NCBI GenBank assembly: GCA_001767695.1
Contig: MELR01000023.1
Coordinates: forward strand, 16,326-69,716
DNA: 53,391 nt
Direction: 5' to 3'
Source: Actinobacteria bacterium RBG_16_68_21
GTDB lineage: Bacteria > Actinomycetota > Acidimicrobiia > Spongiisociales > UBA11373
Shown: in pieces, positions 1-53,391 of the stretch
Position numbering within the stretch: position 1 is the stretch's first letter
How the letters are laid out: each line of letters opens with the position of its first letter
The notes under the pieces: generated by a model
What the model was told of the DNA's origin: nothing
What the model saw: only the letters and a program-made list of their open reading frames with translations
Database searches by the model: none
Position numbers and translations under genes: made by a program

Positions 1-45
1 GCACCGGCGGCGAAGATCCCGGAAACACCCGCTCCTCCCAAGATC

Positions 46-564
46 GTGTCCCGTCCGGTCTCCCCGTTCCAGGTCGGCGACAAGGTCGTCTATCCGCATC
101 ACGGCGCCGCGGTGATCACCAAGAAGGAACGCCGCGAGTTCTCCGGCACGCGGACCGACTTCTTCGTCCTTCAGGTGGCCATCGATCAACTGATCCTCAG
201 GGTGCCGGTGGCGCGCGCCGCCGAGCTGGGGGTTCGGCCGGTGATCTCGCGAACTGCAGCCGGTCGCGTGCTGGCGACGTTCCGCACCGAACCCGAAGAG
301 GCGGGTGCCAACTGGAGCCGGTGGTACAAGCTGCTCACCGAGAAGATCACCAGCGGGGACATCTACCAGGTGGCAGAGGTCGTGCGTGACCTGACGTTTG
401 CCCAGCAAACCAAGGGGATTTCGCCGGCGTTGAAGCGAATGCTCTCAAAAGCCCGTCTGATCCTCGCATCAGAGCTTCGGTTCGCCCTCGATCTGTCCGA
501 AGAAGATGCGATGAAGCGTCTCGACAAGGCTCTTCCAAAGGTGGAATCCGACGAGGAGGAGTGA
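46..564 (+). CDS. carD: CarD family transcriptional regulator
   Basis: The N-terminus FQVGDKVVYPHHGAAVI...FFVLQV is typical of the CarD/TRCF RNAP-interacting domain. The 172-aa gene sits upstream of ispD-ispF, as in actinobacterial carD loci. The start is a GTG, as in the ORF track. Confidence 0.85.
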   Translation: MSRPVSPFQVGDKVVYPHHGAAVITKKERREFSGTRTDFFVLQVAIDQLILRVPVARAAELGVRPVISRTAAGRVLATFRTEPEEAGANWSRWYKLLTEKITSGDIYQVAEVVRDLTFAQQTKGISPALKRMLSKARLILASELRFALDLSEEDAMKRLDKALPKVESDEEE

Positions 565-571
565 GGGCGGC

Positions 572-1636
572 ATGATCATCGAAGCCGTTCGCCTCATAGT
601 CACGCTCGGGTTCACGGCCGTCGGCTTTGCCGTCGGTCGCGAGTTTCCGCGATGGGTCGGGGCAACCGGTCCCAATCCCGACGCATCGATCGTCCTCGGC
701 GCATTGATCGGTGCCGGTGTCGGCTACGTGCTCGGCGGCCTCCTCGGCCGGCTGATTCGCCGCGGGGTCGATCGAGCGCCCGACCTCGTGTCGGCAACCT
801 CGGGTCCGCAGCTGTTCGCCGGGACCTTTGGGCTCCTCGCCGGCGTCGTGTTGGGAGCGGTGGCCGCCACCCCGATGATCATCCTGCTCCCTCCGGCCGT
901 GGGCTGGTCGGCGGGCGGCCTGGCGCTCGTAGTGCTCGCCGCGCTCGGGAGCAGGGTGTTCGCAGCCCGCGCCGACGATCTCCTCGCCGCCGCCGGTCTC
1001 GGTACCCGCCGAGCTCCTGTCGACCCGGCCGAGCCGTCGGCCGTCAGGATGTTCGTCGTGGATACTTCGGCCGCAATCGACGGCCGTGTTCTCGATCTGG
1101 CGCGGGTCGGGCTGATTCGCGGCGAAGTGCGGGTTCCCGGCTTCGTGCTCGACGAACTGCAGGGCATCGCCGACAGCGGTCAGAAGAGTCGTCGGCGGAG
1201 GGGCCGCCGGGGACTCGACGTCCTTGACGCGCTCACCGGTCTTCCCGGGGTGCGGGTGCGAGCGGATGAACGCACCTTCCCCGAGCATCCCGACGTGGAT
1301 GCCAAGCTCGTCGCCCTCGCCCTCGAATCCGGGGCGACTCTGGTGACCACGGACCACAACCTGGCAAAGGCTGCGGGGCTTCGCGGCATAGAGGTACTCG
1401 ATCTCCAGGCGCTCGGCGACTCCCTGAAATCGGGACCGGCCACAGGTGAAGTGGTCACTTTGTTGGTCGAAAAGGCCGGCAGTGAGCCCGGCCAGGGCAT
1501 CGGCTATCTCGACGACGGAACGATGGTCGTGATCGAAGATGCCGCGTCGCTCATTGGAACATTGGTGGAGGTCGAGGTGTCCACGACGTTGCGAACCGCC
1601 GTCGGCCGCCTGTTGTTCGCCAGACTGGTGGCATGA
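572..1636 (+). CDS. PIN/TRAM domain integral membrane protein (YacL-like)
   Basis: It has N-terminal TM helices, a central PIN-like block (VVDTSAAIDGR ... LVTTDHNLAKAA) and a C-terminal TRAM-like beta domain. Its stop overlaps the ispD start (ATGA). Confidence 0.75.
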   Translation: MIIEAVRLIVTLGFTAVGFAVGREFPRWVGATGPNPDASIVLGALIGAGVGYVLGGLLGRLIRRGVDRAPDLVSATSGPQLFAGTFGLLAGVVLGAVAATPMIILLPPAVGWSAGGLALVVLAALGSRVFAARADDLLAAAGLGTRRAPVDPAEPSAVRMFVVDTSAAIDGRVLDLARVGLIRGEVRVPGFVLDELQGIADSGQKSRRRRGRRGLDVLDALTGLPGVRVRADERTFPEHPDVDAKLVALALESGATLVTTDHNLAKAAGLRGIEVLDLQALGDSLKSGPATGEVVTLLVEKAGSEPGQGIGYLDDGTMVVIEDAASLIGTLVEVEVSTTLRTAVGRLLFARLVA

Positions 1637-2241
1637 ATCTTCACGGCATCGTGGTCGGGGCCGGCTCGGGCCGGCGCTTCGGCGGAACCAAGGCCACCAG
1701 CCTCCTACGGGGGAGGCCGCTGTGGGAGTGGGCTCGGGACGCGCTGGTGCAAGGCGGAGTTGACGGCGTCGTCGTGGTCGGTCCTTTCCCGGGGGGTCTC
1801 CCCGGAGGACCGCGACGGCGCGACTCGGTGCTCGTCGGACTGCATGCTCTCCGCGACGGTGTCACCCATGTCGTGATCCACGATGCCGCCAGACCATTGG
1901 CGAGCGCGGCTCTTACCCGGGTGGTGGTGGCCAGGCTGGCCCGGGGCGACGTCGCCGCCGTTGTGCCGGCGGTGCCGCTGCGCGATACCGTCAAGCGGGT
2001 GTCCGGCGATTTGGTGACCATGACGGTCGATCGATCCGAGTTGGTGGCGGTGCAGACGCCGCAGGCCTTCGTACTCACCACGCTGCTCGAAGCTCATCAC
2101 TCCGGGGACGAGGACGCTTCCGATGACGCGACGCTGGTCGAGCGGGTCGGCGGCCTGGTGGCCGTGGTTCCGGGCGAGCCGACGAATCTCAAGATCACCT
2201 ATCCGGAGGACCTGGTCGTTGCCGAGGCAGTGCTGCGATGA
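1633..2241 (+). CDS. ispD: 2-C-methyl-D-erythritol 4-phosphate cytidylyltransferase
   Basis: It carries the GAGSGRRFG motif near the N-terminus and has IspD length (202 aa). It lies directly upstream of ispF with an ATGA overlap. Confidence 0.85.
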   Translation: MNLHGIVVGAGSGRRFGGTKATSLLRGRPLWEWARDALVQGGVDGVVVVGPFPGGLPGGPRRRDSVLVGLHALRDGVTHVVIHDAARPLASAALTRVVVARLARGDVAAVVPAVPLRDTVKRVSGDLVTMTVDRSELVAVQTPQAFVLTTLLEAHHSGDEDASDDATLVERVGGLVAVVPGEPTNLKITYPEDLVVAEAVLR

Positions 2242-2711
2242 GGATCGGCTGGGGGCTGGACGCCCATCGATTCTCCCCGGTGGGAGGAGTCGTGCTCGGT
2301 GGGATCAGGGTCGAGGACGCGTTCGGCGTGGAGGCGACATCGGATGGCGATGTCGTTGCCCATGCCGTGATCGACGCCATCCTCGGAGCGGCGGCGCTCG
2401 GCGACCTCGGGGAGCGCTACCCGAGCGATGATCCCCGGTGGCGGGATGCCGACTCGATGTCTCTGCTGGGCGACACGGTGACCGACGTCGGCGGTCGCGG
2501 GTTTCGGGTTTCTGCCGTCGACGTCACGGTGGTGGCGGAGCAGATCCGGGTTGCCCCTCACCGGGAGCGAATCCGGCAGGGCCTGGCCGAGGTCCTGGGT
2601 ATCGACGTCTCGCGGGTGTCGGTCAAGGCGACCACCACCGATGGGATGGGGTTCACCGGCAGGGCCGAGGGCCTGGCGGCGATGGCGGTGGCGGTGCTGG
2701 AGGAGGTCTGA
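2238..2711 (+). CDS. ispF: 2-C-methyl-D-erythritol 2,4-cyclodiphosphate synthase
   Basis: The RIGWGLDAHRF and SDGDVVAHAVIDAILGA motifs are characteristic of MECDP synthase. Length is 157 aa. Confidence 0.9.
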   Translation: MRIGWGLDAHRFSPVGGVVLGGIRVEDAFGVEATSDGDVVAHAVIDAILGAAALGDLGERYPSDDPRWRDADSMSLLGDTVTDVGGRGFRVSAVDVTVVAEQIRVAPHRERIRQGLAEVLGIDVSRVSVKATTTDGMGFTGRAEGLAAMAVAVLEEV

Positions 2712-2785
2712 CGCCGGTCAGTCCGTCGTGACCCGATGGCGGTCCGCCAGGGAGTCGCCTCTCGAGACGGGCCACCCGCACGCTT

Positions 2786-2832
2786 CAGCGGACAGCGGAC
2801 AGCGGACAGCGGACAGCGGACAGCGGACAGCG
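2786..2832. repeat. tandem heptamer array (CAGCGGA) x6.7
   Basis: Perfect 7-nt tandem repeat read directly from the sequence. It lies in the convergent ispF/GDPD spacer and ends 2 nt before the GDPD stop codon (2835-2837). Confidence 0.95.
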
Positions 2833-2834
2833 CT

Positions 2835-3569
2835 CTACCCCAACGCGGCGCGCCCCACGTCGGGCCGGTTGGTGAAGATGACGCCGACCCCGGCGGCGGC
2901 GAGGCGTCGCATCTCGCCCGGGTCGTCGGTCCACCAGACTCCGATCTCGATTCCCCTCCGGCCCGCAGCGGCCACGACCGCGTCGGCCTGCCCGCCGCCC
3001 ATCGACATGAGCGGGGGGAAGAGCATCTCGATTCCCGGCACTGCGTCGAGAGCGTCGCGGGGGTCGGTACCGTGGTCGAGCACCAGGCCTGATCGCATTC
3101 CCGCCGCCAGCGCTGTTGCCACCGAGCCGCGATCGAACGACGAGAGCACGATGTCTCGCCGACCGCGTAGTGCCGCGACGGTCCGTGCCGCGACCGCGGC
3201 GTCGGGATCCCAATCGGGATCGGCGGGATCGTTCTTCACCTCGACGTCGATCCACATGCCGGCGCAGGCGGCGATGGCGGCGGCCAGGTCGGGGATACCC
3301 GGGTCGACCACGGCCAGTTCGTCGCGGGTCAGCGCGACGATGGGCCGGTTGGTTACCAACGCGTTGTGGTGAACCACGAGGGCGCCGTCGGCCGTCGCCC
3401 GAACATCCAACTCGACACCGTCGGCACCGAGCTCGGCGGCGTGTGTGAAGGCGGCGAGGGTGTTCTCCCGCCGGGCGTGCGACGCTCCGCGGTGGGCGAC
3501 GATCCACGGCCGGCCGGAAGGGTGGGGCACCGGGGGAGCATATGCGGGGCCGTGCAAGCCCGATACCAT
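2835..3569 (-). CDS. glycerophosphodiester phosphodiesterase family protein
   Basis: The WIVAHRGAS..ENTLAAF...GADGVELDVRATADGALVVHHN motif block is typical of GDPD enzymes. The start is uncertain; it lies only ~10 bp from the divergent cysS start. Confidence 0.8.
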   Translation of the reverse strand: MVSGLHGPAYAPPVPHPSGRPWIVAHRGASHARRENTLAAFTHAAELGADGVELDVRATADGALVVHHNALVTNRPIVALTRDELAVVDPGIPDLAAAIAACAGMWIDVEVKNDPADPDWDPDAAVAARTVAALRGRRDIVLSSFDRGSVATALAAGMRSGLVLDHGTDPRDALDAVPGIEMLFPPLMSMGGGQADAVVAAAGRRGIEIGVWWTDDPGEMRRLAAAGVGVIFTNRPDVGRAALG

Positions 3570-3579
3570 CCTCGCGCCG

Positions 3580-4983
3580 ATGAACGTCTACAACACCCTG
3601 GGCAGAGTCATGCAGCCACTGGAGCCGCGCACGCCCGGCGAAGTGTCGATGTACGTGTGCGGGCCGACCGTGCAGGCGGCTCCGCATGTCGGACACGGAC
3701 GACAGGCGGTGGCATTCGACGTGATCCGGCGGTATCTCGTGTGGCGCGGCTACGCGGTGCTATTCGTGACGAACATCACCGACGTCGAAGACAAAATCAT
3801 CAATGCTGCCGCCGAGGAGGGAATCACCGCCGAGGAGGTGGCCCGCCGGGCGACGGCCCAGTTCCTCGATGCCTACGGTCGGCTGCGGGTTCAGCCTGCG
3901 GACGAGCTGGTCTATGCGACCCACGAGATCCCGGCGATGATCGCCACCATCGCTCGGCTGATCGAGCGGGGTCATGCCTATCCCGCCGGGGGCGACGTGT
4001 ACTTCTCGGTGCGATCGCTTCGGGGCTACGGAAAGCTGAGCGGCCGCAACGTGGACGAGATGCGATCCGGCGCCCGCATCGACCCGGGGGAGCACAAGCA
4101 GGATCCGTTGGACTTCGCCCTGTGGAAGGCGTCGAAGCCGGGAGAGCCGGCCTGGGACTCGCCGTGGGGTTCGGGGCGACCGGGATGGCACATCGAGTGC
4201 TCTGCCATGGCCGTGGAACGCCTCGGGTTCGGGTTCGACATCCACGGCGGTGGTCTCGACCTGATCTTTCCTCACCACGAGAACGAGATCGCCCAGGCAG
4301 AGGGAGCGGAAGGAGATGAGCCGTTCGCCCGTTACTGGCTGCACAACGGGATGCTCAACCTGCGCGGCGAGAAGATGTCCAAATCCGAGGGCAACATCGT
4401 CGATCTGCTCGGACTTCTCGATCGCTACCGACCAGAGGCGGTACGGCTCTACTACCTGCGTGCCCACTACCGGCAGCCCCTCGAATTCGGTGACGACCTG
4501 CTGGCCGACGCCGAGGCATCGCTCGACCGGCTGTGGGCCTTCCGCCGGCGGATCGGTACCGTCGGCGACGCCCCCGATGCCGGGGTGGTCGCCGCCTTCC
4601 AGGCGGCGATGGACGAGGACTTCAACACGGCGGGAGCGATGGCAGTGCTGTTCGATGCGGTGCGCGAGGGCAACCGGCTCGCCGATTCCGGCGAAGATGC
4701 CACGCCGATCGCCGCCGCCTACGACGAGATCGTCGCCGTGCTGGCCATCGGCGAGGACGCCGTCGACGTGACCGACCTCGCCGGGGATCTCGGCGCTCTC
4801 GGGGCGGAGCTGGGGGTGGATGCGACGGAGCCGAGGGCCATCGTCGACGCCCTGGTCGCACTCCGTTCGGCGGCCCGGGAGGGGCGCGACTTCGCCACCT
4901 CCGATCGGATCCGCGACGAGCTGACCGAGCTCGGGATCGTTCTCGAGGATGGCGCCGATGGCACCACCTGGCATCGGCGATAG
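3580..4983 (+). CDS. cysS: cysteine--tRNA ligase
   Basis: It has the class I HIGH-type motif (PHVGHGR), the KMSKS motif and WGSGRPGWHIECSAM. I place the start at ATG 3580 (MNVYNTLG); the upstream part of ORF 3445 overlaps the GDPD gene. Confidence 0.9.
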   Translation: MNVYNTLGRVMQPLEPRTPGEVSMYVCGPTVQAAPHVGHGRQAVAFDVIRRYLVWRGYAVLFVTNITDVEDKIINAAAEEGITAEEVARRATAQFLDAYGRLRVQPADELVYATHEIPAMIATIARLIERGHAYPAGGDVYFSVRSLRGYGKLSGRNVDEMRSGARIDPGEHKQDPLDFALWKASKPGEPAWDSPWGSGRPGWHIECSAMAVERLGFGFDIHGGGLDLIFPHHENEIAQAEGAEGDEPFARYWLHNGMLNLRGEKMSKSEGNIVDLLGLLDRYRPEAVRLYYLRAHYRQPLEFGDDLLADAEASLDRLWAFRRRIGTVGDAPDAGVVAAFQAAMDEDFNTAGAMAVLFDAVREGNRLADSGEDATPIAAAYDEIVAVLAIGEDAVDVTDLAGDLGALGAELGVDATEPRAIVDALVALRSAAREGRDFATSDRIRDELTELGIVLEDGADGTTWHRR

Positions 4984-5689
4984 CGTCGAAGGCGTTCACG
5001 CGGTCGATGCCGCCGTCGGCGCCGGCCGGGTGCAGCGTCTCCTGGTCGAGCGAAGCCGGGCGGATGCCCTCTCCGCCCTGATCGAACGGGCGCGCGCCGC
5101 CGGAGCTTCGATCGAGCTCGTCGACGATGTCCGCCCGATGGCTGGAACGGATGCACCGCAAGGGGTGCTCGCCCGCTGTCGTCCCATTCCAGTGGCGAAT
5201 GTCGAAGACGCCGTGGCGGCGCGATCGCCGGCTGCGGTGGTGGTCCTCGATCATCTCGAGGATCCCCGCAACGTCGGGGCAATCGCCCGCACCGCGGTGG
5301 CCGCCGGGGTCGGAGCGATCGTCGTCGCTCGCCATCGGTCGGCCCCGATCGGGGCCACTGCCTTCAAAGCGGCGGCGGGGGCGTTCGAGCATCTGGTGAT
5401 CGCCGAGGTGTCGTCGGTGGCGGACGCGGTGGTGGCTCTGCGGAAGCTCGACGTGTGGACTATCGGCCTCGACGCCGGCGGGGACCGGAGCCTCTTCGGC
5501 CTGGACCTGCTCGCCGAGCCGTGCGCCCTCGTGCTCGGGGCGGAAGGGGGAGGGCTCGGCCGCCTGGTCCGTCAGCGAGTGGATGTGGTCGCTTCGATCC
5601 CACTTCACGGCCCAATGGAGAGCCTCAACGCCTCGGTGGCGGCGTCCCTGGCGGTCTACGAGATCGCCAGGGTGAGGGCGACGGGCTGA
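4949..5689 (+). CDS. rlmB: TrmH/SpoU family RNA 2'-O-methyltransferase (RlmB-like)
   Basis: It has a SpoU C-terminal methylase block (LDHLEDPRNVGAIARTA ... LVLGAEGGGL ... IPLHGPMESLNASVAA). Its position after cysS matches actinobacterial loci. The exact start is uncertain. Confidence 0.75.
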   Translation: MAPMAPPGIGDSVEGVHAVDAAVGAGRVQRLLVERSRADALSALIERARAAGASIELVDDVRPMAGTDAPQGVLARCRPIPVANVEDAVAARSPAAVVVLDHLEDPRNVGAIARTAVAAGVGAIVVARHRSAPIGATAFKAAAGAFEHLVIAEVSSVADAVVALRKLDVWTIGLDAGGDRSLFGLDLLAEPCALVLGAEGGGLGRLVRQRVDVVASIPLHGPMESLNASVAASLAVYEIARVRATG

Positions 5690-5775
5690 CGCCCGCCGGC
5701 AATGAGCGATGGGCCTCGCGGCACTCGGCCGCGAAAGGCTGAATCAGGTCGAAACGCCGGCGGTGGGCGGCGATC

Positions 5776-5851
5776 TGGAGCCGGGTGTCGGAATCGAACC
5801 GACGACATCCGCTTTACAAGAGCGGTGCTCTACCAACTGAGCTAACCCGGC
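5776..5851 (-). tRNA. tRNA-Thr (anticodon TGT), CCA encoded
   Basis: The reverse complement reads GCCGGGTTAGCTCAGTTGGTAGAGCACCGCTCTTGTAAAGCGG...GGTTCGATTCCGACACCCGGCTCCA. It folds as a cloverleaf with anticodon loop CTTGTAA. Confidence 0.9.
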
Positions 5852-5930
5852 GACAGACCCAGGCTACCGCCATGTCTTCCGCTTCAGCATGAGCCGGAGG
5901 TTCGTGGCATCCCCGAATTCCAGCTGGAGT

Positions 5931-5982
5931 TGGTCATTGGTCATTGCTCATTGCTCATTGCTCATTGCTCATCGCTCATCGC
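5931..5982. repeat. tandem heptamer array TGGTCAT x2, TGCTCAT x4, CGCTCAT x1, decaying
   Basis: Read directly from the sequence. It lies between tRNA-Thr (-) and the DUF3263 gene (+). Confidence 0.95.
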
Positions 5983-6034
5983 CCTCCCCAACAATCCCCG
6001 GCAACCACCCGCCTCGCCCGTACCCTTGAGGGCG

Positions 6035-6286
6035 ATGCTGTCCGACTCCGATCGCGCGGTCCTCGAATTCGAAGGCCGTTGGTGGCACTACCCGGGTCCC
6101 AAGGACCGGGCGATCCGCGAGTACCTCGACATGAGCGCCACCCGCTACTACCAGGTCCTGCGAAGGCTTCTCGATGATCCCGCGGCCGATCGGGAGGCGC
6201 CGATGACCATTCGCCGTCTGCGCCGGGTTCGTGAGCACGCCCGCCGACGCGCCATCGAACGCCGCCTCGGCGAGCCCGGCGGCTGA
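6035..6286 (+). CDS. DUF3263 domain-containing protein
   Basis: LSDSDRAVLEFEGRWWHYPGPKDRAIREYLDMSATRYYQVLRRLLDDP matches the DUF3263 pattern as I remember it. I place the start at ATG 6035. The longer ORF-track N-terminus only translates the heptamer array. Confidence 0.75.
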   Translation: MLSDSDRAVLEFEGRWWHYPGPKDRAIREYLDMSATRYYQVLRRLLDDPAADREAPMTIRRLRRVREHARRRAIERRLGEPGG

Positions 6287-6289
6287 TCG

Positions 6290-7486
6290 GTGGAGGGGGA
6301 CCACGGAATCCGCAGGGTCGGAGTCGTCGCCTGGAGTCTGCTCGGCACGCTTCTGCTGATCGGAGCCGTTCTCTGGCTCCTGACGAAGGTGTGGATCATC
6401 ATCCCGCCGATCGTGCTCGCCACCGCCATCATCTACGTGCTCAACCCCGTCGTGAATCGGCTGCACAACCGGGGGGTAGCCCGCTGGCTCGGGTCCTGTC
6501 TCTCGTACGCGGTGCTCATCGGGCTGTTGACCCTCGCCGGCTTCCTGGTTTTCCCCAGCATCGCCGATCAGGCCCAGGAGCTGGGCAGCAACTTCCCGAC
6601 GATCTACAACGATCTGGTATCCGACGTCGAGAACCTCGCCGCCAACATCGGGTTTTCCAAAGTGGAGCTACCGAGATTCGATGAGCTCGAAGCGCAGATC
6701 AACGAGGGGGACTTCTTCTCGAGCCGCCTGGCTCGTATCACCGACATCACCCTCGGTGTCTTGGAGACTCTCCTCATCCTGATCCTCGGTCCGGTGGTCG
6801 CCTTCTACCTGCTCCTCGATCTGCCGACGTTGCGGCGGAAGACGATGGAGTTGATCCCCGATCGACATCGCGCCGAAGTCGCGCATGTCTCCCGGCAGTT
6901 GGGCACTGCGGTCGGTGGTTTCCTGCGAGGCCAGCTGCTGGTGGCGCTCATCGTGGGGGTGATGACCAGCGTCGGCTTCTGGGCGATCGGCCTGCCGTTC
7001 TGGCTGCTCATCGGGATGATCGCCGGGTTTCTCAACATCATCCCCTTCGTCGGTCCCTGGGTGGGGGGTGCCCTCGGAGTGCTCGTGGCGCTGGCCACCC
7101 GGGACCTGCAGACCGCCCTCTGGGCGGGGCTGGTGGCGCTCGTCGTGCAACAGGTCGACAACCACTTCGTGAGCCCGACGGTCCTGCGGGTGACGGTGCG
7201 GCTGCACCCGGCGTCGATCGTGCTCGGCCTCATCGCCGGGGCGGCCATCGGGGGGTTCTGGGGGGTCCTGTTGACGGTGCCGGTCATGGCCTCGGTGAAG
7301 ATCATCGCCGGACATCTGTGGCGAACCCGGGTGCTCGGTCAGTCCTGGGAGGAGGTGACCGAGGCGCTCCTCGAGGAACATCCCACCGGTGAGACCTTCT
7401 TCAGCCGGATCCGACATGAGGAAGCGGTCGAAGACGCCGCCGAAGCCTCCGAAGAGTCTGATCCCGGCACCGACCTACACTCCTGA
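6290..7486 (+). CDS. AI-2E family transporter (PerM/UPF0118)
   Basis: A polytopic membrane protein of about 400 aa with AI-2E-like topology and an acidic C-terminal tail. Confidence 0.75.
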   Translation: MEGDHGIRRVGVVAWSLLGTLLLIGAVLWLLTKVWIIIPPIVLATAIIYVLNPVVNRLHNRGVARWLGSCLSYAVLIGLLTLAGFLVFPSIADQAQELGSNFPTIYNDLVSDVENLAANIGFSKVELPRFDELEAQINEGDFFSSRLARITDITLGVLETLLILILGPVVAFYLLLDLPTLRRKTMELIPDRHRAEVAHVSRQLGTAVGGFLRGQLLVALIVGVMTSVGFWAIGLPFWLLIGMIAGFLNIIPFVGPWVGGALGVLVALATRDLQTALWAGLVALVVQQVDNHFVSPTVLRVTVRLHPASIVLGLIAGAAIGGFWGVLLTVPVMASVKIIAGHLWRTRVLGQSWEEVTEALLEEHPTGETFFSRIRHEEAVEDAAEASEESDPGTDLHS

Positions 7487-7576
7487 TCCTTCCGGAGGGA
7501 TGCCACGCACCGCCGACGCGCCGTCAGCCTCGTCATCGCCACGATTGCCCTGGTCGCGTCGTGGGCGCCCGCGGCG

Positions 7577-9592
7577 ATGGCCGCCGATGAGGGAGACGGC
7601 TATCTGAGGGCGGCCGACGTGCTTCCTGGGGTGTGCTCCCCGGCGGTCGTGCTGTACGGCCAATCGACCGATTGCACATTCCCCCTGTCCCGGGTGGCGC
7701 CGCTCGATCCCTGGCTCGGGCCGCACGTCGCCGACGAGGACGTCGTCTACGACGATCAGGACGACGACCAAGCCGACTGCTCGGTGGAAGGCGACCTCCT
7801 CGTCTGCCGGGGGGTATTCGCCTACTACTCGGGCGGTGACCGGGTGGTGAGACCGCGGATCTCCGGGGAGTTGTCCTCGGCGACCGCCACCTTCGGCACG
7901 CTCGACGGGTACTCGTACCCGCTGCAGTTGACGCCCGCCGCCGGGGTGATGGAGCCGTATGTGTTCGGGTCCACCCCACTTCGGGTGTGGGCGTACGGTC
8001 CGGTGGCCGCGGCGGGAGGCTTTGCCAGGGTGTGGTTGCGCGACGAGCCGCGCTACTCGTGGACTGTGCCCCTTCCCGCGGTCGCCGAGGATATGGTCGA
8101 TCCGCTCGAAATCGACGTCGGTGGGCTGACTCCGGGCCGCTACCGGATCACACCTTGCATCGGTGATAGCGCGGCGTCGTGCGTCGAGGTTCCCGGCGGA
8201 ATCACGTTCCAGGTAGGGAGCGGAAGACTCGAGGAGTTGATACCGGGGTGGAACCGGCGCGACGCCGACCGGATCAACGTCATCTTCGCCCCGAGCGGTC
8301 ACGTCTCCCTCGACGAAGCCCGGCGGGTAGCTCGTGATCTGGTCGCATGGGACGGCCCACTGCTGGTGGGGTTTGACGACACCCTTCTCGGGCCGGCGGC
8401 GTCGCCATCGCAGCTGTGGTCGCTCGAGTTCGGTCCGTTCGCCATTGAACCACTGCGCTCGGCCCGTGATCGGTTCAACCTCTGGTTTCTCGACGACATC
8501 GTGGACGATCCCCTGGCTCTGCAGTACTCGGCGCCGCCGTTCGGCTGGGGTGCCCCCCTGCCCGACTTCGGGCTGCCCGACGTCCAGGTGACCCGCCTCG
8601 ATTTCCTCCCTCCGGGACGCACCAGGCGCTCGGAGGCGGGATGGCCATCGTTCACGAGCCCCGACGGGCCTACCGTCGTCACCAGGGACGGCCTCGAATT
8701 CGCCGGGGCGTACGTCACCCTTCCCTTTGGCTACCGGCTGACCCAGGCAGGAATACTCGCCCACGAGTGGGGACACGCCCTCTTCGATCTGCGCGACGAG
8801 TACGTGGAGTCATCCCGCGGCGTGACCCACGGCTATCCGAACTGCGCTCCCGATCAGGCAACCGCCGAAGCATGGTGGGGCGATCAGATCGGGACGATCG
8901 ATCCGTTCGTCGACGAGTACCTCAGTCTCAGCCGACATTGGTCACAGTGGGTGGATCCGGAGCTGGTCTCCGAGATCACCACGGGCTTCCTTCCCGGAGG
9001 CTGCTACTCGGACCGTGAGGACGCCGCGGTGCGGCCCACCGGGGACAGCATCATGAACTCCGGGGTCCCGGTGTTTGGAGCGGTGAACCGCCAGCGGGCG
9101 GAGCAGATCCTCGCGCTGTGGTCGGGACTGGCGCCGCTCGATGCCGACGCCCTCTCGGCGTGGTGCGACCCCGTCCGGGCGGGTGACCCCGTGTCGGCGT
9201 GCGGGATGGAGGTGGTCTCCCATGTCGAGGTGCCCGCCGCCGGTCTGTTGGCGAGCGCCGGTGCCACGACGGTCGGGTGCTCGGTCGTCTCGGGCGACAC
9301 CAACGAGGGGATGACGTTCGAGTGCGATCCCCTGCCGCTGCGCGGCGAGGGGCCCTGGGAGGTGACGTTTTCGAGCCGCGCCGGGGACCGGCTCGACCGG
9401 ATTGTGCTCACCGCTCCACCACCACCGCCTCCGGAGCCGACGGTCGTTCCCGCTGCGGTCGTCGCCACCCCCGTTCCGACCGAATCCCCGGCAGGCGCCT
9501 GGCTACTGATCGGCGGGTTGGTGGCGGTGATGCTGGCCAGCGCGGCGGTCCTGGTCCGCCGTCGATTGGCGACCCCGACCGACGAGGAGTAA
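7577..9592 (+). CDS. membrane-anchored zinc metallopeptidase (HExxH, M64-like)
   Basis: HEWGHALFDLRDEY resembles the M64 HEFGHxxxxLxDEY motif. It has a C-terminal Pro-rich linker and a TM anchor. The coordinate uses the first ATG, but an in-frame signal peptide (RRRAVSLVIATIALVASWAPAAMA) lies upstream at 7511-7576 with no canonical start (see findings). Confidence 0.65.
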   Translation: MAADEGDGYLRAADVLPGVCSPAVVLYGQSTDCTFPLSRVAPLDPWLGPHVADEDVVYDDQDDDQADCSVEGDLLVCRGVFAYYSGGDRVVRPRISGELSSATATFGTLDGYSYPLQLTPAAGVMEPYVFGSTPLRVWAYGPVAAAGGFARVWLRDEPRYSWTVPLPAVAEDMVDPLEIDVGGLTPGRYRITPCIGDSAASCVEVPGGITFQVGSGRLEELIPGWNRRDADRINVIFAPSGHVSLDEARRVARDLVAWDGPLLVGFDDTLLGPAASPSQLWSLEFGPFAIEPLRSARDRFNLWFLDDIVDDPLALQYSAPPFGWGAPLPDFGLPDVQVTRLDFLPPGRTRRSEAGWPSFTSPDGPTVVTRDGLEFAGAYVTLPFGYRLTQAGILAHEWGHALFDLRDEYVESSRGVTHGYPNCAPDQATAEAWWGDQIGTIDPFVDEYLSLSRHWSQWVDPELVSEITTGFLPGGCYSDREDAAVRPTGDSIMNSGVPVFGAVNRQRAEQILALWSGLAPLDADALSAWCDPVRAGDPVSACGMEVVSHVEVPAAGLLASAGATTVGCSVVSGDTNEGMTFECDPLPLRGEGPWEVTFSSRAGDRLDRIVLTAPPPPPPEPTVVPAAVVATPVPTESPAGAWLLIGGLVAVMLASAAVLVRRRLATPTDEE

Positions 9593-9663
9593 TAGGCCTC
9601 GCTTTGCTCGGCCTGCGATTGGCGAAGCGTGAGCTAGGCAGATGGTGTCGGCGAGATGTCGCC

Positions 9664-9705
9664 TATTGCTAATTGCCAATTGCCAATTGCCAATTGCCAA
9701 TTGCG
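9664..9705. repeat. tandem heptamer array (AATTGCC) x6 (minus-strand reading TGGCAAT)
   Basis: Read directly from the sequence. It is unusually AT-rich for this DNA and ends 64 bp upstream of the alaX-like start. Confidence 0.95.
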
Positions 9706-9769
9706 TTCATCGCCATTCCGTCCCACCCATCATCTAACGTCCCTCTTCGCGCTTCCGAGGAGGATCGAG

Positions 9770-10486
9770 ATGACCGAGGAACTGGCCGCCACCGATGCCT
9801 ATCTCCGGGAGACGACGGCGAGCGTCGTGGCCGTGAGCGAGGAGGGGATCGTTCTCGATCGAACGGTGTTCTATGCGCGGGGCGGCGGACAACCCGGGGA
9901 CACCGGGATGCTCGAATGGCCCGGAGGAACGGTCGGCATCACCGACACCTTCAAGCGCGGGGGCGAAGTTATCCACGTTCCCGCGGGACCGCCGCCCCCG
10001 GTGGGCACCCAGGTGGTCGCCCGGATCGATTGGCAGCGGCGGCACACGCTGATGCGCACCCACACCGCGTTGCACGTGCTCTCGGCGGTCATCTGGCGCG
10101 ACTTCGATGCCAAGGTCACCGGCGGGAACATGGAACCAGGAGTCGCTCGCATGGACTTCGAACTCGACGCGATCAGCGTCGAGTTCGGCAGAGAGGTCGA
10201 GGTCCGGCTCAGTGAGGCGCTGGCGGGCGAACACCCGGTGACTGTCCGGTTCATGTCGCGGTCCGAGGCCATCGCCGACCCCGACCTCATCCGAACCAAG
10301 GTGAACCTGATCCCGGAGTCGGTAGACCCGATCCGGGTGATCGAGATCGGGACGATCGACAAACAGGCGGACGGAGGCACCCATGTCGCCAACACCTCAG
10401 AGGTGGGCAGGGTCCGGGTCGTCAAGACGGAGAGCAAGGGCAAGGGCAACAAGCGCATGCGGATCGAGCTCGACCAATCCAGATGA
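9770..10486 (+). CDS. alanyl-tRNA editing protein (AlaX-M-like, Thr/Ala-tRNA synthetase second additional domain)
   Basis: It shows TVFYARGGGQPGDTG, HTALHVLS and GGTHV motifs. The start at ATG 9770 is preceded by GAGGAGGA. The upstream part of ORF 9656 is array translation. Confidence 0.8.
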   Translation: MTEELAATDAYLRETTASVVAVSEEGIVLDRTVFYARGGGQPGDTGMLEWPGGTVGITDTFKRGGEVIHVPAGPPPPVGTQVVARIDWQRRHTLMRTHTALHVLSAVIWRDFDAKVTGGNMEPGVARMDFELDAISVEFGREVEVRLSEALAGEHPVTVRFMSRSEAIADPDLIRTKVNLIPESVDPIRVIEIGTIDKQADGGTHVANTSEVGRVRVVKTESKGKGNKRMRIELDQSR

Positions 10487-11451
10487 TCGACGCATTCCTC
10501 GCCGTCGCACTCGGCCTGGTGCTGGTGCGGGGCTGGTTCCGCGGCTTCGTGCGTGAGGCGATGGATCTCGCCGGGCTGGTGCTGGGCACGATCATGGCGT
10601 TCCGCCTCGCTCCCACGGTGGGAAGCGTGGTCTCGGCGATGGCGGGCATCTCGACCGACGCCGGCCGGGTGATCGGCGGGGTGATCGTGTTCATCGGGGT
10701 GGGGGTGGGGGCAGCTTTCGCCACCATCGCCCTGCAGCGACGTCTTCGGCTCCCGGGTCTGAATCTCATCAATCGGGCGGGCGGTGCCGGGCTCGCCGCC
10801 GCCTGGGGGGTGTTCCTGGCGACGCTTCTGCTGACGGTCGCGGTCATCGTCCCGATGCCTCCCGCCGTGGCCGGTCAATTGGATGGCTCGGCGATCACCA
10901 GCGTTCTCACCGACCCGAACGGCCTGCCCCAGGAGGTGTTCGCCCGCCTCGCCGGCGACCGGATCGTCGAGGCGCTGATCAACCTCGACGAGGCGTTTGG
11001 CACGCGGAGGGTGATCATCGGACCGGGCGAGACACTCACGCTTCCCGCGGTCCCGGAGGACGATGTGACCGACTCCCCGGGATCGGCGGACAAGGTATTC
11101 GGGCTCCTCAACAGGGCGAGGGTCGACGCCGGGCTGGATCCCCTGGCGTGGAGTGATGCGCTGGCGGTCGTCGCCGCCGGCCATGCCCGAGAGATGTATC
11201 GCGCCGGGTACTTCTCCCACGATTCACCATCGACCGGGGACGTCGGCGATCGCCTCGCCGCGGCCGGGCTCAGCTACCGCATCGCCGGGGAGAACCTGGC
11301 GCTCGCCGCCACGCCGGACGACGTGCACGCCGGGCTCATGGCCAGTCCCGGCCACCGGGCCAACATCCTCGGCGGCGACTACCGACGGGTGGGAGTCGCC
11401 GTGGTCAGCGGGCCGCTCGGACTGATGACGGTCGAGGTCTTCACGGGTTGA
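10483..11451 (+). CDS. CvpA family membrane protein fused to a CAP/SCP (YkwD-like) domain
   Basis: The N-terminal TM region resembles colicin V production protein. The C-terminus carries YFSHDSP...GENLA...SPGHRANIL, typical of CAP domains. It has an ATGA overlap with the upstream gene. Confidence 0.7.
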   Translation: MIDAFLAVALGLVLVRGWFRGFVREAMDLAGLVLGTIMAFRLAPTVGSVVSAMAGISTDAGRVIGGVIVFIGVGVGAAFATIALQRRLRLPGLNLINRAGGAGLAAAWGVFLATLLLTVAVIVPMPPAVAGQLDGSAITSVLTDPNGLPQEVFARLAGDRIVEALINLDEAFGTRRVIIGPGETLTLPAVPEDDVTDSPGSADKVFGLLNRARVDAGLDPLAWSDALAVVAAGHAREMYRAGYFSHDSPSTGDVGDRLAAAGLSYRIAGENLALAATPDDVHAGLMASPGHRANILGGDYRRVGVAVVSGPLGLMTVEVFTG

Positions 11452-11881
11452 CCCGTCCCAGGAGAAGGTCGAAGACCGCATCGGGCACCGCGGCGAATGA
11501 ATCGTGGGTGGTGAGGACCACCGGAATCCGCGCCGCCCGGAAGGTCTTCACGAGGTGCTCCCGTCCGGTGACCAGCGCGGTGCGGTTGTCGGGTCCTCCG
11601 AGGGCGGCGACCACCCGCCGGATCACCCGCGGCGAGACGACCGGACCGAACTCGGCGGTGGTGGCGATGCTCTCGAAGAGTCCGGCGAGGTCGTCCCGCT
11701 CCAGATGGGTTCGCAGCACCGAACTCGACTCGTCGGCATCGGCGATTCCGGCGATGCGGAACCTGCTGTAGAGGTGTTCCAGGGAGTGGGCGGCGTCGGG
11801 CGGCATCGTCGGTTCAGCCGAACGATCCCGGCCCTCCCATGAGAGGAGGGCCGGGATCAGATCGATGACGACGAGACGCAC
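11441..11881 (-). CDS. hypothetical protein
   Basis: An ORF with high third-position GC. The GTG start overlaps the stop of the upstream LppM-like gene (TAGTG). I recognise no convincing family motif. Confidence 0.5.
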   Translation of the reverse strand: MRLVVIDLIPALLSWEGRDRSAEPTMPPDAAHSLEHLYSRFRIAGIADADESSSVLRTHLERDDLAGLFESIATTAEFGPVVSPRVIRRVVAALGGPDNRTALVTGREHLVKTFRAARIPVVLTTHDSFAAVPDAVFDLLLGRVNP

Positions 11882-12624
11882 TACTCGACAGCCGGGGGCG
11901 GCGGCATGTCGTCCATCGCGGCGGGTGCTGCGGCGGCGGGGGCCACCTTGCGGCGCTGCATCACCACATAGACGACGATCGCCACCACGACCGCGGCGAC
12001 CACGGCGAGGATCCACACCGGGAACCCGCTGTCACCACCGCCGGGCGTGCCGCTGGGATCGGACTCGGCCTGGAGGTCGAGGGATCCTCCGAGAACCGGG
12101 ACCGACCAGATCAGCGTGTTGCCCTCGACCCGATCGGCGTTGTGCGTCAGGATGCGCCCGGGCAGCGTCAGCTTGACATTGGCCGAGATGGAATCCTGGA
12201 ACACCGAGGGATCGAAGCCCTCAGCCTGGGAGCCGAGGGTGTCGGTGGCATCGGCAGTGGCCGCCACTGTCACCTTGGTGTCGGTCACGGTCACCGAGAA
12301 GGTCTTGAACAGCGACTCGCTGTCGTTGAGCATCATGTCTTCGATCTGGGACACGTCGTCGACGGCGGCCTCGACGATGTAGAACGTCAGATCCCCGCGG
12401 GTCTCCTGACGCGTCACCGCGCCGGGAATCTCTGACAGGGCCTGGCCTTCGAAGGGATCGGTGCCTTCCTGGAGGAAGAATCCCTGGGCTTCTTCGTCCA
12501 TCCCGATCTCGGCGATGATCGTGCCGGTACCGTCCTTGTTGATCACGGCTCCGTAGTTGGTCTCGACTTTGCAGGCCGTGGCCACCAGGGCCACGATGGC
12601 TGCTACGACGATGAGGCGGCGCAT
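11881..12624 (-). CDS. LppM-like lipoprotein with C-terminal TM anchor
   Basis: It has a lipobox signal MRRLIVVAAIVALVATAC with GGGAGAAG upstream, and a C-terminal TM helix plus Pro/Ala tail. The family assignment (DUF3153/LppM) is from memory. Confidence 0.55.
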   Translation of the reverse strand: MRRLIVVAAIVALVATACKVETNYGAVINKDGTGTIIAEIGMDEEAQGFFLQEGTDPFEGQALSEIPGAVTRQETRGDLTFYIVEAAVDDVSQIEDMMLNDSESLFKTFSVTVTDTKVTVAATADATDTLGSQAEGFDPSVFQDSISANVKLTLPGRILTHNADRVEGNTLIWSVPVLGGSLDLQAESDPSGTPGGGDSGFPVWILAVVAAVVVAIVVYVVMQRRKVAPAAAAPAAMDDMPPPPAVE

Positions 12625-12735
12625 TGCTTTCTTCTCCCGGATTTGCGTCGCCGGGGACTCTACCGCCTCCGTTACCGACGCCGAGTCGTCTGCTGCCGCC
12701 GACCGCACACCGCCGTTGCTGCCTACCCTCCGACG

Positions 12736-13458
12736 ATGGAACCCGAGGCCGCCGGAGTCGTCGCCGCCTTCACCGCCGCCTACCGGCCCTACCTGGAGAG
12801 CCGGTTCGCCGAGGCGGGTTTGGAGGCCCCGGAAGGGGTGGTGGCGGCCGGCGAGCGCTGGCTGCGGGCCTCTCTTGAGGAGCTGCTGAGCCTTCCCTTT
12901 GCCGCCCAACGCCGGGGTCCGCTCGAGGTGTTTCAGGAGGCGATGCGGTTCCCCACCGAGGCGGTGGCCACCGCCGGTGTGCCCGAGCCCGCCCGGGATC
13001 CGGTGGCGGCGGCGGCGTTGCCCGGTGATCGTTACCACCTCGCCCCGGCGTCCTCACAGGCACTCGGCGAGGCGGCCTGGAGCGCCCACCTCCTCTGGGG
13101 GGCTGCCAAGGCCGCGGCGAACGCGCCCCGCGGCCTCTCGGCCATCCACCTCACTCGCAACCTCCTGGATGCGTCCCGCGTTGGGGAGGCGGCGGCACGT
13201 GCCGGATACGAGCTCACGGTGGTGACCAAGCCCCCACCGGGGGACAGGCGCCATACCGTGGCGATCGTCGATCTCGAGCATCCCGACGCCGACGAGGCGG
13301 TGCGCACCCTCGCCGCGACCTGTGGCCGGGTGGTGGCCTACGGACCGCACGTCGACGAGTTCGCCCTGGTGAGGGCCCGAACCCTCGGAGCCGCCGACGC
13401 GGTGCCCCGTTCGCGGTTCTTCAGTGATCCCGGGGCGTGGCTGCCGGCACCGGTTTGA
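12736..13458 (+). CDS. hypothetical protein
   Basis: A 240-aa ORF starting at ATG 12736 with coding-like codon bias. I recognise no family. Confidence 0.5.
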   Translation: MEPEAAGVVAAFTAAYRPYLESRFAEAGLEAPEGVVAAGERWLRASLEELLSLPFAAQRRGPLEVFQEAMRFPTEAVATAGVPEPARDPVAAAALPGDRYHLAPASSQALGEAAWSAHLLWGAAKAAANAPRGLSAIHLTRNLLDASRVGEAAARAGYELTVVTKPPPGDRRHTVAIVDLEHPDADEAVRTLAATCGRVVAYGPHVDEFALVRARTLGAADAVPRSRFFSDPGAWLPAPV

Positions 13459-14347
13459 TCGGGGCGCGCACCGTACCCCTGGTGCCGGCGACGAGTACCC
13501 CGGCGAGCACGACCACGACCCCGGTCCACTGCACCACGGAGAGCCGGTCGCCGAAGATCAATCCCGCCCACATGATCGTCGCCGCCGGCTGCACGAGAAG
13601 CATCACCGAGGTTTCGAGCGCGGCGAGGCGAGGCAGCGCGGTGGCGATCAACAGCCAGCCGAAGGTCTGCCCCACGAGAGCGAGGGCGATCAGCCACCCG
13701 TGGGCCGGCCAGGAGAAGGCGAGGGAGAAGCCCGAGTCGAGCGGCGCGATCACGAGTACGCCGAGCACGGTGCCGATCGTGGTATCGAGCAGCGGACCTA
13801 CCGTCGGCGCCAGCATCCGATTCGACGCCCGGAACATGAGCAGGAATGCCGCGTAGGTGACCCCGGCGATTCCCGCGATCACCGCCCCCGCCAGAGGGCG
13901 GCTCCCGAAGGCGTCGTCGCGGCCCAGGCCCCCGATGAGGGTGATCCCCACCAGGACGACCGGCACGACGACCAACGCCGTCCTCGTCGGGTGCTCCCGG
14001 TAGATGATCCAGGCCACCAGTCCGACCCAGATGACCTGGACGTTGGCCACGACCGTGGCCAGCCCGGCGCCGATCAGATGGATCGACGCATGCCACAGGG
14101 TCAGGTCGACGGCGAGCAGCGCACCGGCGGCAAACGACAACAGTCGAGCGCCGGTGGGACGCCGGTCGCGCACCACGAGGCGAACGATCATCAGTATCGG
14201 GAGGGCGTAGAAGGCTCGAAAGAAGGCCGCGGTCGTCGGCGACACGTCGGCGAGCCGGACGAAGATCGCCGAGAAGGAGATGGCGACGATGCCGATGAGG
14301 GCGCGAAGCCGGGTCACCGGGGCACGGTAGCCATCGCCTGGCCCCAC
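13421..14347 (-). CDS. EamA/DMT family transporter
   Basis: About ten predicted TM helices in two EamA-like halves. Length is 308 aa. Confidence 0.75.
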   Translation of the reverse strand: MGPGDGYRAPVTRLRALIGIVAISFSAIFVRLADVSPTTAAFFRAFYALPILMIVRLVVRDRRPTGARLLSFAAGALLAVDLTLWHASIHLIGAGLATVVANVQVIWVGLVAWIIYREHPTRTALVVVPVVLVGITLIGGLGRDDAFGSRPLAGAVIAGIAGVTYAAFLLMFRASNRMLAPTVGPLLDTTIGTVLGVLVIAPLDSGFSLAFSWPAHGWLIALALVGQTFGWLLIATALPRLAALETSVMLLVQPAATIMWAGLIFGDRLSVVQWTGVVVVLAGVLVAGTRGTVRAPIKPVPAATPRDH

Positions 14348-14409
14348 CCGGCCGGTGGCCCTGCACTACTATGGGTGTTGGGGTCGGTGACCGAGGGTGC
14401 CGGAGAGTC

Positions 14410-15591
14410 ATGGGGTCGAATTCGCTCCTGCGGTTCCTCACCGGGGTGACCGCGGTCGTTCTCGCCGCGGCGGCGGCGGGTGGCGTCGTGCTCACTCTGC
14501 AGTCGGGCGCGGCTCCCGACGATGGCGGTGAGTACGGGTTGGTGCGCAGCTCGGGAGCCGTGGTGCTCGAGGGCGTCGCCGAACCGGGCCCGGGCCCGTT
14601 CTTCGATCCGGTGGCGGTAGACCTTGCACTCGACCCGCTGCTGCTCCCGCTCCCACCGCTCAACGAGGCGACGGTCGTCTCGCCCCATCACCGGAACTCG
14701 GCGGCAGATCTGCTCGCCGCCGGACCCTTCGGCCACCGGCTCGTGCAGTTGGAACGCGGCGGGAGCCCCCTGACGATCGCGGCAGTGGCCGACGTGGCCG
14801 GCGAGACCCTCGCACTGTCCGCGGCGCTCGAGGATCTCATCGACTCCAACGGCGACGGTCGCGACGACGACGGTCGGTTTACGCTTGCCGCTCTCGACGG
14901 TTCCGCCGTCTGCGTTCGGCTGCCGGTCCCGCGGCGGCTCGCCCAGGCACAAGGGCTGCAGCTGGAATCGGGGATACCCGCCAGCGGGTACTGGTGGAGC
15001 TCCTACGGGCCGTGCGGAGCACCGGAGACGGCACAGGCGGGCTCGGAGGCGCGGGTGGGAACTACGGCCGGCGTGTACGGGGCGACGCCCTCCGGCGAGG
15101 TCTGCGACGTGGGAGCCTTGGCCGCCCAGCTCGAGGCAGACCCGCGAGTCGCCGAAGCCTGGGTGGTGATCCTCGGCGTGGATCCCACGGCGATCGGGGA
15201 CTACCTCGACGGGCTGACTGCGGTGATCTTGCTGCGGGACACCGTCGTCACCGACCACTTCCTCGACGGGAGTCGGATCCTGGCCCGCTCGGCGATCCTG
15301 GAGCGGGGCACCGCGGTGCTCGTCGACCAAAGGGGCGTGCCCCTGGTCCGGTGCCTTTCCGGTTCCCCTTTGCGAGCCGCACCTCCCATTCCCCCCGGAG
15401 TCACCGTCGAGGGCGCGCCCTGGGCGGGCTTCTCCCTCGAGCTGGCGGAGACGCTTCCCGCGGCCTCCCGGGCGACCAGCCGGTTCGTGCTCATGGACCT
15501 GGTCACCGGGCAGGCCGTTCATCGAGCTCCCGGGGTCACCGGAGCGCTCACCCGGCTGGCAGGCCCGCTCTTTCCGCCGGCGAGTGGCTGA
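14410..15591 (+). CDS. membrane-anchored hypothetical protein
   Basis: ATG 14410 is preceded by GGAGAG. It has an N-terminal TM anchor (LLRFLTGVTAVVLAAAAAGGVVL) and a large extracytoplasmic domain. Confidence 0.55.
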   Translation: MGSNSLLRFLTGVTAVVLAAAAAGGVVLTLQSGAAPDDGGEYGLVRSSGAVVLEGVAEPGPGPFFDPVAVDLALDPLLLPLPPLNEATVVSPHHRNSAADLLAAGPFGHRLVQLERGGSPLTIAAVADVAGETLALSAALEDLIDSNGDGRDDDGRFTLAALDGSAVCVRLPVPRRLAQAQGLQLESGIPASGYWWSSYGPCGAPETAQAGSEARVGTTAGVYGATPSGEVCDVGALAAQLEADPRVAEAWVVILGVDPTAIGDYLDGLTAVILLRDTVVTDHFLDGSRILARSAILERGTAVLVDQRGVPLVRCLSGSPLRAAPPIPPGVTVEGAPWAGFSLELAETLPAASRATSRFVLMDLVTGQAVHRAPGVTGALTRLAGPLFPPASG

Positions 15592-15656
15592 GGCAGCCGC
15601 CGACCACGGGGGTGTTCGGGGGCGATAGCCTCCGAGCAGCGTTCGAGAGGTTCCCA

Positions 15657-16793
15657 TTGGATTTCGCCGCATCACCCGAACAAGAGGCGTTCCGACTGGT
15701 AGTCCGTGAGTTCGCCGCAGCCGAGATCGCTCCCCACGCCGAGGAGTGGGATCGCACCCACTCCTTCCCGGTGGAGACGGTTCACAAGATGGGGGAGCTG
15801 GGTCTCTTCGGCCTGATCTTCCCCGAGGAGTACGGGGGGGCTGGAGCCGATCTGGCGACCCTGTGCATTGCCATCGAGGAAATCGCCGGGGTCGACTCGT
15901 CGATGGCGATCACCCTGGAGGCGGCGGTCGGTCTCGGAGCGAATCCGCTGCACCGGTTCGGGACCGAGGAGCAGAAGGCGCGCTGGCTTCCCGATCTGGT
16001 GCAGGGCCGCAGCCTGGCGGCGTTCGGTTTGACCGAGCCGGACGGGGGTTCCGATGCCGGCGACACCCGCACCAGGGCCGAGCGCGATGGCGACGAGTGG
16101 GTGATCAACGGCGCCAAGGCCTTCATCACCAATTCGGGGACGGAGATCACCTCTCTGGTGATGGTCACCGCCCGGACCGGTGATGGGGTGTCGGTGCTCA
16201 TCGTTCCTTCCGGTACACCCGGGCTGGTGGTGGAGCCGGCATATCGCAAGATGGGTTGGAGGGCGTCGGATACCCACGGGATCCTGCTCGACGACTGCCG
16301 GATACCCGCCGGGTATCTGCTCGGGGAGGAGGGGCACGGGCTGCGCCAGTTTCTCTCCACCCTCGACGAGGGACGGATTGCGGTTGCCGCGCTTTCGGTC
16401 GGTCTTGCCGCCGCCTGTCTCTCCCACAGTGTGCAGTACGCCCGGGAGCGGTCCGCCTTCGGCAGGCCGATCGGGTCCAACCAGGGGGTGGCGTTTCCGA
16501 TCGCCGACGTGCAGGTGGCCCTCGAGGCGGCGCGGCTGCTCACCTATCGAGCGGCGTGGCTGCGGGACTCGGGTCAGGACTTCCGCGCCGCGGCGGCAAC
16601 CGCCAAGCTCTTCGCCTCGGAGGCCGCGGTCGATGCCACCAGGATCGCGACCCAGGTCTTCGGGGGTTCCGGGTTCATCGATGAGACGCCGGTGTCCCGT
16701 TTCTATCGGGACGCCAAGGTGCTGGAGATCGGCGAAGGGACGAGCGAGATCCTGCGGCTGGTGATTGCGAGGAACCTGGGGCTGCCGTTGTAG
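15657..16793 (+). CDS. acyl-CoA dehydrogenase
   Basis: It has the typical ACAD N-terminus (DFAASPEQEAFR), FGLTEPDGGSD and a C-terminal QVFGGSGFIDETPVSRFYRDAKVLEIGEGTSEI block. I prefer TTG 15657 (GAGAGG upstream); GTG 15612 is an alternative. Confidence 0.85.
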   Translation: MDFAASPEQEAFRLVVREFAAAEIAPHAEEWDRTHSFPVETVHKMGELGLFGLIFPEEYGGAGADLATLCIAIEEIAGVDSSMAITLEAAVGLGANPLHRFGTEEQKARWLPDLVQGRSLAAFGLTEPDGGSDAGDTRTRAERDGDEWVINGAKAFITNSGTEITSLVMVTARTGDGVSVLIVPSGTPGLVVEPAYRKMGWRASDTHGILLDDCRIPAGYLLGEEGHGLRQFLSTLDEGRIAVAALSVGLAAACLSHSVQYARERSAFGRPIGSNQGVAFPIADVQVALEAARLLTYRAAWLRDSGQDFRAAAATAKLFASEAAVDATRIATQVFGGSGFIDETPVSRFYRDAKVLEIGEGTSEILRLVIARNLGLPL

Positions 16794-16800
16794 GAATCGC

Positions 16801-16917
16801 TGCCGCTGCCCGCCGAGCGCTACCGGCTGCTCGCACCCGCTGCCGGCTACCCGCAAGACCGTCGCATTGCGTATCGCGTGTGGCGTGCTGCGAATCACGA
16901 ACTACGAATCACGACCT
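16801..16917. repeat. degenerate heptamer array (TGCCCGC/TACCGGC/TGCCGGC/TACCCGC ... GCGTGTG/GCGAATC/ACGAACT/ACGAATC)
   Basis: The 7-nt period is visible by eye, with one 6-nt unit. The array fills the spacer from the ACAD stop to the PQQ-dehydrogenase stop codon (16918-16920). Confidence 0.75.
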
Positions 16918-18303
16918 CTACCTGACCGGCACCACCCGGAACAGTTGACCGTTGGAATCGACGACCAGCAGTTCACCGGTCGAGTCGGTGCCCAGCGCGG
17001 CGATCTGGATCTGACCGACGCCGGCGATGTCGGCCGACCAGTCCTGCTCCTCGGTGACCTGTCCGTTGTCGTAGCGGAAGGAGCGGATCCACCCGTTGCA
17101 CCAATCGGCGTAGAAGTAGTGGCCGACCAGCTCGGGCATCGCCGCCCCCCGGTAAACCACGCCGCCGGTGACCGCGCATCCGTCGTCGTGGCCGTATTCG
17201 AGTGTCGGCATCGTGAGGCCCGTCTCGTCGCACGCGCCCTCCGGCGTGTAGCAGTTGGTGCCCTCGTAGTCGGGCCATCCAAAGTTGAGTCCCTTGTCGG
17301 CGAGGGGCACGACATCGATCTCTTCGATGTCCTGCTGCCCGACGTCACCGATGTAGAGCAGGTTCTCGGGGGCGTCGATGTAGAACCGCCACGGGTTGCG
17401 GAACCCGTATTCGTAGATCTCGCCGAGGCCACCCCCGGAGGCGAACGGGTTGTCCGCGGGAACCGTGTACGGGTCGCCTCGATCGACATCGATCCGCAAG
17501 ATGCTGCCCTGGAGCACGGTGAGATCCTGGGCATTGCGGTTGCCGAGGCCGCCGTCGCCCAGAGCGATGTAGAGGTACCCGTCGGGACCGAATTGCAGCA
17601 TCCCGGCACGATGGCGAATTCCGGGCTGCTCCACCTCGAGAATCAGCTTCTCGGTGGAAGGGTCGACCGTCACCGCATCGGACCCGTCGGCGTGGAATTC
17701 GACGATGCGAGAGTTCAACCCGGGGTCGTCCGTGTAGTAGACGAACAACCGGCCGTTGGTGGCGTAGCCGGGGTGGAACGCCATCCCCAGCAGACCGTTC
17801 TCGACGCCGCCCGAGCCCACCCTGTCGGTGAGGTCGAGGAATGGTGTGCTCAGCAGCCCCTGACCGGGTATCACGACGCCGATCGCCCCGCCCCGCTCGG
17901 TCACGAAGATCCGGTCGTCACCGGGCAGGCTGAACGCCCCCACCGGGAAGGGGATCCCGGTGGCGAGGGTCTCCAGCTGGATGCCCTGCAGCGGTCCCAG
18001 ATCGGTGGGAATGGTCGCCCCGGTGGTGTCGGTGGCAGCGGTGGATCCGGTGGCGTCGCTGGTGGACGTGGAGTCGCCGACGGCGGTGGTGGCACCGGCA
18101 CTGGTCGTCGTCGAGCCGTCGGCGACTTCGCTGTCGGACCCGGAGAACGGCTGGACCAGCACCAGGAAGCCGATCAGCACTGCGAGCGAGGCGACGATCG
18201 CCAGCGTGAAGGGCAGGTTGGGGCCGGAGAACAGACCCGGGGGAGACGACGGCGCCGGTTGGCGGGGTGCCGGCTGGTTCTCCCAGGGGTCGCGACCACT
18301 CAT
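16918..18303 (-). CDS. PQQ-dependent sugar dehydrogenase (sorbosone/glucose dehydrogenase family), membrane-anchored
   Basis: It has beta-propeller motifs GLLGMAFHP, DGYLYIALGDGG, GSILRIDV, YGFRNPWR and GWPDYEG. There is an N-terminal TM helix followed by a Thr/Ser-rich linker. Confidence 0.8.
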   Translation of the reverse strand: MSGRDPWENQPAPRQPAPSSPPGLFSGPNLPFTLAIVASLAVLIGFLVLVQPFSGSDSEVADGSTTTSAGATTAVGDSTSTSDATGSTAATDTTGATIPTDLGPLQGIQLETLATGIPFPVGAFSLPGDDRIFVTERGGAIGVVIPGQGLLSTPFLDLTDRVGSGGVENGLLGMAFHPGYATNGRLFVYYTDDPGLNSRIVEFHADGSDAVTVDPSTEKLILEVEQPGIRHRAGMLQFGPDGYLYIALGDGGLGNRNAQDLTVLQGSILRIDVDRGDPYTVPADNPFASGGGLGEIYEYGFRNPWRFYIDAPENLLYIGDVGQQDIEEIDVVPLADKGLNFGWPDYEGTNCYTPEGACDETGLTMPTLEYGHDDGCAVTGGVVYRGAAMPELVGHYFYADWCNGWIRSFRYDNGQVTEEQDWSADIAGVGQIQIAALGTDSTGELLVVDSNGQLFRVVPVR

Positions 18304-18399
18304 GGTTCACGCATGATGGCATGCCGGACGGGGGCCGGTGACGGGTTGCCGGGCATGCGGTAGCGTCGTCCCGAATCGGAAAGACCCTCTCCTGAGCGG

Positions 18400-19521
18400 G
18401 TGCAGGCTGATAATCCGCCGATGCAACGCCTGTTCCACGTCACCCCCGGTGCCGCCGAGGCCGTGGAGGTGGACGTCTCCCGACTTGGCGCAGCCCGCAC
18501 CGCCGGCGGATGGATCTGGCTGGATGTCACCGAGTTCATCCCCGGGGAGGTCCACGAGGTCGCCGGGGTCTTCGGCTTCGATCCCCTGGCGGTGCAGGAC
18601 GTTCTCGACTGGAGCGAGTATCCCAAGGTCGACGACCACGCCGACTACACCTTCATCGTCGGGCACGGCATCTCCACCGCTCCGGCCGAGCGCCTGGAGA
18701 CCACCGAGTACGACGTCTTCCTCGGCGTCGACTACGTGGTGACCTTCCACCAGGAAGACCTCCCCGGGTTCAGATGGGGCCGGGAGCACATCGTCGCTTC
18801 CGGGTCGATGACCGAGGGTTCGCCCGACATCCTTTGGGGACGGGTGGCCGAGGCCGAGGCGGGCCGCTTCAAACCGATCGTCGACGGCCTGGACCTCCGG
18901 ATCGGCGACCTCGAAGACCGGGCAATCGTGGCCGACCCCACCGTGCCCGCCGACGTGCTCGGGCTGCGCAGAGACGTGCAGACCCTGCGTCAGATCGTGG
19001 TCGCCGAGCGCGAGGTCTTCCGCGAGGTGGCCAGGGGGGAGTTGGTTGGCATCACCCGACGCGGGGCACGCCGGCTCGGTCATGTGTTCGACGACTTCTC
19101 CCGGCTCGCCGAGATCCTCGATGGTGCCCGCCTCCTGCTCGGCAATGTGCTCGACACGTACCGGGGAACTGTCGCCGAACGGGCCAACGAGGTGATGAAG
19201 GTCCTCACGGTCTTCGCTGCCATCGTGCTCCCGCTCTCGCTGCTCGCCGGCATCTACGGGATGAACTTCTCGCACATGCCCGAACTGGCGTGGCGCTGGG
19301 GTTACGCCGGGTTGATCGGCGTGATGGTGGTCGTCGGGGTCGGGTTGTGGTCGTACTTCTCGCGGCGCGGATTCATCGGCGGGCCCCGGCTCAGTCGGGT
19401 GCCGGGCGCGGTCGGGAAGGGCCTGGTCGACCTGGTCAAGCTGACCACCAAACCGGCCACGATGCTGCTGCACCTGGCGACGCGGCCGCCCGACGGTCGA
19501 AACGAGGGCGAATCGGGATGA
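18400..19521 (+). CDS. corA: magnesium/cobalt transporter CorA
   Basis: It has the YGMNF (GMN) motif before the last TM helix and CorA-like length. The start could be GTG 18400 or ATG 18421. Confidence 0.85.
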   Translation: MQADNPPMQRLFHVTPGAAEAVEVDVSRLGAARTAGGWIWLDVTEFIPGEVHEVAGVFGFDPLAVQDVLDWSEYPKVDDHADYTFIVGHGISTAPAERLETTEYDVFLGVDYVVTFHQEDLPGFRWGREHIVASGSMTEGSPDILWGRVAEAEAGRFKPIVDGLDLRIGDLEDRAIVADPTVPADVLGLRRDVQTLRQIVVAEREVFREVARGELVGITRRGARRLGHVFDDFSRLAEILDGARLLLGNVLDTYRGTVAERANEVMKVLTVFAAIVLPLSLLAGIYGMNFSHMPELAWRWGYAGLIGVMVVVGVGLWSYFSRRGFIGGPRLSRVPGAVGKGLVDLVKLTTKPATMLLHLATRPPDGRNEGESG

Positions 19522-20792
19522 GCGGGTACCGGTCGCGGCTATTCCTGCTGGTCGCCATCGCCGCAGCTGCTGTCGGACTCGGAGTGAAGTGGTCGGTTCC
19601 CGCCGTCGCCGCCGATCCGACCGACTGCACCCCCGGTGAGTTCTACGACGCCGGGGCCTGCACTCCGTGCCCCGAGGGAACCTTCCAACCGGATGCCGGT
19701 CGGGATGAGTGCCTCCCCGCCGACCCGGGCCACTTCGTGGCCGGCGAAGGGGCCGCCGAGCAGATGGCGTGCCCCCCTGGTGCCTATCAACCCGAAGCCG
19801 GTGGCGTGGCGTGTCTCCCCGCCGAATCGGGACACTTCGTCGCTACGCAGGCGGCCTTCGAGCAGGAGGCGTGCGCTCCCGGCAGTTACCAGCCGGATCC
19901 GGGCCAGTCGGGTTGCCTCGATGCCGATCCCGGTCACTACGTGGACGGCATCGCCGAGATCGCCCAGCACCCCTGCACTGCGGGCAACTTCTCATCGACC
20001 GCCGCCGCAACCTATTGCCGGTTTGCCGCGGCGGGTCACTTCGTCGCGGTGGCGAGGGCAACCTCCCAGACTGCGTGCCCTCCGGGCACCTTCCAGCCCG
20101 ATAGGGGAGGGGCGGCCTGTCTTCGCGCCGATCCGGGGCACTTCGCCGCCGGGGAGGGATCGGTGGCGCAGGCGGCGTGCTCTCCGGGGTGGTACCAGCC
20201 GGCATCGGGAGCGGACGGGTGTGTGCCCGCCGATTCAGGTCACTTCGCTCCCGATGAGGCGGCGCGCCTGCAGACCCCCTGTGGACCCGGTCGCTTTCAG
20301 CCGGACAGCGCGGCCCCAGGGTGCCTGGTCGCCACCGCGGGGCATTACGTCGGCGCGCCCGGCGCCATTGCGCAGGCCGAATGCCCGGTGGGGACCTTCC
20401 AGTCCCTGGCCGGAGCCACCGGATGCGTGACGGCCTCTCCCGGGCACTTCACGGTCGGTCCCGGTGCCACCGGGGAGATCGCCTGCAGTCCCGGGTCGTA
20501 CCAGCCTGCAGCGGGGGCCACCGGGTGTGCCCCCGCCGACCCGGGCTACTTCGTAGCCGCCGGCGCCGCGGTGTCACAACAGCCGTGTCCCGAAGGGTTC
20601 GAGGCACCGGACCCCGGGTCGGATGCCTGCACGCCGATCGTCGCCGGTGCCGACGGTTCTCCGGAACGCCCCGGCCCGGCGACGGCCTTGGTCTGGCTGC
20701 TCGGCATCGCCGCGGTTGTCGCGGTGATCGCCGTCGGTGTCACCCGGCAGCGCCCGCAGCGGTCCTGGAACGAGGGCCCGTGGCGGCGCTGA
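19518..20792 (+). CDS. secreted, C-terminally anchored protein with ~10 tandem 34-aa two-cysteine repeats
   Basis: It has a signal peptide (LFLLVAIAAAAVGLG...AVAADP) and repeats of the form C.PG.YQP..G...C..A..GHFV.......Q.. followed by a C-terminal TM helix. The ATG overlaps the corA stop (ATGA). Confidence 0.7.
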   Translation: MSGYRSRLFLLVAIAAAAVGLGVKWSVPAVAADPTDCTPGEFYDAGACTPCPEGTFQPDAGRDECLPADPGHFVAGEGAAEQMACPPGAYQPEAGGVACLPAESGHFVATQAAFEQEACAPGSYQPDPGQSGCLDADPGHYVDGIAEIAQHPCTAGNFSSTAAATYCRFAAAGHFVAVARATSQTACPPGTFQPDRGGAACLRADPGHFAAGEGSVAQAACSPGWYQPASGADGCVPADSGHFAPDEAARLQTPCGPGRFQPDSAAPGCLVATAGHYVGAPGAIAQAECPVGTFQSLAGATGCVTASPGHFTVGPGATGEIACSPGSYQPAAGATGCAPADPGYFVAAGAAVSQQPCPEGFEAPDPGSDACTPIVAGADGSPERPGPATALVWLLGIAAVVAVIAVGVTRQRPQRSWNEGPWRR

Positions 20793-21949
20793 ACCGGGAT
20801 CGGTGGGACCTCGATCCCGCCACCACGTTCCTCAACCACGGGTCCTTCGGAGCCACCCCCCGCCAGGTGTTGGAGTACCAGACGCAACTGAGGTCGCTGA
20901 TGGAAGCGAATCCGGTGCGGTTTGTCGCCGTCGAATACCGCCCTTTGCTCGCCGCGGCGATTGTCCGGGCCGCCGGGTTCGTCGGCGCCGACCCGGATGG
21001 ATTCGCCTTCGTTGCCAACGCCACCACCGGAGTCAACACGGCGCTGCGCAGCGCGGATCTCGATCCCGGTGACGAGATCCTGGTCACCGATCACGAGTAC
21101 GAAGCGTGCATTCTCGCCGCCGAGTTCGTCGCCCGTCGTCGCGGGGCCTCGGTGGCGATCGTTCCCATCCCGTCGACCGTCGTTGATCCAGGGCAGGTGG
21201 TCGAAGCGATTCTCTCCTCGGTCACGCCGTCCACCCGGTTGGCGATTCTCGACCACGTCACCAGCGCCACCGCGTTGGTACTTCCCATCGCCGAAATCGC
21301 CGCCGCCCTCGCCGATCGCGGAGTGGCGACGATCGTCGACGGCGCCCACGCCCCGGGAATGATCGACCTCGACGTGGCCGCGATCGGCGCCGCCGTTTAC
21401 GCCGGGAACTGGCACAAGTGGGTGTGCGCCCCCAAGGGCGCCGGTTTCCTCTGGGTGACGCCGGCCTGGCGTGACCGGGTGCGGCCGCTGGTGATCAGCC
21501 ACGGCGCCGGCCGCGAGGAGGGAGAGCAGTTCCGGGCGATGTTCGACTGGACCGGCACCGCCGATCCCACTCCCCAACTGTCGGTGTCGGCGGCGATCGA
21601 TGCCGTCGGCGGGATGATGGAGGGCGGGTGGCCGGCGGTACGGGAGCGCAATCGGGCGGTGGCCCTAGAGATGCGCCGCCGCCTCATCGATGCCCTCGGT
21701 CTGGTGCCCACCGGTCCCGAGTCGATGGTGGGCTCGATGGCGGCGTTCGTCGCACCGGCACCCTGGTTGTCCGGCTCCCCGGCCGAGGCCGCCACCGGGT
21801 TGATCCTTCGGCTCCTGGAGCAAGGGATCACCGTGGGCGCCTCGGCGCGCCGCGGGTCTCCCGACGTGTTTCTCCGGGTCTCCGCCCACTTGCACACCGA
21901 GGCCGACGATGTCGGGCCCTTGATCGAGGCGCTGCGGGGGTGGGGCTGA
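20780..21949 (+). CDS. aminotransferase class V-fold PLP-dependent enzyme (isopenicillin-N-epimerase/cysteine-desulfurase-like)
   Basis: It has TTFLNHGSFGATP at the N-terminus and NWHKW with a putative PLP lysine. The GTG start is chosen just before the upstream stop and is uncertain. Confidence 0.75.
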   Translation: MAALNRDRWDLDPATTFLNHGSFGATPRQVLEYQTQLRSLMEANPVRFVAVEYRPLLAAAIVRAAGFVGADPDGFAFVANATTGVNTALRSADLDPGDEILVTDHEYEACILAAEFVARRRGASVAIVPIPSTVVDPGQVVEAILSSVTPSTRLAILDHVTSATALVLPIAEIAAALADRGVATIVDGAHAPGMIDLDVAAIGAAVYAGNWHKWVCAPKGAGFLWVTPAWRDRVRPLVISHGAGREEGEQFRAMFDWTGTADPTPQLSVSAAIDAVGGMMEGGWPAVRERNRAVALEMRRRLIDALGLVPTGPESMVGSMAAFVAPAPWLSGSPAEAATGLILRLLEQGITVGASARRGSPDVFLRVSAHLHTEADDVGPLIEALRGWG

Positions 21950-22046
21950 CCCGGCCCGTCTCTGTCATGCTCTGCATGACCGGCGGGCCTTGGATTTCGC
22001 CACCCGCGCCGGGCGCGGCGGCGGGTCGGAGGGCGGGGGGTGATGC

Positions 22047-23030
22047 CTAGAACACCTTGAAGAGGAGGGCGAACAGGAAGCCGAGCATCAGGCAGGCGGG
22101 GAAGGTGAGCACCCACGTGAGAACGATCTGGCGGCTGACGCTCCAGTTGACGGCCGAAGATCCTCGAGTCGCCCCGACGCCCATGATGGCGGTGCCGATC
22201 GTGTGCGTAGTGCTCAACGGGATGCCGAAATGCGATGACACGAGGATTGCCATGCTGGCGGCCGTCTCGGCGGCGAAGCCGTGCTCCGGCTCGAGCCGGG
22301 TGATCCGGTGCCCCATCGTCCTGATGATGCGCCAGCCGCCGAGAGCCGTCCCCAGTGCCATCACCGTGCCGCACAGCAGCATCACCCACAGCGGCACCTG
22401 GAACGTCGACACCGCGCCGCCGAGCAGCAGGGCGAGGGTGAACACCCCCATGAACTTCTGCCCATCGTTGCTGCCGTGGCTGAATGCCATGAAGGCGGCG
22501 GACACGACCTGGAGGCGGCCGAACGCCGCCCGCGACCTCGACCGCCGAACGGAGCGGAACCCCCAATAGATGCCGACCATGAGGAGGAAGGCGAGGCCGA
22601 AACCGACGAACGTCGACACCCCCAACCCGATCAGGACCCTGCGCCAGCCGTCCCACAGCAGCACCGAGGTACCCGCGGTGGCCAGTCCCGCCCCGGCCAG
22701 CCCGGCGAGGAGTTCGTGGGTTTCGCTCGTCGGGATTCCGAATAGCCATGCCGCCATGGTCCACACGATCACGGTCAGCATGGCCGCCGCCACCGTCTCC
22801 AGGGAGATGACCTCGGGACGAACGATGCCGGTCCCGACCGTCGTGGCCACGGCGGCACCTGTGATCAGGACGCCTGCCATGTTGAGCACGGCCGCCATCA
22901 CCACCGCCTTGGCAGGGGTCAGCACCCTGGTTCCGACGACGGTGGCGATCGCGTTGGCGGCGTCGGTCAATCCGTTGGTGAACTCGGCGGCCAGTACCAG
23001 CACCAGCACGATCGCCAGGCCCACCGTCAT
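22047..23030 (-). CDS. inorganic phosphate transporter (PiT family)
   Basis: It has FTNGLTDAANAIATVV and SHGSNDGQK motifs and is polytopic. Confidence 0.85.
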   Translation of the reverse strand: MTVGLAIVLVLVLAAEFTNGLTDAANAIATVVGTRVLTPAKAVVMAAVLNMAGVLITGAAVATTVGTGIVRPEVISLETVAAAMLTVIVWTMAAWLFGIPTSETHELLAGLAGAGLATAGTSVLLWDGWRRVLIGLGVSTFVGFGLAFLLMVGIYWGFRSVRRSRSRAAFGRLQVVSAAFMAFSHGSNDGQKFMGVFTLALLLGGAVSTFQVPLWVMLLCGTVMALGTALGGWRIIRTMGHRITRLEPEHGFAAETAASMAILVSSHFGIPLSTTHTIGTAIMGVGATRGSSAVNWSVSRQIVLTWVLTFPACLMLGFLFALLFKVF

Positions 23031-23112
23031 CGTCTCGGCCGCGCCTCTTCATCCGTGACCGCCGACACCGCCGCCACGAACGGACGCAGATGCCCCTCAG
23101 GGGAGGCGCCGA

Positions 23113-23727
23113 TCACGTGTGCTTCACGACCACGCCCTCGAGGAGCTCCGCCAGGTGTTTGCAGCGGTCTATCGAGTCCTCGAGGTGCTCGTAGATGGCA
23201 ACCCACTTGACCACCTCGATGGCGTTGGGCTCCTCGGTGAAGAGGCGATGGAGTGCCTTGGCGTAGAGCACATCGGCTCGCTTTTCCAGGCTGCGCACGC
23301 GGCGGCTGTGTTCGGTCACCACCTTGCGCGCCTTCAGTTCGCCGAAGGCGGCCTCCACCTCGGCCAACGACTCGACGAGAAGGCCGGCGATCTCGGGCAC
23401 ATCGGGCCGCAGCCGCACCGCGTTCGAAATCTCAAGCCGGCGGGCCAGACCGTTGACCTCGTCGATGATGTCGTCACACCGTGTGGTCAACGCGTAGATG
23501 TCGTCGCGGTCGAGCGGAGTGATGAAGCTCACGTTTAGCTTGGCGATGAGGTCGGCCACCAAGAGGTCACAGTGCTCCTCGATTCCCTTGATCCGCTCGG
23601 CGTAGTCGGCACGGCGCTCGTAGTCGGCGAGGAGTTGAGAGAAGACGACGGCGCCGGCATGCACCTGACCCACCAGGTCGGCGAGGAGCTCGAAGTACTT
23701 CTCCTCGCGGGGGATCAGCCTGACCAC
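23113..23727 (-). CDS. DUF47 family protein (PhoU-like Pit accessory protein)
   Basis: It has an MVRLIPREEKYFELL N-terminus, is helical and 204 aa long. It lies directly upstream of the PiT gene, which is the classic pairing. Confidence 0.8.
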   Translation of the reverse strand: MVRLIPREEKYFELLADLVGQVHAGAVVFSQLLADYERRADYAERIKGIEEHCDLLVADLIAKLNVSFITPLDRDDIYALTTRCDDIIDEVNGLARRLEISNAVRLRPDVPEIAGLLVESLAEVEAAFGELKARKVVTEHSRRVRSLEKRADVLYAKALHRLFTEEPNAIEVVKWVAIYEHLEDSIDRCKHLAELLEGVVVKHT

Positions 23728-23802
23728 TTCACACTGCCCAGCCTGCGCATCGATTCTGCAGCCTACCCGGCCGTACGGGTGCCTCCGCAGGAGACAGCGA
23801 GC

Positions 23803-23858
23803 TTCCAGGTTCCAGCAAGAACTGGCGACTGGCGACTGGCAACCGGCAACCGACTCTC
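23803..23858. repeat. heptamer array TTCCAGG/TTCCAGC/AAGAACT then GGCGACT x2, GGCAACC x2
   Basis: Read directly from the sequence. It starts 76 bp upstream of the DUF47 start. Confidence 0.9.
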
Positions 23859-24066
23859 ACCCCACCCGTCTCGAGGGCTGGCCGCGGCGGAGGAGCAGCG
23901 CGAGGAGCAACCCGGCGACGACGACGCCGGAAGAGATGAGGAAGGTCTCACCGAGAACCGTCGCCGACAGGCTCCGTTGGGCGGCATCGGCGGTGTCCTG
24001 AGGGTGCTTTGGGACCCGGCGGAGGGCAAGGCTTCGGGATGCGGCGATCAGCAGCATGGGAGACAT
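23857..24066 (-). CDS. possible small membrane protein
   Basis: Only the 3' ~70 codons of ORF 23857..24543 lie outside the IS element. They encode a hydrophobic helix (SSGVVVAGLLLALLL) followed by RRG. Support is weak. Confidence 0.25.
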   Translation of the reverse strand: MSPMLLIAASRSLALRRVPKHPQDTADAAQRSLSATVLGETFLISSGVVVAGLLLALLLRRGQPSRRVG

Positions 24067-24131
24067 GCCCCTGACCAGGGGGTTCACACAGCGCCCTCGG
24101 GAGTGTCGGGTTTCGGGACATAGTTCACGCC

Positions 24132-25375
24132 TGTCGCGCGACATAGTGCACACCTGAGCTGGGAGGTGGCACGTGTCGTTGGGGCGGCTGGTGGTGACGG
24201 CGGTGGTGGTGGAGGGTCGGTCGAAGAGTGAGGTGGCTCGGGAGTACGGGGTGTCGCGGCGGTGGGTGCATGAGCTGGTCCGGCGGTTCGAGGCTGAGGG
24301 AGAGGTGGGTTTGGCGCCCCGGTCCCGTCGCCCCAGGCGCAGCCCCCAGCAGACTTCGGTGGGTCTCGAGGCTGAGATCATCGAGTTGCGCAAGCTGCTT
24401 GCCGAGGAGGGTCTGGATGCGGGGGCCCACACCATCGCCTTCCACCTCCAGCGCCGCCACGGGACGACTCCGTCGCCCTCGACGATCTGGCGGATCCTCG
24501 TTCGGTGGGGCTTTGTCACCCCCCAGCCGCAGAAACGGCCCAAGAGCTCCTATATGCGTTTCGAGGCCGACCAGCCCAACGAACGGTGGCAGGCCGACAT
24601 CACGCACTGGGGTCTGGGAGACGGCACCGAGGTCGAGATCCTCAACGTCGTCGACGACCACTCCCGGCTGCTGATCGCCTCCGACGCCTATACGACCACC
24701 AAGGCCGCCGACGTGGTCACCAGCTTCCACCGTGGCTTTGCCGCCTGGGGGCTGCCGGCAACGGTGCTCACCGACAACGGGGCGGTGTTCACCGCCGCGG
24801 CTCGGGGCGGGGGCCGATGCGCCATCGAGATCGAGCTGGATCGCCTGGGGATCCGGATGCGTCACTCCGCCCCCTACCACCCCCAGACCTGCGGCAAGGT
24901 GGAACGGTTCCACCAGACCCTCAAGAAGTGGCTACGCCGTCAGGAACCTTCCACGAGCCTGCGGGAGCTGCAGGACAAGCTGGACACCTTCGCCGACTAC
25001 TACAACACCGTCCGCCCCCACCGGGCCGTGGGCCGACGCACTCCTCAGGAGGCCTTCGACGCCAGGCCCCGGGCCACCCCAGGAGATGTGGGCTTGGCGG
25101 CGACCAGCCACTATCGGGTGCGCCGAGATCGGGTCGACAAGGTGGGCCGAGTCACCCTCCGCTACAACAGCCAGCTCCACCACATCGGGCTGGGGCGACG
25201 TCACCGGGGCACCCGGGTCCTGCTCCTGGTAGCCGACCTCGAAGTGCGAGTCCTCACCGAGGATGGCGAACTGCTCAGGGACCTCACCCTCGATCCGTCC
25301 CGCGACTACCAGCCACAGGACACACCCTGATGTGGAAGGATGTCGCGAAACATCCGTGCACGATGTCTCGCGACA
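24132..25375 (+). mobile_element. IS481-family insertion sequence
   Basis: It has 20-bp imperfect inverted repeats: TGTCGCGCGACATAGTGCAC at 24132-24151, and the reverse complement of 25356-25375, TGTCGCGAGACATCGTGCAC (18/20). These flank a single transposase gene. Confidence 0.8.
24173..25330 (+). CDS. IS481 family transposase (HTH plus rve integrase core)
   Basis: It has an N-terminal HTH (SEVAREYGVSRRWVHELVRRF), and ERWQADITHW and TDNGAVFT blocks of a DDE integrase core. GGGAGG lies upstream of the GTG start. Confidence 0.9.
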   Translation: MSLGRLVVTAVVVEGRSKSEVAREYGVSRRWVHELVRRFEAEGEVGLAPRSRRPRRSPQQTSVGLEAEIIELRKLLAEEGLDAGAHTIAFHLQRRHGTTPSPSTIWRILVRWGFVTPQPQKRPKSSYMRFEADQPNERWQADITHWGLGDGTEVEILNVVDDHSRLLIASDAYTTTKAADVVTSFHRGFAAWGLPATVLTDNGAVFTAAARGGGRCAIEIELDRLGIRMRHSAPYHPQTCGKVERFHQTLKKWLRRQEPSTSLRELQDKLDTFADYYNTVRPHRAVGRRTPQEAFDARPRATPGDVGLAATSHYRVRRDRVDKVGRVTLRYNSQLHHIGLGRRHRGTRVLLLVADLEVRVLTEDGELLRDLTLDPSRDYQPQDTP

Positions 25376-25383
25376 TCACACGG

Positions 25384-25456
25384 CGCCCTCGGGAGGACTC
25401 GAACCTCCGACACACGGTTTAGGAAACCGTTGCTCTATCCCCTGAGCTACGAGGGC
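25384..25456 (-). tRNA. tRNA-Arg (anticodon CCT), CCA not encoded
   Basis: The reverse complement reads GCCCTCGTAGCTCAGGGGATAGAGCAACGGTTTCCTAAACCGTGTGTCGGAGGTTCGAGTCCTCCCGAGGGCG. The anticodon loop is TTCCTAA. Confidence 0.9.
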
Positions 25457-25547
25457 GGGGTGGGCGCGTTTCCTGGCGCGAAACGTTCCAAACCGTCAAT
25501 CGGGGAGGGTAATGGCGTGGGTGAATGTGGTTGAGTCGGCTCGGGGG
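25450..25547 (-). repeat. conserved ~97-bp noncoding element, copy 1 (abuts and includes the first 7 nt of tRNA-Arg)
   Basis: By eye it aligns with 27347-27443 at roughly 70-75% identity with one indel. Both copies end in CGAGGGC (GCCCTCG on the minus strand). Confidence 0.7.
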
Positions 25548-25677
25548 CTCGGGAAGTTCTATCTTGGTTGGATAGGTCTTCCTGGCCCGAGATGCACTCC
25601 GGTGCCAAGACAGTGTGCATCCGGGCGACGACGCTTGGGTCGTCAGGATCGAGCAATACATCCCGTGAGACCGGGCC

Positions 25678-27015
25678 TCACGGTCCGACCGTGAACGGAA
25701 GCCACAGGCCGACATCGGTGCCGTCTTCGGCGCTGACGTCGCCGACGAATAACTCGTAGTCGCCCGCGGCCAACTGATCGATGGTGAACTCGAACCAACC
25801 CCACACCTCGGTGTAGTCGGTGGTGTCGAAGATCACGCTCGACTGTGCCGAGTACGAATAGGGGGCACCGCCGAGGGTTCCCGACCAGTCGGCGGCCACC
25901 AGGGCACCGGATTCCGGCAGGTCACCGGGGGCCGGGGCCTGGCGGAGCCGCACCTGCAGTGTCGCCTCGAACGGCCGAGCCCACCCGGCGACCGTGATCG
26001 GCGGGACGGGGAGGGGTCCGTTGAGGTCCCAGTTGATCGGATGGTCCACGGCGGCGAGGTCGGTGACGATGGCCTGCAGATCGAGGCCGGTGCCGGTGGG
26101 CGCGTCCACGGTGTCGATCACCAATTGCAGAGGAGCGGTCAGCCAGTAGACGTGAACTGCGCGGTTGTTGGCGAACTGCATGTCGAGGCTGATCGTGGGG
26201 GAACCGGCGGTGTGGCGGGTCACGAAGGCGTTCACCACCTCATTCCCCGAGTCGTGCCATGCCCATAGCTCGAGGGCGGTGGGCAGCGCCGACGGCACGT
26301 CCGGCGTGAAGTCCAGCGAGAGGAATCCGGGGAACGGTCCGGGCAGAGGCGTGGTGGCGCCGCCCAGGGGTGGCAGGGTGTCGGCGAGGACCGGGGTGCC
26401 CCCGCCGGCGTCGGCTCCGAAGGTCACCACGGTGCGCTCACAGTTCTGGTCCGACATGTGATGGAGGGCGTACACCGACGTTGCCGCGGTTCCTCCGGGC
26501 ACCGGGGGAGGCGGTGTCGCCGGGGTGATCGAACCCGCATCGACGCCGTAGTCATTGGGATCGGCGGAACAGGGCACGTCGGTGAACGCCGGCACCGGCA
26601 CCACGAACCCGGCATAGACCCAGCCTCCGGTGACCCCGGCGGCGGGGTAGTCGACCTCGTACCAGATAGCCCCGTTGCCGTCGGTGGCGCTCTGCCCCGT
26701 GGGGAACAACCCGACGCCGTTGGGAGGTACCGTCGCCAGCGGCGTAGGACCCGCCGCCGCAGTGGGTTGAATCAACAGTCCACCATCCGGGTCGCTCTTG
26801 GAGACCAGAGCAACCCCCAACTCACCGGTCGCCGCCGGGGCCGTCGTAGTCGTGGTCGCCGGCACGGCGGTGGTCGTGGTCGCGGTCGTGGTCGCGGGAG
26901 CGGTGGTGGTAGTGCTCGCCGGGATCGTCGTCGACCCTCCGCTGTCGTCGCCGCATGCGGCGACGATCACCGACACCACCATGACGACCGCTATCAGCTG
27001 TGCCCGCGTCCGCAT
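25678..27015 (-). CDS. lipoprotein with Thr-rich linker, SH3b-like and Gmad2/Ig-like regions
   Basis: It has a lipobox MRTRAQLIAVVMVVSVIVAAC with GGGAGGGGAG upstream and a poly-Thr/Ala/Pro linker. The domain guesses (GAIWYEVDY...GWVYAGFV as SH3b; C-terminal Ig-like) are from motif memory. Confidence 0.65.
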   Translation of the reverse strand: MRTRAQLIAVVMVVSVIVAACGDDSGGSTTIPASTTTTAPATTTATTTTAVPATTTTTAPAATGELGVALVSKSDPDGGLLIQPTAAAGPTPLATVPPNGVGLFPTGQSATDGNGAIWYEVDYPAAGVTGGWVYAGFVVPVPAFTDVPCSADPNDYGVDAGSITPATPPPPVPGGTAATSVYALHHMSDQNCERTVVTFGADAGGGTPVLADTLPPLGGATTPLPGPFPGFLSLDFTPDVPSALPTALELWAWHDSGNEVVNAFVTRHTAGSPTISLDMQFANNRAVHVYWLTAPLQLVIDTVDAPTGTGLDLQAIVTDLAAVDHPINWDLNGPLPVPPITVAGWARPFEATLQVRLRQAPAPGDLPESGALVAADWSGTLGGAPYSYSAQSSVIFDTTDYTEVWGWFEFTIDQLAAGDYELFVGDVSAEDGTDVGLWLPFTVGP

Positions 27016-27346
27016 TGGCTCCCCTCCCGGTTCGTTCCGAGTGTGAAACGTGTCCCAGTCTGATCCGGATGGCACGGGCCACTCGTCGAGCAGCTGATGG
27101 GACGCTAGAAGCGCATGCGTTGCTGTGCAGCGGAATACAGGGAACTTCTTTCAAGGGCGTGGTTGGAGGAGGGTGGCTGGTCGAGAGAGGCTGCATCGAG
27201 CAGGACCGTCGGCCCGCCCGGCGTGCTCCGTTGGCTCCGTGAGGCTGTCGGTTTGGCCCGCCAGGTCCGAAGGGCGCGCCCCGTTCGGGAGCACGCGGCA
27301 CTTGTCAGCCTGTGACCAGGGGTTTCGGAGTTACCCGCCGACCCCG

Positions 27347-27443
27347 CGAGGGCGGGGTGGTCCGTCTCTTGGTGCGAAACGTCCCGATCCGTCGATCAGC
27401 GAGGGCAATGGGGCGGGTGAAGGATGTTGATCCGGGCCGGGGA
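27347..27443 (-). repeat. conserved ~97-bp noncoding element, copy 2
   Basis: See copy 1. Here GCCCTCG sits inside a CCCCGC/GCGGGG hairpin, not in a tRNA. Confidence 0.7.
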
Positions 27444-27526
27444 CCTGAATGGTCCTCTCGGGCCCGGGCGTCCACAACTTCGTTGGGCGTGGCAGTGTGG
27501 TGTCCTTCAGAAAGGAACCTGGTTCC

Positions 27527-29467
27527 GTGGACCTTCCCACACTTCCGTTGACGAGTCCTGCCTGGCTGTTCCTGGTACTCGTCGGCCTGATGCTGGTGAT
27601 GCCGATCCTGGCGGAGCGCCTTCACCTGCCCGGCGTTGTCGGGTTGATGCTGGGGGGCCTGTTGGTGGGTCCCGAGGCCCTCCATTTGGTGAACCGCGCC
27701 GGGACGGTGGAGGAACTGGGCAGCCTCGGACTCCTCTATCTCATGTTCGTGGCCGGGCTCGAACTCGATCTGACCGAGTTGAGTAGGCGTCGGGGTGCCG
27801 CCCTGGTATTCGGAGCCTTGACCTTCGGGATCCCGTTTGTGCTCGGTGTGGGTGCCGGGTACGGCTTCGAGGTTCGGGGGAGGAGTGCGATTGTGCTTGG
27901 TCTGCTGTTCGCTTCGCAGACCCTCGTCGCCTACCCGATCGTCCGGGCACTGGGTCTGACGGCGAATCGCGCGGTGGCGACGACTGTTGGTGCCACCGTC
28001 GTCACCGACACCCTGGCCCTCGTGGTTCTGGCAGTCGTGGTCGGAGGAGGGGATGGGAGCAGTCCACTGGAGATGATGCTTCGCATGGGAGGGGGGCTGG
28101 CCGCGCTGGCGGCGTTCACGGTGTGGGTGCTCCCCGCGGGCGCAGAACTCTTCTTCAGGGGCCCCGGAATCGACCGTCCGCAACGATTCGTGTTCGTTCT
28201 CTTTGCGTTTGTGTCGACCGCGGCCTTTGCCGAAGCGTTCGGTATCGAGCCGATCGTCGGAGCGTTCTTCGCGGGTCTTGCCTTGAACCGGAAGGTTCCC
28301 AGTCAGGGTCCGCTGATGGACCGTATGGAGTTCGTGGGGACGTCCTTCCTGATTCCGTTGTTCTTGATATCCGTTGGCATGCTGGTCGATCCCGAGCTGC
28401 TCATCGATCCCGAGACCCTTGCCCTGGCCGGTGTGCTCACCGCGCTGGCGCTGATCGGGAAGGCAATCGCCGCCTGGGTGGCCGGTCGGGTGTTCGGCTT
28501 CTCCACGCCGGAGATCGGCGTGATGTTCGGTCTGTCGGGAGCACATGCGGCCGCGACGCTCGCCGCTACCGCGGTCGCTTTCGACGCCGGGCTGTTCGAG
28601 CAGCGGATCGTCAATGCGGTGGTGGTTGTCATCTTGGTGACGATCGTTGCCGCTTCGTGGGCGGCGCGGCGGTGGGCGCCCCGCATCGGTCGACCGGAGA
28701 GTCGCCGAGGGGCGCTTGGCCGGGTCGTTGTCGTATCCGTGTCGAACCCCGATTCGGCGCGAGGTTTGGTGGGAATCGGGGCCATGCTCGCCAAGGCCGA
28801 CGGCGGTCTGCTCGTCCCGCTCCATGTGACGTCCGGCCCCGATCTATCGGGTCCCGGGGCGATGCTGCGCGAGGTGGCCGAATCCGCCGGTCGGCTCGGA
28901 GTGGAGATAGAGACCCGGCTCCGGGTCGACGCATCAACACCGGTGGGAATCACCAACACGGTCACGGAAATGGCAGGGACGGTGGTCGTGGTGGGCTGGA
29001 AGGGAAGCTCGCGTATCGATGACCTGTTGAGTGGCAGCATTCTCGACGAGATCGTCAGGACGAGCCCCGCGCCGGTACTCGCCTGCCGCATCGCCGCGCC
29101 GATCCGGCGAATCGTGGTCGCCGCGGGGAACGGCGAAACGTCGGCAGCGCTCCCACTCAGAGATGCCGTCGAGCTGGGAGTAAGGTTGAGGAGCGGGGGA
29201 GTCCCCCTCGTCATCCTCAGCGATGATCTCGCTGTCTCTCGCGCGGTGCTCGGTGTCCACCACCACAAGCACCTCCGTGAAGTAACCGGTGATCGCATCG
29301 ACGCGGTCTGCTCCGTTGCTACAGACGGCGATCTGGTGATACTCCCCGGTCCCCACAGCGATCGAGACGGCGCGGCGTTGGCTCAACGACTCCCCGCGGT
29401 GTCACTCGTGGTTGTCGCCGGATACGCAATCTCCGGCGGCACAGGCCTGGCCTCCTTCTTCGGCTAG
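27527..29467 (+). CDS. cation:proton antiporter (CPA2-type) with C-terminal USP-like domains
   Basis: The N-terminal ~400 aa are polytopic with Na+/H+ exchanger-like segments (GLMLGGLLVGP, LLYLMFVAGLELD). The C-terminal soluble half resembles tandem universal stress domains. The start is uncertain (GTG 27527 or 27497, or ORF-track 27449). Confidence 0.75.
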   Translation: MDLPTLPLTSPAWLFLVLVGLMLVMPILAERLHLPGVVGLMLGGLLVGPEALHLVNRAGTVEELGSLGLLYLMFVAGLELDLTELSRRRGAALVFGALTFGIPFVLGVGAGYGFEVRGRSAIVLGLLFASQTLVAYPIVRALGLTANRAVATTVGATVVTDTLALVVLAVVVGGGDGSSPLEMMLRMGGGLAALAAFTVWVLPAGAELFFRGPGIDRPQRFVFVLFAFVSTAAFAEAFGIEPIVGAFFAGLALNRKVPSQGPLMDRMEFVGTSFLIPLFLISVGMLVDPELLIDPETLALAGVLTALALIGKAIAAWVAGRVFGFSTPEIGVMFGLSGAHAAATLAATAVAFDAGLFEQRIVNAVVVVILVTIVAASWAARRWAPRIGRPESRRGALGRVVVVSVSNPDSARGLVGIGAMLAKADGGLLVPLHVTSGPDLSGPGAMLREVAESAGRLGVEIETRLRVDASTPVGITNTVTEMAGTVVVVGWKGSSRIDDLLSGSILDEIVRTSPAPVLACRIAAPIRRIVVAAGNGETSAALPLRDAVELGVRLRSGGVPLVILSDDLAVSRAVLGVHHHKHLREVTGDRIDAVCSVATDGDLVILPGPHSDRDGAALAQRLPAVSLVVVAGYAISGGTGLASFFG

Positions 29468-29723
29468 CGCCTCCGGGGTGTTCTCGATGCCGATCTCGCC
29501 CAAGACCCGTCTTCGTCCCACCCAACGCTTGACGCGACCGGCGTCGCAGTTCGTTCCCCCGGGGTGTCGCCGCCTGAGGAAAGCGCACCGGGAGCGGTGT
29601 CCCCAGTGACCTCATCCTCTACCCGGCCCCGGTAGCCGGGGGCATGATCACGTGCTTGGGGACCGCGTGGGACCCGGCGGTGGCGGCTCACGGGCAGGTC
29701 CGACCCAAGAAGGAGAGCGGGCG

Positions 29724-30083
29724 ATGACCACCACCACCCCACCCATCACCGGGCTGTCGACGCGACCGGCCTGGCTGGCGCTTCCCTGGACACTCCTCGG
29801 GTTCCCGCTGGCCATGGGTGCCGGCTTCGGCATCTACGCCGCATTCGGCCTGTGCATGGAGAGCAGCCGCGAGACGTGCGGCGATTCCCCGTGGATTTCG
29901 TGGTGGCAGACCGGCCTCGTGTTCGTGATTGCGTGGATGCTGCTCGCGGGACCATCTCTCTACGCGCTGACGAGGGGGCTGCGAGCCCACAAGTCGGGCA
30001 ATCCGAAGGCGATGCCGGTGATCGTGGTCTCAGGTGTGCTCATCGTGCTGATAACCGTTGTCCTTGGTAGTGGACTCTGGTGA
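29724..30083 (+). CDS. small integral membrane protein
   Basis: ATG 29724 is preceded by AAGGAGAG. It has four predicted TM segments. Confidence 0.55.
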   Translation: MTTTTPPITGLSTRPAWLALPWTLLGFPLAMGAGFGIYAAFGLCMESSRETCGDSPWISWWQTGLVFVIAWMLLAGPSLYALTRGLRAHKSGNPKAMPVIVVSGVLIVLITVVLGSGLW

Positions 30084-30117
30084 TCGACGCGGCGATCGGT
30101 GTGGGTGTGTCTGGATG

Positions 30118-30591
30118 TCAGACTCCCATAGTGGCTTCGGATCGCATCCCCAAGGCCTGAGGCCCGCGTAGCAACGCGACAACGCCACCGAATAGGCGCC
30201 GCATGGCTGCCATCGCCTCGTAGAAGTCCAGGTCTTCGATCGGGTCGCCCGCTTCGGTCCGGTATGCGTCGAAATGGTCGGTCCGTGCTTCGGGCAGGCG
30301 ATTCGACACCCAGAGGATGAGCGAGGCGCCGAGGTCGAACCAGGTGTCGGTGACCGTCGTGGCGGTCCAGTCGATGACCACCGGGCAGCGGGCACGTTCG
30401 TCGATCACGTTCCACGGGTGGAGATCCCAGTGTGCCACCCCGGCACGGCCCGGTGCCACTGAGTCGGCTCCCTGAGCCGCCCAGTCCAGCGCTAGTTGGC
30501 GAAGGCCGGGCGTGTCCGGGAAAGTGGGGAACCCGTCGGTGCTAGCGCTTTCCCACTCTGTTGAGCACCAGAGCCGCCAGGACGATGCCAC
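30118..30591 (-). pseudogene. truncated aminoglycoside/choline-kinase-type phosphotransferase (C-terminal lobe only)
   Basis: It contains the catalytic-loop-like HWDLHPWNV and the IDW motif, but the ~190-aa N-terminal lobe is missing. Its 5' end is overlapped by a well-signalled small gene. Confidence 0.5.
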
Positions 30592-30700
30592 CGGCGATCA
30601 CCGCCATCCACCACAGCGCCCTGAGGATGAACCCGACGATGCTGAACCCGATGATTACCGCCGCCACGATCACGACGAATCCGAGAACCTTCTCTCCCAT
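30542..30700 (-). CDS. small two-TM membrane protein (52 aa)
   Basis: ATG 30700 is preceded by GGGAGGA at good spacing. It has two hydrophobic helices. Confidence 0.5.
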   Translation of the reverse strand: MGEKVLGFVVIVAAVIIGFSIVGFILRALWWMAVIAGGIVLAALVLNRVGKR

Positions 30701-30726
30701 GGCGTCAATCCTCCCACAGTGCGGAG

Positions 30727-30752
30727 GGAACCATTGGAGGCCGGGTGGCGTC
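30727..30752 (+). promoter_or_regulatory. candidate ECF-type promoter GGAAC-N17-CGTC
   Basis: GGAAC lies at 30727-30731 and CGTC at 30749-30752, with 17-nt spacing. It sits immediately upstream of the ECF sigma gene. Confidence 0.4.
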
Positions 30753-31359
30753 GAACTCCCCAATGGGCGCTGCTGCGGAGTCCCACGGGGAACGGGTCGA
30801 ACGGTTTCGGCTGCTCTACGACGTCGCCTATCCCCGGATCATGGCCTACACCCTCCGCCGCGCTCGCACTCGGGAAGATGCCTACGACGCCGTGTCCGAG
30901 ACCTTCGCCGCGGTGTGGCGCCGCCTCGACGACATTCCCGATGAGCCACGCCGCATCCCCTGGGTGTACGGCGTCGCCCGTCGGGTGCTCGCCAACCAGT
31001 ACCGGGGCGCCGACCGGCGCGCCAGACTCGACGAGCGCATGACCGCTGCGGCGGCGCCGGCCCCGGATCCCGACTTCGACCACGTCCACCGCGCCCTCGA
31101 CGCCCTCCGCCCCGAGGATCGGGAGATCCTGACGCTCTCGGTGTGGGACGACCTCGACAACGACGAGATCGCCACGGTGCTCGGCGTCAGCCCGGCGAAC
31201 GTCGCGGTCCGACTGCATCGCGCCCGCCGCCGCCTCGCCCACCACCTCGGCAAGGCCGGCGACGAATCGGCGGAGAGCGTGAAATCGGCGAGGGGTTCCC
31301 GGACACCTCAGAGGGTGTATGGCACCCAACCGGGGCCGGGAGAGGTGGATCGGGAATGA
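30745..31359 (+). CDS. ECF (group 4) RNA polymerase sigma factor
   Basis: It has sigma-2 (FRLLYDVAYPRIMAYTLRR...) and sigma-4 (EILTLSVWDDLDNDEIATVLGVSPANVAVRLHRARRRL) regions. The start is either GTG 30745 or ATG 30763. Confidence 0.85.
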   Translation: MASNSPMGAAAESHGERVERFRLLYDVAYPRIMAYTLRRARTREDAYDAVSETFAAVWRRLDDIPDEPRRIPWVYGVARRVLANQYRGADRRARLDERMTAAAAPAPDPDFDHVHRALDALRPEDREILTLSVWDDLDNDEIATVLGVSPANVAVRLHRARRRLAHHLGKAGDESAESVKSARGSRTPQRVYGTQPGPGEVDRE

Positions 31360-31982
31360 ACCGCAAACGATTCGGTGGTGATCCCGTCGAAGCGCTGCGC
31401 CGTGCCGACCCGCTCGATCGCCTGGAGGTGCAGGCAGAGGCTGCGGAAGCCCACAAACGGGCCCTATTCCAGGAGATAACGGACATGGACACGACGGAAA
31501 GACCGACGCCGGCTCCCGCTCGGGGCACCGGATTCAGGATCGCGGTGACCGCCGCGGCGGTGACCGCGGTGGCTGCGGCGGCGATCGGCGGGTACGCCTT
31601 GTTCGCCGACAAGGCCGACCCGAGGATCATCGGCGGTGAGGCGATCGGCGGGGGCGGGATGGCGATGTGCATCCAGTACGACGATTCGATCCTCGCCGGG
31701 CAGCAGCAGGCGTTCGACGGGACGGTGGCCTCGATCGACGGGACGCGGGTGACATTCGCGGTGCGCCACTGGTACAAGGGCGGTGAGGGCGACTCGGTCA
31801 CACTCGACGCCGAGGGCCTCACCGGGGGGCCGAACTCGGCGGCGATGGATGGGAGCCTGCCGCTCGAGCCTGGGCAGCGGTACCTGGCTTCGGCGAACGA
31901 CGGGGTCCTGTGGTCCTGCGGGTACACACTCACCTTCGACAGCGACCTCGCCGACCATTGGGCTCAGCTGTTCGGCGCCTGA
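31356..31982 (+). CDS. putative anti-sigma factor / membrane protein
   Basis: It has an ATGA overlap with the sigma gene, a single TM helix (IAVTAAAVTAVAAAAIGGYALF) and an extracytoplasmic domain. It lacks the HxxxCxxC zinc motif. Confidence 0.55.
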   Translation: MNRKRFGGDPVEALRRADPLDRLEVQAEAAEAHKRALFQEITDMDTTERPTPAPARGTGFRIAVTAAAVTAVAAAAIGGYALFADKADPRIIGGEAIGGGGMAMCIQYDDSILAGQQQAFDGTVASIDGTRVTFAVRHWYKGGEGDSVTLDAEGLTGGPNSAAMDGSLPLEPGQRYLASANDGVLWSCGYTLTFDSDLADHWAQLFGA

Positions 31983-32000
31983 GCAAGACGAGTGATCGGC

Positions 32001-32030
32001 CGAGGGGGTGGGCATGGGCCTGCCCCCTCG
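32001..32030. terminator. GC-rich hairpin between convergent genes
   Basis: CGAGGGGG (32001-32008) pairs with CCCCCTCG (32023-32030). There is no clear U-tract on either strand. Confidence 0.4.
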
Positions 32031-32036
32031 TCGGGT

Positions 32037-33923
32037 CTACAGCTCGACCTGGATTCCCACCTCTACCGCCCGTTCCGGCGGGATCCCGAAGTAGGCGGCA
32101 GCGTTGCGGGCGTTGCGCGCCATCAGTGCGTAGAGATGCTCCCGCCATGGGGCTATGCCCGGCCGGTCGGTGACGATGATGGTCTCCCGGCTGAGGAAGT
32201 AGTGGGAGTCGAGGGGGTGGTAGCGCAACTCGGCGGCGTCGGCTTCCAGGGCCCTGGGGACGTCGGGCCGCTGCATGTAGCCCACGTGGAGCACGGCCTG
32301 AGTGATGCCCTGATCGAGATGCTCGATCTTCAGAGCCCGCCGGGGATGGACCCGGGGGGTGTCCTCGACCACGATCGCCACCAGCAGGATCTGCTCGTGG
32401 ACGACTCGGTTGTAGCGGAGGTTGGTGACCAGCGCCGGCGGGGCCGTGTAGGGACGCCCGTACATGTACACCGCGGTGCCCGGCACCCGCATCGGCTTGC
32501 TCTTCTCGATGCTCTGGATGAACGCCTCGAGCGGTACGTCGCCGCCCCGCACTCGCTCGTTGACTATCCGCTTGCCGGTCTTCCAGGTGGTCATCACCGC
32601 AAACACCGCGGCGCCGGCGACGAGGGGGAACCACCCCCCCTGGGGAATCTTGAACAGGTTGGCCCCGAGGAACCCGAGGTCCACGGTGAAGAAGACCAGC
32701 GTGAGCGGTCCTACCAGCCAGCGGGGCCAGTTCCAGTGGTCGCGGGCAACGACGAAGAAGAGGACGGTGGTGATCACCATCGTGGCGGTCACCGCCACCC
32801 CGTAGGCCGCAGCGAGGTTGGTGGATGAGCGAAAGCCGAACACCAGCAGGATGCAGGCGACCATCAGGGCCCAGTTGACCGCGGGCACGTACACCTGGCC
32901 TCGTTCGTGCGCCGACGTGTGTTCGATCCTCAGCCGGGGTAGATAGCCGAGCTGAACCGACTGCATCGCCAGGGAGAAGGCTCCCGAGATCAGCGCCTGG
33001 GAGGCGATCACGGTGGCGGTCGTCGCCAGGAGAATGAGCGGCCAGCGCAGCACATCAGGCGCCATCAAGAAGAAGGGGCTGTCGATCGCCTTCGGGTCTC
33101 CGATCACCAGGGCGCCTTGTCCGAAATAGTTGAGCAGCAGGCCGGGGAGCACCAACGTGAACCACGCCAGTCGGATCGGCCTCCGCCCGAAGTGGCCCAT
33201 GTCGGCGTAGAGGGCCTCGCCGCCGGTGACCACCAGGAACACCGAACCGAGAACCAGGAACCCCTTGAACCCGTGGTCGGCGAAGAAGGAGAGTGCATAC
33301 ATCGGGTTGACCGCCCGCAGCACCTCGGGACGGATGGCGATCTGTTGGATGCCGAGGGCGCCGATTGTGGCGAACCACACGATCATCACCGGGCCGAAAA
33401 TCCTCCCGACCGATCCCGTGCCCCGCCGCTGCAGGAGGAACAGGCCGATCAAGATCAGGGCGGTGATCTCCAGGACGTAGGGCTCCAACGACGGCGCGCT
33501 CACCTCGAGGCCCTCCACCGCCGAGAGCACTGAGATTGCCGGGGTGATCATCCCGTCGCCGTAGAGCAGGGCGGTGCCGAACAAGCCGACCAGGATGAGA
33601 AGCGTGCGGCGCCGGGTAGTTGCCCCATTCTTGGGAGTGACCAGCGAGGCGAGCACCAGGATGCCGCCTTCCCCCTGCTGGTCGGCGCGCATCACGAAAG
33701 TGAGGTACTTGATCGTGATCACGATCACCAGCGACCACAGGATGAGCGAGAGGATGCCGAGCACCGCCGTGGACGAGACCTCGACTCCGTGGTCGGGGTG
33801 CAGCGATTCGCGTAGCGCGTACAGCGGGCTGGTGCCGATGTCGCCGTAGACGACCCCGAGCGCCCCGAGCGACAGAAGGGCAAGTCGCTTGCCGGTGGGC
33901 TTGTGTGGGTGGACGGGCGAGAT
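32037..33923 (-). CDS. kup: potassium transporter Kup (KUP/HAK/KT family)
   Basis: Full-length Kup similarity. The conserved GALGVVYGDIGTSPLYALRE block lies in-frame upstream of the first canonical start (GTG 33764). I extend provisionally to an ATC at 33923 (see findings). Confidence 0.8.
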   Translation of the reverse strand: MSPVHPHKPTGKRLALLSLGALGVVYGDIGTSPLYALRESLHPDHGVEVSSTAVLGILSLILWSLVIVITIKYLTFVMRADQQGEGGILVLASLVTPKNGATTRRRTLLILVGLFGTALLYGDGMITPAISVLSAVEGLEVSAPSLEPYVLEITALILIGLFLLQRRGTGSVGRIFGPVMIVWFATIGALGIQQIAIRPEVLRAVNPMYALSFFADHGFKGFLVLGSVFLVVTGGEALYADMGHFGRRPIRLAWFTLVLPGLLLNYFGQGALVIGDPKAIDSPFFLMAPDVLRWPLILLATTATVIASQALISGAFSLAMQSVQLGYLPRLRIEHTSAHERGQVYVPAVNWALMVACILLVFGFRSSTNLAAAYGVAVTATMVITTVLFFVVARDHWNWPRWLVGPLTLVFFTVDLGFLGANLFKIPQGGWFPLVAGAAVFAVMTTWKTGKRIVNERVRGGDVPLEAFIQSIEKSKPMRVPGTAVYMYGRPYTAPPALVTNLRYNRVVHEQILLVAIVVEDTPRVHPRRALKIEHLDQGITQAVLHVGYMQRPDVPRALEADAAELRYHPLDSHYFLSRETIIVTDRPGIAPWREHLYALMARNARNAAAYFGIPPERAVEVGIQVEL

Positions 33924-33979
33924 CGGGGGTTCCCCTGGGGCGCGGACGTCGAAGCGTAGTGACCCCCGTGCGCAGCCCC

Positions 33980-34513
33980 TTACTTGCGGACCGCCGAGCC
34001 GGCGCCCTTGTGCCGCTCGATCTCGGCGATGCGGATGTCCTCAACGGTCACGAACGCCGCAGGATTGACCGCGGACACGATCGCCAACGCTTCTTTGACC
34101 TTGCGCCGGGGGAGCACCAGGAAGTTGACCCGCACCTCACCGTCGCGGCCCTCGGCGTTGAGCACGGTGACCGGGTATCCGCTGTCGCGTAAAGAGTCGG
34201 CAACAGGGCTGTCATCGACGGAAGTCACGACCCGGATGAAAGCGGTGCCCATCGCCAGCCATCGCTCGATGTAGCCGCCGAGCAGCGTGCCGCTGGCGAA
34301 CCCGGCGGCGAAGGCGATCATGCGGACGGGGTCGTTGATGCCGCTGGAGAACACGATCGCCGCCGCCACCACCCAGAACAAGGACTCGAAGAAGCCCATC
34401 ACCGCCGCCAGGCCGATTCGCCCGCGCATGAGCGTGACGATGCGCACGCTCGAGATCGAGACGTCACCGATGCGCAGCAAGAAGATCGTGAGGGCGCCGA
34501 GTACGAGATCCAT
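33980..34513 (-). CDS. DUF2179/UPF0316 family membrane protein
   Basis: It has N-terminal TM helices (LRIGDVSISSVRIV) and a C-terminal DUF2179-like domain (GYPVTVLNAEGRDGEV). The start is ATG 34513. Confidence 0.7.
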   Translation of the reverse strand: MDLVLGALTIFLLRIGDVSISSVRIVTLMRGRIGLAAVMGFFESLFWVVAAAIVFSSGINDPVRMIAFAAGFASGTLLGGYIERWLAMGTAFIRVVTSVDDSPVADSLRDSGYPVTVLNAEGRDGEVRVNFLVLPRRKVKEALAIVSAVNPAAFVTVEDIRIAEIERHKGAGSAVRK

Positions 34514-34674
34514 GGCTCTTCCAAGAGACGGTCGGGCAGTGGGCGGAGGTTCCCAGGCTGACCAACATTGTCGTCTCCCGCGGCGCAGGAAGTGAAATCC
34601 CCCGGTAACCACGGATGCGGCCGGGCGGTCGAATCACACGCGGCATATCCTGGAATGCGGCTTGGAGGGGAATC

Positions 34675-35664
34675 GTGACAGATCGCATTGGTGTGCTCGG
34701 TTCTGGTTCGTACACGCCGTCCCGGGTGATGACCAACGCCGACTGGTCGGCGCTGATCGACACGACCGACGAGTGGATCGTCACCAGAACCGGCATTCAC
34801 GAGCGGCGGTTCGCCGCCGACGACGAGACCACTCTTGATCTCGCCGCCAACGCCGCCGAAAAGGCCCTGGCCGACGCCGGCCTGACCGCCGATGATCTCG
34901 ACGAGATCATCGTGGCTTCGGACACGCCTGAGGTGTACACGCCCGACACCGCCGCCTACCTCCAGCACCGCCTCGGGGCCCGGGAGATCACCGCCTATGA
35001 CCTCGGTGGCTCCGGGTGTGCCGGCTTCGTGCTGGCGCTCGACATCGCCAAGACTCGGGTGCAGGCGGTCTCCAAGAGGATCCTCGTCGTCGGGGTCGAA
35101 CTGATCTCGCGGCTCATGAACTGGACCGACCGCGCCACGTGCGTCCTATTTGGTGATGCCGCCGGCGCAGTGGTGATCGGCAGCGGCGCCGGGGTCAAAG
35201 CGGAGCTGCTCGCGGTCACAGCGGGGACCGACGGCAGCGCCGCCGACATCCTCACCCTGGAGACCGGAGGCACCCGGCGGCCCTTCAGCCTGGCGGAGGC
35301 GAAGAAGGGGGGCCAGCACGACATCGTGATGAACGGACGCGAGGTCTACCGCCAGGCGGTCCATCGGATGTCCGAGGCCGCCGAGAAGGTGCTCGCCCAG
35401 GCCGGCCGGCTCAAGGAGGAGATCGCGCTGGTGATCCCCCACCAGGCCAACCTGCGGATCATCGACGCGGTGCGGTCCAAGCTGGGTCTGCGTGAGGAGC
35501 AGGTGTACGTCAACGTCGACCGCTACGGCAACACCGGGTCGGCCACCGTGCCCCTGGCCCTCGACGAGGCTCGCCGCGAGGGGCGCATCGATCCCGGCGA
35601 CCTCGTGGTGCTCACCGCCTTCGGCGCCGGCTTCCACTGGGCCGCCGCCGCATTGCAGTTCTAG
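34675..35664 (+). CDS. fabH: beta-ketoacyl-ACP synthase III
   Basis: It has the Cys-His-Asn triad contexts GGSGCAGF, PHQANLRII and GNTGSAT, plus TDEWIVTRTGI. GTG 34675 is preceded by GGAGGGG. Confidence 0.9.
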   Translation: MTDRIGVLGSGSYTPSRVMTNADWSALIDTTDEWIVTRTGIHERRFAADDETTLDLAANAAEKALADAGLTADDLDEIIVASDTPEVYTPDTAAYLQHRLGAREITAYDLGGSGCAGFVLALDIAKTRVQAVSKRILVVGVELISRLMNWTDRATCVLFGDAAGAVVIGSGAGVKAELLAVTAGTDGSAADILTLETGGTRRPFSLAEAKKGGQHDIVMNGREVYRQAVHRMSEAAEKVLAQAGRLKEEIALVIPHQANLRIIDAVRSKLGLREEQVYVNVDRYGNTGSATVPLALDEARREGRIDPGDLVVLTAFGAGFHWAAAALQF

Positions 35665-35670
35665 AAGACG

Positions 35671-35737
35671 CCTTCCGCCTTCCGCCTTCCGCTTCGACTC
35701 TTGCGGGTAGCGGGTGCGGGTAGCCGGTGGCGGCGGC
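35671..35737. repeat. heptamer array CCTTCCG x3 then GGTAGCG/GGTGCGG/GTAGCCG/GTGGCGG
   Basis: Read directly from the sequence. It spans from 7 nt after the fabH stop to the MBL hydrolase stop codon (35738-35740). Confidence 0.85.
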
Positions 35738-36640
35738 TCAGGCCCGTCCTGCCAGCTCCTCGAGGCCCACTCTCAAGCGCTCGGGCCCGTCCCACCGCTC
35801 GCTCCCCTCGGGGAGCGGCAGTGAAGCGGGATCGGCCCCGGTGCGGACATCATCGACCATGGCGGCAACGTGGCGAAAATACGGCGCCAATTCTGCGGGC
35901 ACCTCGGGACCGGCCACCTTGCCGTGGCCGGGGATCACCACTGCGGGGCTGAGGAGGTTGATCCCCTCGAGGATCTCCGCCCACTTCTTCGGATGGCCGT
36001 CGACGACCCGGGGATGGATCCGCGTCCAGCACAGATCACCGGCCACCAGAAGGCGGTCCCCGGGAATCCACACGAAGACGTCGCTGTCGGTATGGCCCCC
36101 TCCGTAGGTGAGCACTTCGAGGGTGCGGTCACCGGTGATCACCAGTCTGTCGTCGAAGAGCACCGTGGGCAGGGTGAGGCGAAACCCGGGAGCGGCGAGT
36201 TTGATCTGCTCGACGCCGGCGATGCGGCGCCGGATTGTCTCCTGCGCGGCTTCATCGTTCGACTCCAGTTGGGCAGTGAGTGACGCCAGGTAGCCGTCGA
36301 TCTCCACCTCGTAGGCACCCAGGTCGGTGGGGGCGTTGGCCACCATCAAATCGAGGGTTGCCCGGGTCGAGACGATCGGTGCTTCGCCGAATGCCTGATT
36401 GCCCTGCGTGTGATCGCTGTGCCAATGGGTGTTGACCACCAGGAAGGCGCTCCGGCCGGTGAGCTCCCCGGCGGCTGTCCGGAGATCCTCGGCGGCCTGG
36501 GCGGTCTGAAACGTGTCGACCACGACGGTCTGTCGACCAGTGTCGATGATCGTGGCGTTGCCGACCGCGGCCCCGGTGGTGCCGGCGATGGCGGCGTGGA
36601 CTCCGGGTGCGACCTCTGCGACTGTGAAATGCTCGAACAT
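35738..36640 (-). CDS. MBL fold metallo-hydrolase
   Basis: It has the HWHSDHTQGN (HxHxDH) motif and downstream His/Asp ligands. Confidence 0.8.
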   Translation of the reverse strand: MFEHFTVAEVAPGVHAAIAGTTGAAVGNATIIDTGRQTVVVDTFQTAQAAEDLRTAAGELTGRSAFLVVNTHWHSDHTQGNQAFGEAPIVSTRATLDLMVANAPTDLGAYEVEIDGYLASLTAQLESNDEAAQETIRRRIAGVEQIKLAAPGFRLTLPTVLFDDRLVITGDRTLEVLTYGGGHTDSDVFVWIPGDRLLVAGDLCWTRIHPRVVDGHPKKWAEILEGINLLSPAVVIPGHGKVAGPEVPAELAPYFRHVAAMVDDVRTGADPASLPLPEGSERWDGPERLRVGLEELAGRA

Positions 36641-36675
36641 CCCCCGACGCTACGCCGGAATGGGGGTCGCCGGGG

Positions 36676-36897
36676 TCACTGCCCGCTGGGGGCGGGGATG
36701 CGCGCCGGGCGGGGGACCGGCTGGAAATGCGTCCAGCAGTGCTCGTTCTTGTTGTACGCGGAGAGTCGCGTGGTGCAACCTCGGGCGGCGCAGACCCGGT
36801 CGGCGCCGTAGGTCTTGCGGGGCCTGCCTCCGTACAGCTTGGAGATGCTGTGGTCGCTCACGGCACCAACCTTGCCATGAATTCGCGAGTTACTCAA
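36676..36897 (-). CDS. small Cys/His-containing basic protein
   Basis: A 60-73-aa ORF with the pattern C-x4-C-x11-C-x2-H (CAARGCTTRLSAYNKNEHCWTH). The start is TTG 36897 or GTG 36861. I do not recognise the family. Confidence 0.45.
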   Translation of the reverse strand: MSNSRIHGKVGAVSDHSISKLYGGRPRKTYGADRVCAARGCTTRLSAYNKNEHCWTHFQPVPRPARIPAPSGQ

Positions 36898-36971
36898 AGG
36901 CGATTCGCCATCGGGGATGGGCCATTCGACGCAACGGAGGGAGCTGGGAGGCGACGCGGCCGGTCTCTTAC

Positions 36972-36999
36972 CGGAAACTGGAAACGGGAAAGTCGAAAC
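36972..36999. repeat. heptamer array CGGAAAC/TGGAAAC/GGGAAAG/TCGAAAC
   Basis: Read directly from the sequence. Confidence 0.8.
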
Positions 37000-37050
37000 C
37001 CCTGAGATTCACAACCCTCCGATCCGCCTTGTGCCAATATGGCGTCACGA

Positions 37051-37151
37051 AGAAAGGAGGTGGTCCGAAGGTGATAGCCAGTCTTTACGGGACTTCGGAG
37101 GTGGTCGGGCGCTAGGACGACCATCCCTGGGGTGGTCGTCCTCGGGCTTTT
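37051..37151 (+). other. candidate small transcript: 16-nt anti-16S-tail complement, 14-codon ORF, intrinsic terminator
   Basis: AGAAAGGAGGTGGTCC lies at 37051-37066. A GTG ORF at 37071-37115 encodes MIASLYGTSEVVGR. A second GGAGGTGGTC lies at 37097-37106, followed by the terminator. Confidence 0.35.
37114..37151 (+). terminator. rho-independent terminator
   Basis: A perfect 10-bp stem AGGACGACCA/TGGTCGTCCT with a 9-nt loop is followed by CGGGCTTTT. Confidence 0.6.
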
Positions 37152-37255
37152 CCGAAGGCGGCGACTCCAACCCGGACCACCGGAGTCGGGAGATCCGCGA
37201 GCTGGTCCTCTCGCGGCGGCGGCAACGCCGAAGCATCTCCCGGCTCTTCCGCGTC

Positions 37256-37297
37256 TACGGCGCACCGGCTGCCGGCGTCCGGCTACCGGCAAGACCC
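37256..37297. repeat. heptamer array (NNCCGGC): TACGGCG/CACCGGC/TGCCGGC/GTCCGGC/TACCGGC/AAGACCC
   Basis: Read directly from the sequence. It is closely related to the 16841-16861 segment. Confidence 0.75.
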
Positions 37298-37340
37298 TGC
37301 TGACGCCCGATCTGCGGGGGTCTGCAGAGCGGGCAGCGGG

Positions 37341-37811
37341 TTAGATCGCCCAGCTTCTTTCCACCGGTCCCAGCTCCACTGAGAGCAGATACTGGGGACC
37401 TTCCTCGGGATCGTTGATGGGCCCACCGGCTCGGTGGAAGCCGAGCCTCTCGAAGAAACCGTAGGCGCCGACCCGGGCGAGGCACCATGCCACCTGATCG
37501 GCGGTGGCCGAGGCGTGCTCGAGGCAGCGCTGCAACATCCACGCTCCCACCCCCCGGCCGCGGTGGCCATGTTCCACGGCGATGTCGCGGATCCGCCATG
37601 CCCCGGTCTGGGTACCCGAGGGCATGGGCTGGGGATGGACCGTGGCGACGCCGACCAGGACCCCGTCCTTGAACGCTCCGATGTGCAGCGCCGCCGGATG
37701 GGAGTCGGCCTCGTAGTCCACTGCGGCGAGGGGAAGTGCCGGGTGGAGCAACGCGCGGCGCAAGGGCCGCGCCTCAGCCGGCTCGATCCGCTGGAGTTCG
37801 TAGTCGCTCAT
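37341..37811 (-). CDS. GNAT family N-acetyltransferase
   Basis: It has an acetyl-CoA binding motif (VEHGHRGRGVGAWML). Length is 156 aa. Confidence 0.8.
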   Translation of the reverse strand: MSDYELQRIEPAEARPLRRALLHPALPLAAVDYEADSHPAALHIGAFKDGVLVGVATVHPQPMPSGTQTGAWRIRDIAVEHGHRGRGVGAWMLQRCLEHASATADQVAWCLARVGAYGFFERLGFHRAGGPINDPEEGPQYLLSVELGPVERSWAI

Positions 37812-37832
37812 GGATACCCCCGCACGGTCACG

Positions 37833-38132
37833 CTACCCCCCGTCCCCGGCTTGTAGGGCCGCGGTCTGCTGCTCGTCGAGGCGGGACAGCACTTGGCTGT
37901 CTTCGGTGCCGGGCACGATGAACTCGTAGTCCGTGTCGTATCGGAAATGGTCGCCGCAGGAGGGGCATCGCAGTAGCTTGTGCAGGCGGCTGCCGTCGCT
38001 ACCCAGATCCTGGACCTCGATGAGCCGATCGATCGCCCCCGGGATGAAGGTGCTCTCCTCGGGCCATCCCCCCTTCTGGGCACCGTATTCCCGGTCGCCG
38101 AGCTCGCCGCACACCGCGCAGGTTGTGGCCAC
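37833..38132 (-). CDS. zinc-ribbon hypothetical protein
   Basis: It has CAVC near the N-terminus and CPSC about 50 residues later. The GTG start is preceded by GGAGAGGGA. It lies 4 nt downstream of the AcnX small subunit gene. Confidence 0.55.
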   Translation of the reverse strand: MATTCAVCGELGDREYGAQKGGWPEESTFIPGAIDRLIEVQDLGSDGSRLHKLLRCPSCGDHFRYDTDYEFIVPGTEDSQVLSRLDEQQTAALQAGDGG

Positions 38133-38136
38133 CTCG

Positions 38137-38553
38137 CTATCCCTCTCCGACTGCGGGGAAAGCGACTCCCGCGGGGGTGATGGTCACCTCTTCGTCGGGT
38201 CGGAGACGTGAGTAGGTGTCCCCGTCGGCGACCACCACCGGGCACGTGATCCCGTAGAGTTCCTCGGCGACCAGGGCGCCCACCAGCACGATGTCGTCCG
38301 ACTCGCCGAGGATGATCGCCGCCGGGGCCGTTCCCAAACGAATCGCCTCGGCGAGGACGCTGGAAGACGATGACGACCCGCGGCCTGCCGGCATGACGAG
38401 CACCCGGCCGGCGGCGTTGAGTCCCGCCTGGGGATGGCGTCGATCGATGATCTCGCCGGTCTCCGGATCGAGCCCGCCCCACATCGACAGCGGTTCGTCC
38501 AACAGCAGCACCCGGCCGACGGCGTTTCCCTTCAGCAGCATCCGCTCAGCCAC
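38137..38553 (-). CDS. aconitase X swivel-domain protein (DUF126)
   Basis: It has GRVLLLDEPLSMWGGLDPETGEIID and MPAGRGSSSSS motifs typical of DUF126. It overlaps the DUF521 gene by 8 nt. Confidence 0.8.
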   Translation of the reverse strand: MAERMLLKGNAVGRVLLLDEPLSMWGGLDPETGEIIDRRHPQAGLNAAGRVLVMPAGRGSSSSSSVLAEAIRLGTAPAAIILGESDDIVLVGALVAEELYGITCPVVVADGDTYSRLRPDEEVTITPAGVAFPAVGEG

Positions 38554-39811
38554 TCCACACCGCCTCGTCCCGAATGATGGCGCCCGCCATCGCCGAATCC
38601 ACGCAGTCGATCAGGCTCCCGAAGGCGACTTCGACGCCGATGTTCCCCGGGGCGTACCACGCCCACTTGCCCGAGTTGGTCATGACGATCCCGTTCCGGC
38701 CGCGAAGCACCGGGGTGATGTAGGTGCAGGTGTCGGTGACGATGTCGATCCCGGCGAGGCGCAACGTATGAACGGTGCCCTCGGCAGCGGCGGCCGCGAG
38801 CACCTCCCGGCTGGTGTTGACGTAGAACTCGACGCCGGGAGCGACCTGCCGTCCAGACACCAGGGCGGCCAGTGATCGGAACTCCTCCAGTGAGAAGTGG
38901 GGGGTTCCGACGCTCACTGCGGTGAGAACACCATCGAGGTGGGTGGTGAGTTCGTCGCGGGCGGCGCGGAGCGCGGCGAGATCGACGTCGATGACCTGCT
39001 CGGGCGCCGCCCCGCCCAGTGCCGCCTCCAAAGTGGGGGCCTCCGGGGTGGTCCCCACTGCGTGGAACATCGCCACCCCGCCAGACGAGGCCGCCGCCGC
39101 CCCGAATGCCTTGAGGGCGTCTTCGGGCACTCCCGGCGGCAATCCGACGATCGCCGGGACCTTGGTGCCTGTGGCCCGGCCGATCAGGTGGCCGAGTACC
39201 GGGTAGAGGACCTCGGCGGACGCCAGACGATCGGGGACGCCGACGAGTCGAAAGACCACCCGGGCTCGGCGATGCTCATCGAGATGCAGCCCGGTTTCGG
39301 GGACGCGGCCGGTGAGGGCGGCGCAGATGTCGATGAAGTCGCCGTATCGATCGGTGCGGGCGCCGAGCACGGAATTGGCGAACACGATCGCATTCGACTC
39401 GGCCCAGGCGATGTGCTCGCCAAGAGCGGGGCGCCGCGGGGACTGGTACGGGGCACAGGTCCACGTCGGTGTTCCCCCCATCGCGGTGTATGCCGCCATC
39501 AGGCGCCGGCCACGATCGCGCAACCGGTCGTCGGCGTGAACCAGATCGGGGTGAAGCAGGTCGAGGGAGGAGACGTTGAGCGTTGTCGGAACCGCGACCC
39601 GGCCTCCCGTGGCGGCGAGGCGTTCGGCGAAGTCGAGGCCCGCCTCGCCGTGGTAGAGGCACGAGTCGACATGGGCGGAGGTGATGTCGATGAAGCGGAG
39701 CGCTCCGTCGGCTGCGGCGACGTGTGTCAGGATCCGCATGGCAAGGGCGGGCGCTTGGCCGTGCACGCCGGCCGCCATCTCTCGGTCGTGCTCGCTGAGC
39801 GTGAGTTCCAT
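38546..39811 (-). CDS. aconitase X catalytic-domain protein (DUF521)
   Basis: The N-terminus (LTLSEHDREMAAG...ALAMRIL...ITSAHVDSCLY) and its length match DUF521. Confidence 0.8.
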   Translation of the reverse strand: MELTLSEHDREMAAGVHGQAPALAMRILTHVAAADGALRFIDITSAHVDSCLYHGEAGLDFAERLAATGGRVAVPTTLNVSSLDLLHPDLVHADDRLRDRGRRLMAAYTAMGGTPTWTCAPYQSPRRPALGEHIAWAESNAIVFANSVLGARTDRYGDFIDICAALTGRVPETGLHLDEHRRARVVFRLVGVPDRLASAEVLYPVLGHLIGRATGTKVPAIVGLPPGVPEDALKAFGAAAASSGGVAMFHAVGTTPEAPTLEAALGGAAPEQVIDVDLAALRAARDELTTHLDGVLTAVSVGTPHFSLEEFRSLAALVSGRQVAPGVEFYVNTSREVLAAAAAEGTVHTLRLAGIDIVTDTCTYITPVLRGRNGIVMTNSGKWAWYAPGNIGVEVAFGSLIDCVDSAMAGAIIRDEAVWSG

Positions 39812-39913
39812 GGCCTCGTCAGTCTGCCGGGGGATGGGCCGGGGTGCGACTTGCGGCGCGAGTCGTTCCGTCCGGGTAAACTACATCTGTGTAAGCAGAA
39901 AGGGGAATGGCTC

Positions 39914-40291
39914 GTGGTGCTCACCGAGGCGGCGGAGCGGGCAACTCATCACACGGCTGCGGCCACCGCCGCGTCGATTCACCTCCACTTCGAAGGATCC
40001 GTGGTCGAGACACCGCTGGCGGGCTTCGTCGGCAACCCCGATCTGGATGGCGTCGCAGTCGTGGCCCCGGAGCGGGGGATCGTCGAGTGGTTCCCCAGCG
40101 ATCTCCAGGCACTCGAACCACTGGCGGCGATGTCCCGGGCATCGGCCGGACCGGAATGGCAAGTGTCGGTGATCGTGCCCGCGGGCCGCATGGGGGAGGC
40201 GCATCGAGCCTTGCGGGGTGCGCCGGTCACGCTGCAGCCGTGGTGGTTCGACGACGAAAGCGTTCGCTTCGGGGGTCCCGAAGTACCCTGA
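39914..40291 (+). CDS. hypothetical protein
   Basis: A 125-aa ORF from GTG 39914, with GAAAGGGGA upstream. It is divergent from the AcnX operon. I recognise no family. Confidence 0.45.
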   Translation: MVLTEAAERATHHTAAATAASIHLHFEGSVVETPLAGFVGNPDLDGVAVVAPERGIVEWFPSDLQALEPLAAMSRASAGPEWQVSVIVPAGRMGEAHRALRGAPVTLQPWWFDDESVRFGGPEVP

Positions 40292-40296
40292 CGGGT

Positions 40297-41247
40297 ATGC
40301 CCGTACCGCTGTTCACGCAAACGGTCATTGCCTTCCTCTGGGATTTCGACCGGACGCTGATTCTCGGGAATCAGCAGGAACCGCTCTTCGATGCGTACGG
40401 GATCGACGGGGCGAAGTTCTGGAGCGAGGTGGACGGGCTGGTCGACCACTACGCCCGGCGGGGCGTGCCTGTATCCAGAGACGCCGCCTATCTGCTCCAC
40501 ATCCTCGCCTATGTAGAGGCCGGCGTGTTCGCCGATCTGACCAACGCCCGGCTGCGCGAGTTGGGTGCCCGCATCACCCCCGCTCCGGGCGTGCCCGAAG
40601 TCCTCGAGGCACTCCGCGACCGGGCGTCCGCCGAGCCGCGGTACTCCGCCGAGGGAATCACCGTCGAGCACTACGTCGTGTCCACCGGAATCAAGCCGAT
40701 GATCGAGGGGAGCGTCATCGCCCCCCACCTCGACGGGATATGGGCCAACACCTTTATCGAGCGCCTTGCACCGCCGGGCTACCGGGAACGACTCGACGTG
40801 GAGCCGGGCGAGCACCCGATCAGTCACCTCGGCTACATGATCGACAACACCGCCAAGACGCGGGCGATATTCGAGATCAACAAGGGCGTCAACAAGAATC
40901 CGACACTCGACGTGAACGCCCGCATGGGCCAGGAGCAGCGGCGGGTGCCGATCCGCAACATGATCTACATCGCCGACGGGCCCAGTGACGTTCCCTGCTT
41001 TTCGATCGTGAATGAACGGGGAGGCAAGACCCTCGGCGTGTACACCACGGAGCCGAAGAGCAACTTCCGGGGAGTGCGCGACCTGCAGGAGCAGGGTCGC
41101 ATCCAGGGCATGGCGGAGGCGGACTTCCGCGAGGGCAGAGCGGCATACCTATGGCTGATGGATTCGCTCGACCAGATCGCCGACGGCATTCTGGAAGATC
41201 GCGGCCGGGCGTTCGCCGACATACCCCGGCCCCCGGGTCACGTCTGA
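40297..41247 (+). CDS. HAD-like hydrolase
   Basis: It has motif I FLWDFDRTL (DxDxT) and motif IV IADGPSD. Length is 316 aa. Confidence 0.65.
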   Translation: MPVPLFTQTVIAFLWDFDRTLILGNQQEPLFDAYGIDGAKFWSEVDGLVDHYARRGVPVSRDAAYLLHILAYVEAGVFADLTNARLRELGARITPAPGVPEVLEALRDRASAEPRYSAEGITVEHYVVSTGIKPMIEGSVIAPHLDGIWANTFIERLAPPGYRERLDVEPGEHPISHLGYMIDNTAKTRAIFEINKGVNKNPTLDVNARMGQEQRRVPIRNMIYIADGPSDVPCFSIVNERGGKTLGVYTTEPKSNFRGVRDLQEQGRIQGMAEADFREGRAAYLWLMDSLDQIADGILEDRGRAFADIPRPPGHV

Positions 41248-41259
41248 AAGGAGCACGCA

Positions 41260-42024
41260 ATGCAGATGAAGGGTGCCAAGGCCCTGATAACCGGAGGTGC
41301 CAGCGGCCTCGGTGAGGCGACGGCGCGCCGGTTCGCCGCGGCCGGCGCCGATGTCACCTTGCTCGACATCCCGCAATCGAACGGGATCGAGGTGGCAGAG
41401 CAGATCGGAGGGCGCTTTGTCGCCGCCGATGTGGCCGTGACCGCCGAGGTGGCGGCAGCGGTGGCGGCCGCCGCCGAGGCTATGGGTGGGATCCATCTCT
41501 GTCTCAACGCCGCCGGCATAGCTTCGGCGCATCGGATCATCGCTCGCTCGGGGGAGCTGTTCCCGATCGAGCTCTACGAGCGGGTCCTCAAGGTCAACCT
41601 CATCGGCACTTTCGATGTGCTCCGCCACGCCGCCCAGCACATGGCCGAGAACACCCCCACCGACGACGGAGAGCGCGGCGTGATCGTCAATGTCGCCTCG
41701 ATCGCGGCGACCGAGGGACAGATCGGCCAGGCTGCTTACTCGGCTTCCAAGGGTGGCGTGATGGCGATGACTCTCCCACTCGCCAGGGATCTCGCCTCCT
41801 ATGGCATCCGGGTGAACACGATCGCCCCGGGGATCATGGAGACGCCGATGATTGCCGGGATGAGCGACGAAGTGCGCGAATCCCTGTCCCATGTGCACGC
41901 CTTTCCCAAGCGCCTCGGACGGCCCGAGGAATTCGCCGCTCTGGTGCAGCACCTGTTCGAGAACACGTTGATCAACGGGGAGACGGTTCGTCTCGACGCC
42001 GCTGCCAGGATGGGGCCGCGGTAG
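41260..42024 (+). CDS. SDR family oxidoreductase (3-hydroxyacyl-CoA dehydrogenase type-2-like)
   Basis: It has the TGGASGLG cofactor motif and the YSASKGGV catalytic YxxxK motif. Confidence 0.8.
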
Positions 42025-42062
42025 GGCCGGTAATCCGGCAGCGGGCGGCGGGTAGCCTCTTG
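42025..42062. repeat. short degenerate heptad tract (GGCCGGT/AATCCGG/CAGCGGG/CGGCGGG/TAGCCTC)
   Basis: The whole 40-bp SDR-plsB spacer tiles as about 5.5 heptads. It contains GCGGGTAGC and GCCTCTTG, which are shared with other arrays. Confidence 0.35.
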
Positions 42063-42064
42063 CC

Positions 42065-44395
42065 ATGCCCCTCCACGCCGTAATCAGCGGTGAGGCCGAG
42101 TGGCCGGACGCCGGGAAGCGTCCGGTGTGCTTCCTGGTGGATGCCTCCGGATCGCTGGAACACCGGCTGATCGAACGTTGGGTGGAGCGGCACCGTCCGC
42201 CGGAGGGGGCTTATCGGATCGTTCGCCTGCTCCCATCGCGGCGGCGCAGGTTCGGATCGCTCGAGGCGCTTCGTGCCGCCCTCGAAGGTGGCGACGACTT
42301 GCTGCTGGTCCCGGTGCGGGTCGCCTGGTCCGCGACGCCGCGGAGGGGTCGACGGATACCCCGGCTAATCGATCTGGTCACGCTGGGTGATCCGCGCGAT
42401 CCCAACCGGCTGCTTCAGGAACTGATTGTCCGCTTCCGGCCCGATTGGGTGAGGGTGATCACCGGCGAACCGGCGACTGCAGCCGCCGTCCGGTCGCGTT
42501 GGATCGACCAGCGCGTAGAGCACCCGGAGGCCCCGACCGGTTTTGCCGAGTACGTCGCCCTGCAGGCGGCGCTGACCCTCGAGGTGGCGGAGCGGCGGGT
42601 GCGGGGAAACCGCTACAAGGTGCCGCGCTTCGTCGCCGAGGATCTGCTGGTGTCGGGGTCCTACCAGGTCGCCCTGGCAGACCTCGCCCGACGCTCCGGC
42701 GACGACGTGGATGACCTCGCCCCTCGCGCCGCCGGGTATCTGAAGGAGATCGCCGCTTCTCCGAGCACCTTCGTCATCGACCTGGTCGCCGCCCTGGTCC
42801 GGGCGATCTACACGATGGGGTATGACCGGCGAATCCGCTACGACCGGGCTGCCCTCGACCGCATCGCCGCCATCGGCCAATCCCACTCCCTCGCCTTCCT
42901 CCCCAGCCACAAGTCGAACATGGATCATCTCGCCCTCACGTACGTGCTGTACGAGAACGGACTCCCCCCGAACCTCACCGCCGGGGGCATCAACATGAAC
43001 TTCTTCCCGATCGGGGCGCTGCTCCGTCGGCACGGCATCTTCTTCATCCGCCGCTCCTTCAAGGACAACGAGCCCTACAAGCTCGTGCTGAAGAGCTACA
43101 TCGACTACCTGCTCGCCAGGCGGTTTCCGCTCGAGTGGTATCTCGAAGGGGGCCGCAGCCGCAGCGGCAAGCTGCGCGAACCGCGTTACGGCATGCTCTC
43201 CTACGTCGCCGACTCGTGGCGGCGTGGATCGTGCGACGACGTGGTGTTGATCCCCACCTCGATCGCCTACGACCAGATCCAGGACGTCGGGGCGCACGCC
43301 GCCGAGCAACGCGGCGCCGCCAAGGAGAGGGAGTCATTCTCGTGGATGGTCAAGGTGATCCGCAGTCTGCGACGCCGCTACGGGAGGATCCATCTCGGCT
43401 TCGGTGAGCCGGTCCATCTCTCGGAGTTCCTCGAGCGCTACCCGCCGGGGTACGAACCCGACCCGGAGGCCTCCCATCTGGAGATCGCCAAGCTCGCCTT
43501 CGAGGTGTCGGTGCGCATCAACCGGGTGACGCCGATCACCCCCATCTCTCTGGTGACGGTGGCACTGCTCGGAGCCGATCGGGCGCTGACCGTCGGTGAG
43601 GCTCATGATGCGGTGCGCGATCTGATCTCTTTCGTCGCAGCCCGCGAGCTCCCGGTGACGGAGCATGTCGATCTCGACGACCTCGGGTGGGTGGAGACGG
43701 CCCTCGAGGCCCTGGTGGAGCACCGGGTCGTCACCCGCTTGGTTGGAGGCACCGACACCGTCTATGCGGTCGGGACCGGTCAGGAACTGGCGGCGGCGTT
43801 CTACCGGAACACCATCGTCCACTTCTTCGTCACCGGGGCGATCACCCAGGTCGCGCTCGCGGCAGCCGCGGCCTCCGCCGAGCCCTCGGAGGAATTCTGG
43901 GCGACGGTGTGGTCGTTGCGCGACCTGGTGAAGTTCGAGTTCTTCTTTGCCGAGCGGGAGGAGTTCCGCGACGAGGTCGCCGCCGAGGTGGCGCGGCACA
44001 GCCCCGATTGGGAGCAGGAGATCTCTGCGGGGATGGCCGATGACGTGCTCCGCAGGATGCGGCCCGTGTCCGCGCCGTGGGTGCTCCTGCCGATCCTCGA
44101 GGCGTATCTGGTCGTCGCCGATGCTCTGGTGACGGCGGACTTCCGCCGGGATGTGGACACCAAGGAGCTATCTGCGATCTCGCTGGCGCTCGGGGAGCAG
44201 TATCGGGCGCAGCGCCGGATCCGCAGCGCCGAGGCGGTCTCCACCGTGCTCTTCGAAGGGGCCATCCGCCTCGCCGCCAACCGCGGCCTGCTCACCGGAG
44301 GAGACGTTGCCCGGTTGCGCGAGCGTGAGGCGTTTGCCGCCGAGATCCGGGCCGCGGTGGAGATGGTCGATCGGGTGGGTCACGCCGCGCCGTGA
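42065..44395 (+). CDS. plsB: glycerol-3-phosphate 1-O-acyltransferase
   Basis: It has the HKSNMD (HxxxxD) acyltransferase motif, FIRRSF and EGGRSRSGKL blocks. Length is 776 aa. Confidence 0.85.
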   Translation: MPLHAVISGEAEWPDAGKRPVCFLVDASGSLEHRLIERWVERHRPPEGAYRIVRLLPSRRRRFGSLEALRAALEGGDDLLLVPVRVAWSATPRRGRRIPRLIDLVTLGDPRDPNRLLQELIVRFRPDWVRVITGEPATAAAVRSRWIDQRVEHPEAPTGFAEYVALQAALTLEVAERRVRGNRYKVPRFVAEDLLVSGSYQVALADLARRSGDDVDDLAPRAAGYLKEIAASPSTFVIDLVAALVRAIYTMGYDRRIRYDRAALDRIAAIGQSHSLAFLPSHKSNMDHLALTYVLYENGLPPNLTAGGINMNFFPIGALLRRHGIFFIRRSFKDNEPYKLVLKSYIDYLLARRFPLEWYLEGGRSRSGKLREPRYGMLSYVADSWRRGSCDDVVLIPTSIAYDQIQDVGAHAAEQRGAAKERESFSWMVKVIRSLRRRYGRIHLGFGEPVHLSEFLERYPPGYEPDPEASHLEIAKLAFEVSVRINRVTPITPISLVTVALLGADRALTVGEAHDAVRDLISFVAARELPVTEHVDLDDLGWVETALEALVEHRVVTRLVGGTDTVYAVGTGQELAAAFYRNTIVHFFVTGAITQVALAAAAASAEPSEEFWATVWSLRDLVKFEFFFAEREEFRDEVAAEVARHSPDWEQEISAGMADDVLRRMRPVSAPWVLLPILEAYLVVADALVTADFRRDVDTKELSAISLALGEQYRAQRRIRSAEAVSTVLFEGAIRLAANRGLLTGGDVARLREREAFAAEIRAAVEMVDRVGHAAP

Positions 44396-44405
44396 GGCCT
44401 CGGGC

Positions 44406-44433
44406 GGGTGACGAGCGACCGGTGACCCCTGAG
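44406..44433. repeat. heptamer tract GGGTGAC/GAGCGAC/CGGTGAC/CCCTGAG
   Basis: Read directly from the sequence, immediately after the plsB stop. Confidence 0.7.
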
Positions 44434-44455
44434 TTGACGGCTGCGCCGTCAACTC
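44431..44455. terminator. hairpin between convergent plsB and nfu-like genes
   Basis: GAGTTGACGG pairs with CCGTCAACTC as a 10-bp stem with a 5-nt loop. It overlaps the nfu-like stop codon, and no U-tract is present. Confidence 0.45.
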
Positions 44456-45071
44456 ACTTCTTCGCCGCCTCGTAGTACGGGTTGGTGCCGGAGGCGTGGT
44501 CGGTGACGTCGATGATCGCTCCCACCTCGGGCACCGCGGTGCGAATCGCCACCTCGATGCCCTGACCGAGGGTCACCTGGGCGAGCCCGCAGCCGACACA
44601 CCCTCCGCCGAGGCGCAGGTATACGGTGTCGCCCTCCACGGCGACCAGTTCGGCGAAGCCGCCGTGGCCGGCGATCGCCGGGTTGATCTGGGTCTCCAAG
44701 ATGGTGGCGATCTTGTCGGCCAGAGGCCCGGTGAGCTCTGCGGTCCCGGCAGCGATCTTCGGACTCGGGCTGTTGGGATTGTCGATCCCGAGCGTTCCTT
44801 CGCCGGCACGGATGGTGGCTCCCTCCAGGCGGGCAACGCTGTCGGCGCGCACCACCACCGGAAGATCGTCGAACCGTTGCAGCACATCGGTGGCGGCGGC
44901 GTCGACGACCGGGATGAAGGTGAGCTCATAGGTGAAGAGGAGGCCCTTCACCCCGGTGATGCTCACGGTGAGAGCGAGCTCTTCGGCATCGGGTTCCTGG
45001 GCGCGAATGCCGAGGATGGCCTCCACGGCCTCCGGCGTGATCGAGATGACGGAGCGGTCCTCGATGGCCAT
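44454..45071 (-). CDS. Fe-S cluster assembly protein (NfuA-like: HesB/IscA-like N-domain plus Nfu C-domain)
   Basis: The C-terminal GGGCVGCG CxxC motif lies in an Nfu-type domain. The start is ATG 45071. Confidence 0.75.
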   Translation of the reverse strand: MAIEDRSVISITPEAVEAILGIRAQEPDAEELALTVSITGVKGLLFTYELTFIPVVDAAATDVLQRFDDLPVVVRADSVARLEGATIRAGEGTLGIDNPNSPSPKIAAGTAELTGPLADKIATILETQINPAIAGHGGFAELVAVEGDTVYLRLGGGCVGCGLAQVTLGQGIEVAIRTAVPEVGAIIDVTDHASGTNPYYEAAKK

Positions 45072-45129
45072 GGCGGGGGATGGTAGACGAGGCGCGGTTT
45101 CGAGCCACGCGGGAAGTCGTGGGCAGCAA

Positions 45130-45280
45130 GCGAAAGGCGATGAGCGATGAGCGAGATCCGGCCGGCAGGCCTCTTGTGACAACTGGAAACTGGAAACCGG
45201 CAACCCTTCCGGGTGACGGGTGACGGGTGACGGGTGACGGGCGAGGGGAAACTGGAAAGTGGAAACTGGAAACTGGGATC
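45130..45280. repeat. composite heptamer array of about 21 units (GCGATGA block, TGGAAAC/CGGCAAC block, GGGTGAC x4, TGGAAAC/TGGAAAG x4)
   Basis: Read directly from the sequence. It occupies most of the divergent nfu-like / ATP-grasp spacer and ends 9 nt before the ATP-grasp ATG. Confidence 0.95.
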
Positions 45281-45288
45281 ATCCCCTC

Positions 45289-46503
45289 ATGCCCCGCATT
45301 GCCCTGGTGCTTCCCACCGGCTCCTATCGAGGCCCCGACTTCGTCGCCGCCGCCGATGAGCTGGGGGTCGACCTGCTCGTGGCCACCGACGGCACGTTCG
45401 GGATGACCTCCGGCCGGATATCCGGGGTGGTGACGGTGGATTGTGGTTCGCCGGCGGACGCGGCGGCAGCCCTGGTGGGTGCCGCCGAGTCACTACCCGT
45501 CGACGCGGTGCTGGGGGTGGACGACGGGGGCGTGATGGTTGCCGCCATCGCCGCCCGCGCCCTTGGGCTTCCCCACAACCCCGTGGAGGCAGTGGCGGCG
45601 ACCCGGGACAAGGCGGGAATGCGGTCCCTGCTCGCCGCCGCCGGTGTGCCTCAGCCTCGCTACCTGGTGGCCGGTGACGAAGAGCAGGCAGTGGCCGCCG
45701 CCGAGGAACTGGGGTTCCCGGTGGTCCTCAAACCGGTGTCTCTGTCGGCGAGTCGGGGCGTCATCCGCGCCGACGACGCGACGACGACCCGAACAGCCGT
45801 CTCTTGGATCGAATCCATCCTCGCCGAGGCGGGCTCCGATTGGCCGATCCTCGTGGAGGAGTACCTGCCGGGTGACGAGGTGGCCGTCGAGGCGCTGGCC
45901 ACGCCGTCGGGACTGGAGATTCTGGCCATCTTTGACAAACCCGACCCACTCGAAGGGCCTTTCTTCGAGGAGACGATCTACCTGACCCCGTCGCGGCACG
46001 CCCCGGAGACGGTGGCGGCCGTCGGCGAGATCGTCGCCGCCGCGGTGGCGGCGCTCGGGTTGGTGCACGGACCGGCGCATGCCGAGGTGAGGATCACCCC
46101 GCAAGGACCCAAGGTCGTGGAAGTGGCGGCGCGGTCCATCGGAGGGCTGTGCGGGCGATCGCTCCGCTTCGGAATGCTCCATCAGAGTCTCGAGGTGCTG
46201 CTGCTGCGAGCCGCCCTCGGGCTTCCCCGGCGGGGGATGGGCAGAGAGCCGGCCGCCAGTGGGGTGATGATGCTTCCCATCCCCGCCGACGGAATCTTGC
46301 GGGCAGTGCGCGGGCGCCACGCGGTGGCCGAGGTTCCGCTGGTCACGTCGTTGGAGATCACCATCCCGATCGGGCGCCGGGTCAGGCCGCTGCCCGAGGG
46401 GGATCGCTATCTCGGATTCGTGTTTGCCTCCGGCGACGACCCGGCTGACGTGGAGGCGGCGCTCCGCGAAGCGCACGGGTTGCTCGAGTTCGTCATCGAG
46501 TGA
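45289..46503 (+). CDS. ATP-grasp domain-containing protein (carboxylate-amine ligase-like)
   Basis: It has the central ATP-grasp pattern (RDKAGMRSLL...GFPVVLKP...ILVEEYLPGDEVAVE...HAEVRIT). The start is ATG 45289. Confidence 0.7.
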   Translation: MPRIALVLPTGSYRGPDFVAAADELGVDLLVATDGTFGMTSGRISGVVTVDCGSPADAAAALVGAAESLPVDAVLGVDDGGVMVAAIAARALGLPHNPVEAVAATRDKAGMRSLLAAAGVPQPRYLVAGDEEQAVAAAEELGFPVVLKPVSLSASRGVIRADDATTTRTAVSWIESILAEAGSDWPILVEEYLPGDEVAVEALATPSGLEILAIFDKPDPLEGPFFEETIYLTPSRHAPETVAAVGEIVAAAVAALGLVHGPAHAEVRITPQGPKVVEVAARSIGGLCGRSLRFGMLHQSLEVLLLRAALGLPRRGMGREPAASGVMMLPIPADGILRAVRGRHAVAEVPLVTSLEITIPIGRRVRPLPEGDRYLGFVFASGDDPADVEAALREAHGLLEFVIE

Positions 46504-46521
46504 TGAGGAGTCGAACGACGA

Positions 46522-48999
46522 CTACTCGGGCGGTTTCATCGGCGAGGCGAGTTTCCGTGCCTTGCGTCGCAACGTGGTCACGCCGGTCTTGAGAACGCCG
46601 ATCGGGCCCGATGTCTCGAACGGCGTCCGCAACAGGTCGGGGACCATCCTCAGCCATCCGAGGGCGCGCAGCGACCCGTAGAGGATGGCCCCGGTGATGC
46701 CCACGATCCCGACACCGGCGAGGAGGATCACCAACGACGGCAGCTGCAGCTCGTAGAAGGTTCGCCACGACGGGATCAGGAGCACCATGCCGAAGATCGC
46801 CGCCATGGTTCCGACGAGCACCCGGCGTCCCGGAGTGAGGGGTTGAGAGTTGATGATCAGGGCAAACAATCCCACAGTCACCAGGACGAGGGATGCGAGG
46901 GTCCGCGCCTGGATGAGCGGTGCGGACTCGATGATGGCCAACTCATACGCGAAGTAGGTCGCCGCGGCCATCAGAGCTCCGACGGGAAAAGCGAAACGCA
47001 GCACCCGGCCTACGAATCCCGGCCGCGCTCGGGCCGCGGTGGGGGCGAGGGCGAGGAAGAAGGCCGGTGCCCCGATCGTGAGGGTGCCGACCAGGGTGAG
47101 GTGGCGGGGAACGAACGGAAAGGGCGTGGCGAAGATCCCTACCAGCACGGCGAGCAAGAACGCGTAGACCGTCTTGGTGACGAACAGGTTGGCGACCCGT
47201 TCGATGTTGGCGATCACCCGTCGTCCCTCGGCGACCACCGAGGGAAGGGTGGCGAAGTTGCCGTCGAGGAGAACGATCTGGGCGACGGCCCGTGATGCCG
47301 ACGACCCAGAACCCATGGCGATGCCGATGTCGGCGTCCTTGAGGGCGAGCACGTCGTTCACGCCATCGCCGGTCATCGCCACGACATGGCCCCTCGCCTG
47401 GAGGGCGCCGACCATGGCCCGCTTCTGGTGAGGGGTGACCCGGCCGAAGACCGCTCCTTCTTCGATCACCCTGATCAGTTCCTCGCGATCCTCGGGAAGA
47501 TGACGGGCATCGACGACCTCCCCCTCGAGGCCGACTTGACGGGCGATGGCGGCCACCGTCTCGGGGTGATCCCCGGAGATCACCTTGGTGGCCACGCCCT
47601 GCTCGGCGAAGTACCGCAGCGTGTCGGCCGCCTCGGCCCGAATCCGGTCGCTCAGCACCACCAGGGCGACCGCGGACAGGTCATCCGGCAGGCCGGCGGC
47701 AGCGACCTCGCCGGCGGACCGGGCGAGGAGGACGACTCGCGCTCCTCCCGCGGCCGCCTTGGCCACCGCCCTGGCGACGCGGGTGTCCGCGGGCAGGACC
47801 ATCTCGGGGGCGCCGAGCACCCATGAACCCGTGGTGCCGAACGACGCCGCGCTCCACTTGCGCGACGACGAGAAGGGCACCGTGGACGATGCCCACCAGC
47901 CTGCCGGTGCGGCGAACCGCTCGCCGATCGCCTGCATCGTGGCATTCGGGCTGGTGTCGGCGGCGGCGATCGCCCCCAGGGCGTCGGTGACATCCACCGC
48001 ATCGGATTGAGGGGCGAGGAGGAGCACCTCCTCGACCGAAAGGCGCCCCTCGGTGAGGGTGCCGGTCTTGTCGAAGCAGACGACGTCCACCCGGGCGAGT
48101 CCCTCCACCGACGGGAGCTCCTGGACCAGCACGTTGGCGCGTCCCAGCCGAACGACGCCGACCGCGAAAGCGACCGAGGTGAGCAGGACGAGCCCCTGGG
48201 GGATCATCGCCACCATCCCCCCGACCGCCACCCGGATCGCCTCCTTGAGTTGATCGTTGGCCTGCAACTGACTGAAGATCAGCAATGCCATCGTGGGCAC
48301 CATCACCCAGCCGATGACGGCCAGGATGCGATCGATGCCCTTGCGCAGCTCCGAGTTCACCAGAGCGAACTTGCGTGCCTCTGCAGCGAGGTTGGCGGCG
48401 AACGCGTCGGTTCCGATCCGGCGAGCCTTGAACACCCCGGATCCCGAAGAGACGAACGAGCCGGAGAGCACTTCGTCGGCGTGCTCCTTGACGATCGGGT
48501 CCGCCTCGCCGGTGAGCAACGACTCGTTGATCTCGAGGCCCTCGGACACCACCACTAGTCCGTCCACGACGATTTGGTCGCCGGCTCGCACTGCGAGCAG
48601 GTCGTCCAACACCACTTCGTCGACGGGGATCTCGTAGGGACGGCCTTCGCGGATCACGGTTGCCCGGGGGGCGCTGAGCAGGGCGAGGCGGTCGAGGACC
48701 CTCTTCGCCCGCAACTCCTGGACGATCCCGATGAGTGCGTTGGTCACCAGGATGATCCCGAACAGCGCGTCCTGGATCGGGGCCACCACGAGGATCACCG
48801 CGAGCAGGGCGCCGAGCAGCATGTTGAACAGCGTGAAGACGTTGGCCCGGACGATGTCGGCGACGGAGCGGCTTGGACCGGTGGGCACCCGGTTGACCGC
48901 CCCGGCGGCGATGCGTTGCCGGACCTCGGCGTCGCTGAGGCCGGTGAGGGACGTGCGGCCGGCCGGTCCTGAGGTACTGATCACCATGCCGCCGTCCAA
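46522..48999 (-). CDS. cation-translocating P-type ATPase
   Basis: It has the DKTGTLT phosphorylation motif, TGDGVNDVLALKDADIG and TGEADP. Length is 825 aa with about ten TM helices. Confidence 0.9.
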   Translation of the reverse strand: MDGGMVISTSGPAGRTSLTGLSDAEVRQRIAAGAVNRVPTGPSRSVADIVRANVFTLFNMLLGALLAVILVVAPIQDALFGIILVTNALIGIVQELRAKRVLDRLALLSAPRATVIREGRPYEIPVDEVVLDDLLAVRAGDQIVVDGLVVVSEGLEINESLLTGEADPIVKEHADEVLSGSFVSSGSGVFKARRIGTDAFAANLAAEARKFALVNSELRKGIDRILAVIGWVMVPTMALLIFSQLQANDQLKEAIRVAVGGMVAMIPQGLVLLTSVAFAVGVVRLGRANVLVQELPSVEGLARVDVVCFDKTGTLTEGRLSVEEVLLLAPQSDAVDVTDALGAIAAADTSPNATMQAIGERFAAPAGWWASSTVPFSSSRKWSAASFGTTGSWVLGAPEMVLPADTRVARAVAKAAAGGARVVLLARSAGEVAAAGLPDDLSAVALVVLSDRIRAEAADTLRYFAEQGVATKVISGDHPETVAAIARQVGLEGEVVDARHLPEDREELIRVIEEGAVFGRVTPHQKRAMVGALQARGHVVAMTGDGVNDVLALKDADIGIAMGSGSSASRAVAQIVLLDGNFATLPSVVAEGRRVIANIERVANLFVTKTVYAFLLAVLVGIFATPFPFVPRHLTLVGTLTIGAPAFFLALAPTAARARPGFVGRVLRFAFPVGALMAAATYFAYELAIIESAPLIQARTLASLVLVTVGLFALIINSQPLTPGRRVLVGTMAAIFGMVLLIPSWRTFYELQLPSLVILLAGVGIVGITGAILYGSLRALGWLRMVPDLLRTPFETSGPIGVLKTGVTTLRRKARKLASPMKPPE

Positions 49000-49042
49000 G
49001 GGTAGTGATCGGGAGTCGGAAGACCCGGCGATGGGTGTCGGC

Positions 49043-49414
49043 TCAGGAGCCCGACATCCACTGGTTCCGCCGCTTCGAGCGGCTCCGTCCCCACTCGGTC
49101 GCTTCGAGCAGCATCGCCAACCCGAGCGCGATCACGACGATCGGCCACAGCGAGAAGGAACGGTCGATCACGTCGAGGTCGCGCAGGAGCATGAAGGCTC
49201 CGATCATCACCAACGCCAGTGGCCAGAACCAACCCCGACGGTTTCCCGCCAGCGTGCCGATCAACAGCCAGCCACCGATGGCGAGCCACACCAGAGTCCA
49301 CACCGAGATATCGGGGACTGCCCCCAATTCACGCAGCAGGAACAGGACGCCGACCGTGACCAACGCGAGGCCGAGGAATATGGGCCGGGGAGCGCGGTAT
49401 TCGGTGGCGGGCAT
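49043..49414 (-). CDS. small polytopic membrane protein (LiaF/DUF5668-like TM region)
   Basis: It has four hydrophobic helices and a basic C-terminal tail. Confidence 0.55.
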   Translation of the reverse strand: MPATEYRAPRPIFLGLALVTVGVLFLLRELGAVPDISVWTLVWLAIGGWLLIGTLAGNRRGWFWPLALVMIGAFMLLRDLDVIDRSFSLWPIVVIALGLAMLLEATEWGRSRSKRRNQWMSGS

Positions 49415-49438
49415 GCCGGTCAGGATACCGGTGGCCCG

Positions 49439-49557
49439 ATGCCAGGGACCAGTTGCCAGTTGCCAGTCTCCAGTCTCCAGTCTCCAGCAAGAAGGGTCCG
49501 AGGGCCGGTCGCTCGGGCGATGGTGTCTGGTCTCTGGCGGGTGTCGGGAGACGGGCG
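49439..49557. repeat. heptamer array; minus-strand reading TGGAGAC x3, TGGCAAC x2, then degenerate units
   Basis: The plus strand reads ATGCCAG/GGACCAG/TTGCCAG x2/TCTCCAG x3/CAAGAAG..., with 7-nt phase traceable up to the PPOX stop codon at 49565. Confidence 0.9.
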
Positions 49558-49564
49558 ACGTTCT

Positions 49565-49972
49565 TCAGTACACCCGCCAGCGGGTCGGAGTCACCCGGAT
49601 GGGAATCGAGTAGGCGGCGGCGAACTCGGGCGCGGTCGACCCCATCTGTTCGATCAGCCGCTCGTATTTGTCCAGGTATCCGGGATGATCGGCACATGAG
49701 GGCCCGGAGGCGATGCGCGCCGTTCCCTCGACACTGACCACGTCGGAGCCCTCGTTGCTGTCGAGGTTGAGCGAGACCTTCGGGTTGGCGGCGATGTTCT
49801 CGATCCGTGACGAGGACATGCTGTAGATGAGGAAGTCCCCATCGTCGATGACGAACCACACCGGCGACGACTGCGGCTGACCGTCGGCGCGTATCGTGGT
49901 CATCCAGGCGACGACGGCGTCGGCGAGGAGAGCGGTAGCCGCGGCGCCCTTCGGAGTGGATGGATCGATCAC
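49565..49972 (-). CDS. PPOX class F420-dependent oxidoreductase family protein
   Basis: WMTTIRADGQPQSSPVWFV ... KVSLNLD is the pattern of pyridoxamine-phosphate-oxidase-like FMN/F420 binding proteins. Confidence 0.7.
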   Translation of the reverse strand: MIDPSTPKGAAATALLADAVVAWMTTIRADGQPQSSPVWFVIDDGDFLIYSMSSSRIENIAANPKVSLNLDSNEGSDVVSVEGTARIASGPSCADHPGYLDKYERLIEQMGSTAPEFAAAYSIPIRVTPTRWRVY

Positions 49973-50373
49973 GCTGTCACCTCCATGAGTGTTTGCAGGC
50001 CACGGCGGAGACCGGCCGGCATGCGCACCGGTTTGCCCGCCAGGTTGGTACAGGCCGCCTCGATCGTGGCGTCGAGAACCCGCTCGTCACCTCGATCGAT
50101 CCGTTGCCGCCAGGTGCTCGCCGATGCTCCGAGGGATGCCACCCTCGAAGTGATCACCAGTTCGTCGCCGGCGGCCGCCGGGGCGATGAAACGGATGTCG
50201 ACCCGCGCGACCACTACCTGGAATCCGGCGGCGGCCAGCGCGTCCATCCCCGAGTCGATGTGCTCGAGGGCGGAGATCCGAGCGTGCTCCAGATACGACA
50301 GGTAGGTGGCGTGGTTGACGTGGTGGTAGGGATCGAGTTCGGCCCAGCGGACGTGGATGGTCGTGCGGTGCAC
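49969..50373 (-). CDS. acyl-CoA thioesterase (4HBT/YbgC family)
   Basis: VRWAELDPYHHVNHATYLSYLEHAR is a hotdog-fold motif. It has a 4-nt overlap with the PPOX gene. Confidence 0.75.
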   Translation of the reverse strand: MHRTTIHVRWAELDPYHHVNHATYLSYLEHARISALEHIDSGMDALAAAGFQVVVARVDIRFIAPAAAGDELVITSRVASLGASASTWRQRIDRGDERVLDATIEAACTNLAGKPVRMPAGLRRGLQTLMEVTA

Positions 50374-50382
50374 GCCGCGAGG

Positions 50383-51201
50383 TTAGGGAGCGACGAGCAC
50401 CCCTACGACCTCGTCGACGTCGTAGGGCAGAGTCGTGACCCGCTCGATGGTCCCGAGGAGCGTCCATGAGCCACCGGCGCGGTAGCGGCCCACCCAACCG
50501 AAGGTCACCCGTACCGGGTAGCGGTCGAGTGTGGGATGGCAGCGCCACCCACTCGGATCGTGGAGCCGGTACTCCTCCGGGCAGGTCTTCACCGTGTAGG
50601 CATGGGAGGCGTCGCCGGCGAAGGCGGCGACTGCCGGGTAGCCGGCGGCGGGGGTGCCATCCCCCCAGTCGATCCAGACGGTTTCGATGTCGGCTCGCAC
50701 CTCCAGCAGCCGACCGTCGGGAAGCACCTCCTCGTGCGATAGAGGTTGCGGTCGAGGCAGGTCGGCCAGCGTGGGAAGGTTGGTGATCCCGGTCGCCGGG
50801 TGCAGCGCCGGGGCCGGCCGTTCCAGCGAGAACGAACGGAAGACGTCCCAGGCCTCGCTGGTCACGGTGATCGTGGTGCTCCCCGGGTGGCTGGGACACT
50901 CCGGCAGTTCCCAGCGGGTGAAGATGATGCCGGCATCGTTGGCCGGGTCCCAGGCGTCGAGGCCGGGTGGGTAGCGCGACCAGTACCAGCAAGGGCCGAG
51001 CTGTGGATCATCGCCGGTGGCCAGGTAGCGCAGCGGCGGCAGCGTGGTCACCGCGGTCGAAGTGCTGGTGCCCCAGTATCCGCAATCGATGCCGCTGGGC
51101 GTGACGACGCAGCCGGGGTCGGCGATGGCGGCCCGGAGGGTCGTTGCCGAGATCACCGCGAAGAGGAGCACCGCCAGCCGTGCGCCCGATGAGCGCACCA
51201 C
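50383..51201 (-). CDS. secreted hypothetical protein
   Basis: It has a signal peptide (ARLAVLLFAVISATTLRAAIA) and several Cys pairs. I recognise no family. Confidence 0.5.
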   Translation of the reverse strand: MVRSSGARLAVLLFAVISATTLRAAIADPGCVVTPSGIDCGYWGTSTSTAVTTLPPLRYLATGDDPQLGPCWYWSRYPPGLDAWDPANDAGIIFTRWELPECPSHPGSTTITVTSEAWDVFRSFSLERPAPALHPATGITNLPTLADLPRPQPLSHEEVLPDGRLLEVRADIETVWIDWGDGTPAAGYPAVAAFAGDASHAYTVKTCPEEYRLHDPSGWRCHPTLDRYPVRVTFGWVGRYRAGGSWTLLGTIERVTTLPYDVDEVVGVLVAP

Positions 51202-51254
51202 CCGGGGACCGTATGCTTTCCGGACCGCAAGATCAATCCCCCAGGAGCAGCCCG

Positions 51255-52496
51255 ATGACCGACGACGGCATCGTCCTCCGACCGATCACCGAAGCCGAAT
51301 ACGACCGGTTCCGTGATGTGATGTCGTTGGTGTTCGGTGTCGACACGACCGAGGAGTCGCGGACGCGACTGAGGCGTTGGCTGGAACTCGATCGGACGAT
51401 CGCCGCTTTCGACGGGGACGATCTGGTGGCTACCGGAGGGACCCTGACCTACCGCCTGGTCGTGCCCGGTGGAGGCCTGGTCGGCGCGGGAGGGATGACC
51501 GTGGTGTCGGTGGCTCCGACCCATCGACGACAAGGGATCCTCAGTCGGATGATGCGCGATCAGCTCGCGGACTCCCGCCGGCGGGGCGAGCCGGTGGCGA
51601 TCCTGCGGGCATCGGAGAGTGCCATCTACGGCAGGTTCGGATACGGATGCGCAGTGCACGCCGCCGACCTCACCCTGGATCGCCATCGGGCCGCCCTCCG
51701 CTCCGACCTGCCGGAGTCCACCGGCCGGGTGCGCCTGGTCGGCACCGAGGAGGCCCGAGCCATCTTCCCCGGGGTGTACGAGGCGGCGACGATCGCTCGC
51801 GGTGTCCCCGGGTCGATCGAGCGGCGCGTCGCCGACTGGGAGGCCTACTTCAATGACTCCGAGTCCGATCGCGACGGTGCCTCCTCGTTCCGGTTCGCGG
51901 TGTACGAGTCCGGGGAGGGAGAGGCCAATGGCTACGCCCGCTACCGGCACAAGCCGTCGTGGGGGACGGCCGGGCCGGAGGGGACGGTGCTGGTATCCGA
52001 CCTGCAGGCGGTCGATGCCGAGGCGCTGACCGCGCTGACCCGCTTCGTGACGGCGATCGACCTGACGATCCGCGTGGAATTCGAGATGATGCCGACGGAG
52101 GGAGGTGTCGCCGACGTGCTCGCCGACCCGCGGCGTCTCGGCCGCAGCACGTATGACCTGCTCTGGGTCCGGCTGGTGGACGTCGCCGCCGCCCTCGCCG
52201 CCCGCCGTTATCGGGTAGCAGGATCGGTGGTCGTCGAGGTCGTCGATGAATTGCTCCCCGAGGCAGGGGGGACCTTCCGCCTCGACGCGGGTCCCGGTGG
52301 CGCCGAGTGCCTGCGCACCGACGAGGCGGCGCAGGTGAGGGTGAGCACCGCCGACCTGGCGGCCTCATATCTCGGATGGTCGCGCCTGCGCTCCGCCGCC
52401 TGGTTGGGGAGGGTCGTCGGTGATCCAGGGTCCATCGGTCTGGTCGACGACATGCTGTCGTGGCCGGTTCCGGCGGCGACCTCGGTGCGGTTCTAG
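51255..52496 (+). CDS. Eis-like GNAT acetyltransferase with SCP2-type C-terminal domain (UPF0256)
   Basis: It has a GNAT core (VAPTHRRQGILSRMM), about 410 aa and a three-domain layout. ATG 51255 is preceded by AGGAG. Confidence 0.7.
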   Translation: MTDDGIVLRPITEAEYDRFRDVMSLVFGVDTTEESRTRLRRWLELDRTIAAFDGDDLVATGGTLTYRLVVPGGGLVGAGGMTVVSVAPTHRRQGILSRMMRDQLADSRRRGEPVAILRASESAIYGRFGYGCAVHAADLTLDRHRAALRSDLPESTGRVRLVGTEEARAIFPGVYEAATIARGVPGSIERRVADWEAYFNDSESDRDGASSFRFAVYESGEGEANGYARYRHKPSWGTAGPEGTVLVSDLQAVDAEALTALTRFVTAIDLTIRVEFEMMPTEGGVADVLADPRRLGRSTYDLLWVRLVDVAAALAARRYRVAGSVVVEVVDELLPEAGGTFRLDAGPGGAECLRTDEAAQVRVSTADLAASYLGWSRLRSAAWLGRVVGDPGSIGLVDDMLSWPVPAATSVRF

Positions 52497-52683
52497 GACG
52501 GGCCCTCCTGACCTCCAGGGTCCGCACTAGATGCCTTGGAAACAGAGCGGGAACGGATCGCCGGGGCATCGACCTGGCCCTGGGAAGCGAAGACCCTGAG
52601 GGGCTTCGCCACCACACTCCTTCTCCCACTGCTCACTTGGCTTGTCACCAGCGTGTTCGGCAAGGTGCTCGACCTGTAGGGGC

Positions 52684-53391
52684 TCAGACCAGGAAGTAGG
52701 CGACCGCTCCGAACACCAGGCAGTAGACGGCGAACGGCATCAAACCCCGGCGGGCGAGCAGCCGGACCAGAAATGAGATCGCCAGGTAGCCGACGACCGC
52801 CGCCACCAGGGTGCCGACGAGGGTGGAGGCGCGGAAGCCGCCCTGTCGGATCAGGTCGGCGCCCTCGAGGAACCCGGCGCCGGCGATGGCAGGCACGCCG
52901 AGCAAGAAGGCCAGGCGCGCCGACTGCACCCGGTCGAAACCCTGGGCCAGGGCCCCGGTGATCGTCATTCCCGAGCGGCTGATGCCGGGAAGGAGCGCGA
53001 ACGCCTGGGCGATCCCCACCACCGCGGCGTCGGGCCACCGGCTCTGTTCCACTGTTCGAGTGCCCACTGGGAGCGCCGACGCCGCGGCGAGAACGATCCC
53101 GGTGATCATGAGACAGATCGCCACGATCCACGGCTCGGTGAAGACGACGTCGATGGGGCCGTTCAGGCTCAGGCCGATCACCACCGCCGGAATGGACCCG
53201 ATGATGAGCAGCTTCCAGATCGTCCGGCTCGCCGGGGATTTCGGCCGGGCGATGAGCTCGACGAAGTCGCGTCGGTAGTACCAGAGGATGGCGGCCAGGG
53301 TGCCCAGGTGGAGCACTGCGGTCGTCGCCAGGTCGGGTTGGTCCTTGCCGAAGATCGCCGGGATCAGCACGAGATGGCCGCTCGAAGAGAT
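52684..53391 (-). CDS. uppP: undecaprenyl-diphosphate phosphatase (5' end beyond window)
   Basis: It has ISSSGHLVL at the window edge and PGISRSGMTITGAL downstream. The reading frame stays open to the last base of the window. Confidence 0.85.
   Translation of the reverse strand: MSSSGHLVLIPAIFGKDQPDLATTAVLHLGTLAAILWYYRRDFVELIARPKSPASRTIWKLLIIGSIPAVVIGLSLNGPIDVVFTEPWIVAICLMITGIVLAAASALPVGTRTVEQSRWPDAAVVGIAQAFALLPGISRSGMTITGALAQGFDRVQSARLAFLLGVPAIAGAGFLEGADLIRQGGFRASTLVGTLVAAVVGYLAISFLVRLLARRGLMPFAVYCLVFGAVAYFLV

Follow-up and report, generated by a model that had tools for sequence, protein, structure and literature searches.

Intergenic DNA in a 53,391-nt stretch from Actinobacteria bacterium RBG_16_68_21 (GCA_001767695.1 MELR01000023.1:16326-69716; the window) carries a family of tandem arrays with a strict period of 7 nt. 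The arrays are probably slippage-driven heptanucleotide microsatellites (long SSRs/VNTRs) that are mostly neutral passengers, a reading to which we assign a probability of about 0.6. They are best regarded as a new and dense instance of an established class of bacterial repeat and not as a new kind of element, the new aspects being the Acidimicrobiia as a host lineage for the class and the unusually high density.

Period-7 arrays in the intergenic DNA

Sixteen period-7 arrays are called in the window with TRF, 15 of which lie in spacers where the initial annotation had placed them; the remaining one (2498-2512) is within a gene and, at 2.1 copies, is at chance level. Exact lag-7 runs with at least 10 matches number 12 in the window compared with 0-2 at each of the remaining lags between 3 and 13, and the counts restricted to intergenic DNA (~4.7 kb) are 12 for lag 7 and 0 for lags 4-6 and 8-12. 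Dinucleotide-preserving shuffles of the intergenic DNA (n = 500) contain a mean of 0.004 lag-7 runs with a maximum of 1, which bears out the proposal of an intergenic family of strict period. Autocorrelation peaks occur at lags 7, 14, 21, and 28 in the intergenic DNA, coding DNA having period 3 only, and with the arrays masked almost no period 7 is left in the rest of the spacer DNA.

At a strict threshold of at least 18 of 21 lag-7 matches, array sequence in the window amounts to 337 bp out of 4942 in intergenic DNA and 5 bp out of 45880 in coding DNA, in line with the original impression that they avoid coding sequence. The share of intergenic DNA in arrays is ~7% at this threshold and up to ~16% including degenerate tracts, and the total of about 0.8 kb first estimated holds if the degenerate stretches are counted. 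Arrays are present in 11-12 of the 28 spacers that reach 25 nt (53 kb; ~0.3 arrays per kb), close to the minimum of twelve in the initial annotation; nine reach p ≤ 0.0002 in per-spacer shuffles, and two of those proposed (42025-42062 and 44406-44433) are marginal. Convergent, tandem, and divergent spacers and both strands are represented and the unit sequences differ between loci, all as originally described.

Arrangement of the arrays in the window

The array at 2786-2832 is a perfect (CAGCGGA) x6.7 (TRF; p ≤ 0.0002) within the convergent spacer 2712-2834, and its end is 2 nt away from the stop of the gene at 2835-3569 (- strand). Between tRNA-Thr (5776-5851, - strand) and an AI-2E transporter gene (6290-7486, + strand), the array at 5930-5979 (TRF) is composed of (TTGGTCA)2, (TTGCTCA)4, and (TCGCTCA)1, with single substitutions separating the sub-arrays. 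The tandem spacer 9593-9769 contains (GCCAATT) x6.3 (9661-9704; TRF). A degenerate compound tract of period 7/14 (16798-16914) occupies the convergent spacer 16794-16917, its 3' end being formed by (CGAATCA) x3.4 (16891-16914). The compound array at 23803-23858 (TRF) has a core of (AACTGGC/GGCGACT) x4.4 (23820-23850), adjoins the stop of a 76-aa gene (23857-24087, - strand), and lies upstream of a PhoU-like gene (23113-23727, - strand). The divergent spacer 24088-24172, absent from the initial annotation, is weakly period-7 (lag-7 identity 0.40; p = 0.006).

The convergent spacer 35665-35737 is divided between (CGCCTTC) x3.4 in its left half (35669-35692; TRF), which is C-rich on the + strand, and (GCGGGTA) x4.6 with indels in its right half (35703-35733; TRF), which is G-rich on the + strand. 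The tandem spacer 36862-37340 has two short local arrays only, each of 3.9 copies at 75% identity and called by TRF, namely (GGAAACT) at 36973-36999 and (ACCGGCT) at 37264-37290, the latter 51 nt from the stop of the gene at 37341-37811 (- strand). The unit GGAAACT recurs at 45181 and 45247 (dispersed family D14). A marginal degenerate tract (42025-42062; p = 0.003, no TRF call) fills the 40-nt spacer ahead of a PlsB/GPAT-like gene (42065-44395, + strand), and the similarly marginal and degenerate array CGGGTGA CGAGCGA CCGGTGA CCCCTGA (44405-44432; p = 0.007, no TRF call) lies in the convergent spacer 44396-44453, followed by a hairpin with a 9-bp stem.

The divergent spacer 45072-45288 is flanked by NifU-like and ATP-grasp genes and contains, all called by TRF, (GCGATGA) x2.6 (45137-45154), (AACTGGA) x2.4 (45181-45197), a perfect (CGGGTGA) x4.6 (45210-45241) positioned 48-79 nt ahead of the ATP-grasp start, and (GGAAACT) x4.3 (45247-45276), the end of which is 12 nt ahead of the ATG at 45289. 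In the tandem spacer 49415-49564, (CCAGTTG) x2.7 is followed by (CCAGTCT) x3.6 (49449-49487; TRF), and a degenerate continuation of 10 units keeps to the 7-nt register (49488-49557).

Unit sequences

The 86 units assembled from the clade include 66 distinct sequences. The template NGGNNAY, to which the initial annotation assigned most units, was derived from the window units, and the 70 units outside the window are independent of this derivation. It fits 9 of 16 units in the window, 18 of 70 outside, and 27 of the 86 overall (31%) compared with 12.1 ± 3.2 in letter-shuffled units, meaning that the template is over-represented without being a rule. Behind this excess are two recurring cores, ACTGG/CCAGT and GCAAT/ATTGC, each found in 13 of 86 units (1.3-1.7 expected) and in 0 of 61 period-7 repeats from control lineages. 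Exact (ACTGGTG)≥3 arrays are present in more than 120 metagenome contigs ranging from 36 to 72% GC.

Distribution in the Acidimicrobiia

The source of the window is an Acidimicrobiia MAG with nearest relatives among Acidimicrobiia/Actinomycetota MAGs (≤78% amino-acid identity), which places the host previously described as Actinomycetota-like. The same class of array is found in 19 related Acidimicrobiia MAG loci from unrelated studies. Across the window and these 19 loci, arrays make up 17% of the sequence of convergent spacers, 6% of that of divergent spacers, and 4.5% of that of tandem spacers, and 211 of 230742 bp of the clade coding DNA; the coverage in Binatia/Myxococcota loci of similar GC is 0.2-0.3%. 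Arrays with units of 5, 8, 10, or 11 nt are absent. We propose that one Acidimicrobiia clade has a heritable propensity to form arrays.

In relatives, the orthologous spacers on either side of the GPAT gene contain arrays whose units are unrelated, a complete turnover of the unit sequence. About half of the relatives retain some array beside this gene despite the differing units, which could reflect selection for having an array. The clade is a high-GC, non-cyanobacterial host group, unusually dense in arrays, with array-free sister lineages available for comparison, so that genes co-varying with the trait can be sought.

Copy number variation between assemblies

At least five independent assemblies (ENA, JGI, Logan) contain these arrays between the same flanks. 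Comparison of 39.5 kb of the window with contig k141_4760276 (~99.8% identity) gives ~43 substitutions and 5 indels, and all five indels (+7, -12, +35, -6, and +28 nt) fall within arrays or at array edges. Those of +7, +28, and +35 nt are whole units, and the two at array edges, of 6 and 12 nt, do not correspond to complete 7-nt units. Individual differences in other strains include one extra unit in the 35669-35692 array, a 12-nt deletion at the edge of the 35703-35733 array, a 6-nt deletion at the 5' edge of the 9661-9704 array, and an additional 28 nt, equal to four more ACGAATC units, in the tract at 16798-16914 that is degenerate in the window.

The NifU/ATP-grasp spacer has length alleles of 151, 165, 179, and 200 nt among five assemblies, the kind of variation for which comparison of orthologous spacers was first suggested. 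These alleles differ in the number of CGGGTGA units only, making 45210-45241 the most variable array. Shorter or imperfect arrays in this and neighboring spacers are identical in all assemblies, the (GGAAACT) array at 45247-45276 is stable across assemblies, and the 49449-49487 array is identical in six. Length change is greatest in the longest perfect tracts, and the variable perfect (CGGGTGA)n alongside fixed shorter or imperfect arrays has the length dependence expected of slippage. The array at 5930 has a mutate-then-expand pattern (TTGGTCA>TTGCTCA>TCGCTCA). Natural copy number alleles are available in public metagenomes, which makes the mutation dynamics measurable without cultivation.

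A practical warning applies to these MAGs, as the arrays break short-read assemblies, the contigs of which sometimes end at arrays (for example in locus L085), and distort ORF and start calls, with spurious ORFs and start-codon calls being made longer.

Origin of the arrays

A slippage origin would begin with the chance duplication of a 7-nt unit, after which the duplicated units could misalign in replication (slipped-strand mispairing) with gain or loss of units, and point-mutated units would be amplified in turn to give compound arrays. Tracts would survive only in places that tolerate length changes other than multiples of 3, between genes, and there could incidentally alter promoter, UTR, and terminator spacing, leading to strain-to-strain differences in expression. 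Slippage, a candidate in the initial annotation, is supported by the copy number variation, and the length dependence of the variability together with the mutate-then-expand pattern points to it as the process; the arrays are presumably neutral and any effect on expression would follow from this altered spacing. A unique period does not follow from slippage alone, since 5, 8, 10, and 11 nt would be equally tolerable between genes, and the non-random unit vocabulary (ACTGG/CCAGT and GCAAT/ATTGC) counts against it as well. An argument for slippage from the NucS mismatch repair of the host phylum is weak because Xanthomonas, Burkholderia, and the cyanobacteria are also heptamer-rich and carry MutS/MutL. 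NucS of Actinobacteria leaves indels uncorrected (PMC8228993). It is improbable that period 7 and the ACTG(G)-type units trace not to slippage but to a factor of 7-nt register, conserved or spread horizontally, by which arrays are made or maintained in widely differing bacteria. Such a factor might, for example, be a protein that binds single strands, one associated with primase or polymerase, or a nucleoid protein, and its lineages would be the Acidimicrobiia clade, the cyanobacteria (STRR1 CCCCAGT), the Beggiatoaceae (TAACTGA), and the mid-GC lineage of the metagenome hits; if it exists, the Acidimicrobiia clade would be a good place to find it by phylogenetic profiling.

Several observations bear on a functional role. 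The arrays could act as binding lattices, coated by a protein with a ~7-nt footprint (on single strands an OB-fold or cold-shock-type protein, on duplex DNA a nucleoid-associated one) that tunes transcription or translation of the neighbors with copy number as the dose, as would suit the single period, the restricted vocabulary with its ACTGG and GCAAT cores, the recurrence of ACTGGTG arrays in contigs of widely differing GC, the frequent retention of an array by the GPAT gene despite changes in the array sequence, and the several arrays that end close to a start codon (~12-25 nt; 45276/45289 and 42062/42065). A binding-protein role for the TAACTGA repeats has been proposed by MacGregor, with cold-shock and S1 proteins suggested as binders (PMC4679880), and heptamer repeats alter promoter output in Nostoc reporter assays (bioRxiv 10.1101/2022.06.06.494920). 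We nevertheless consider the lattice unlikely, as the units number dozens of unrelated sequences, orientation relative to the transcribed strand has no preference (sense-strand skew is absent in tandem spacers; n = 32, p = 0.78), convergent spacers, where promoters and start codons are lacking, are at least as array-rich, and near-identical strains differ freely in copy number. Phase-specific conservation within compound arrays is not significant, the invariant-looking positions being statistically indistinguishable from neutral descent, and the lattice raised in the initial annotation gains no positive support. For the strain-variable (CGGGTGA)n to be a phase-variation contingency locus, it would have to fall within a coding sequence or amid promoter elements and to switch the gene; no promoter was found for the ATP-grasp gene. 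The arrays could also act at gene ends as terminators or insulators, in which inverted pairs would form hairpins or C-rich unstructured 3' tracts would load Rho, and coverage is highest in the convergent spacers. An array is carried by 30% of convergent compared with 17% of other spacers, a difference that is not significant (Fisher p = 0.09). The array nearer each gene in convergent spacers tends to be C-rich in the sense strand of that gene (p = 0.014, n = 19; 35669-35733 in the window), the one weak signal for the transcription punctuation envisaged earlier, but arrays adjoining the stop codon in tandem spacers lack this bias (p = 0.47). Inverted array pairs occur in relatives L001, L008, and L021, and the L001 pair folds as a long hairpin (z = -6.3); the window arrays, like rut sites, lack structure, with no RNA folding beyond shuffles (z -2.4 to +1.7), and the array-bearing window spacers fold no better than shuffles. 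With arrays also placed in the divergent spacer 45072-45288 and directly upstream of start codons, and no terminator-like site found in 44380-45320, a terminator role is quite improbable.

The (CGGGTGA)n array at 45210-45241 fits G3N4G3N4G3N4G3, GGG is present in 19 of 86 clade units, and the Xanthomonas GGGAATC repeats, which like the Nostoc GGGGA(T/C)T repeats are quadruplex elements, behave alike in being intergenic, length-variable between relatives, and found as inverted pairs (Rehm et al., PMC4692102). This is however the only window array with a canonical G4 motif, most units have no G-run (CAGCGGA, TTGCTCA, GCCAATT, GGAAACT, CCAGTCT), and GGG is about as common in control period-7 repeats (13 of 61), so that G-quadruplex formation is refuted as a general explanation and is very improbable as the basis of the family. 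Contigs that end at arrays would suit an assembly artefact or confinement to one contig; this reading is refuted by the independent assemblies, the 19 related loci from unrelated studies also standing against it, and has a negligible probability. The contiguous 7-nt units rule out a CRISPR array (20-50-nt repeats with unique spacers). A MITE or REP-type element is ruled out as the arrays share no flanks or mobile-element ends, the sole dispersed family being the GGAAACT array (D14), and no Rfam families overlap the arrays. The SARP-type heptameric direct repeats of Streptomyces promoters have an 11-nt period and are ruled out by the lack of a lag-11 signal and by the contiguous units.

Relationship to known heptanucleotide repeats

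Knowledge of heptanucleotide arrays dates from 1990 in cyanobacteria, and that of their more general presence in certain bacterial genomes from 2007. The STRR heptamers of heterocystous cyanobacteria (CCCCAGT, TTGGTCA, and CAACAGT) were reportedly described by Mazel et al. in 1990. As intergenic tandem heptamers with several unit types per genome they are fairly likened in kind to the arrays here, and the STRR1 core CCAGT/ACTGG is one of the two enriched cores, with STRR1-type ACTGGGG units at 5531-5567 in relative L002. The identity drawn between TGGTCAT and STRR2 is weak, resting on one tandem pair of TTGGTCA (5930) that heads a mainly TTGCTCA array, and neither CCCCAGT nor CAACAGT occurs in tandem in the window. 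Unlike STRR, the host belongs to another phylum at ~68% GC and the majority of units bear no relation to the three of STRR; we find no evidence for common descent, and membership in the cyanobacterial STRR fails on both host (Acidimicrobiia) and units.

The GGGAATC (Xanthomonas) and GGGGA(T/C)T (Nostoc) repeats are likewise intergenic, lie between the same gene pairs with varying length and sequence, and include some inverted pairs in convergent spacers, the Xanthomonas host also being high-GC (Rehm et al. 2015, PMC4692102). They share one G-rich quadruplex consensus, whereas here a G4 is possible for a minority of units. The TAACTGA repeats of Beggiatoaceae, some Cyanobacteria, and Bacteroidetes are intergenic heptamers with 2-6 copies in most sets, patchy over phyla, and contain ACTG (MacGregor 2015, PMC4679880). 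In contrast, the arrays here have many units in both orientations and favor gene 3' ends if anything; no tandem TAACTGA occurs in the window, and assignment to the Beggiatoaceae type (forward, a few nt upstream of starts) fails on unit and orientation. Strain-variable tandem heptamers are also found between promoter and start codon at hmw1A/hmw2A of Haemophilus influenzae (PMC8262952, PMC12721329) and, as TTTTGAT, in the ctxAB promoter of Vibrio cholerae (bioRxiv 10.1101/2021.05.14.444153), and (CGGGTGA)n upstream of the ATP-grasp gene is similarly placed. At those single loci an effect on expression has been demonstrated, and for ctxAB binding proteins are known, whereas here many spacers carry arrays.

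The closest relatives are the long SSRs, with which the arrays share tandem 7-nt copies beyond chance, dispersed noncoding loci, and whole-unit copy number polymorphism. The Xanthomonas campestris genome is ~5 Mb, and assuming this size and a representative window the array density here is roughly ten-fold higher than in that species. X. campestris has 186 arrays (PMC4692102). Heptanucleotide long SSRs are intergenic and ascribed to polymerase slippage (PMC4679880, PMC4692102). In the survey of Mrázek, Guo & Shah (2007), as outlined in PMC4679880, heptanucleotides are the commonest long-SSR class in most genomes and three Actinobacteria are among the ten genomes richest in 5-11-nt repeats, which corrects the suggestion that such arrays were undescribed in Actinomycetota; a description for Acidimicrobiia specifically was not found in the literature searched. 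The arrays differ from these long SSRs in their uncultured Acidimicrobiia host, which is not among the lineages described, and in having many unit types with no single dominant unit. They correspond to them, as there described, in the head-to-tail 7-nt units at many dispersed loci, the intergenic excess, the patchy occurrence in lineages including Actinobacteria, and the attribution to slippage.

Period-7 Arrays in the Window

The heptanucleotide arrays constitute a genuine family that is statistically overwhelming, clade-wide, strain-variable, and intergenic. Tandem Repeats Finder (TRF) identifies 16 arrays of period 7, 15 of which coincide with positions listed in the initial annotation, and the remaining one (2498-2512, 2.1 copies) is intragenic and at chance level. 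A lag scan of exact runs of at least 10 matches gives 12 runs at lag 7 compared with at most 2 at every other lag from 3 to 13, and restricting the scan to intergenic DNA (~4.7 kb) again gives 12 lag-7 runs, with none for lags 4-6 and 8-12. The intergenic lag-7 count in 500 dinucleotide-preserving shuffles has a mean of 0.004 and a maximum of 1. When arrays are defined by at least 18/21 matches at lag 7, they take up 337 of the 4942 bp between genes and 5 of the 45880 bp of coding DNA. The intergenic autocorrelation has its maxima at lags 7, 14, 21, and 28 (0.34, 0.33, 0.32, and 0.305; baseline ~0.275), whereas coding DNA in the window displays period 3 only. Tested spacer by spacer, p is ≤0.0002 for nine spacers. 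The weaker entries of the annotation at 42025-42064 (p = 0.003) and 44396-44453 (p = 0.007) survive only as degenerate, marginal tracts, spacer 36862-37340 holds just two short imperfect arrays, and a weakly periodic spacer at 24088-24172 (p = 0.006) is an addition to the original list.

Assembly artefact is ruled out by the presence of the same arrays in at least five independent assemblies, and coding repeats are ruled out because ORFs of coding composition do not include the arrays, which the ENA/JGI gene calls likewise skip. Masking the arrays leaves only a trace of period 7. This identifies them as discrete repetitive insertions, and the idea that the intergenic DNA consists mainly of decayed arrays is rejected.

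Gene Context

Genes were called from public assemblies that share the window's proteins, a composition-based caller, and Pfam; no exact-protein match was found for the genes at 2835-3569 and 49960-50469. The window encodes ordinary housekeeping and transport functions (CysS, AI-2E transporter, CorA, PHO4/PhoU, Kup, FabH, AcnX, a PlsB/GPAT-like acyltransferase, NifU-like and ATP-grasp proteins, and a P-type ATPase) together with two tRNAs, which are the only Rfam matches in the window, with no family overlapping an array. ARAGORN calls a 101-nt tRNA-Ser at 4536-4636 (-) within the CysS coding region, which is probably a false positive because Rfam has no match there. Arrays occupy every spacer type, as previously claimed: convergent (2712-2834, 16794-16917, 35665-35737, and 44396-44453, three of them nearly filled by arrays), tandem (9593-9769, 23728-23856, 36862-37340, 42025-42064, and 49415-49564), and divergent (45072-45288, 24088-24172, and the tRNA-Thr/6290 spacer).

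An IS481-like transposase gene with HTH and rve domains (24173-25330 (+)) adjoins tRNA-Arg(cct) (25382-25456 (-)), and the spacer downstream of the transposase gene (25331-25677) carries no heptamer array. The 424-amino acid protein encoded at 19518-20792 (+) has no Pfam match and is a repeat-domain protein, given its internal DNA repeats of 102 and 408 nt. Coding repeats with periods of 27 and 36 nt at 18020-18072 (GSDH-like gene) and 26849-26919 (445-amino acid protein) are ordinary in-frame repeats (multiples of 3) with no relation to the heptamers.

Distribution across Relatives and Controls

The best relatives of the GPAT-like protein are from Acidimicrobiia/Actinomycetota metagenome-assembled genomes at ≤78% amino acid identity, and 19 related Acidimicrobiia loci, drawn from unrelated studies, bear arrays of this class. 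Such arrays are missing from ~50 Binatia/Myxococcota loci that have a similar GC content and were retrieved with the same protein. With a single gene caller for all loci and an array threshold of at least 17/21 matches, arrays in the clade make up 17% of the bp in convergent spacers, 6% in divergent spacers, 4.5% in tandem spacers, and 0.09% in coding DNA, compared with 0.2-0.3% of spacer bp in the control loci; lags 5, 8, 10, and 11 in the clade loci give essentially nothing. Convergent spacers bear arrays somewhat more often (30% versus 17%, p = 0.09). The trait belongs to a sub-clade of Acidimicrobiia, because more distant members with GPAT identity of ≤ ~60% (L016, L018, L019, and L025) are array-poor. 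Metagenome-assembled genomes of the array-bearing clade include JAZDHM01, JACRIT01, DATECY01, JBBTKD01, and JACZWZ01, and those of array-poor Acidimicrobiia include JAWVYO01, JBFFRY01, and JAHJML01.

Copy Number Variation and Turnover

The metagenome contig k141_4760276 (ENA ERZ27256843) is ~99.8% identical to the window across 39.5 kb, with ~43 substitutions and five indels, all five of which lie within heptamer arrays or at an array edge (+7 at 35671, -12 at 35697-35708, +35 at 45235, -6 at 9663-9668, and +28 at 16896). The spacer between the NifU-like and ATP-grasp genes has alleles of 151, 165, 179, and 200 nt in five assemblies, the number of CGGGTGA units being the sole difference. The shorter or imperfect arrays of the NifU/ATP-grasp, GPAT/NifU, and PNPOx/LiaF spacers are constant in length in all assemblies and differ by two point substitutions and nothing else. 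The arrays are thus hypermutable in copy number, and because the CGGGTGA tract varies whereas shorter or imperfect arrays keep their length, variability follows perfect-tract length, as slippage predicts. Sub-arrays one substitution apart (e.g. TTGGTCA, TTGCTCA, and TCGCTCA) show mutation followed by expansion. The arrays also fragment short-read assemblies of these genomes, since contigs of other such assemblies end within them. One contig (L085) terminates inside a heptamer array at window position ~16890, and another locus (L024) contains five masked runs of N.

The spacers directly up- and downstream of the GPAT gene (42065-44395 (+)) carry arrays in about half of the relatives' loci, and the units are unrelated (GCAGAAA/TCTGCCA, GGTACCC, GGCCTCC, CTGATGA, GCGAATT, AGTAGCG, GGGCAAG, and others). 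Either arrays persist here while their sequence drifts through mutation and expansion or they are frequently reborn, and there may be selection for the presence of some array. A GTA(C/G)CCTCC motif followed by ATG within ~10 nt is kept before the GPAT-like start in several relatives while the arrays there change completely (window 42047-42067; L001 1607-1629; just upstream of the GPAT start in L002, L003, and L006). The CCUCC of this motif is the anti-Shine-Dalgarno sequence and not the Shine-Dalgarno sequence.

Unit Vocabulary

The NGGNNAY template proposed for the units is enriched, fitting 27 of the 86 array units collected from the window and its 19 relatives (31%) and 18 of the 70 units outside the window, compared with 12.1 ± 3.2 for shuffled-letter units, and at this frequency a universal template is ruled out. 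The enrichment comes down to two cores (ACTGG/CCAGT and GCAAT/ATTGC), either of which is present in 13 of the 86 clade units compared with 1.3-1.7 expected and in 0 of 61 period-7 repeats from the control lineages. The cyanobacterial repeat STRR1 is CCCCAGT, so that ACTGG is also the core of STRR1, and L002 contains literal ACTGGGG units. A literature search with three STRR unit sequences returned chance matches in unrelated papers only.

Exact (ACTGGTG)3 is found in more than 120 metagenome contigs of 36-72% GC (among them L094-L173), and part of these matches may be coding. Contigs of 45-58% GC carry many further period-7 arrays far from the seed (TAGGGAT, ACTAGGG, and ACTAGTC); L094, L100, and L156 are examples, the last of which has 14 arrays within 8.5 kb. 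They represent a second heptamer-rich lineage; HIP1-type cyanobacteria are ruled out, HIP1 being essentially absent (0-2 copies per contig). Some units contain GCTGGTGG, GAAGCGG, or AGCGG, which are Chi sites of other bacteria; the Chi-like GCTGGTGG sits in a TGGTGGC array and AGCGG in CAGCGGA (arrays at L001 6541-6601, L002 2526-2555, and window 2786-2832). This likeness is probably coincidence.

Functional Interpretation

The arrays would best be read as slippage-driven microsatellites that are largely neutral (probability roughly 0.6). The notion that they act as gene-end terminators or insulators appears improbable. Folding of the array spacers of the window is no better than for shuffled sequence (z-scores between -2.4 and +1.7) and a search of 44380-45320 returned no terminator-like site, and general RNA structure or terminator hairpins in the window are rejected on these grounds. 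An inverted array pair at L001 1528-1603 does form a long imperfect hairpin (-65.7 kcal/mol, z = -6.3), with similar pairs at L008 13520-13609 and L021 20-240 and only a weak version in the window at 35669-35733. Where genes converge, the array closer to each gene tends towards C-richness on that gene's sense strand (p = 0.014, n = 19), a pattern compatible with inverted pairs or with rut-like tracts; in tandem spacers, arrays close to a stop codon display no rut-like C-richness (p = 0.47). The 32 tandem-spacer arrays have no skew relative to the transcribed strand (GC p = 0.78, AT p = 0.23, purine p = 0.39), and the ACTGG and GCAAT cores are found in both senses. A slight majority of arrays have their G-rich strand on the + strand (50 versus 30, p = 0.03), which is probably the leading strand.

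A protein-binding lattice is doubtful. Compound arrays hold the 7-nt register through differing units and some phases are seemingly invariant (G at phase 7 in 16 of 17 units at 49439-49557), but the seven phases do not differ significantly in their share of the changes (p = 0.31), which rules out an invariant periodic base as evidence for a lattice. G-quadruplex elements are very unlikely, the motif occurring in only one array of the window, and a mobile element or MITE is ruled out by the lack of shared flanks or element ends. That particular units recur in genomes of very different kinds is the chief point that the slippage model leaves unexplained. A more interesting reading is kept alive as a slim prospect because neither the exclusivity of period 7 nor the return of ACTG-type units in different phyla is explained.

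Comparison with Known Systems

Actinobacteria are without MutS/MutL, and their NucS pathway leaves indels uncorrected (PMC8228993). This failure may help the tolerance of slippage products. It cannot be the cause of the arrays, because MutS/MutL are present in other heptamer-rich lineages. Repeats of 7 nt at single loci tune hmw1A/hmw2A in Haemophilus influenzae (PMC8262952, PMC12721329) and ctxAB in Vibrio cholerae (bioRxiv 10.1101/2021.05.14.444153), and reporter work in Nostoc suggested heptamer repeats as promoter modulators (bioRxiv 10.1101/2022.06.06.494920). TAACTGA repeats occur in Beggiatoaceae, cyanobacteria, and Bacteroidetes, and a binding protein has been proposed (MacGregor, PMC4679880). 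Xanthomonas campestris has 186 intergenic arrays of the GGGAATC type (Rehm et al., PMC4692102), which keep the same gene neighbors across related species, are variable in length and sequence, and include some inverted pairs. In the survey of Mrázek, Guo and Shah (2007), as related in PMC4679880 and PMC4692102, heptanucleotides were the commonest long-SSR class in most prokaryotic genomes, and the ten genomes richest in 5-11-nt repeats included three Actinobacteria, four Burkholderia, two cyanobacteria, and Xanthomonas; as an explanation the authors put forward polymerase slippage involving a 7-nt contact. No reports of such arrays in Acidimicrobiia were found in the literature. The arrays are thus STRR-type members of the established class of heptanucleotide long SSRs; they are new for the lineage and notable for their density and unit diversity.

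What the first reader, a model, noticed from the sequence alone, without database searches (positions are those of the whole stretch)
37038..37151. Orphan locus with 16-nt complementarity to the 16S rRNA 3' tail, a 14-codon ORF and an intrinsic terminator
AGAAAGGAGGTGGTCC (37051-37066) matches the complement of the canonical bacterial 16S 3' end GGAUCACCUCCUUUCU at 15 of 16 positions. The odd position would form a G-U wobble. This is far longer than a normal Shine-Dalgarno sequence. A GTG lies 10 nt after the GGAGG core and opens a 14-codon ORF (MIASLYGTSEVVGR, stop at 37113-37115). A CCGAAG/CTTCGG stem (37065-37070 and 37093-37098) encloses that start. A second GGAGGTGGTC sits at 37097-37106. 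A perfect 10-bp hairpin plus a T-run (37114-37151) follows. No plus-strand gene lies downstream; the next genes are all on the minus strand. The unit therefore looks like a stand-alone small RNA or micro-protein gene. Alternatively, read on the minus strand, it is a 5' leader of the small Cys/His protein gene carrying two CCACCUCC anti-SD mimics.
Basis: partly seen in the sequence, partly recalled or inferred. Interest (0 to 1): 0.6.

Follow-up and report, generated by a model that had tools for sequence, protein, structure and literature searches.

The report
Ribosome-docking small RNA with mini-ORF
The flagged sequence is the front half of a roughly 205-base small RNA gene, a divergent Acidimicrobiia member of the catalogued but functionally unsolved actinobacterial sRNA Ms_IGR-5, which begins with a 16-base match to the ribosome's 16S tail and carries a conserved 14-codon reading frame.

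Summary
The 16-nt complement to the 16S 3' tail is the longest in this 2.03-Mb assembly. The unit is not an orphan and does not end at 37151. It is the 5' half of a single-copy plus-strand RNA, about 37047-37252, found across Acidimicrobiia and other Actinomycetota. A covariance model built from it hits the same loci that Rfam RF02471 (Ms_IGR-5) scores at 48-186 bits. The window itself scores 14.3 bits, below the 45-bit cut-off.

Across 103 family members:
- The stop codon sits at one fixed position in all 103.
- 91 have an in-frame ATG, GTG or TTG; 30% are expected after shuffling.
- 100 have an ORF of 12-15 codons, but the peptide's N-terminal half varies freely.

The 5' end pairs with the ORF's distal part (P1, covarying). 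The second GGAGGUGG is the 5' strand of a covarying long-range helix (P2). The "terminator" is an internal hairpin.

The design matches the published alpha-proteobacterial rreB/rreR small mRNAs, which bind 30S and are weakly translated. Function remains unknown. I read it as a ribosome-docking mini-mRNA in which translation, not the peptide, matters. This scan has already found the same class on other DNA, in Acidobacteria and Chloroflexota.

The parts
37032..37040 (+). Extended -10 promoter (TGc CAATAT), 6 nt upstream of the transcription start
   Evidence: Position-specific conservation upstream of 103 homologs: T at -15 (59%), G at -14 (78%), A at -11 (63%), T at -7 (79%). Alignment of close relatives.
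37047..37047 (+). Inferred transcription start (+1 A)
   Evidence: A at the aligned +1 in 101 of 103 homologs. The NAD captureSeq preprint places the M. smegmatis IGR-5 start on an A (10.1101/2021.12.14.472595). Inferred for this organism, not measured.
37047..37255 (+). Whole conserved RNA, about 205 nt (Ms_IGR-5 family member). The 3' end is approximate.
   Evidence: BLAST and MAFFT conservation limits. Model R1 matches 1-216. Plus strand folds at -116 kcal/mol (z -3.9), minus strand at -98.5 (z -2.5).
37048..37052 (+). P1 helix, 5' strand (CGAAG); pairs with 37093-37097
   Evidence: Covariation in 100 sequences. Pair 37048-37097: CG 71, GC 10, AT 9. Pair 37049-37096: AT 49, GC 29, CG 14. 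Pair 37050-37095: GC 87, AT 7.
37051..37066 (+). SD1: 16-nt complement to the 16S rRNA 3' tail. Core AAAGGAGGUG lies in the internal loop; GGUCC also pairs with GGAC at 37090-37093 (P1b).
   Evidence: Nearly invariant in 103 homologs; the purine-tract variants are A/G only, and both pair with the tail's U. The wobble G at 37063 pairs with C at 37093 in P1b (GC 96 of 100).
37071..37115 (+). Mini-ORF: GTG start, 14 codons, TAG stop
   Evidence: Stop at the same column in 103 of 103 (TAG 58, TGA 33, TAA 12). Canonical in-frame start in 91 of 103, against 30% after shuffling. 12-15 codons in 100 of 103.
37093..37097 (+). P1 helix, 3' strand (CUUCG), inside the ORF (codons 8-9)
37100..37109 (+). 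Second SD-like motif (G)GAGGUGGUCGGG, the 5' strand of long-range helix P2. GAGGUG is always 9 nt before the stop.
   Evidence: Its pairs with 37171-37181 covary. Pair 37104-37177: GC 68, AT 9, CG 5. Pair 37108-37172: GC 58, AT 19. Pair 37109-37171: GC 46, CG 9. Fixed spacing to the stop in 103 of 103.
37114..37142 (+).
   Evidence: Compensatory changes among relatives. 8 of 9 pairs show at least two Watson-Crick types, but the alignment is gap-rich here. Not called a terminator.
37143..37155 (+). P4, a short hairpin of variable length
   Evidence: Hairpins of variable length and sequence at this place in relatives. Constrained fold.
37160..37170 (+). Conserved junction GGCGACUCCAA; possibly pairs with GGGGU at 37129-37133
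   Evidence: Invariant in the family alignment. The alternative helix is 82% paired, with 4 of 5 pairs covarying. Role unresolved.
37171..37181 (+). P2, 3' strand (CCCGGACCACC), an internal look-alike of the 16S anti-SD strand
   Evidence: In this family it is also complementary to SD1, giving an alternative fold 12 kcal/mol more stable in silico.
37183..37246 (+). 3' domain: P5 (37183-94 : 37235-46), P6 (37195-201 : 37210-16, with loop CUGGUCCU holding a conserved GUCC), P7 (37217-21 : 37226-30). Likely the terminator stem.
   Evidence: Covariation in 12 of 12, 7 of 7 and 5 of 5 pairs. G-U 137 against A-C 46 over the three helices. -41.9 kcal/mol, z -3.7.
37247..37255 (+). Pyrimidine-rich 3' tail (UUCCGCGUC)
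   Evidence: T fraction 0.30 against 0.17 for the RNA as a whole. Clear T-runs in some relatives. The 3' end is inferred.

Best explanation
The locus is a free-standing plus-strand gene for a small RNA of about 205 nt. It is a divergent Acidimicrobiia member of the actinobacterial Ms_IGR-5 family, built like the alpha-proteobacterial rre small mRNAs.

How I think it works:
1. Transcription starts at A37047 from an extended -10 promoter.
2. The 5' hairpin (P1/P1b) displays the SD core in an internal loop.
3. The free 16S 3' tail nucleates there and can zip to a 16-bp duplex, displacing P1b and part of P1. This docks a 30S subunit very tightly.
4. A 14-codon ORF starts in the apical loop. It runs through the 3' strand of P1 and the 5' strand of the long-range helix P2, and stops at a fixed place.
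5. A translating ribosome must therefore unzip both helices.
6. It terminates with the second SD-like GAGGUG about 8 nt behind its P site.

Shown here: homology, single copy, promoter, covarying helices, and conservation of start, frame, length and stop without conservation of the N-terminal peptide.

Inferred: what is selected is ribosome docking and transit, which couples ribosome engagement to the RNA's fold and lifetime, rather than the peptide. The physiological role is unknown.
For: - Conservation. 53 of 61 relatives match by DNA search. Model R1 hits 72 of 151 genomes of the class and 57 of 151 of the phylum, one copy each except one genome.
- Family link. R1 hits in L059-L062, L067, L053, L055 and L068 are RF02471 matches at 48-186 bits. 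RF02471 gives sub-threshold hits at the same places as R1 in 41 genomes of the class.
- ORF:
  - A stop at one column in 103 of 103, using all three stop codons.
  - GTG, ATG and TTG interchange as starts, 91 of 103 against 30% after shuffling.
  - Near-cognate CTG, ATC or ATA at the same place in the rest.
  - 12-15 codons in 100 of 103.
  - Loop codons show no excess variation at the third position.
- Structure. P1, P2 and P5-P7 covary, and G-U pairs exceed A-C pairs.
- Pairing to 16S. The tail sequence is confirmed in 15 of 15 relatives. This is the longest complement in the genome. Purine-tract variants are A/G only. The predicted duplex is -27.8 kcal/mol.
- Promoter and +1 A.
- Literature:
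  - Ms_IGR-5 homologs carry ribosome footprints in M. abscessus and M. smegmatis (PMC4974804).
  - It is a discrete sRNA transcription unit in S. avermitilis (PMC8780764).
  - It is validated by RNA-seq in S. lividans (PMC8079986).
  - rreB, which has a 17-nt SD, a GTG start and a 14-aa sORF, co-sediments with 30S, is weakly translated, and is stabilised when its start codon is replaced by a stop (PMC5711450).
Against: - There are no expression, ribosome-binding or translation data for this organism.
- The window misses RF02471's gathering score (14.3 bits against 45).
- The 5' hairpin alone is no more stable than shuffled sequence (z 0.22).
- In this sequence the thermodynamic optimum pairs SD1 itself with the CACC strand (-112.4 against -100.2 kcal/mol for the covariation-supported fold). 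SD1 may therefore be largely hidden at rest.
- The C-terminal peptide part (T-x-E-V-A/V-x-R) is conserved, but it overlaps P1 and P2. A peptide function cannot be excluded.
- 12 of 103 members lack a canonical start.
- rreB overexpression gave no growth phenotype (PMC5711450).
Confidence: 0.6

Rival explanations
1. It is an ordinary micro-protein gene. The 14-aa peptide is the functional product, and the RNA structure only tunes its expression.
For: Start, frame, length and stop are conserved. The C-terminal T-x-E-V-(A/V)-x-R is conserved across the phylum. RreB and RreR peptides are conserved within their clades (PMC5711450).
Against: - Codons 2-6 vary at positions 1 and 2 as much as at position 3, so there is no purifying selection on the amino acids there.
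- The conserved C-terminal codons coincide with the P1 and P2 strands, which covary with their partners.
- About 140 nt of conserved, covarying non-coding structure follow the stop.
- Near-cognate starts occur in about 12% of members.
Confidence: 0.12
2. The RNA is not translated. Its 5' SD only binds the 16S tail, either as a 5' stabiliser against 5'-exonuclease (STAB-SD-like) or as a sponge or sensor for free 30S subunits.
For: - The SD lies 4-20 nt from the 5' end and is far stronger than needed for initiation.
- The rreB extended SD gives strong 30S binding but suppresses translation (PMC5711450).
Against: - Binding alone would not require a start codon, a fixed frame and a stop at one column in 103 of 103 members.
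- The rreB authors judged simple ribosome titration unlikely to be a major function, because overexpression did not alter growth and ribosomes far outnumber the RNA.
Confidence: 0.15
3. This is the first reader's short unit: a transcript of about 100 nt (37047-37151) ended by the 37114-37142 hairpin plus T-run. In a weaker form, that hairpin acts as an attenuator giving a short isoform in this organism.
For: A perfect 10-bp GC-rich hairpin (-23.8 kcal/mol, z -3.9) is followed by UUUU. Shorter rreB products are seen on Northern blots.
Against: - Only four Ts, six nt after the stem, so the scan does not call it a terminator.
- Relatives lack the T-run.
- Conservation and covariation continue to about 37250.
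- Metatranscriptome contigs from relatives span the site.
Confidence: 0.06
4. The functional strand is the minus strand. The region would be a 5' leader of the Cys/His protein gene carrying two CCACCUCC anti-SD mimics.
For: The Cys/His gene is adjacent in most loci of the same family. The minus strand also folds better than shuffled sequence (z -2.5).
Against: - Promoter and +1 A are conserved on the plus strand.
- G-U pairs exceed A-C pairs on the plus strand.
- The ORF signature is on the plus strand only.
- In L004, L007, L008 and L012 the Cys/His gene lies upstream on the same strand as the RNA.
- No Cys/His gene lies within 1.5 kb outside family f1.
- Homologs are known sRNAs.
Confidence: 0.02

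Closest known systems
Rfam RF02471, Ms_IGR-5 (Actinobacteria sRNA; M. smegmatis IGR-5, between MSMEG_5794 and MSMEG_5795; Li et al. 2013)
   Same: - The 5' motif is the same: ACnnnGRARGGAGGUGGUCC.
- Both have the mini-ORF, the second GAGGUG, the P2 helix and a 3' hairpin domain.
- Both are about 160-250 nt and single-copy.
- Model R1, built from this window's family, hits bona fide RF02471 members, and RF02471 gives sub-threshold hits on this class at the same loci.
   Different: - This copy scores 14.3 bits against the 45-bit cut-off, and only 1 of 151 genomes of the class passes it. Standard annotation therefore misses it.
- The central hairpins P3 and P4 differ.
- In this family the two GGUGGUC motifs are identical, which allows an alternative fold.
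- In the papers I could read, Ms_IGR-5 is treated as an uncharacterised non-coding sRNA. I found no description of its 16S-tail complement or its ORF.
rreB / rreR small mRNAs of alpha-proteobacteria (Hahn et al., RNA Biol 2016/2017, PMC5711450)
   Same: - A free-standing transcript of about 165 nt.
- 16-17 nt of complementarity to the whole free 16S 3' tail.
- A GTG start and a 14-aa (rreB) or 18-aa (rreR) sORF.
- Part of the SD is single-stranded as a seed and the rest lies in a hairpin.
- A structured 3' part and terminator.
- Function unknown.
   Different: - In rre genes the complementarity runs into the first base of the start codon. Here 4 nt separate the two.
- No sequence homology is shown. 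The Rfam families CC2171 and BjrC68 give only chance-level scores.
- The paper does not mention Actinobacteria.
- 30S binding and weak translation are shown for rreB only.
STAB-SD 5' mRNA stabiliser of Bacillus thuringiensis cry3A (recalled from memory: Agaisse and Lereclus 1996)
   Same: A GAAAGGAGG-type sequence near the 5' end pairs with the 16S tail and could shield the RNA from 5'-end-dependent decay.
   Different: STAB-SD works without a start codon or ORF. Here start, frame and stop are conserved.
Dual-function sRNAs and regulatory leader peptides (for example SR1/SR1P, SgrS/SgrT, erm leaders; from general knowledge)
   Same: A short translated frame is embedded in a structured regulatory RNA, and ribosome transit remodels the helices.
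   Different: There is no downstream gene to regulate, no known base-pairing target, and the peptide is far shorter than known dual-function sRNA peptides.

Membership tests
Rfam RF02471 Ms_IGR-5 | Score at or above the family's gathering cut-off (45 bits) | tested here: not met
   14.3 bits, E 3.1, at 37045-37170. No hit in the own genome under strict filters.
Rfam RF02471 Ms_IGR-5 | Homology to bona fide members shown by reciprocal profile searches | tested here: met
   Model R1, built from this window's relatives, hits loci that RF02471 scores at 48-186 bits. RF02471 gives sub-threshold hits at the R1 places in 41 genomes of the class.
Rfam RF02471 Ms_IGR-5 | Shared architecture: 5' SD motif, mini-ORF, second GAGGUG, long-range helix, 3' hairpin domain | tested here: met
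   Present in all 103 unique members, including the RF02471-positive ones.
Rfam RF02471 Ms_IGR-5 | Expressed as a discrete small transcript | not testable with these tools
   Shown elsewhere for M. smegmatis, S. lividans and S. avermitilis. Here there are only short metatranscriptome contigs from relatives covering 37056-37260, which cannot show strand or ends.
rre small mRNAs (rreB/rreR) | At least 16 nt of complementarity to the 16S rRNA 3' end, upstream of a sORF | tested here: met
   16 nt (15 Watson-Crick pairs plus one G-U) at 37051-37066. The tail sequence is confirmed in relatives.
rre small mRNAs (rreB/rreR) | Very short conserved sORF (14-18 codons), usually with a GTG start, on a free-standing transcript of about 165 nt | tested here: met
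   14 codons, GTG start, RNA of about 205 nt with its own promoter and no downstream gene.
rre small mRNAs (rreB/rreR) | [quoted passage not shown] | tested here: not met
   The complement ends at 37066 and the start is at 37071. The gap between GGAGG and the start is 6-12 nt across the family.
rre small mRNAs (rreB/rreR) | Strong 30S binding, weak translation, start-codon-dependent turnover | not testable with these tools
   Experimental properties of rreB only (PMC5711450).
rre small mRNAs (rreB/rreR) | Sequence or structure homology to rreB | tested here: inconclusive
   Only weak Rfam scores to alpha-proteobacterial sRNA models: CC2171 at 18.2 bits against 75, BjrC68 at 25.2 against 39 in one locus. 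I did not establish that either model is an rre gene.
Intrinsic terminator at 37114-37151 | GC-rich hairpin directly followed by a U-tract, marking the 3' end of the conserved unit | tested here: not met
   Not called by the scan. Four Ts lie 6 nt after the stem. Conservation continues about 100 nt further.
6S RNA (RF00013) | Match to the model, or a rod-like fold with a central bubble | tested here: not met
   No match in the genome at E up to 10. The covarying structure is multi-branched.
STAB-SD 5' stabiliser | 5'-proximal SD-like sequence that acts without an associated start codon or ORF | tested here: not met
   The SD is 5'-proximal, but a start, frame and stop are conserved behind it.

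The most novel reading that the evidence does not exclude
Ms_IGR-5 and the rre small mRNAs, together with the look-alikes this scan noted in Acidobacteria and Chloroflexota, would be one ancient and widespread class of 'ribosome-docking mini-mRNAs'. In this reading the RNA senses or gates free 30S subunits. The 16S tail invades the 5' hairpin. One round of translation unzips P1 and P2. The freed anti-SD-like CACC strand then recaptures SD1. In this organism that fold is 12 kcal/mol more stable in silico. The result would be a translation-triggered conformational latch that controls the RNA's lifetime or the activity of its 3' domain.
Probability: 0.15. Interest if true: 0.8.

Novelty: new member of a known kind. 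Interest (0 to 1): 0.45.

Why it matters
- Annotation. It puts a name and boundaries on an unannotated gene that standard Rfam annotation misses in almost all Acidimicrobiia (1 of 151 genomes over the cut-off).
- A link between two literatures. The actinobacterial sRNA Ms_IGR-5 is listed as a non-coding sRNA of unknown function. It shares its defining design with the alpha-proteobacterial rre small mRNAs: a whole-tail Shine-Dalgarno sequence plus a 12-15-codon frame.
- Sharper experiments. Across the phylum, selection acts on start, frame, stop position and the helices that the ribosome must open, not on the peptide's N-terminal half. Experiments should therefore test ribosome docking and transit rather than look for a peptide function.
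- The open question. The physiological role of this widespread class is unsolved, and tractable models exist in M. smegmatis and Streptomyces.

Tried and rejected
- 6S RNA. No RF00013 match in the genome, and the fold is not rod-like.
- A functional link to the neighbouring Cys/His protein. It has no Pfam family, and its homologs are unnamed Acidimicrobiia proteins. It is adjacent only within family f1, in varying orientation. I read this as family-level synteny only.
- A universally conserved neighbouring gene. ORF clustering around 58 loci gave none; spurious high-GC ORFs add noise.
- RNAalifold's consensus on close relatives paired the first GGUGGUCC with GGACCACC. Phylum-wide covariation assigns that strand to the second motif instead.
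- The pairing GGUGGUCG:CGACCAUC (second motif with the 5' arm of P3) is only 28% paired across the family.
- Metatranscriptomes. Four RNA libraries from four studies hold short contigs (155-289 nt) of relatives matching only 37056-37260 at 85-97% identity. Contigs cannot show transcription, strand or ends, and the flanks of relatives differ anyway, so I draw no conclusion about expression.
- Literature searches by sequence strings found nothing relevant.
- The original Ms_IGR-5 paper (PMC3527728) is not held.
- The M. tuberculosis element ncRv0810c/ncRv10810c could not be tied to this family.
- I did not resolve the central junction, P3 against the GGGGU:ACUCC helix.

Full report
**Observation.**
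- The 16-mer AGAAAGGAGGTGGTCC lies at 37051-37066.
- GTG lies at 37071.
- A 14-codon frame ends with TAG at 37113-37115.
- The CCGAAG/CTTCGG arms and a second GGAGGTGGTC (37097-37106) are there.
- A 10-bp hairpin (37114-37142) is followed by TTTT.

All neighbouring genes are on the minus strand: an MBL-fold hydrolase, a 73-aa Cys/His protein, a GNAT acetyltransferase and an aconitase-X operon.

The assembly is 2.03 Mb in 35 contigs, 92% complete, and holds no 16S gene. I therefore read the 16S 3' end in relatives. All 15 that have it, seven from the same family, end in GGATCACCTCCTTTCT. The 15 Watson-Crick pairs plus one G-U are therefore real. A scan of the whole genome shows that this is the single longest complement to the tail: 16 contiguous pairs, with 14 as the next best. 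The predicted duplex is -27.8 kcal/mol, against -11.6 for a strong ordinary SD.

**The unit is larger than reported.** A DNA search found the segment in 53 of 61 relatives across 12 families. Re-alignment showed that conservation runs from about 37047 to about 37255. The plus strand folds better than the minus strand: -116 kcal/mol with z -3.9, against -98.5 with z -2.5. A covariance model built from 18 relatives (R1) finds one copy per genome in 72 of 151 genomes of the class and 57 of 151 of the phylum. One genome has two copies. The RNA was not found in the very small genomes sampled.

**Identity.** A permissive Rfam scan of the window gave only chance-level hits: Caulobacter CC2171 at 18.2 bits and Ms_IGR-5 at 14.3 bits against a 45-bit cut-off. 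The phylum-level R1 hits in mycobacteria-like and other genomes, however, are RF02471 (Ms_IGR-5) matches at 48-186 bits. Run on the class, RF02471 passes its cut-off in only 1 of 151 genomes but gives sub-threshold hits at the very places R1 finds in 41. The locus is therefore a divergent Ms_IGR-5 homolog that standard annotation misses.

What the literature says about Ms_IGR-5:
- It is a validated but uncharacterised sRNA of M. smegmatis, NAD-capped, with a start on an A (10.1101/2021.12.14.472595).
- It is validated by RNA-seq in S. lividans (PMC8079986).
- It is a discrete sRNA transcription unit in S. avermitilis (PMC8780764).
- It carries ribosome footprints in M. abscessus and M. smegmatis (PMC4974804).

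**Anatomy from 103 unique family members**.
- *Promoter.* Upstream lies a conserved extended -10 element, TGn(T/C)AnnnT, 6-7 nt before an A that is present in 101 of 103. This puts the start at A37047.
- *5' end.* It reads AC-N3-4-G-R-A-R-GGAGGUGGUCC almost invariantly. The only variation in the purine tract is A/G, and both pair with the U residues of the 16S tail.
- *The wobble G.* The odd G at 37063 is conserved because it also pairs with C37093 in helix P1b (GC in 96 of 100).
- *P1.* The 5' end (37048-52) pairs with 37093-97 with clear covariation, for example AT 49, GC 29 and CG 14 at one pair.
- *P2.* The second GGAGGUGG is the 5' strand of a long-range helix with 37171-81. Its variable positions covary. 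The first motif never varies, and shows mismatches wherever that partner strand changes.
- *P3.* The hairpin at 37114-42 is an internal, variable hairpin.
- *3' domain.* The three-helix domain at 37183-37246 covaries at 24 of 24 pairs. G-U pairs outnumber A-C pairs by 137 to 46, which fixes the strand. A pyrimidine-rich tail follows.

**The mini-ORF.**
- In the frame set by GAG-GUG of the second motif, a stop lies exactly five codons on in 103 of 103 sequences (TAG 58, TGA 33, TAA 12).
- A canonical in-frame start lies 6-12 nt after GGAGG in 91 of 103 (GTG, ATG and TTG). After shuffling the loop, 30% is expected. The other two frames score 54 and 22.
- The remaining members have CTG, ATC or ATA at the same place.
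- The frame is 12-15 codons long in 100 of 103.
- Codons 2-6 vary at positions 1 and 2 as much as at position 3. The conserved C-terminal residues coincide with the P1 and P2 strands.

Selection therefore acts on the existence, frame, length and end point of translation, not visibly on the peptide.

**Mechanism (inferred).**
1. The SD core sits in an internal loop, where it can serve as a seed.
2. Full 16-bp pairing with the 16S tail must displace P1b and part of P1.
3. The ribosome then reads through the 3' strand of P1 and the 5' strand of P2.
4. It terminates with GAGGUG about 8 nt behind the P-site codon.

In this family the CACC strand is also complementary to SD1. In silico, that fold is 12 kcal/mol more stable than the covariation-supported one, so the RNA could switch between states with SD1 exposed and hidden. 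None of this has been measured.

**Comparison with known systems.** A lead from earlier notes of this scan took me to Hahn et al. (PMC5711450). In Bradyrhizobium, rreB is a 165-nt small mRNA with a 17-nt complement to the 16S tail, a GTG start and a 14-aa sORF. It co-sediments with 30S subunits, is weakly translated, and is stabilised when its start codon is replaced by a stop. Analogs (rreR and others) occur in several alpha-proteobacterial orders. The function is unknown. The design here is the same, with two differences: 4 nt separate the complement from the start codon, and no sequence homology is shown. That paper does not mention Actinobacteria or Rfam. In the papers I could read, I found no description of the SD or ORF of Ms_IGR-5.

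**Rivals.**
- A functional micro-protein is not excluded, but the free variation of codons 2-6 argues against it.
- A purely non-translated 30S binder or 5' stabiliser does not explain the conserved start, frame and stop.
- The short 100-nt unit fails on conservation beyond the hairpin.
- The minus-strand leader fails on promoter, G-U asymmetry, ORF signature and synteny. The Cys/His gene is adjacent only in family f1, and in four loci it lies on the same strand upstream.

**Verdict.** The locus is a new, divergent member of a known but functionally unsolved class. This scan has already reported the same class on other DNA, in Acidobacteria, Chloroflexota and other Actinobacteria. I did not test those claims. 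No claim in this report rests on the genomes flagged as unpublished (G051, G192, G236, G274, G303) beyond their inclusion in the tallies.

Noticed in passing
window 36973-36999 and 37264-37290: Two short arrays of 7-nt tandem repeats (GGAAACT x3.9 and ACCGGCT x3.9) flank the RNA gene. One lies in the divergent promoter region, the other just downstream.
   Followed up: partly
window 36676-36897 (-): A 73-aa basic protein with a C-x4-C...C-x2-H motif has no Pfam family. Its homologs are unnamed proteins, one of them from an Acidimicrobiia MAG. It stays next to the RNA gene throughout family f1 although its orientation flips: divergent in most loci, same strand upstream in L004, L007, L008 and L012. 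It was not found within 1.5 kb of the RNA in other families.
   Followed up: partly
own genome G000, e.g. C20:44953(-), C7:43730(-), C10:11947(+): Many sites in this genome carry long SD-like sequences of the GGAGGTGATC type, with 12-14 contiguous pairs to the 16S tail. Extended Shine-Dalgarno sequences may therefore be common in this organism. I did not check which sites precede genes.
   Followed up: no
G211:C17:3902-4111 and G211:C126:9248-9458; G002:C156 and G002:C9: Two genomes carry two copies or look-alikes of the RNA, whereas all others have one. G007, a complete one-contig genome of the same family, has none by either DNA or model search.
   Followed up: no
L016:1331-1568 (-): One relative has an insertion of about 24 nt at the P4 hairpin, itself a near-palindrome. 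This shows that P4 tolerates large length changes.
   Followed up: no
window 37833-38132 (-): A 99-aa ORF with two CxxC pairs and no Pfam hit sits between the GNAT gene and the aconitase-X swivel gene. It is conserved in a same-genus relative (L003).
   Followed up: no
window 37202-37209 (P6 loop) and 37090-37093 / 37174-37177: The P6 loop holds a conserved GUCC that could pair with either conserved GGAC, forming a possible pseudoknot or kissing contact. All partners are invariant, so covariation cannot test it.
   Followed up: no

Follow-up and report, generated by a model that had tools for sequence, protein, structure and literature searches.

The 217-bp spacer between a NifU-like gene and a divergently oriented ATP-grasp gene in an uncultured actinobacterium, assigned to Acidimicrobiia by best hits, is filled largely by tandem heptanucleotides. 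This arrangement raises the question of whether the array is a dedicated device for regulating the two genes or a local case of microsatellite DNA that happens to occupy a promoter region. The analysis described here covers the surrounding stretch of 53,391 nucleotides (the window), related metagenome contigs, and the repeat systems described for other bacteria.

Read directly from the sequence, positions 45130-45276 consist of 21 heptads in four blocks, inside a spacer spanning 45072-45288 (Table 1). From 45130 the units run GCGAAAG, GCGATGA (twice), GCGAGAT, and the non-repeat units CCGGCCG, GCAGGCC and TCTTGTG, followed by ACAACTG, GAAACTG, GAAACCG, GCAACCC, TTCCGGG, TGACGGG (four times), CGAGGGG, AAACTGG, AAAGTGG and AAACTGG (twice). 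The initial annotation had described a tiling of about 21 heptads in four blocks, which is correct to the base. Its reading of 45211-45280 as a single phase in the NGGNNAC frame, with 45184-45204 offset by 6 nt, also holds, as the offset corresponds to the CCTTCC junction at 45205-45210. Tandem Repeats Finder (TRF) resolves four period-7 sub-arrays (45137-54, 45181-97, 45210-41 and 45247-76) and supports the further claim that this is the largest array in the window, among composite heptad arrays. Reverse-complemented, the TCGCTCA units at 5967-5982 fall in the same class as those of block A.

The periodicity is far beyond chance. Self-identity over 45130-45280 is 0.67 at lag 7, 0.55 at lag 14 and 0.46 at lag 21, compared to a maximum of 0.47 at any lag in 10,000 shuffles. 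Furthermore, the window holds 13 exact period-7 runs (block-shuffle mean 0.53, maximum 4) and no exact runs at periods 8-11. TRF and the lag-7 shuffles thus identify head-to-tail copies of a 1-9 nt unit in excess of chance, as in simple sequence repeats and variable-number tandem repeats (SSR/VNTR). Other classes of element were also considered. The heptads are contiguous and have no spacers, ruling out a CRISPR, and the absence of terminal inverted repeats rules out a MITE. Open reading frames spanning the array carry no coding signal, which disposes of a coding-repeat reading. A structured RNA was likewise ruled out, as no Rfam family matched the array at the gathering threshold or at E<=1, and folding of both strands gave z values of -0.2 and +2.2, with no excess structure.

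Table 1. Coordinates of the array components, flanking genes, putative promoter elements and other heptad arrays in the window
Feature	Position	Strand	Basis
CAGCGGA x6.7; convergent spacer, IspF (+) / GDPD (-)	2786..2832	.	TRF
TTGGTCA x2, TTGCTCA x4, TCGCTCA x2; between tRNA-Thr (-) and DUF3263 gene (+)	5930..5982	.	TRF
GCCAATT x6.3; co-directional spacer upstream of AlaX-like gene	9661..9704	.	TRF
CGAATCA/CGAACTA x3.4; convergent spacer directly past GSDH stop codon, strain-variable	16891..16914	.	Strain contigs
AACTGGC/GACTGGC/AACCGGC x4.4; co-directional spacer upstream of PhoU	23820..23850	.	TRF
CGCCTTC x3.4 + GCGGGTA x4.6; filling 73-bp convergent spacer, FabH-like (+) / Lactamase_B (-), strain-variable	35669..35733	.	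Strain contigs
GGAAACT-type x3.9; co-directional (-) spacer	36973..36999	.	TRF
ACCGGCT-type x3.9; spacer shared with 36973-36999	37264..37290	.	TRF
NifU-like (Nfu-type Fe-S scaffold) gene, 205 aa, ATG at 45071	44454..45071	-	Pfam PF01106, E 1.9e-19
Putative NifU -10 hexamer TACCAT, 8 nt before ATG, outside array	45080..45085	-	Conservation among relatives
Block A: GCGAAAG GCGATGA GCGATGA GCGAGAT	45130..45157	.	TRF and sequence reading
Non-repeat 21 nt keeping 7-nt register: CCGGCCG GCAGGCC TCTTGTG	45158..45178	.	Sequence reading
Block B: (ACAAC)TGGAAAC TGGAAAC CGGCAAC, ancestral block	45179..45204	.	Alignment to L216
Junction CCTTCC, 6 nt, one-base phase shift	45205..45210	.	Sequence reading
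Block C: GGGTGAC x4 + GGGCGAG, hypervariable, (G3N4)n G-quadruplex motif	45211..45245	+	Strain contigs, G4 scan
Block D: GGGAAAC TGGAAAG TGGAAAC TGGAAAC TGGGATC	45246..45280	+	Sequence reading, TRF
Putative -35-like TGGAAA inside block D, 18 nt before -10	45253-45258	+	Inference
Putative ATP-grasp -10 GATCAT, 6 nt before ATG	45277..45282	+	Conservation among relatives
ATP-grasp / L-amino-acid-ligase-like (LAL_C2) gene, 404 aa, ATG at 45289	45289..46503	+	Pfam PF13535, PF18603
CCAGTTG x2.7 + CCAGTCT x3.6; ~35 nt upstream of LiaF-TM gene (-)	49449..49487	.	TRF

Pfam assignments of the flanking genes bear out the initial description of an array filling the divergent spacer between an nfu-like and an ATP-grasp gene. 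The array begins 58 nt from the NifU ATG and ends 8 nt from the ATP-grasp ATG, and homologues of the ATP-grasp protein begin at the same MP..ALV. Gene-caller models of 414/415 aa place the ATP-grasp start at a GTG within the array, and arrays of this kind are thus a warning to gene callers. A sigma-70 and terminator consensus scan of 44900-45450 gave no matches, using an E. coli-type consensus that is uninformative for a high-GC actinobacterium; promoter calls were made instead on the conservation of TANNNT near start codons. Such hexamers are common 6-8 nt ahead of start codons within the window, and GATAAT followed by 6 nt and ATG occurs at another of its genes. On the NifU side, GGATGGTA in the -10 region is kept in the window and in relatives L216, L220 and L222, including those without the array, while TAACCT is found at the equivalent position in L006, L008 and L009. 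On the ATP-grasp side, GATCAT lies at equal distance in L220, with TACGAT in L006 and L007 and the related TACCAT in L009. The window's GATCAT is preceded by TGG, giving an extended -10 TGn pattern, and no Shine-Dalgarno sequence is present ahead of the ATP-grasp ATG.

The conserved -10-like hexamers 6-8 nt before both ATGs suggest two leaderless promoters. The NifU core promoter (TACCAT plus a -35 region) would fit in the 58 bp of unique DNA outside the array. The ATP-grasp promoter very probably overlaps the final heptads, unless transcription begins upstream and traverses the array, because the gap between the array and the ATG is just 8 nt and a Shine-Dalgarno sequence is lacking. The proposal that both promoters must lie within or against the repeats therefore very probably stands for the ATP-grasp gene and can be relaxed for NifU. 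Relative to the ATP-grasp gene, the variable GGGTGAC units would occupy about -44 to -78.

The variability of this block emerges from a comparison between strains, which the initial annotation had proposed and which reveals gain and loss of repeat units in an array that is clearly not invariant. An identical NifU-like protein is called on metagenome contigs. Eight near-identical contigs, with flanks 99.2-99.9% identical to the window, differ in the spacer almost only in the number of units in block C. Alleles of 3, 5, 7, 10 or 11 GGGTGAC-type units were found, giving spacers of 203, 217, 231, 252 and 259 bp. Block A is unchanged in every strain contig, and a single unit of block D remains in L225, a partial contig. 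One strain at 99.3% identity shares the window's allele, and strains at 99.9% identity carry different ones; therefore, allele turnover is not clock-like. Short-read assemblies could mis-size repeats of this kind, although every block C allele is shorter than 80 bp.

Over the ~37 kb compared between strains, three indel sites fall in heptad arrays (45211, 16891 and 35669/35703), and the remaining indels are three 1-nt gaps and, within an APH-like region undergoing decay, changes of 82 bp and 5 bp. The array at 16891 has 7.4 units in L091, a 28-bp gain, and in L086 a unit is gained at 35669 and 12 nt are lost at 35703. The array at 23820 is unchanged in 5 contigs and that at 49449 is identical in L001; the arrays compared were those from 16891 to 49449. 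Copy number thus changes by whole units between close strains at block C, 16891 and 35669. Five sub-arrays were seen to change in all (block C, 16891, the 35669/35703 pair and, in partial contig L225 only, block D), among which block C (4.6 perfect units; 5 alleles) is the only one covered by many contigs. No change was seen in blocks A and B (2.4-2.6 units) or in the imperfect arrays at 23820, 36973 and 37264. In this small sample, instability rises with the number of perfect units, and the finding that the longest perfect block varies most while short or imperfect ones do not is a signature of replication slippage.

The comparison sequences are all metagenome contigs, and L225 begins within the array and carries an odd 8-nt unit, which might suggest that short-read metagenome assembly introduced the copy-number differences erroneously. 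This explanation is extremely improbable. The block C alleles are shorter than both the assembly k-mer (k141) and typical reads, the differences are all exact multiples of 7, and the window's own block C allele was found again in L224. In addition, two assemblies of independent origin (ENA ERZ27256843 and JGI 3300030613) yielded an identical 10-unit allele, complete with a GTGTGAC variant inside it.

These observations make it likely that the array is a composite heptanucleotide microsatellite produced by replication slippage, consisting of largely neutral spacer DNA with a possible tuning effect. It would then be a local case of a genome-wide microsatellite habit familiar from other bacteria, as opposed to a dedicated regulatory device or a new kind of system. 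In the proposed mechanism, slippage gains and loses whole heptads, and the longest perfect block, GGGTGAC, would change most. The putative ATP-grasp -10, GATCAT, would coincide with the array's last degenerate unit and the -35 region with a TGGAAAC unit; therefore, new units would enter upstream, leaving the promoter-proximal sequence undisturbed. The GGGTGAC block would serve mainly as expandable spacer DNA separating two independent divergent promoters. Any effect on expression, through distance, G-quadruplex (G4) formation or upstream contacts, would be a by-product and not the cause of the array's existence.

The remainder of the window is consistent with such a habit. About ten heptad arrays occur in its 53 kb, all intergenic, and the array at 45130 is the largest composite one. 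The spacers that hold them are convergent in 3 cases, co-directional in 4 and divergent in 2, and the adjacent genes include those for IspF, GDPD, FabH-like protein, PhoU and similar proteins; the array at 49449..49487 ends near the putative -35 of the LiaF-TM gene. The period-7 excess is restricted to the window and its closest relatives, as L006-L009 contain 21 runs in 53 kb and the other 1.17 Mb contains 19. Judged from 53 kb of the genome, a genome-wide excess of period 7 in non-coding DNA, as expected of SSR/VNTR, is present.

The orthologous spacers of relatives at ~80% identity contain either no heptads or unrelated ones. No heptads were found in L006, L008, L009 or L220, and those of L222 are unrelated to the window's. 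The same gene pair is separated in relatives by a repeat-free spacer of roughly 50 bp. The spacer of L216-219, identical in 4 samples, carries a degenerate proto-array. Block B aligns to TGGAAAC TGGGAGC GGGAAGC TGGCAAC of L216 (~81% identical), in which this TGGAAAC-type block directly adjoins the -10-like ATCATC. L216 has just GCGAAAGCGAGGAGC at the position of block A and is missing block D. Furthermore, GCCTCTTG, from the 45158..45178 region, is common to the window and the hairpin-bearing spacer of L220. The comparison shows blocks C and D (75 bp) to be a lineage-specific expansion beside an older TGGNNAC block, which persists, degenerate and stable, in the ~81%-identical relative.

The position and variability of the array also bring to mind a tunable or contingency promoter, in which heptad copy number, especially that of GGGTGAC, would set expression of the ATP-grasp gene, NifU or both through distance or phase to the core promoters. 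The array occupies a region of divergent promoters and runs up to the putative ATP-grasp -10, at least five alleles exist among near-identical strains, and L225 suggests that the -35-proximal block can change as well. Precedents are available in the TTTTGAT heptads of V. cholerae ctxAB and the 7-bp SSR upstream of the H. influenzae hmw genes. However, block C (45211-45245), which varies, precedes the putative -35 and lies neither between the -35 and -10 nor in a regulator site, and the allele steps (7, 14, 21, 28 bp and so on) fail to keep helical phase. The neighbors, an Fe-S protein and an ATP-grasp ligase, are housekeeping-type genes and not surface, restriction-modification or host-interaction functions. 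Arrays of identical kind occupy convergent spacers, relatives keep the gene pair with the short repeat-free spacer noted above, and Rehm et al. saw no regulatory role for comparable repeats (PMC4692102). Copy-number control of these promoters is consequently unlikely. A dedicated regulatory role is not indicated, given the similar arrays in convergent spacers, the lack of orientation bias of (TGGAAAC)n described below, and the relatives whose spacers have no heptads or unrelated ones.

A more specific function can be imagined for block C. The sequence GGGTGACGGGTGACGGGTGACGGG at 45211-45234 contains four or more G3 tracts separated by loops of 1-7 nt and conforms to the canonical G3N4 motif, and the fold predicted by ViennaRNA with its G4 option, which applies RNA parameters, includes a G4. 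On the non-template strand, (GGGTGAC)n might fold and modulate promoter opening or block polymerases, which would explain why at least four G-tracts are kept in every complete block C allele; this retention is compatible with selection for a G4, although only 5 distinct alleles are available. In Xanthomonas, GGGAATC heptads adopt a G4 fold in vitro, with a preference for four units (PMC4692102). Nevertheless, block C is the only G4-capable sub-array of about 14 in the window, and three further G4 motifs in this 68% GC sequence are explained by composition alone. Rehm et al. found G4 heptads to be under-represented between divergent genes and assigned them no function (PMC4692102). The sample of alleles is also small, and a functional G4 element appears improbable.

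The heptads could instead serve as iterated targets of a DNA- or RNA-binding protein particular to this lineage, or form a 5' leader that titrates a regulator, similar to the hypothesis of MacGregor for the TAACTGA repeats of Beggiatoaceae (PMC4679880). The related NGGNNAC units TGGAAAC, TGGCGAC, TGGCAAC and TGGAGAC recur at five window loci, which pure chance does not predict and which could stem either from a factor that recognizes the sequence or from common motifs acting as seeds. In addition, more than 120 stretches of metagenome DNA, spanning GC contents of 31-70%, carry (TGGAAAC)3. In viral contigs, however, (TGGAAAC)3 gave 13 hits compared to 7, 12 and 8 for control heptads of the same composition and 11 for GGGTGAC. 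TGGAAAC/AAACTGG was also considered as a special widespread unit akin to TAACTGA or CCCCAGT, and was rejected as control heptads are about equally frequent. Among 80 metagenome loci of (TGGAAAC)n, ~11 were convergent, 18 co-directional (7 ++, 11 --) and 1 divergent, with no orientation bias or promoter-specific pattern in these rough calls from a crude GC3/ORF gene finder. Many of these arrays occupy 3'-3' spacers, the units differ wholly between relatives, the folding and Rfam results give no RNA signal, and the putative leaderless starts would leave no 5' UTR. Taken together, a binding-site array or functional RNA is very improbable.

A broader proposal is that heptad microsatellites constitute an evolvable regulatory layer in this free-living lineage, in which gain and loss of the G4-capable GGGTGAC units at about -44 to -78 in natural populations tune a leaderless ATP-grasp (perhaps NifU) promoter and -10-anchored arrays regenerate a -35-like TGGAAA at constant spacing regardless of length. 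Such a layer is distinctly unlikely; if real, it would extend contingency-locus logic beyond host-adapted pathogens to the housekeeping genes of environmental bacteria. The microsatellite interpretation has its own value, as the natural alleles document active expansion and contraction of heptanucleotide microsatellites in an uncultured Acidimicrobiia population, a group for which a literature search found no description of such repeats. For tracking populations in metagenomes, the arrays make good strain markers. Furthermore, the allelic series of 3 to 11 G4-capable units directly upstream of a putative leaderless promoter offers material for testing an effect on transcription, a question left by the heptads of Xanthomonas, Nostoc and cyanobacteria.

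Heptanucleotide repeats are known from several bacterial systems. Cyanobacterial short tandemly repeated repetitive (STRR) sequences have the units CCCCAGT, TTGGTCA and CAACAGT. Like the window's arrays, they form tandem heptanucleotide families scattered in intergenic DNA (the Calothrix report is cited in PMC4692102), and TTGGTCA itself occurs at window positions 5930-5943. In contrast to STRR, the window derives from another phylum with a different GC content and has many units that are mostly different; this single short match (TTGGTCA x2) to the units of heterocystous cyanobacteria is most simply a coincidence. The TAACTGA repeats of Beggiatoaceae, Cyanobacteria and Bacteroidetes (MacGregor 2015, PMC4679880) are also intergenic heptads at many loci, some just upstream of starts. 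In that system one unit predominates and lies within a few nt of start codons, a position that suggests a role in translation, whereas the window has many units in all spacer types, no orientation bias and putatively leaderless genes.

The TTTTGAT repeats of V. cholerae PctxAB (bioRxiv 10.1101/2021.05.14.444153) and the 7-bp SSR of H. influenzae hmw1A/hmw2A (PMC8262952, PMC12721329) resemble the array in being promoter-region SSRs of strain-dependent copy number. In those systems, a regulator-site or 5'-UTR mechanism and expression effects are demonstrated for virulence genes; here, the genes are of housekeeping type and the repeats belong to a genome-wide class. The GGGAATC and GGGGA(C/T)T heptads of Xanthomonas and Nostoc (Rehm et al. 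2015, PMC4692102) share the G4-capable G3N4 pattern, the intergenic location, the variability and an association with genes of all classes, and no function was found for the GGGAATC repeats. The window differs in that its unit is GGGTGAC, which forms one block among many non-G4 heptads, and in that the block lies between divergent genes, a location under-represented for the G4 heptads of Rehm et al. Finally, the heptameric SSRs that are over-represented in many bacteria, for which polymerase slippage has been hypothesized (Mrazek et al. 2007, as presented in PMC4692102), share with the array 7-nt head-to-tail units, a strong intergenic bias, a genome-wide excess of period 7 over neighboring periods, and length variation among close relatives. 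The present case differs from them in coming from an uncultured, 68% GC member of the Acidimicrobiia, in its composite of four unit types, and in having its strain alleles documented directly.

The initial annotation described 21 heptads tiling from position 45130, and this tiling matches the sequence exactly (table). TRF identifies four period-7 sub-arrays. The lag-7 self-identity of the array is 0.67, and the highest value reached by 10,000 shuffles, whatever the lag, is 0.47. Across the whole window (68% GC), 13 exact period-7 runs are present where 0.53 are expected, and there are no exact runs of periods 8-11. The main array is a real, hypervariable composite heptad microsatellite, and the statistical evidence for this is overwhelming.

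Features of the NifU-like/ATP-grasp spacer in the window, its strains and its relatives (window numbering unless a locus is named; promoter elements are putative)
Feature	Position	Strand	Details
Spacer between divergent genes	45072-45288		217 bp
Block A	45130-45157		GCGAAAG, GCGATGA x2, GCGAGAT
Non-repeat stretch, blocks A to B	45158-45178		21 bases, register maintained
Block B	ending 45204		...TGGAAAC, TGGAAAC, CGGCAAC
Junction	between blocks B and C		6 nt, CCTTCC
Block C	45211-45245		GGGTGAC x4, GGGCGAG
Block D	45246-45280		GGGAAAC, TGGAAAG, TGGAAAC x2, TGGGATC
NifU-like gene	44454-45071	-	PF01106
ATP-grasp/L-amino-acid-ligase-like gene	45289-46503	+	PF13535 and PF18603
NifU -10-like TACCAT	45085-45080	-	8 nt ahead of ATG
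ATP-grasp -10-like GATCAT	45277-45282	+	TGG preceding; 6 nt ahead of ATG
-35-like TGGAAA	45253-45258		inside block D, 18 nt upstream of GATCAT
Strain L005			spacer 203 bp; block C 3 units
Window and strain L224			spacer 217 bp; block C 5 units
Strain L002			spacer 231 bp; block C 7 units
Strains L001/L086 and L003			spacer 252 bp; block C 10 units
Strain L223			spacer 259 bp; block C 11 units
Relative L006			spacer ~50 bp; no heptads
Relative L009			longer spacer; no heptads
Relative L220 (81% aa)			spacer 217 bp; long hairpin, no heptads
Relative L222 (80% aa)	L222:9880-9960		AAGTCGC x3, GTCTGTC x2.7, CTTGCTA/CTTGCCA; unrelated to window units
Relatives L216-L219 (83% aa, ~81% nt)			spacer 131 bp, identical in four samples

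The initial annotation also called for this spacer to be compared between strains, and the comparison reveals that the array gains and loses units. Strain contigs from at least six samples were chosen by their identical or near-identical flanking proteins, and they match the window at 99.2-99.9% identity over the flanks. Every difference in spacer length consists of whole GGGNGAC units in block C, while neither block A, block B nor the unique spacer sequence changes. The 10-unit allele, which includes an internal GTGTGAC variant, was seen in two independent projects, which counts against assembly error. A partial contig that begins within the array (L225) has at least 8 units in block C and a block D of one unit, and should be read with caution. 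Units change as wholes and the longest perfect block varies most, a pattern that is the signature of slipped-strand mispairing.

Variation of this kind extends to other parts of the window. About ten heptad arrays are present (2786, 5930, 9661, 16891, 23820, 35669, 35703, 36973, 37264, 45130-45280 and 49449), and gene calls on matching contigs combined with Pfam place all of them in intergenic spacers (three convergent, four co-directional and two divergent). The convergent spacers separate IspF/GDPD, acyl-CoA dehydrogenase/GSDH and FabH-like/Lactamase_B, the last of which (73 bp) consists wholly of heptads; arrays in such 3'-3' spacers cannot be promoter devices. The array at 16891 has 7.4 units in strain contig L091 versus 3.4 in the window, the arrays at 35669/35703 have gained one unit and lost 12 nt in L086, and no change is seen at 23820, 36973, 37264 and 49449, where the arrays are short or imperfect, in the contigs covering each. 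Over the ~37 kb compared, the only indels outside heptad arrays are three 1-nt gaps and two sites, of 82 bp and 5 bp, within a decaying APH-like region. Units of the NGGNNAC type are found at five loci in the window. TCGCTCA, a cyclically permuted reverse complement of GCGATGA, occurs at the unlinked sites 5930-5982 and 45137-45154, and also at L220:3966-3983. The convergent spacer that holds the variable CGAATCA array also contains period-14/20 repeats (CGCTGCCCGCTACC-like) at 16798-16855.

At 30132 (site 30132-30139) the window lacks 82 bp found in four strain contigs (L086, L087, L091 and L092), two of which have five additional bases, CCGGA, at 30439. The short APH-like ORF in this region, called at 143 aa versus 126 aa between strains, resembles a pseudogene undergoing decay, its indels differing by strain. 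In contrast to the intergenic heptads, the nested period 6/12/18/36 repeats (GTGGTC-type) at 26849-26919 are in-frame coding repeats within the gene at 25678-27015 (-). An IS-type transposase/integrase gene (rve and HTH domains, 24173-25330) adjoins tRNA-Arg(CCT) (25382-25456) and is found in all strain contigs examined. ARAGORN calls a 101-nt tRNA-Ser(GGA) at 4536-4636, where Rfam gives none at the gathering threshold; the call falls within a long high-GC3 ORF (3445-4983), and it is probably a false positive, unless the ORF start is wrong.

The closest species-level genomes by ATP-grasp protein are Acidimicrobiia/Actinomycetota MAGs (66-69% identity), with metagenome proteins reaching 75-83%. 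In a period-7 survey of 80 loci (1.22 Mb) gathered through ATP-grasp homology, 21 runs were found in 53 kb from the four closest Acidimicrobiia loci versus 19 in the other 1.17 Mb. L220 and L222 (80-81% relatives) are likewise rich in heptads, and this concentration indicates that the heptad habit is a lineage trait and not a locus trait. The divergent gene pair is kept in L006, L009, L216-L219, L220 and L222, and the L007 contig shows the ATP-grasp side alone. The unrelated heptads in the L222 spacer show that arrays were born independently at the same locus. In L220 (9783-10000) a long perfect hairpin, GCCTCTTGCCTCCCCCGG-AAGA-CCGGGGGAGGCAAGAGG, stands in place of heptads; of this hairpin the window keeps just a GCCTCTTG fragment (45166-45173). 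The L216-L219 spacer holds a degenerate run (TGGAAAC TGGGAGC GGGAAGC TGGCAAC) abutting ATCATCACC-ATG. MAFFT aligns this run with block B, so the junction and blocks C and D (~75 bp) are an expansion that entered between the old block and the -10-like element in the lineage of the window only. The spacer history fits the usual microsatellite life cycle, in which a proto-repeat would expand, its units mutate, and nested expansion be followed by decay.

Neither flanking gene has a Shine-Dalgarno sequence. Many window genes carry a TANNNT-like hexamer 6-8 nt ahead of the start codon (TAGCGT, TACCCT, TAGCCT, TATTCT, GATAAT), which, with no Shine-Dalgarno, suggests that leaderless mRNAs are frequent in the window; this arrangement is common in Actinobacteria. 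Example starts are 18421, 36640, 40297, 42065, 45071 and 49414, and clear GGAGG-type sites occur at 27015, 29724, 34675 and 41260. Near the NifU start, GGATGGTA is kept in the window, L216, L220 and L222, and TAACCT stands at the position equivalent to TACCAT in L006, L008 and L009. The NifU promoter probably lies within 58 bp of unique sequence, which would start the array at about -58. The ATP-grasp -10-like position reads GATCAT in L220, TACGAT in L006 and L007, and the related TACCAT in L009. The initial annotation placed both promoters within or against the repeats; at the putative positions this holds for the ATP-grasp gene, where GATCAT shares bases with the array's last degenerate unit, and not for NifU. 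Given this candidate promoter, block C probably sits at about -44 to -78 of the ATP-grasp gene. Alleles differ by 7-42 bp, steps that fail to keep helical phase, which suggests that the two promoters are independent of a fixed mutual geometry. A scan of the spacer region with the E. coli promoter consensus, applied here to a member of the Acidimicrobiia, gave no match. Some database models of the ATP-grasp protein (414/415 aa; cluster members P0122 and P0123) start at a GTG at 45259 inside the array, and repeat-number changes consequently yield spurious N-terminal protein variants in databases.

Other functions were also considered. Read as RNA, the array matched no Rfam family and showed no more structure than expected (z -0.2 and +2.2). 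Among the heptad arrays in the window only block C is G4-capable; its sequence is a canonical G3N4 G-quadruplex motif, and every complete allele keeps at least 4 G-tracts. (TGGAAAC)3 is found in >120 metagenome stretches (GC 31-70%). TGGAAAC was rejected as a special shared unit, as its 13 triple matches in viral contigs are no commoner than same-composition controls (7, 12 and 8; GGGTGAC, 11), and tandem triples of arbitrary heptads are generally abundant. Rough gene calls place (TGGAAAC)n arrays in ~11 convergent, 18 co-directional (7 ++, 11 --) and 1 divergent metagenome contexts, and on these calls the arrays are neither promoter-specific nor orientation-biased. The scarcity in divergent spacers is consistent with Rehm et al., who found comparable heptad repeats rarer than expected between divergent genes (PMC4692102).

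The regulatory role proposed in the initial annotation is only partly supported, and the main array falls outside the contingency promoter class, as its variable tract does not lie between the putative promoter elements and its neighbours are housekeeping-type genes. The array is chiefly useful as a set of natural alleles with which to test the effect of heptad/G4 repeats beside a putative leaderless promoter, and as a strain marker. No description of heptad repeats in Acidimicrobiia was found in the literature searched. The main array shows the features that define a heptanucleotide SSR/VNTR and belongs to this already known kind. Heptameric SSRs are over-represented across many bacterial genomes, with polymerase slippage linked to the polymerase footprint as the proposed cause (Mrazek et al. 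2007, as cited in PMC4692102). STRR heptamers are described in Calothrix/Nostoc, and heptad SSRs have a proven promoter role in pathogens (ctxAB TTTTGAT, H. influenzae hmw). TAACTGA repeats occur in Beggiatoaceae and others (PMC4679880), and GGGGA(C/T)T heptads in Nostoc (PMC4692102). Block C, with its predicted G4 folding, parallels the GGGAATC heptads of Xanthomonas; the Xanthomonas repeats fold into G4 in vitro, with no function demonstrated (PMC4692102).
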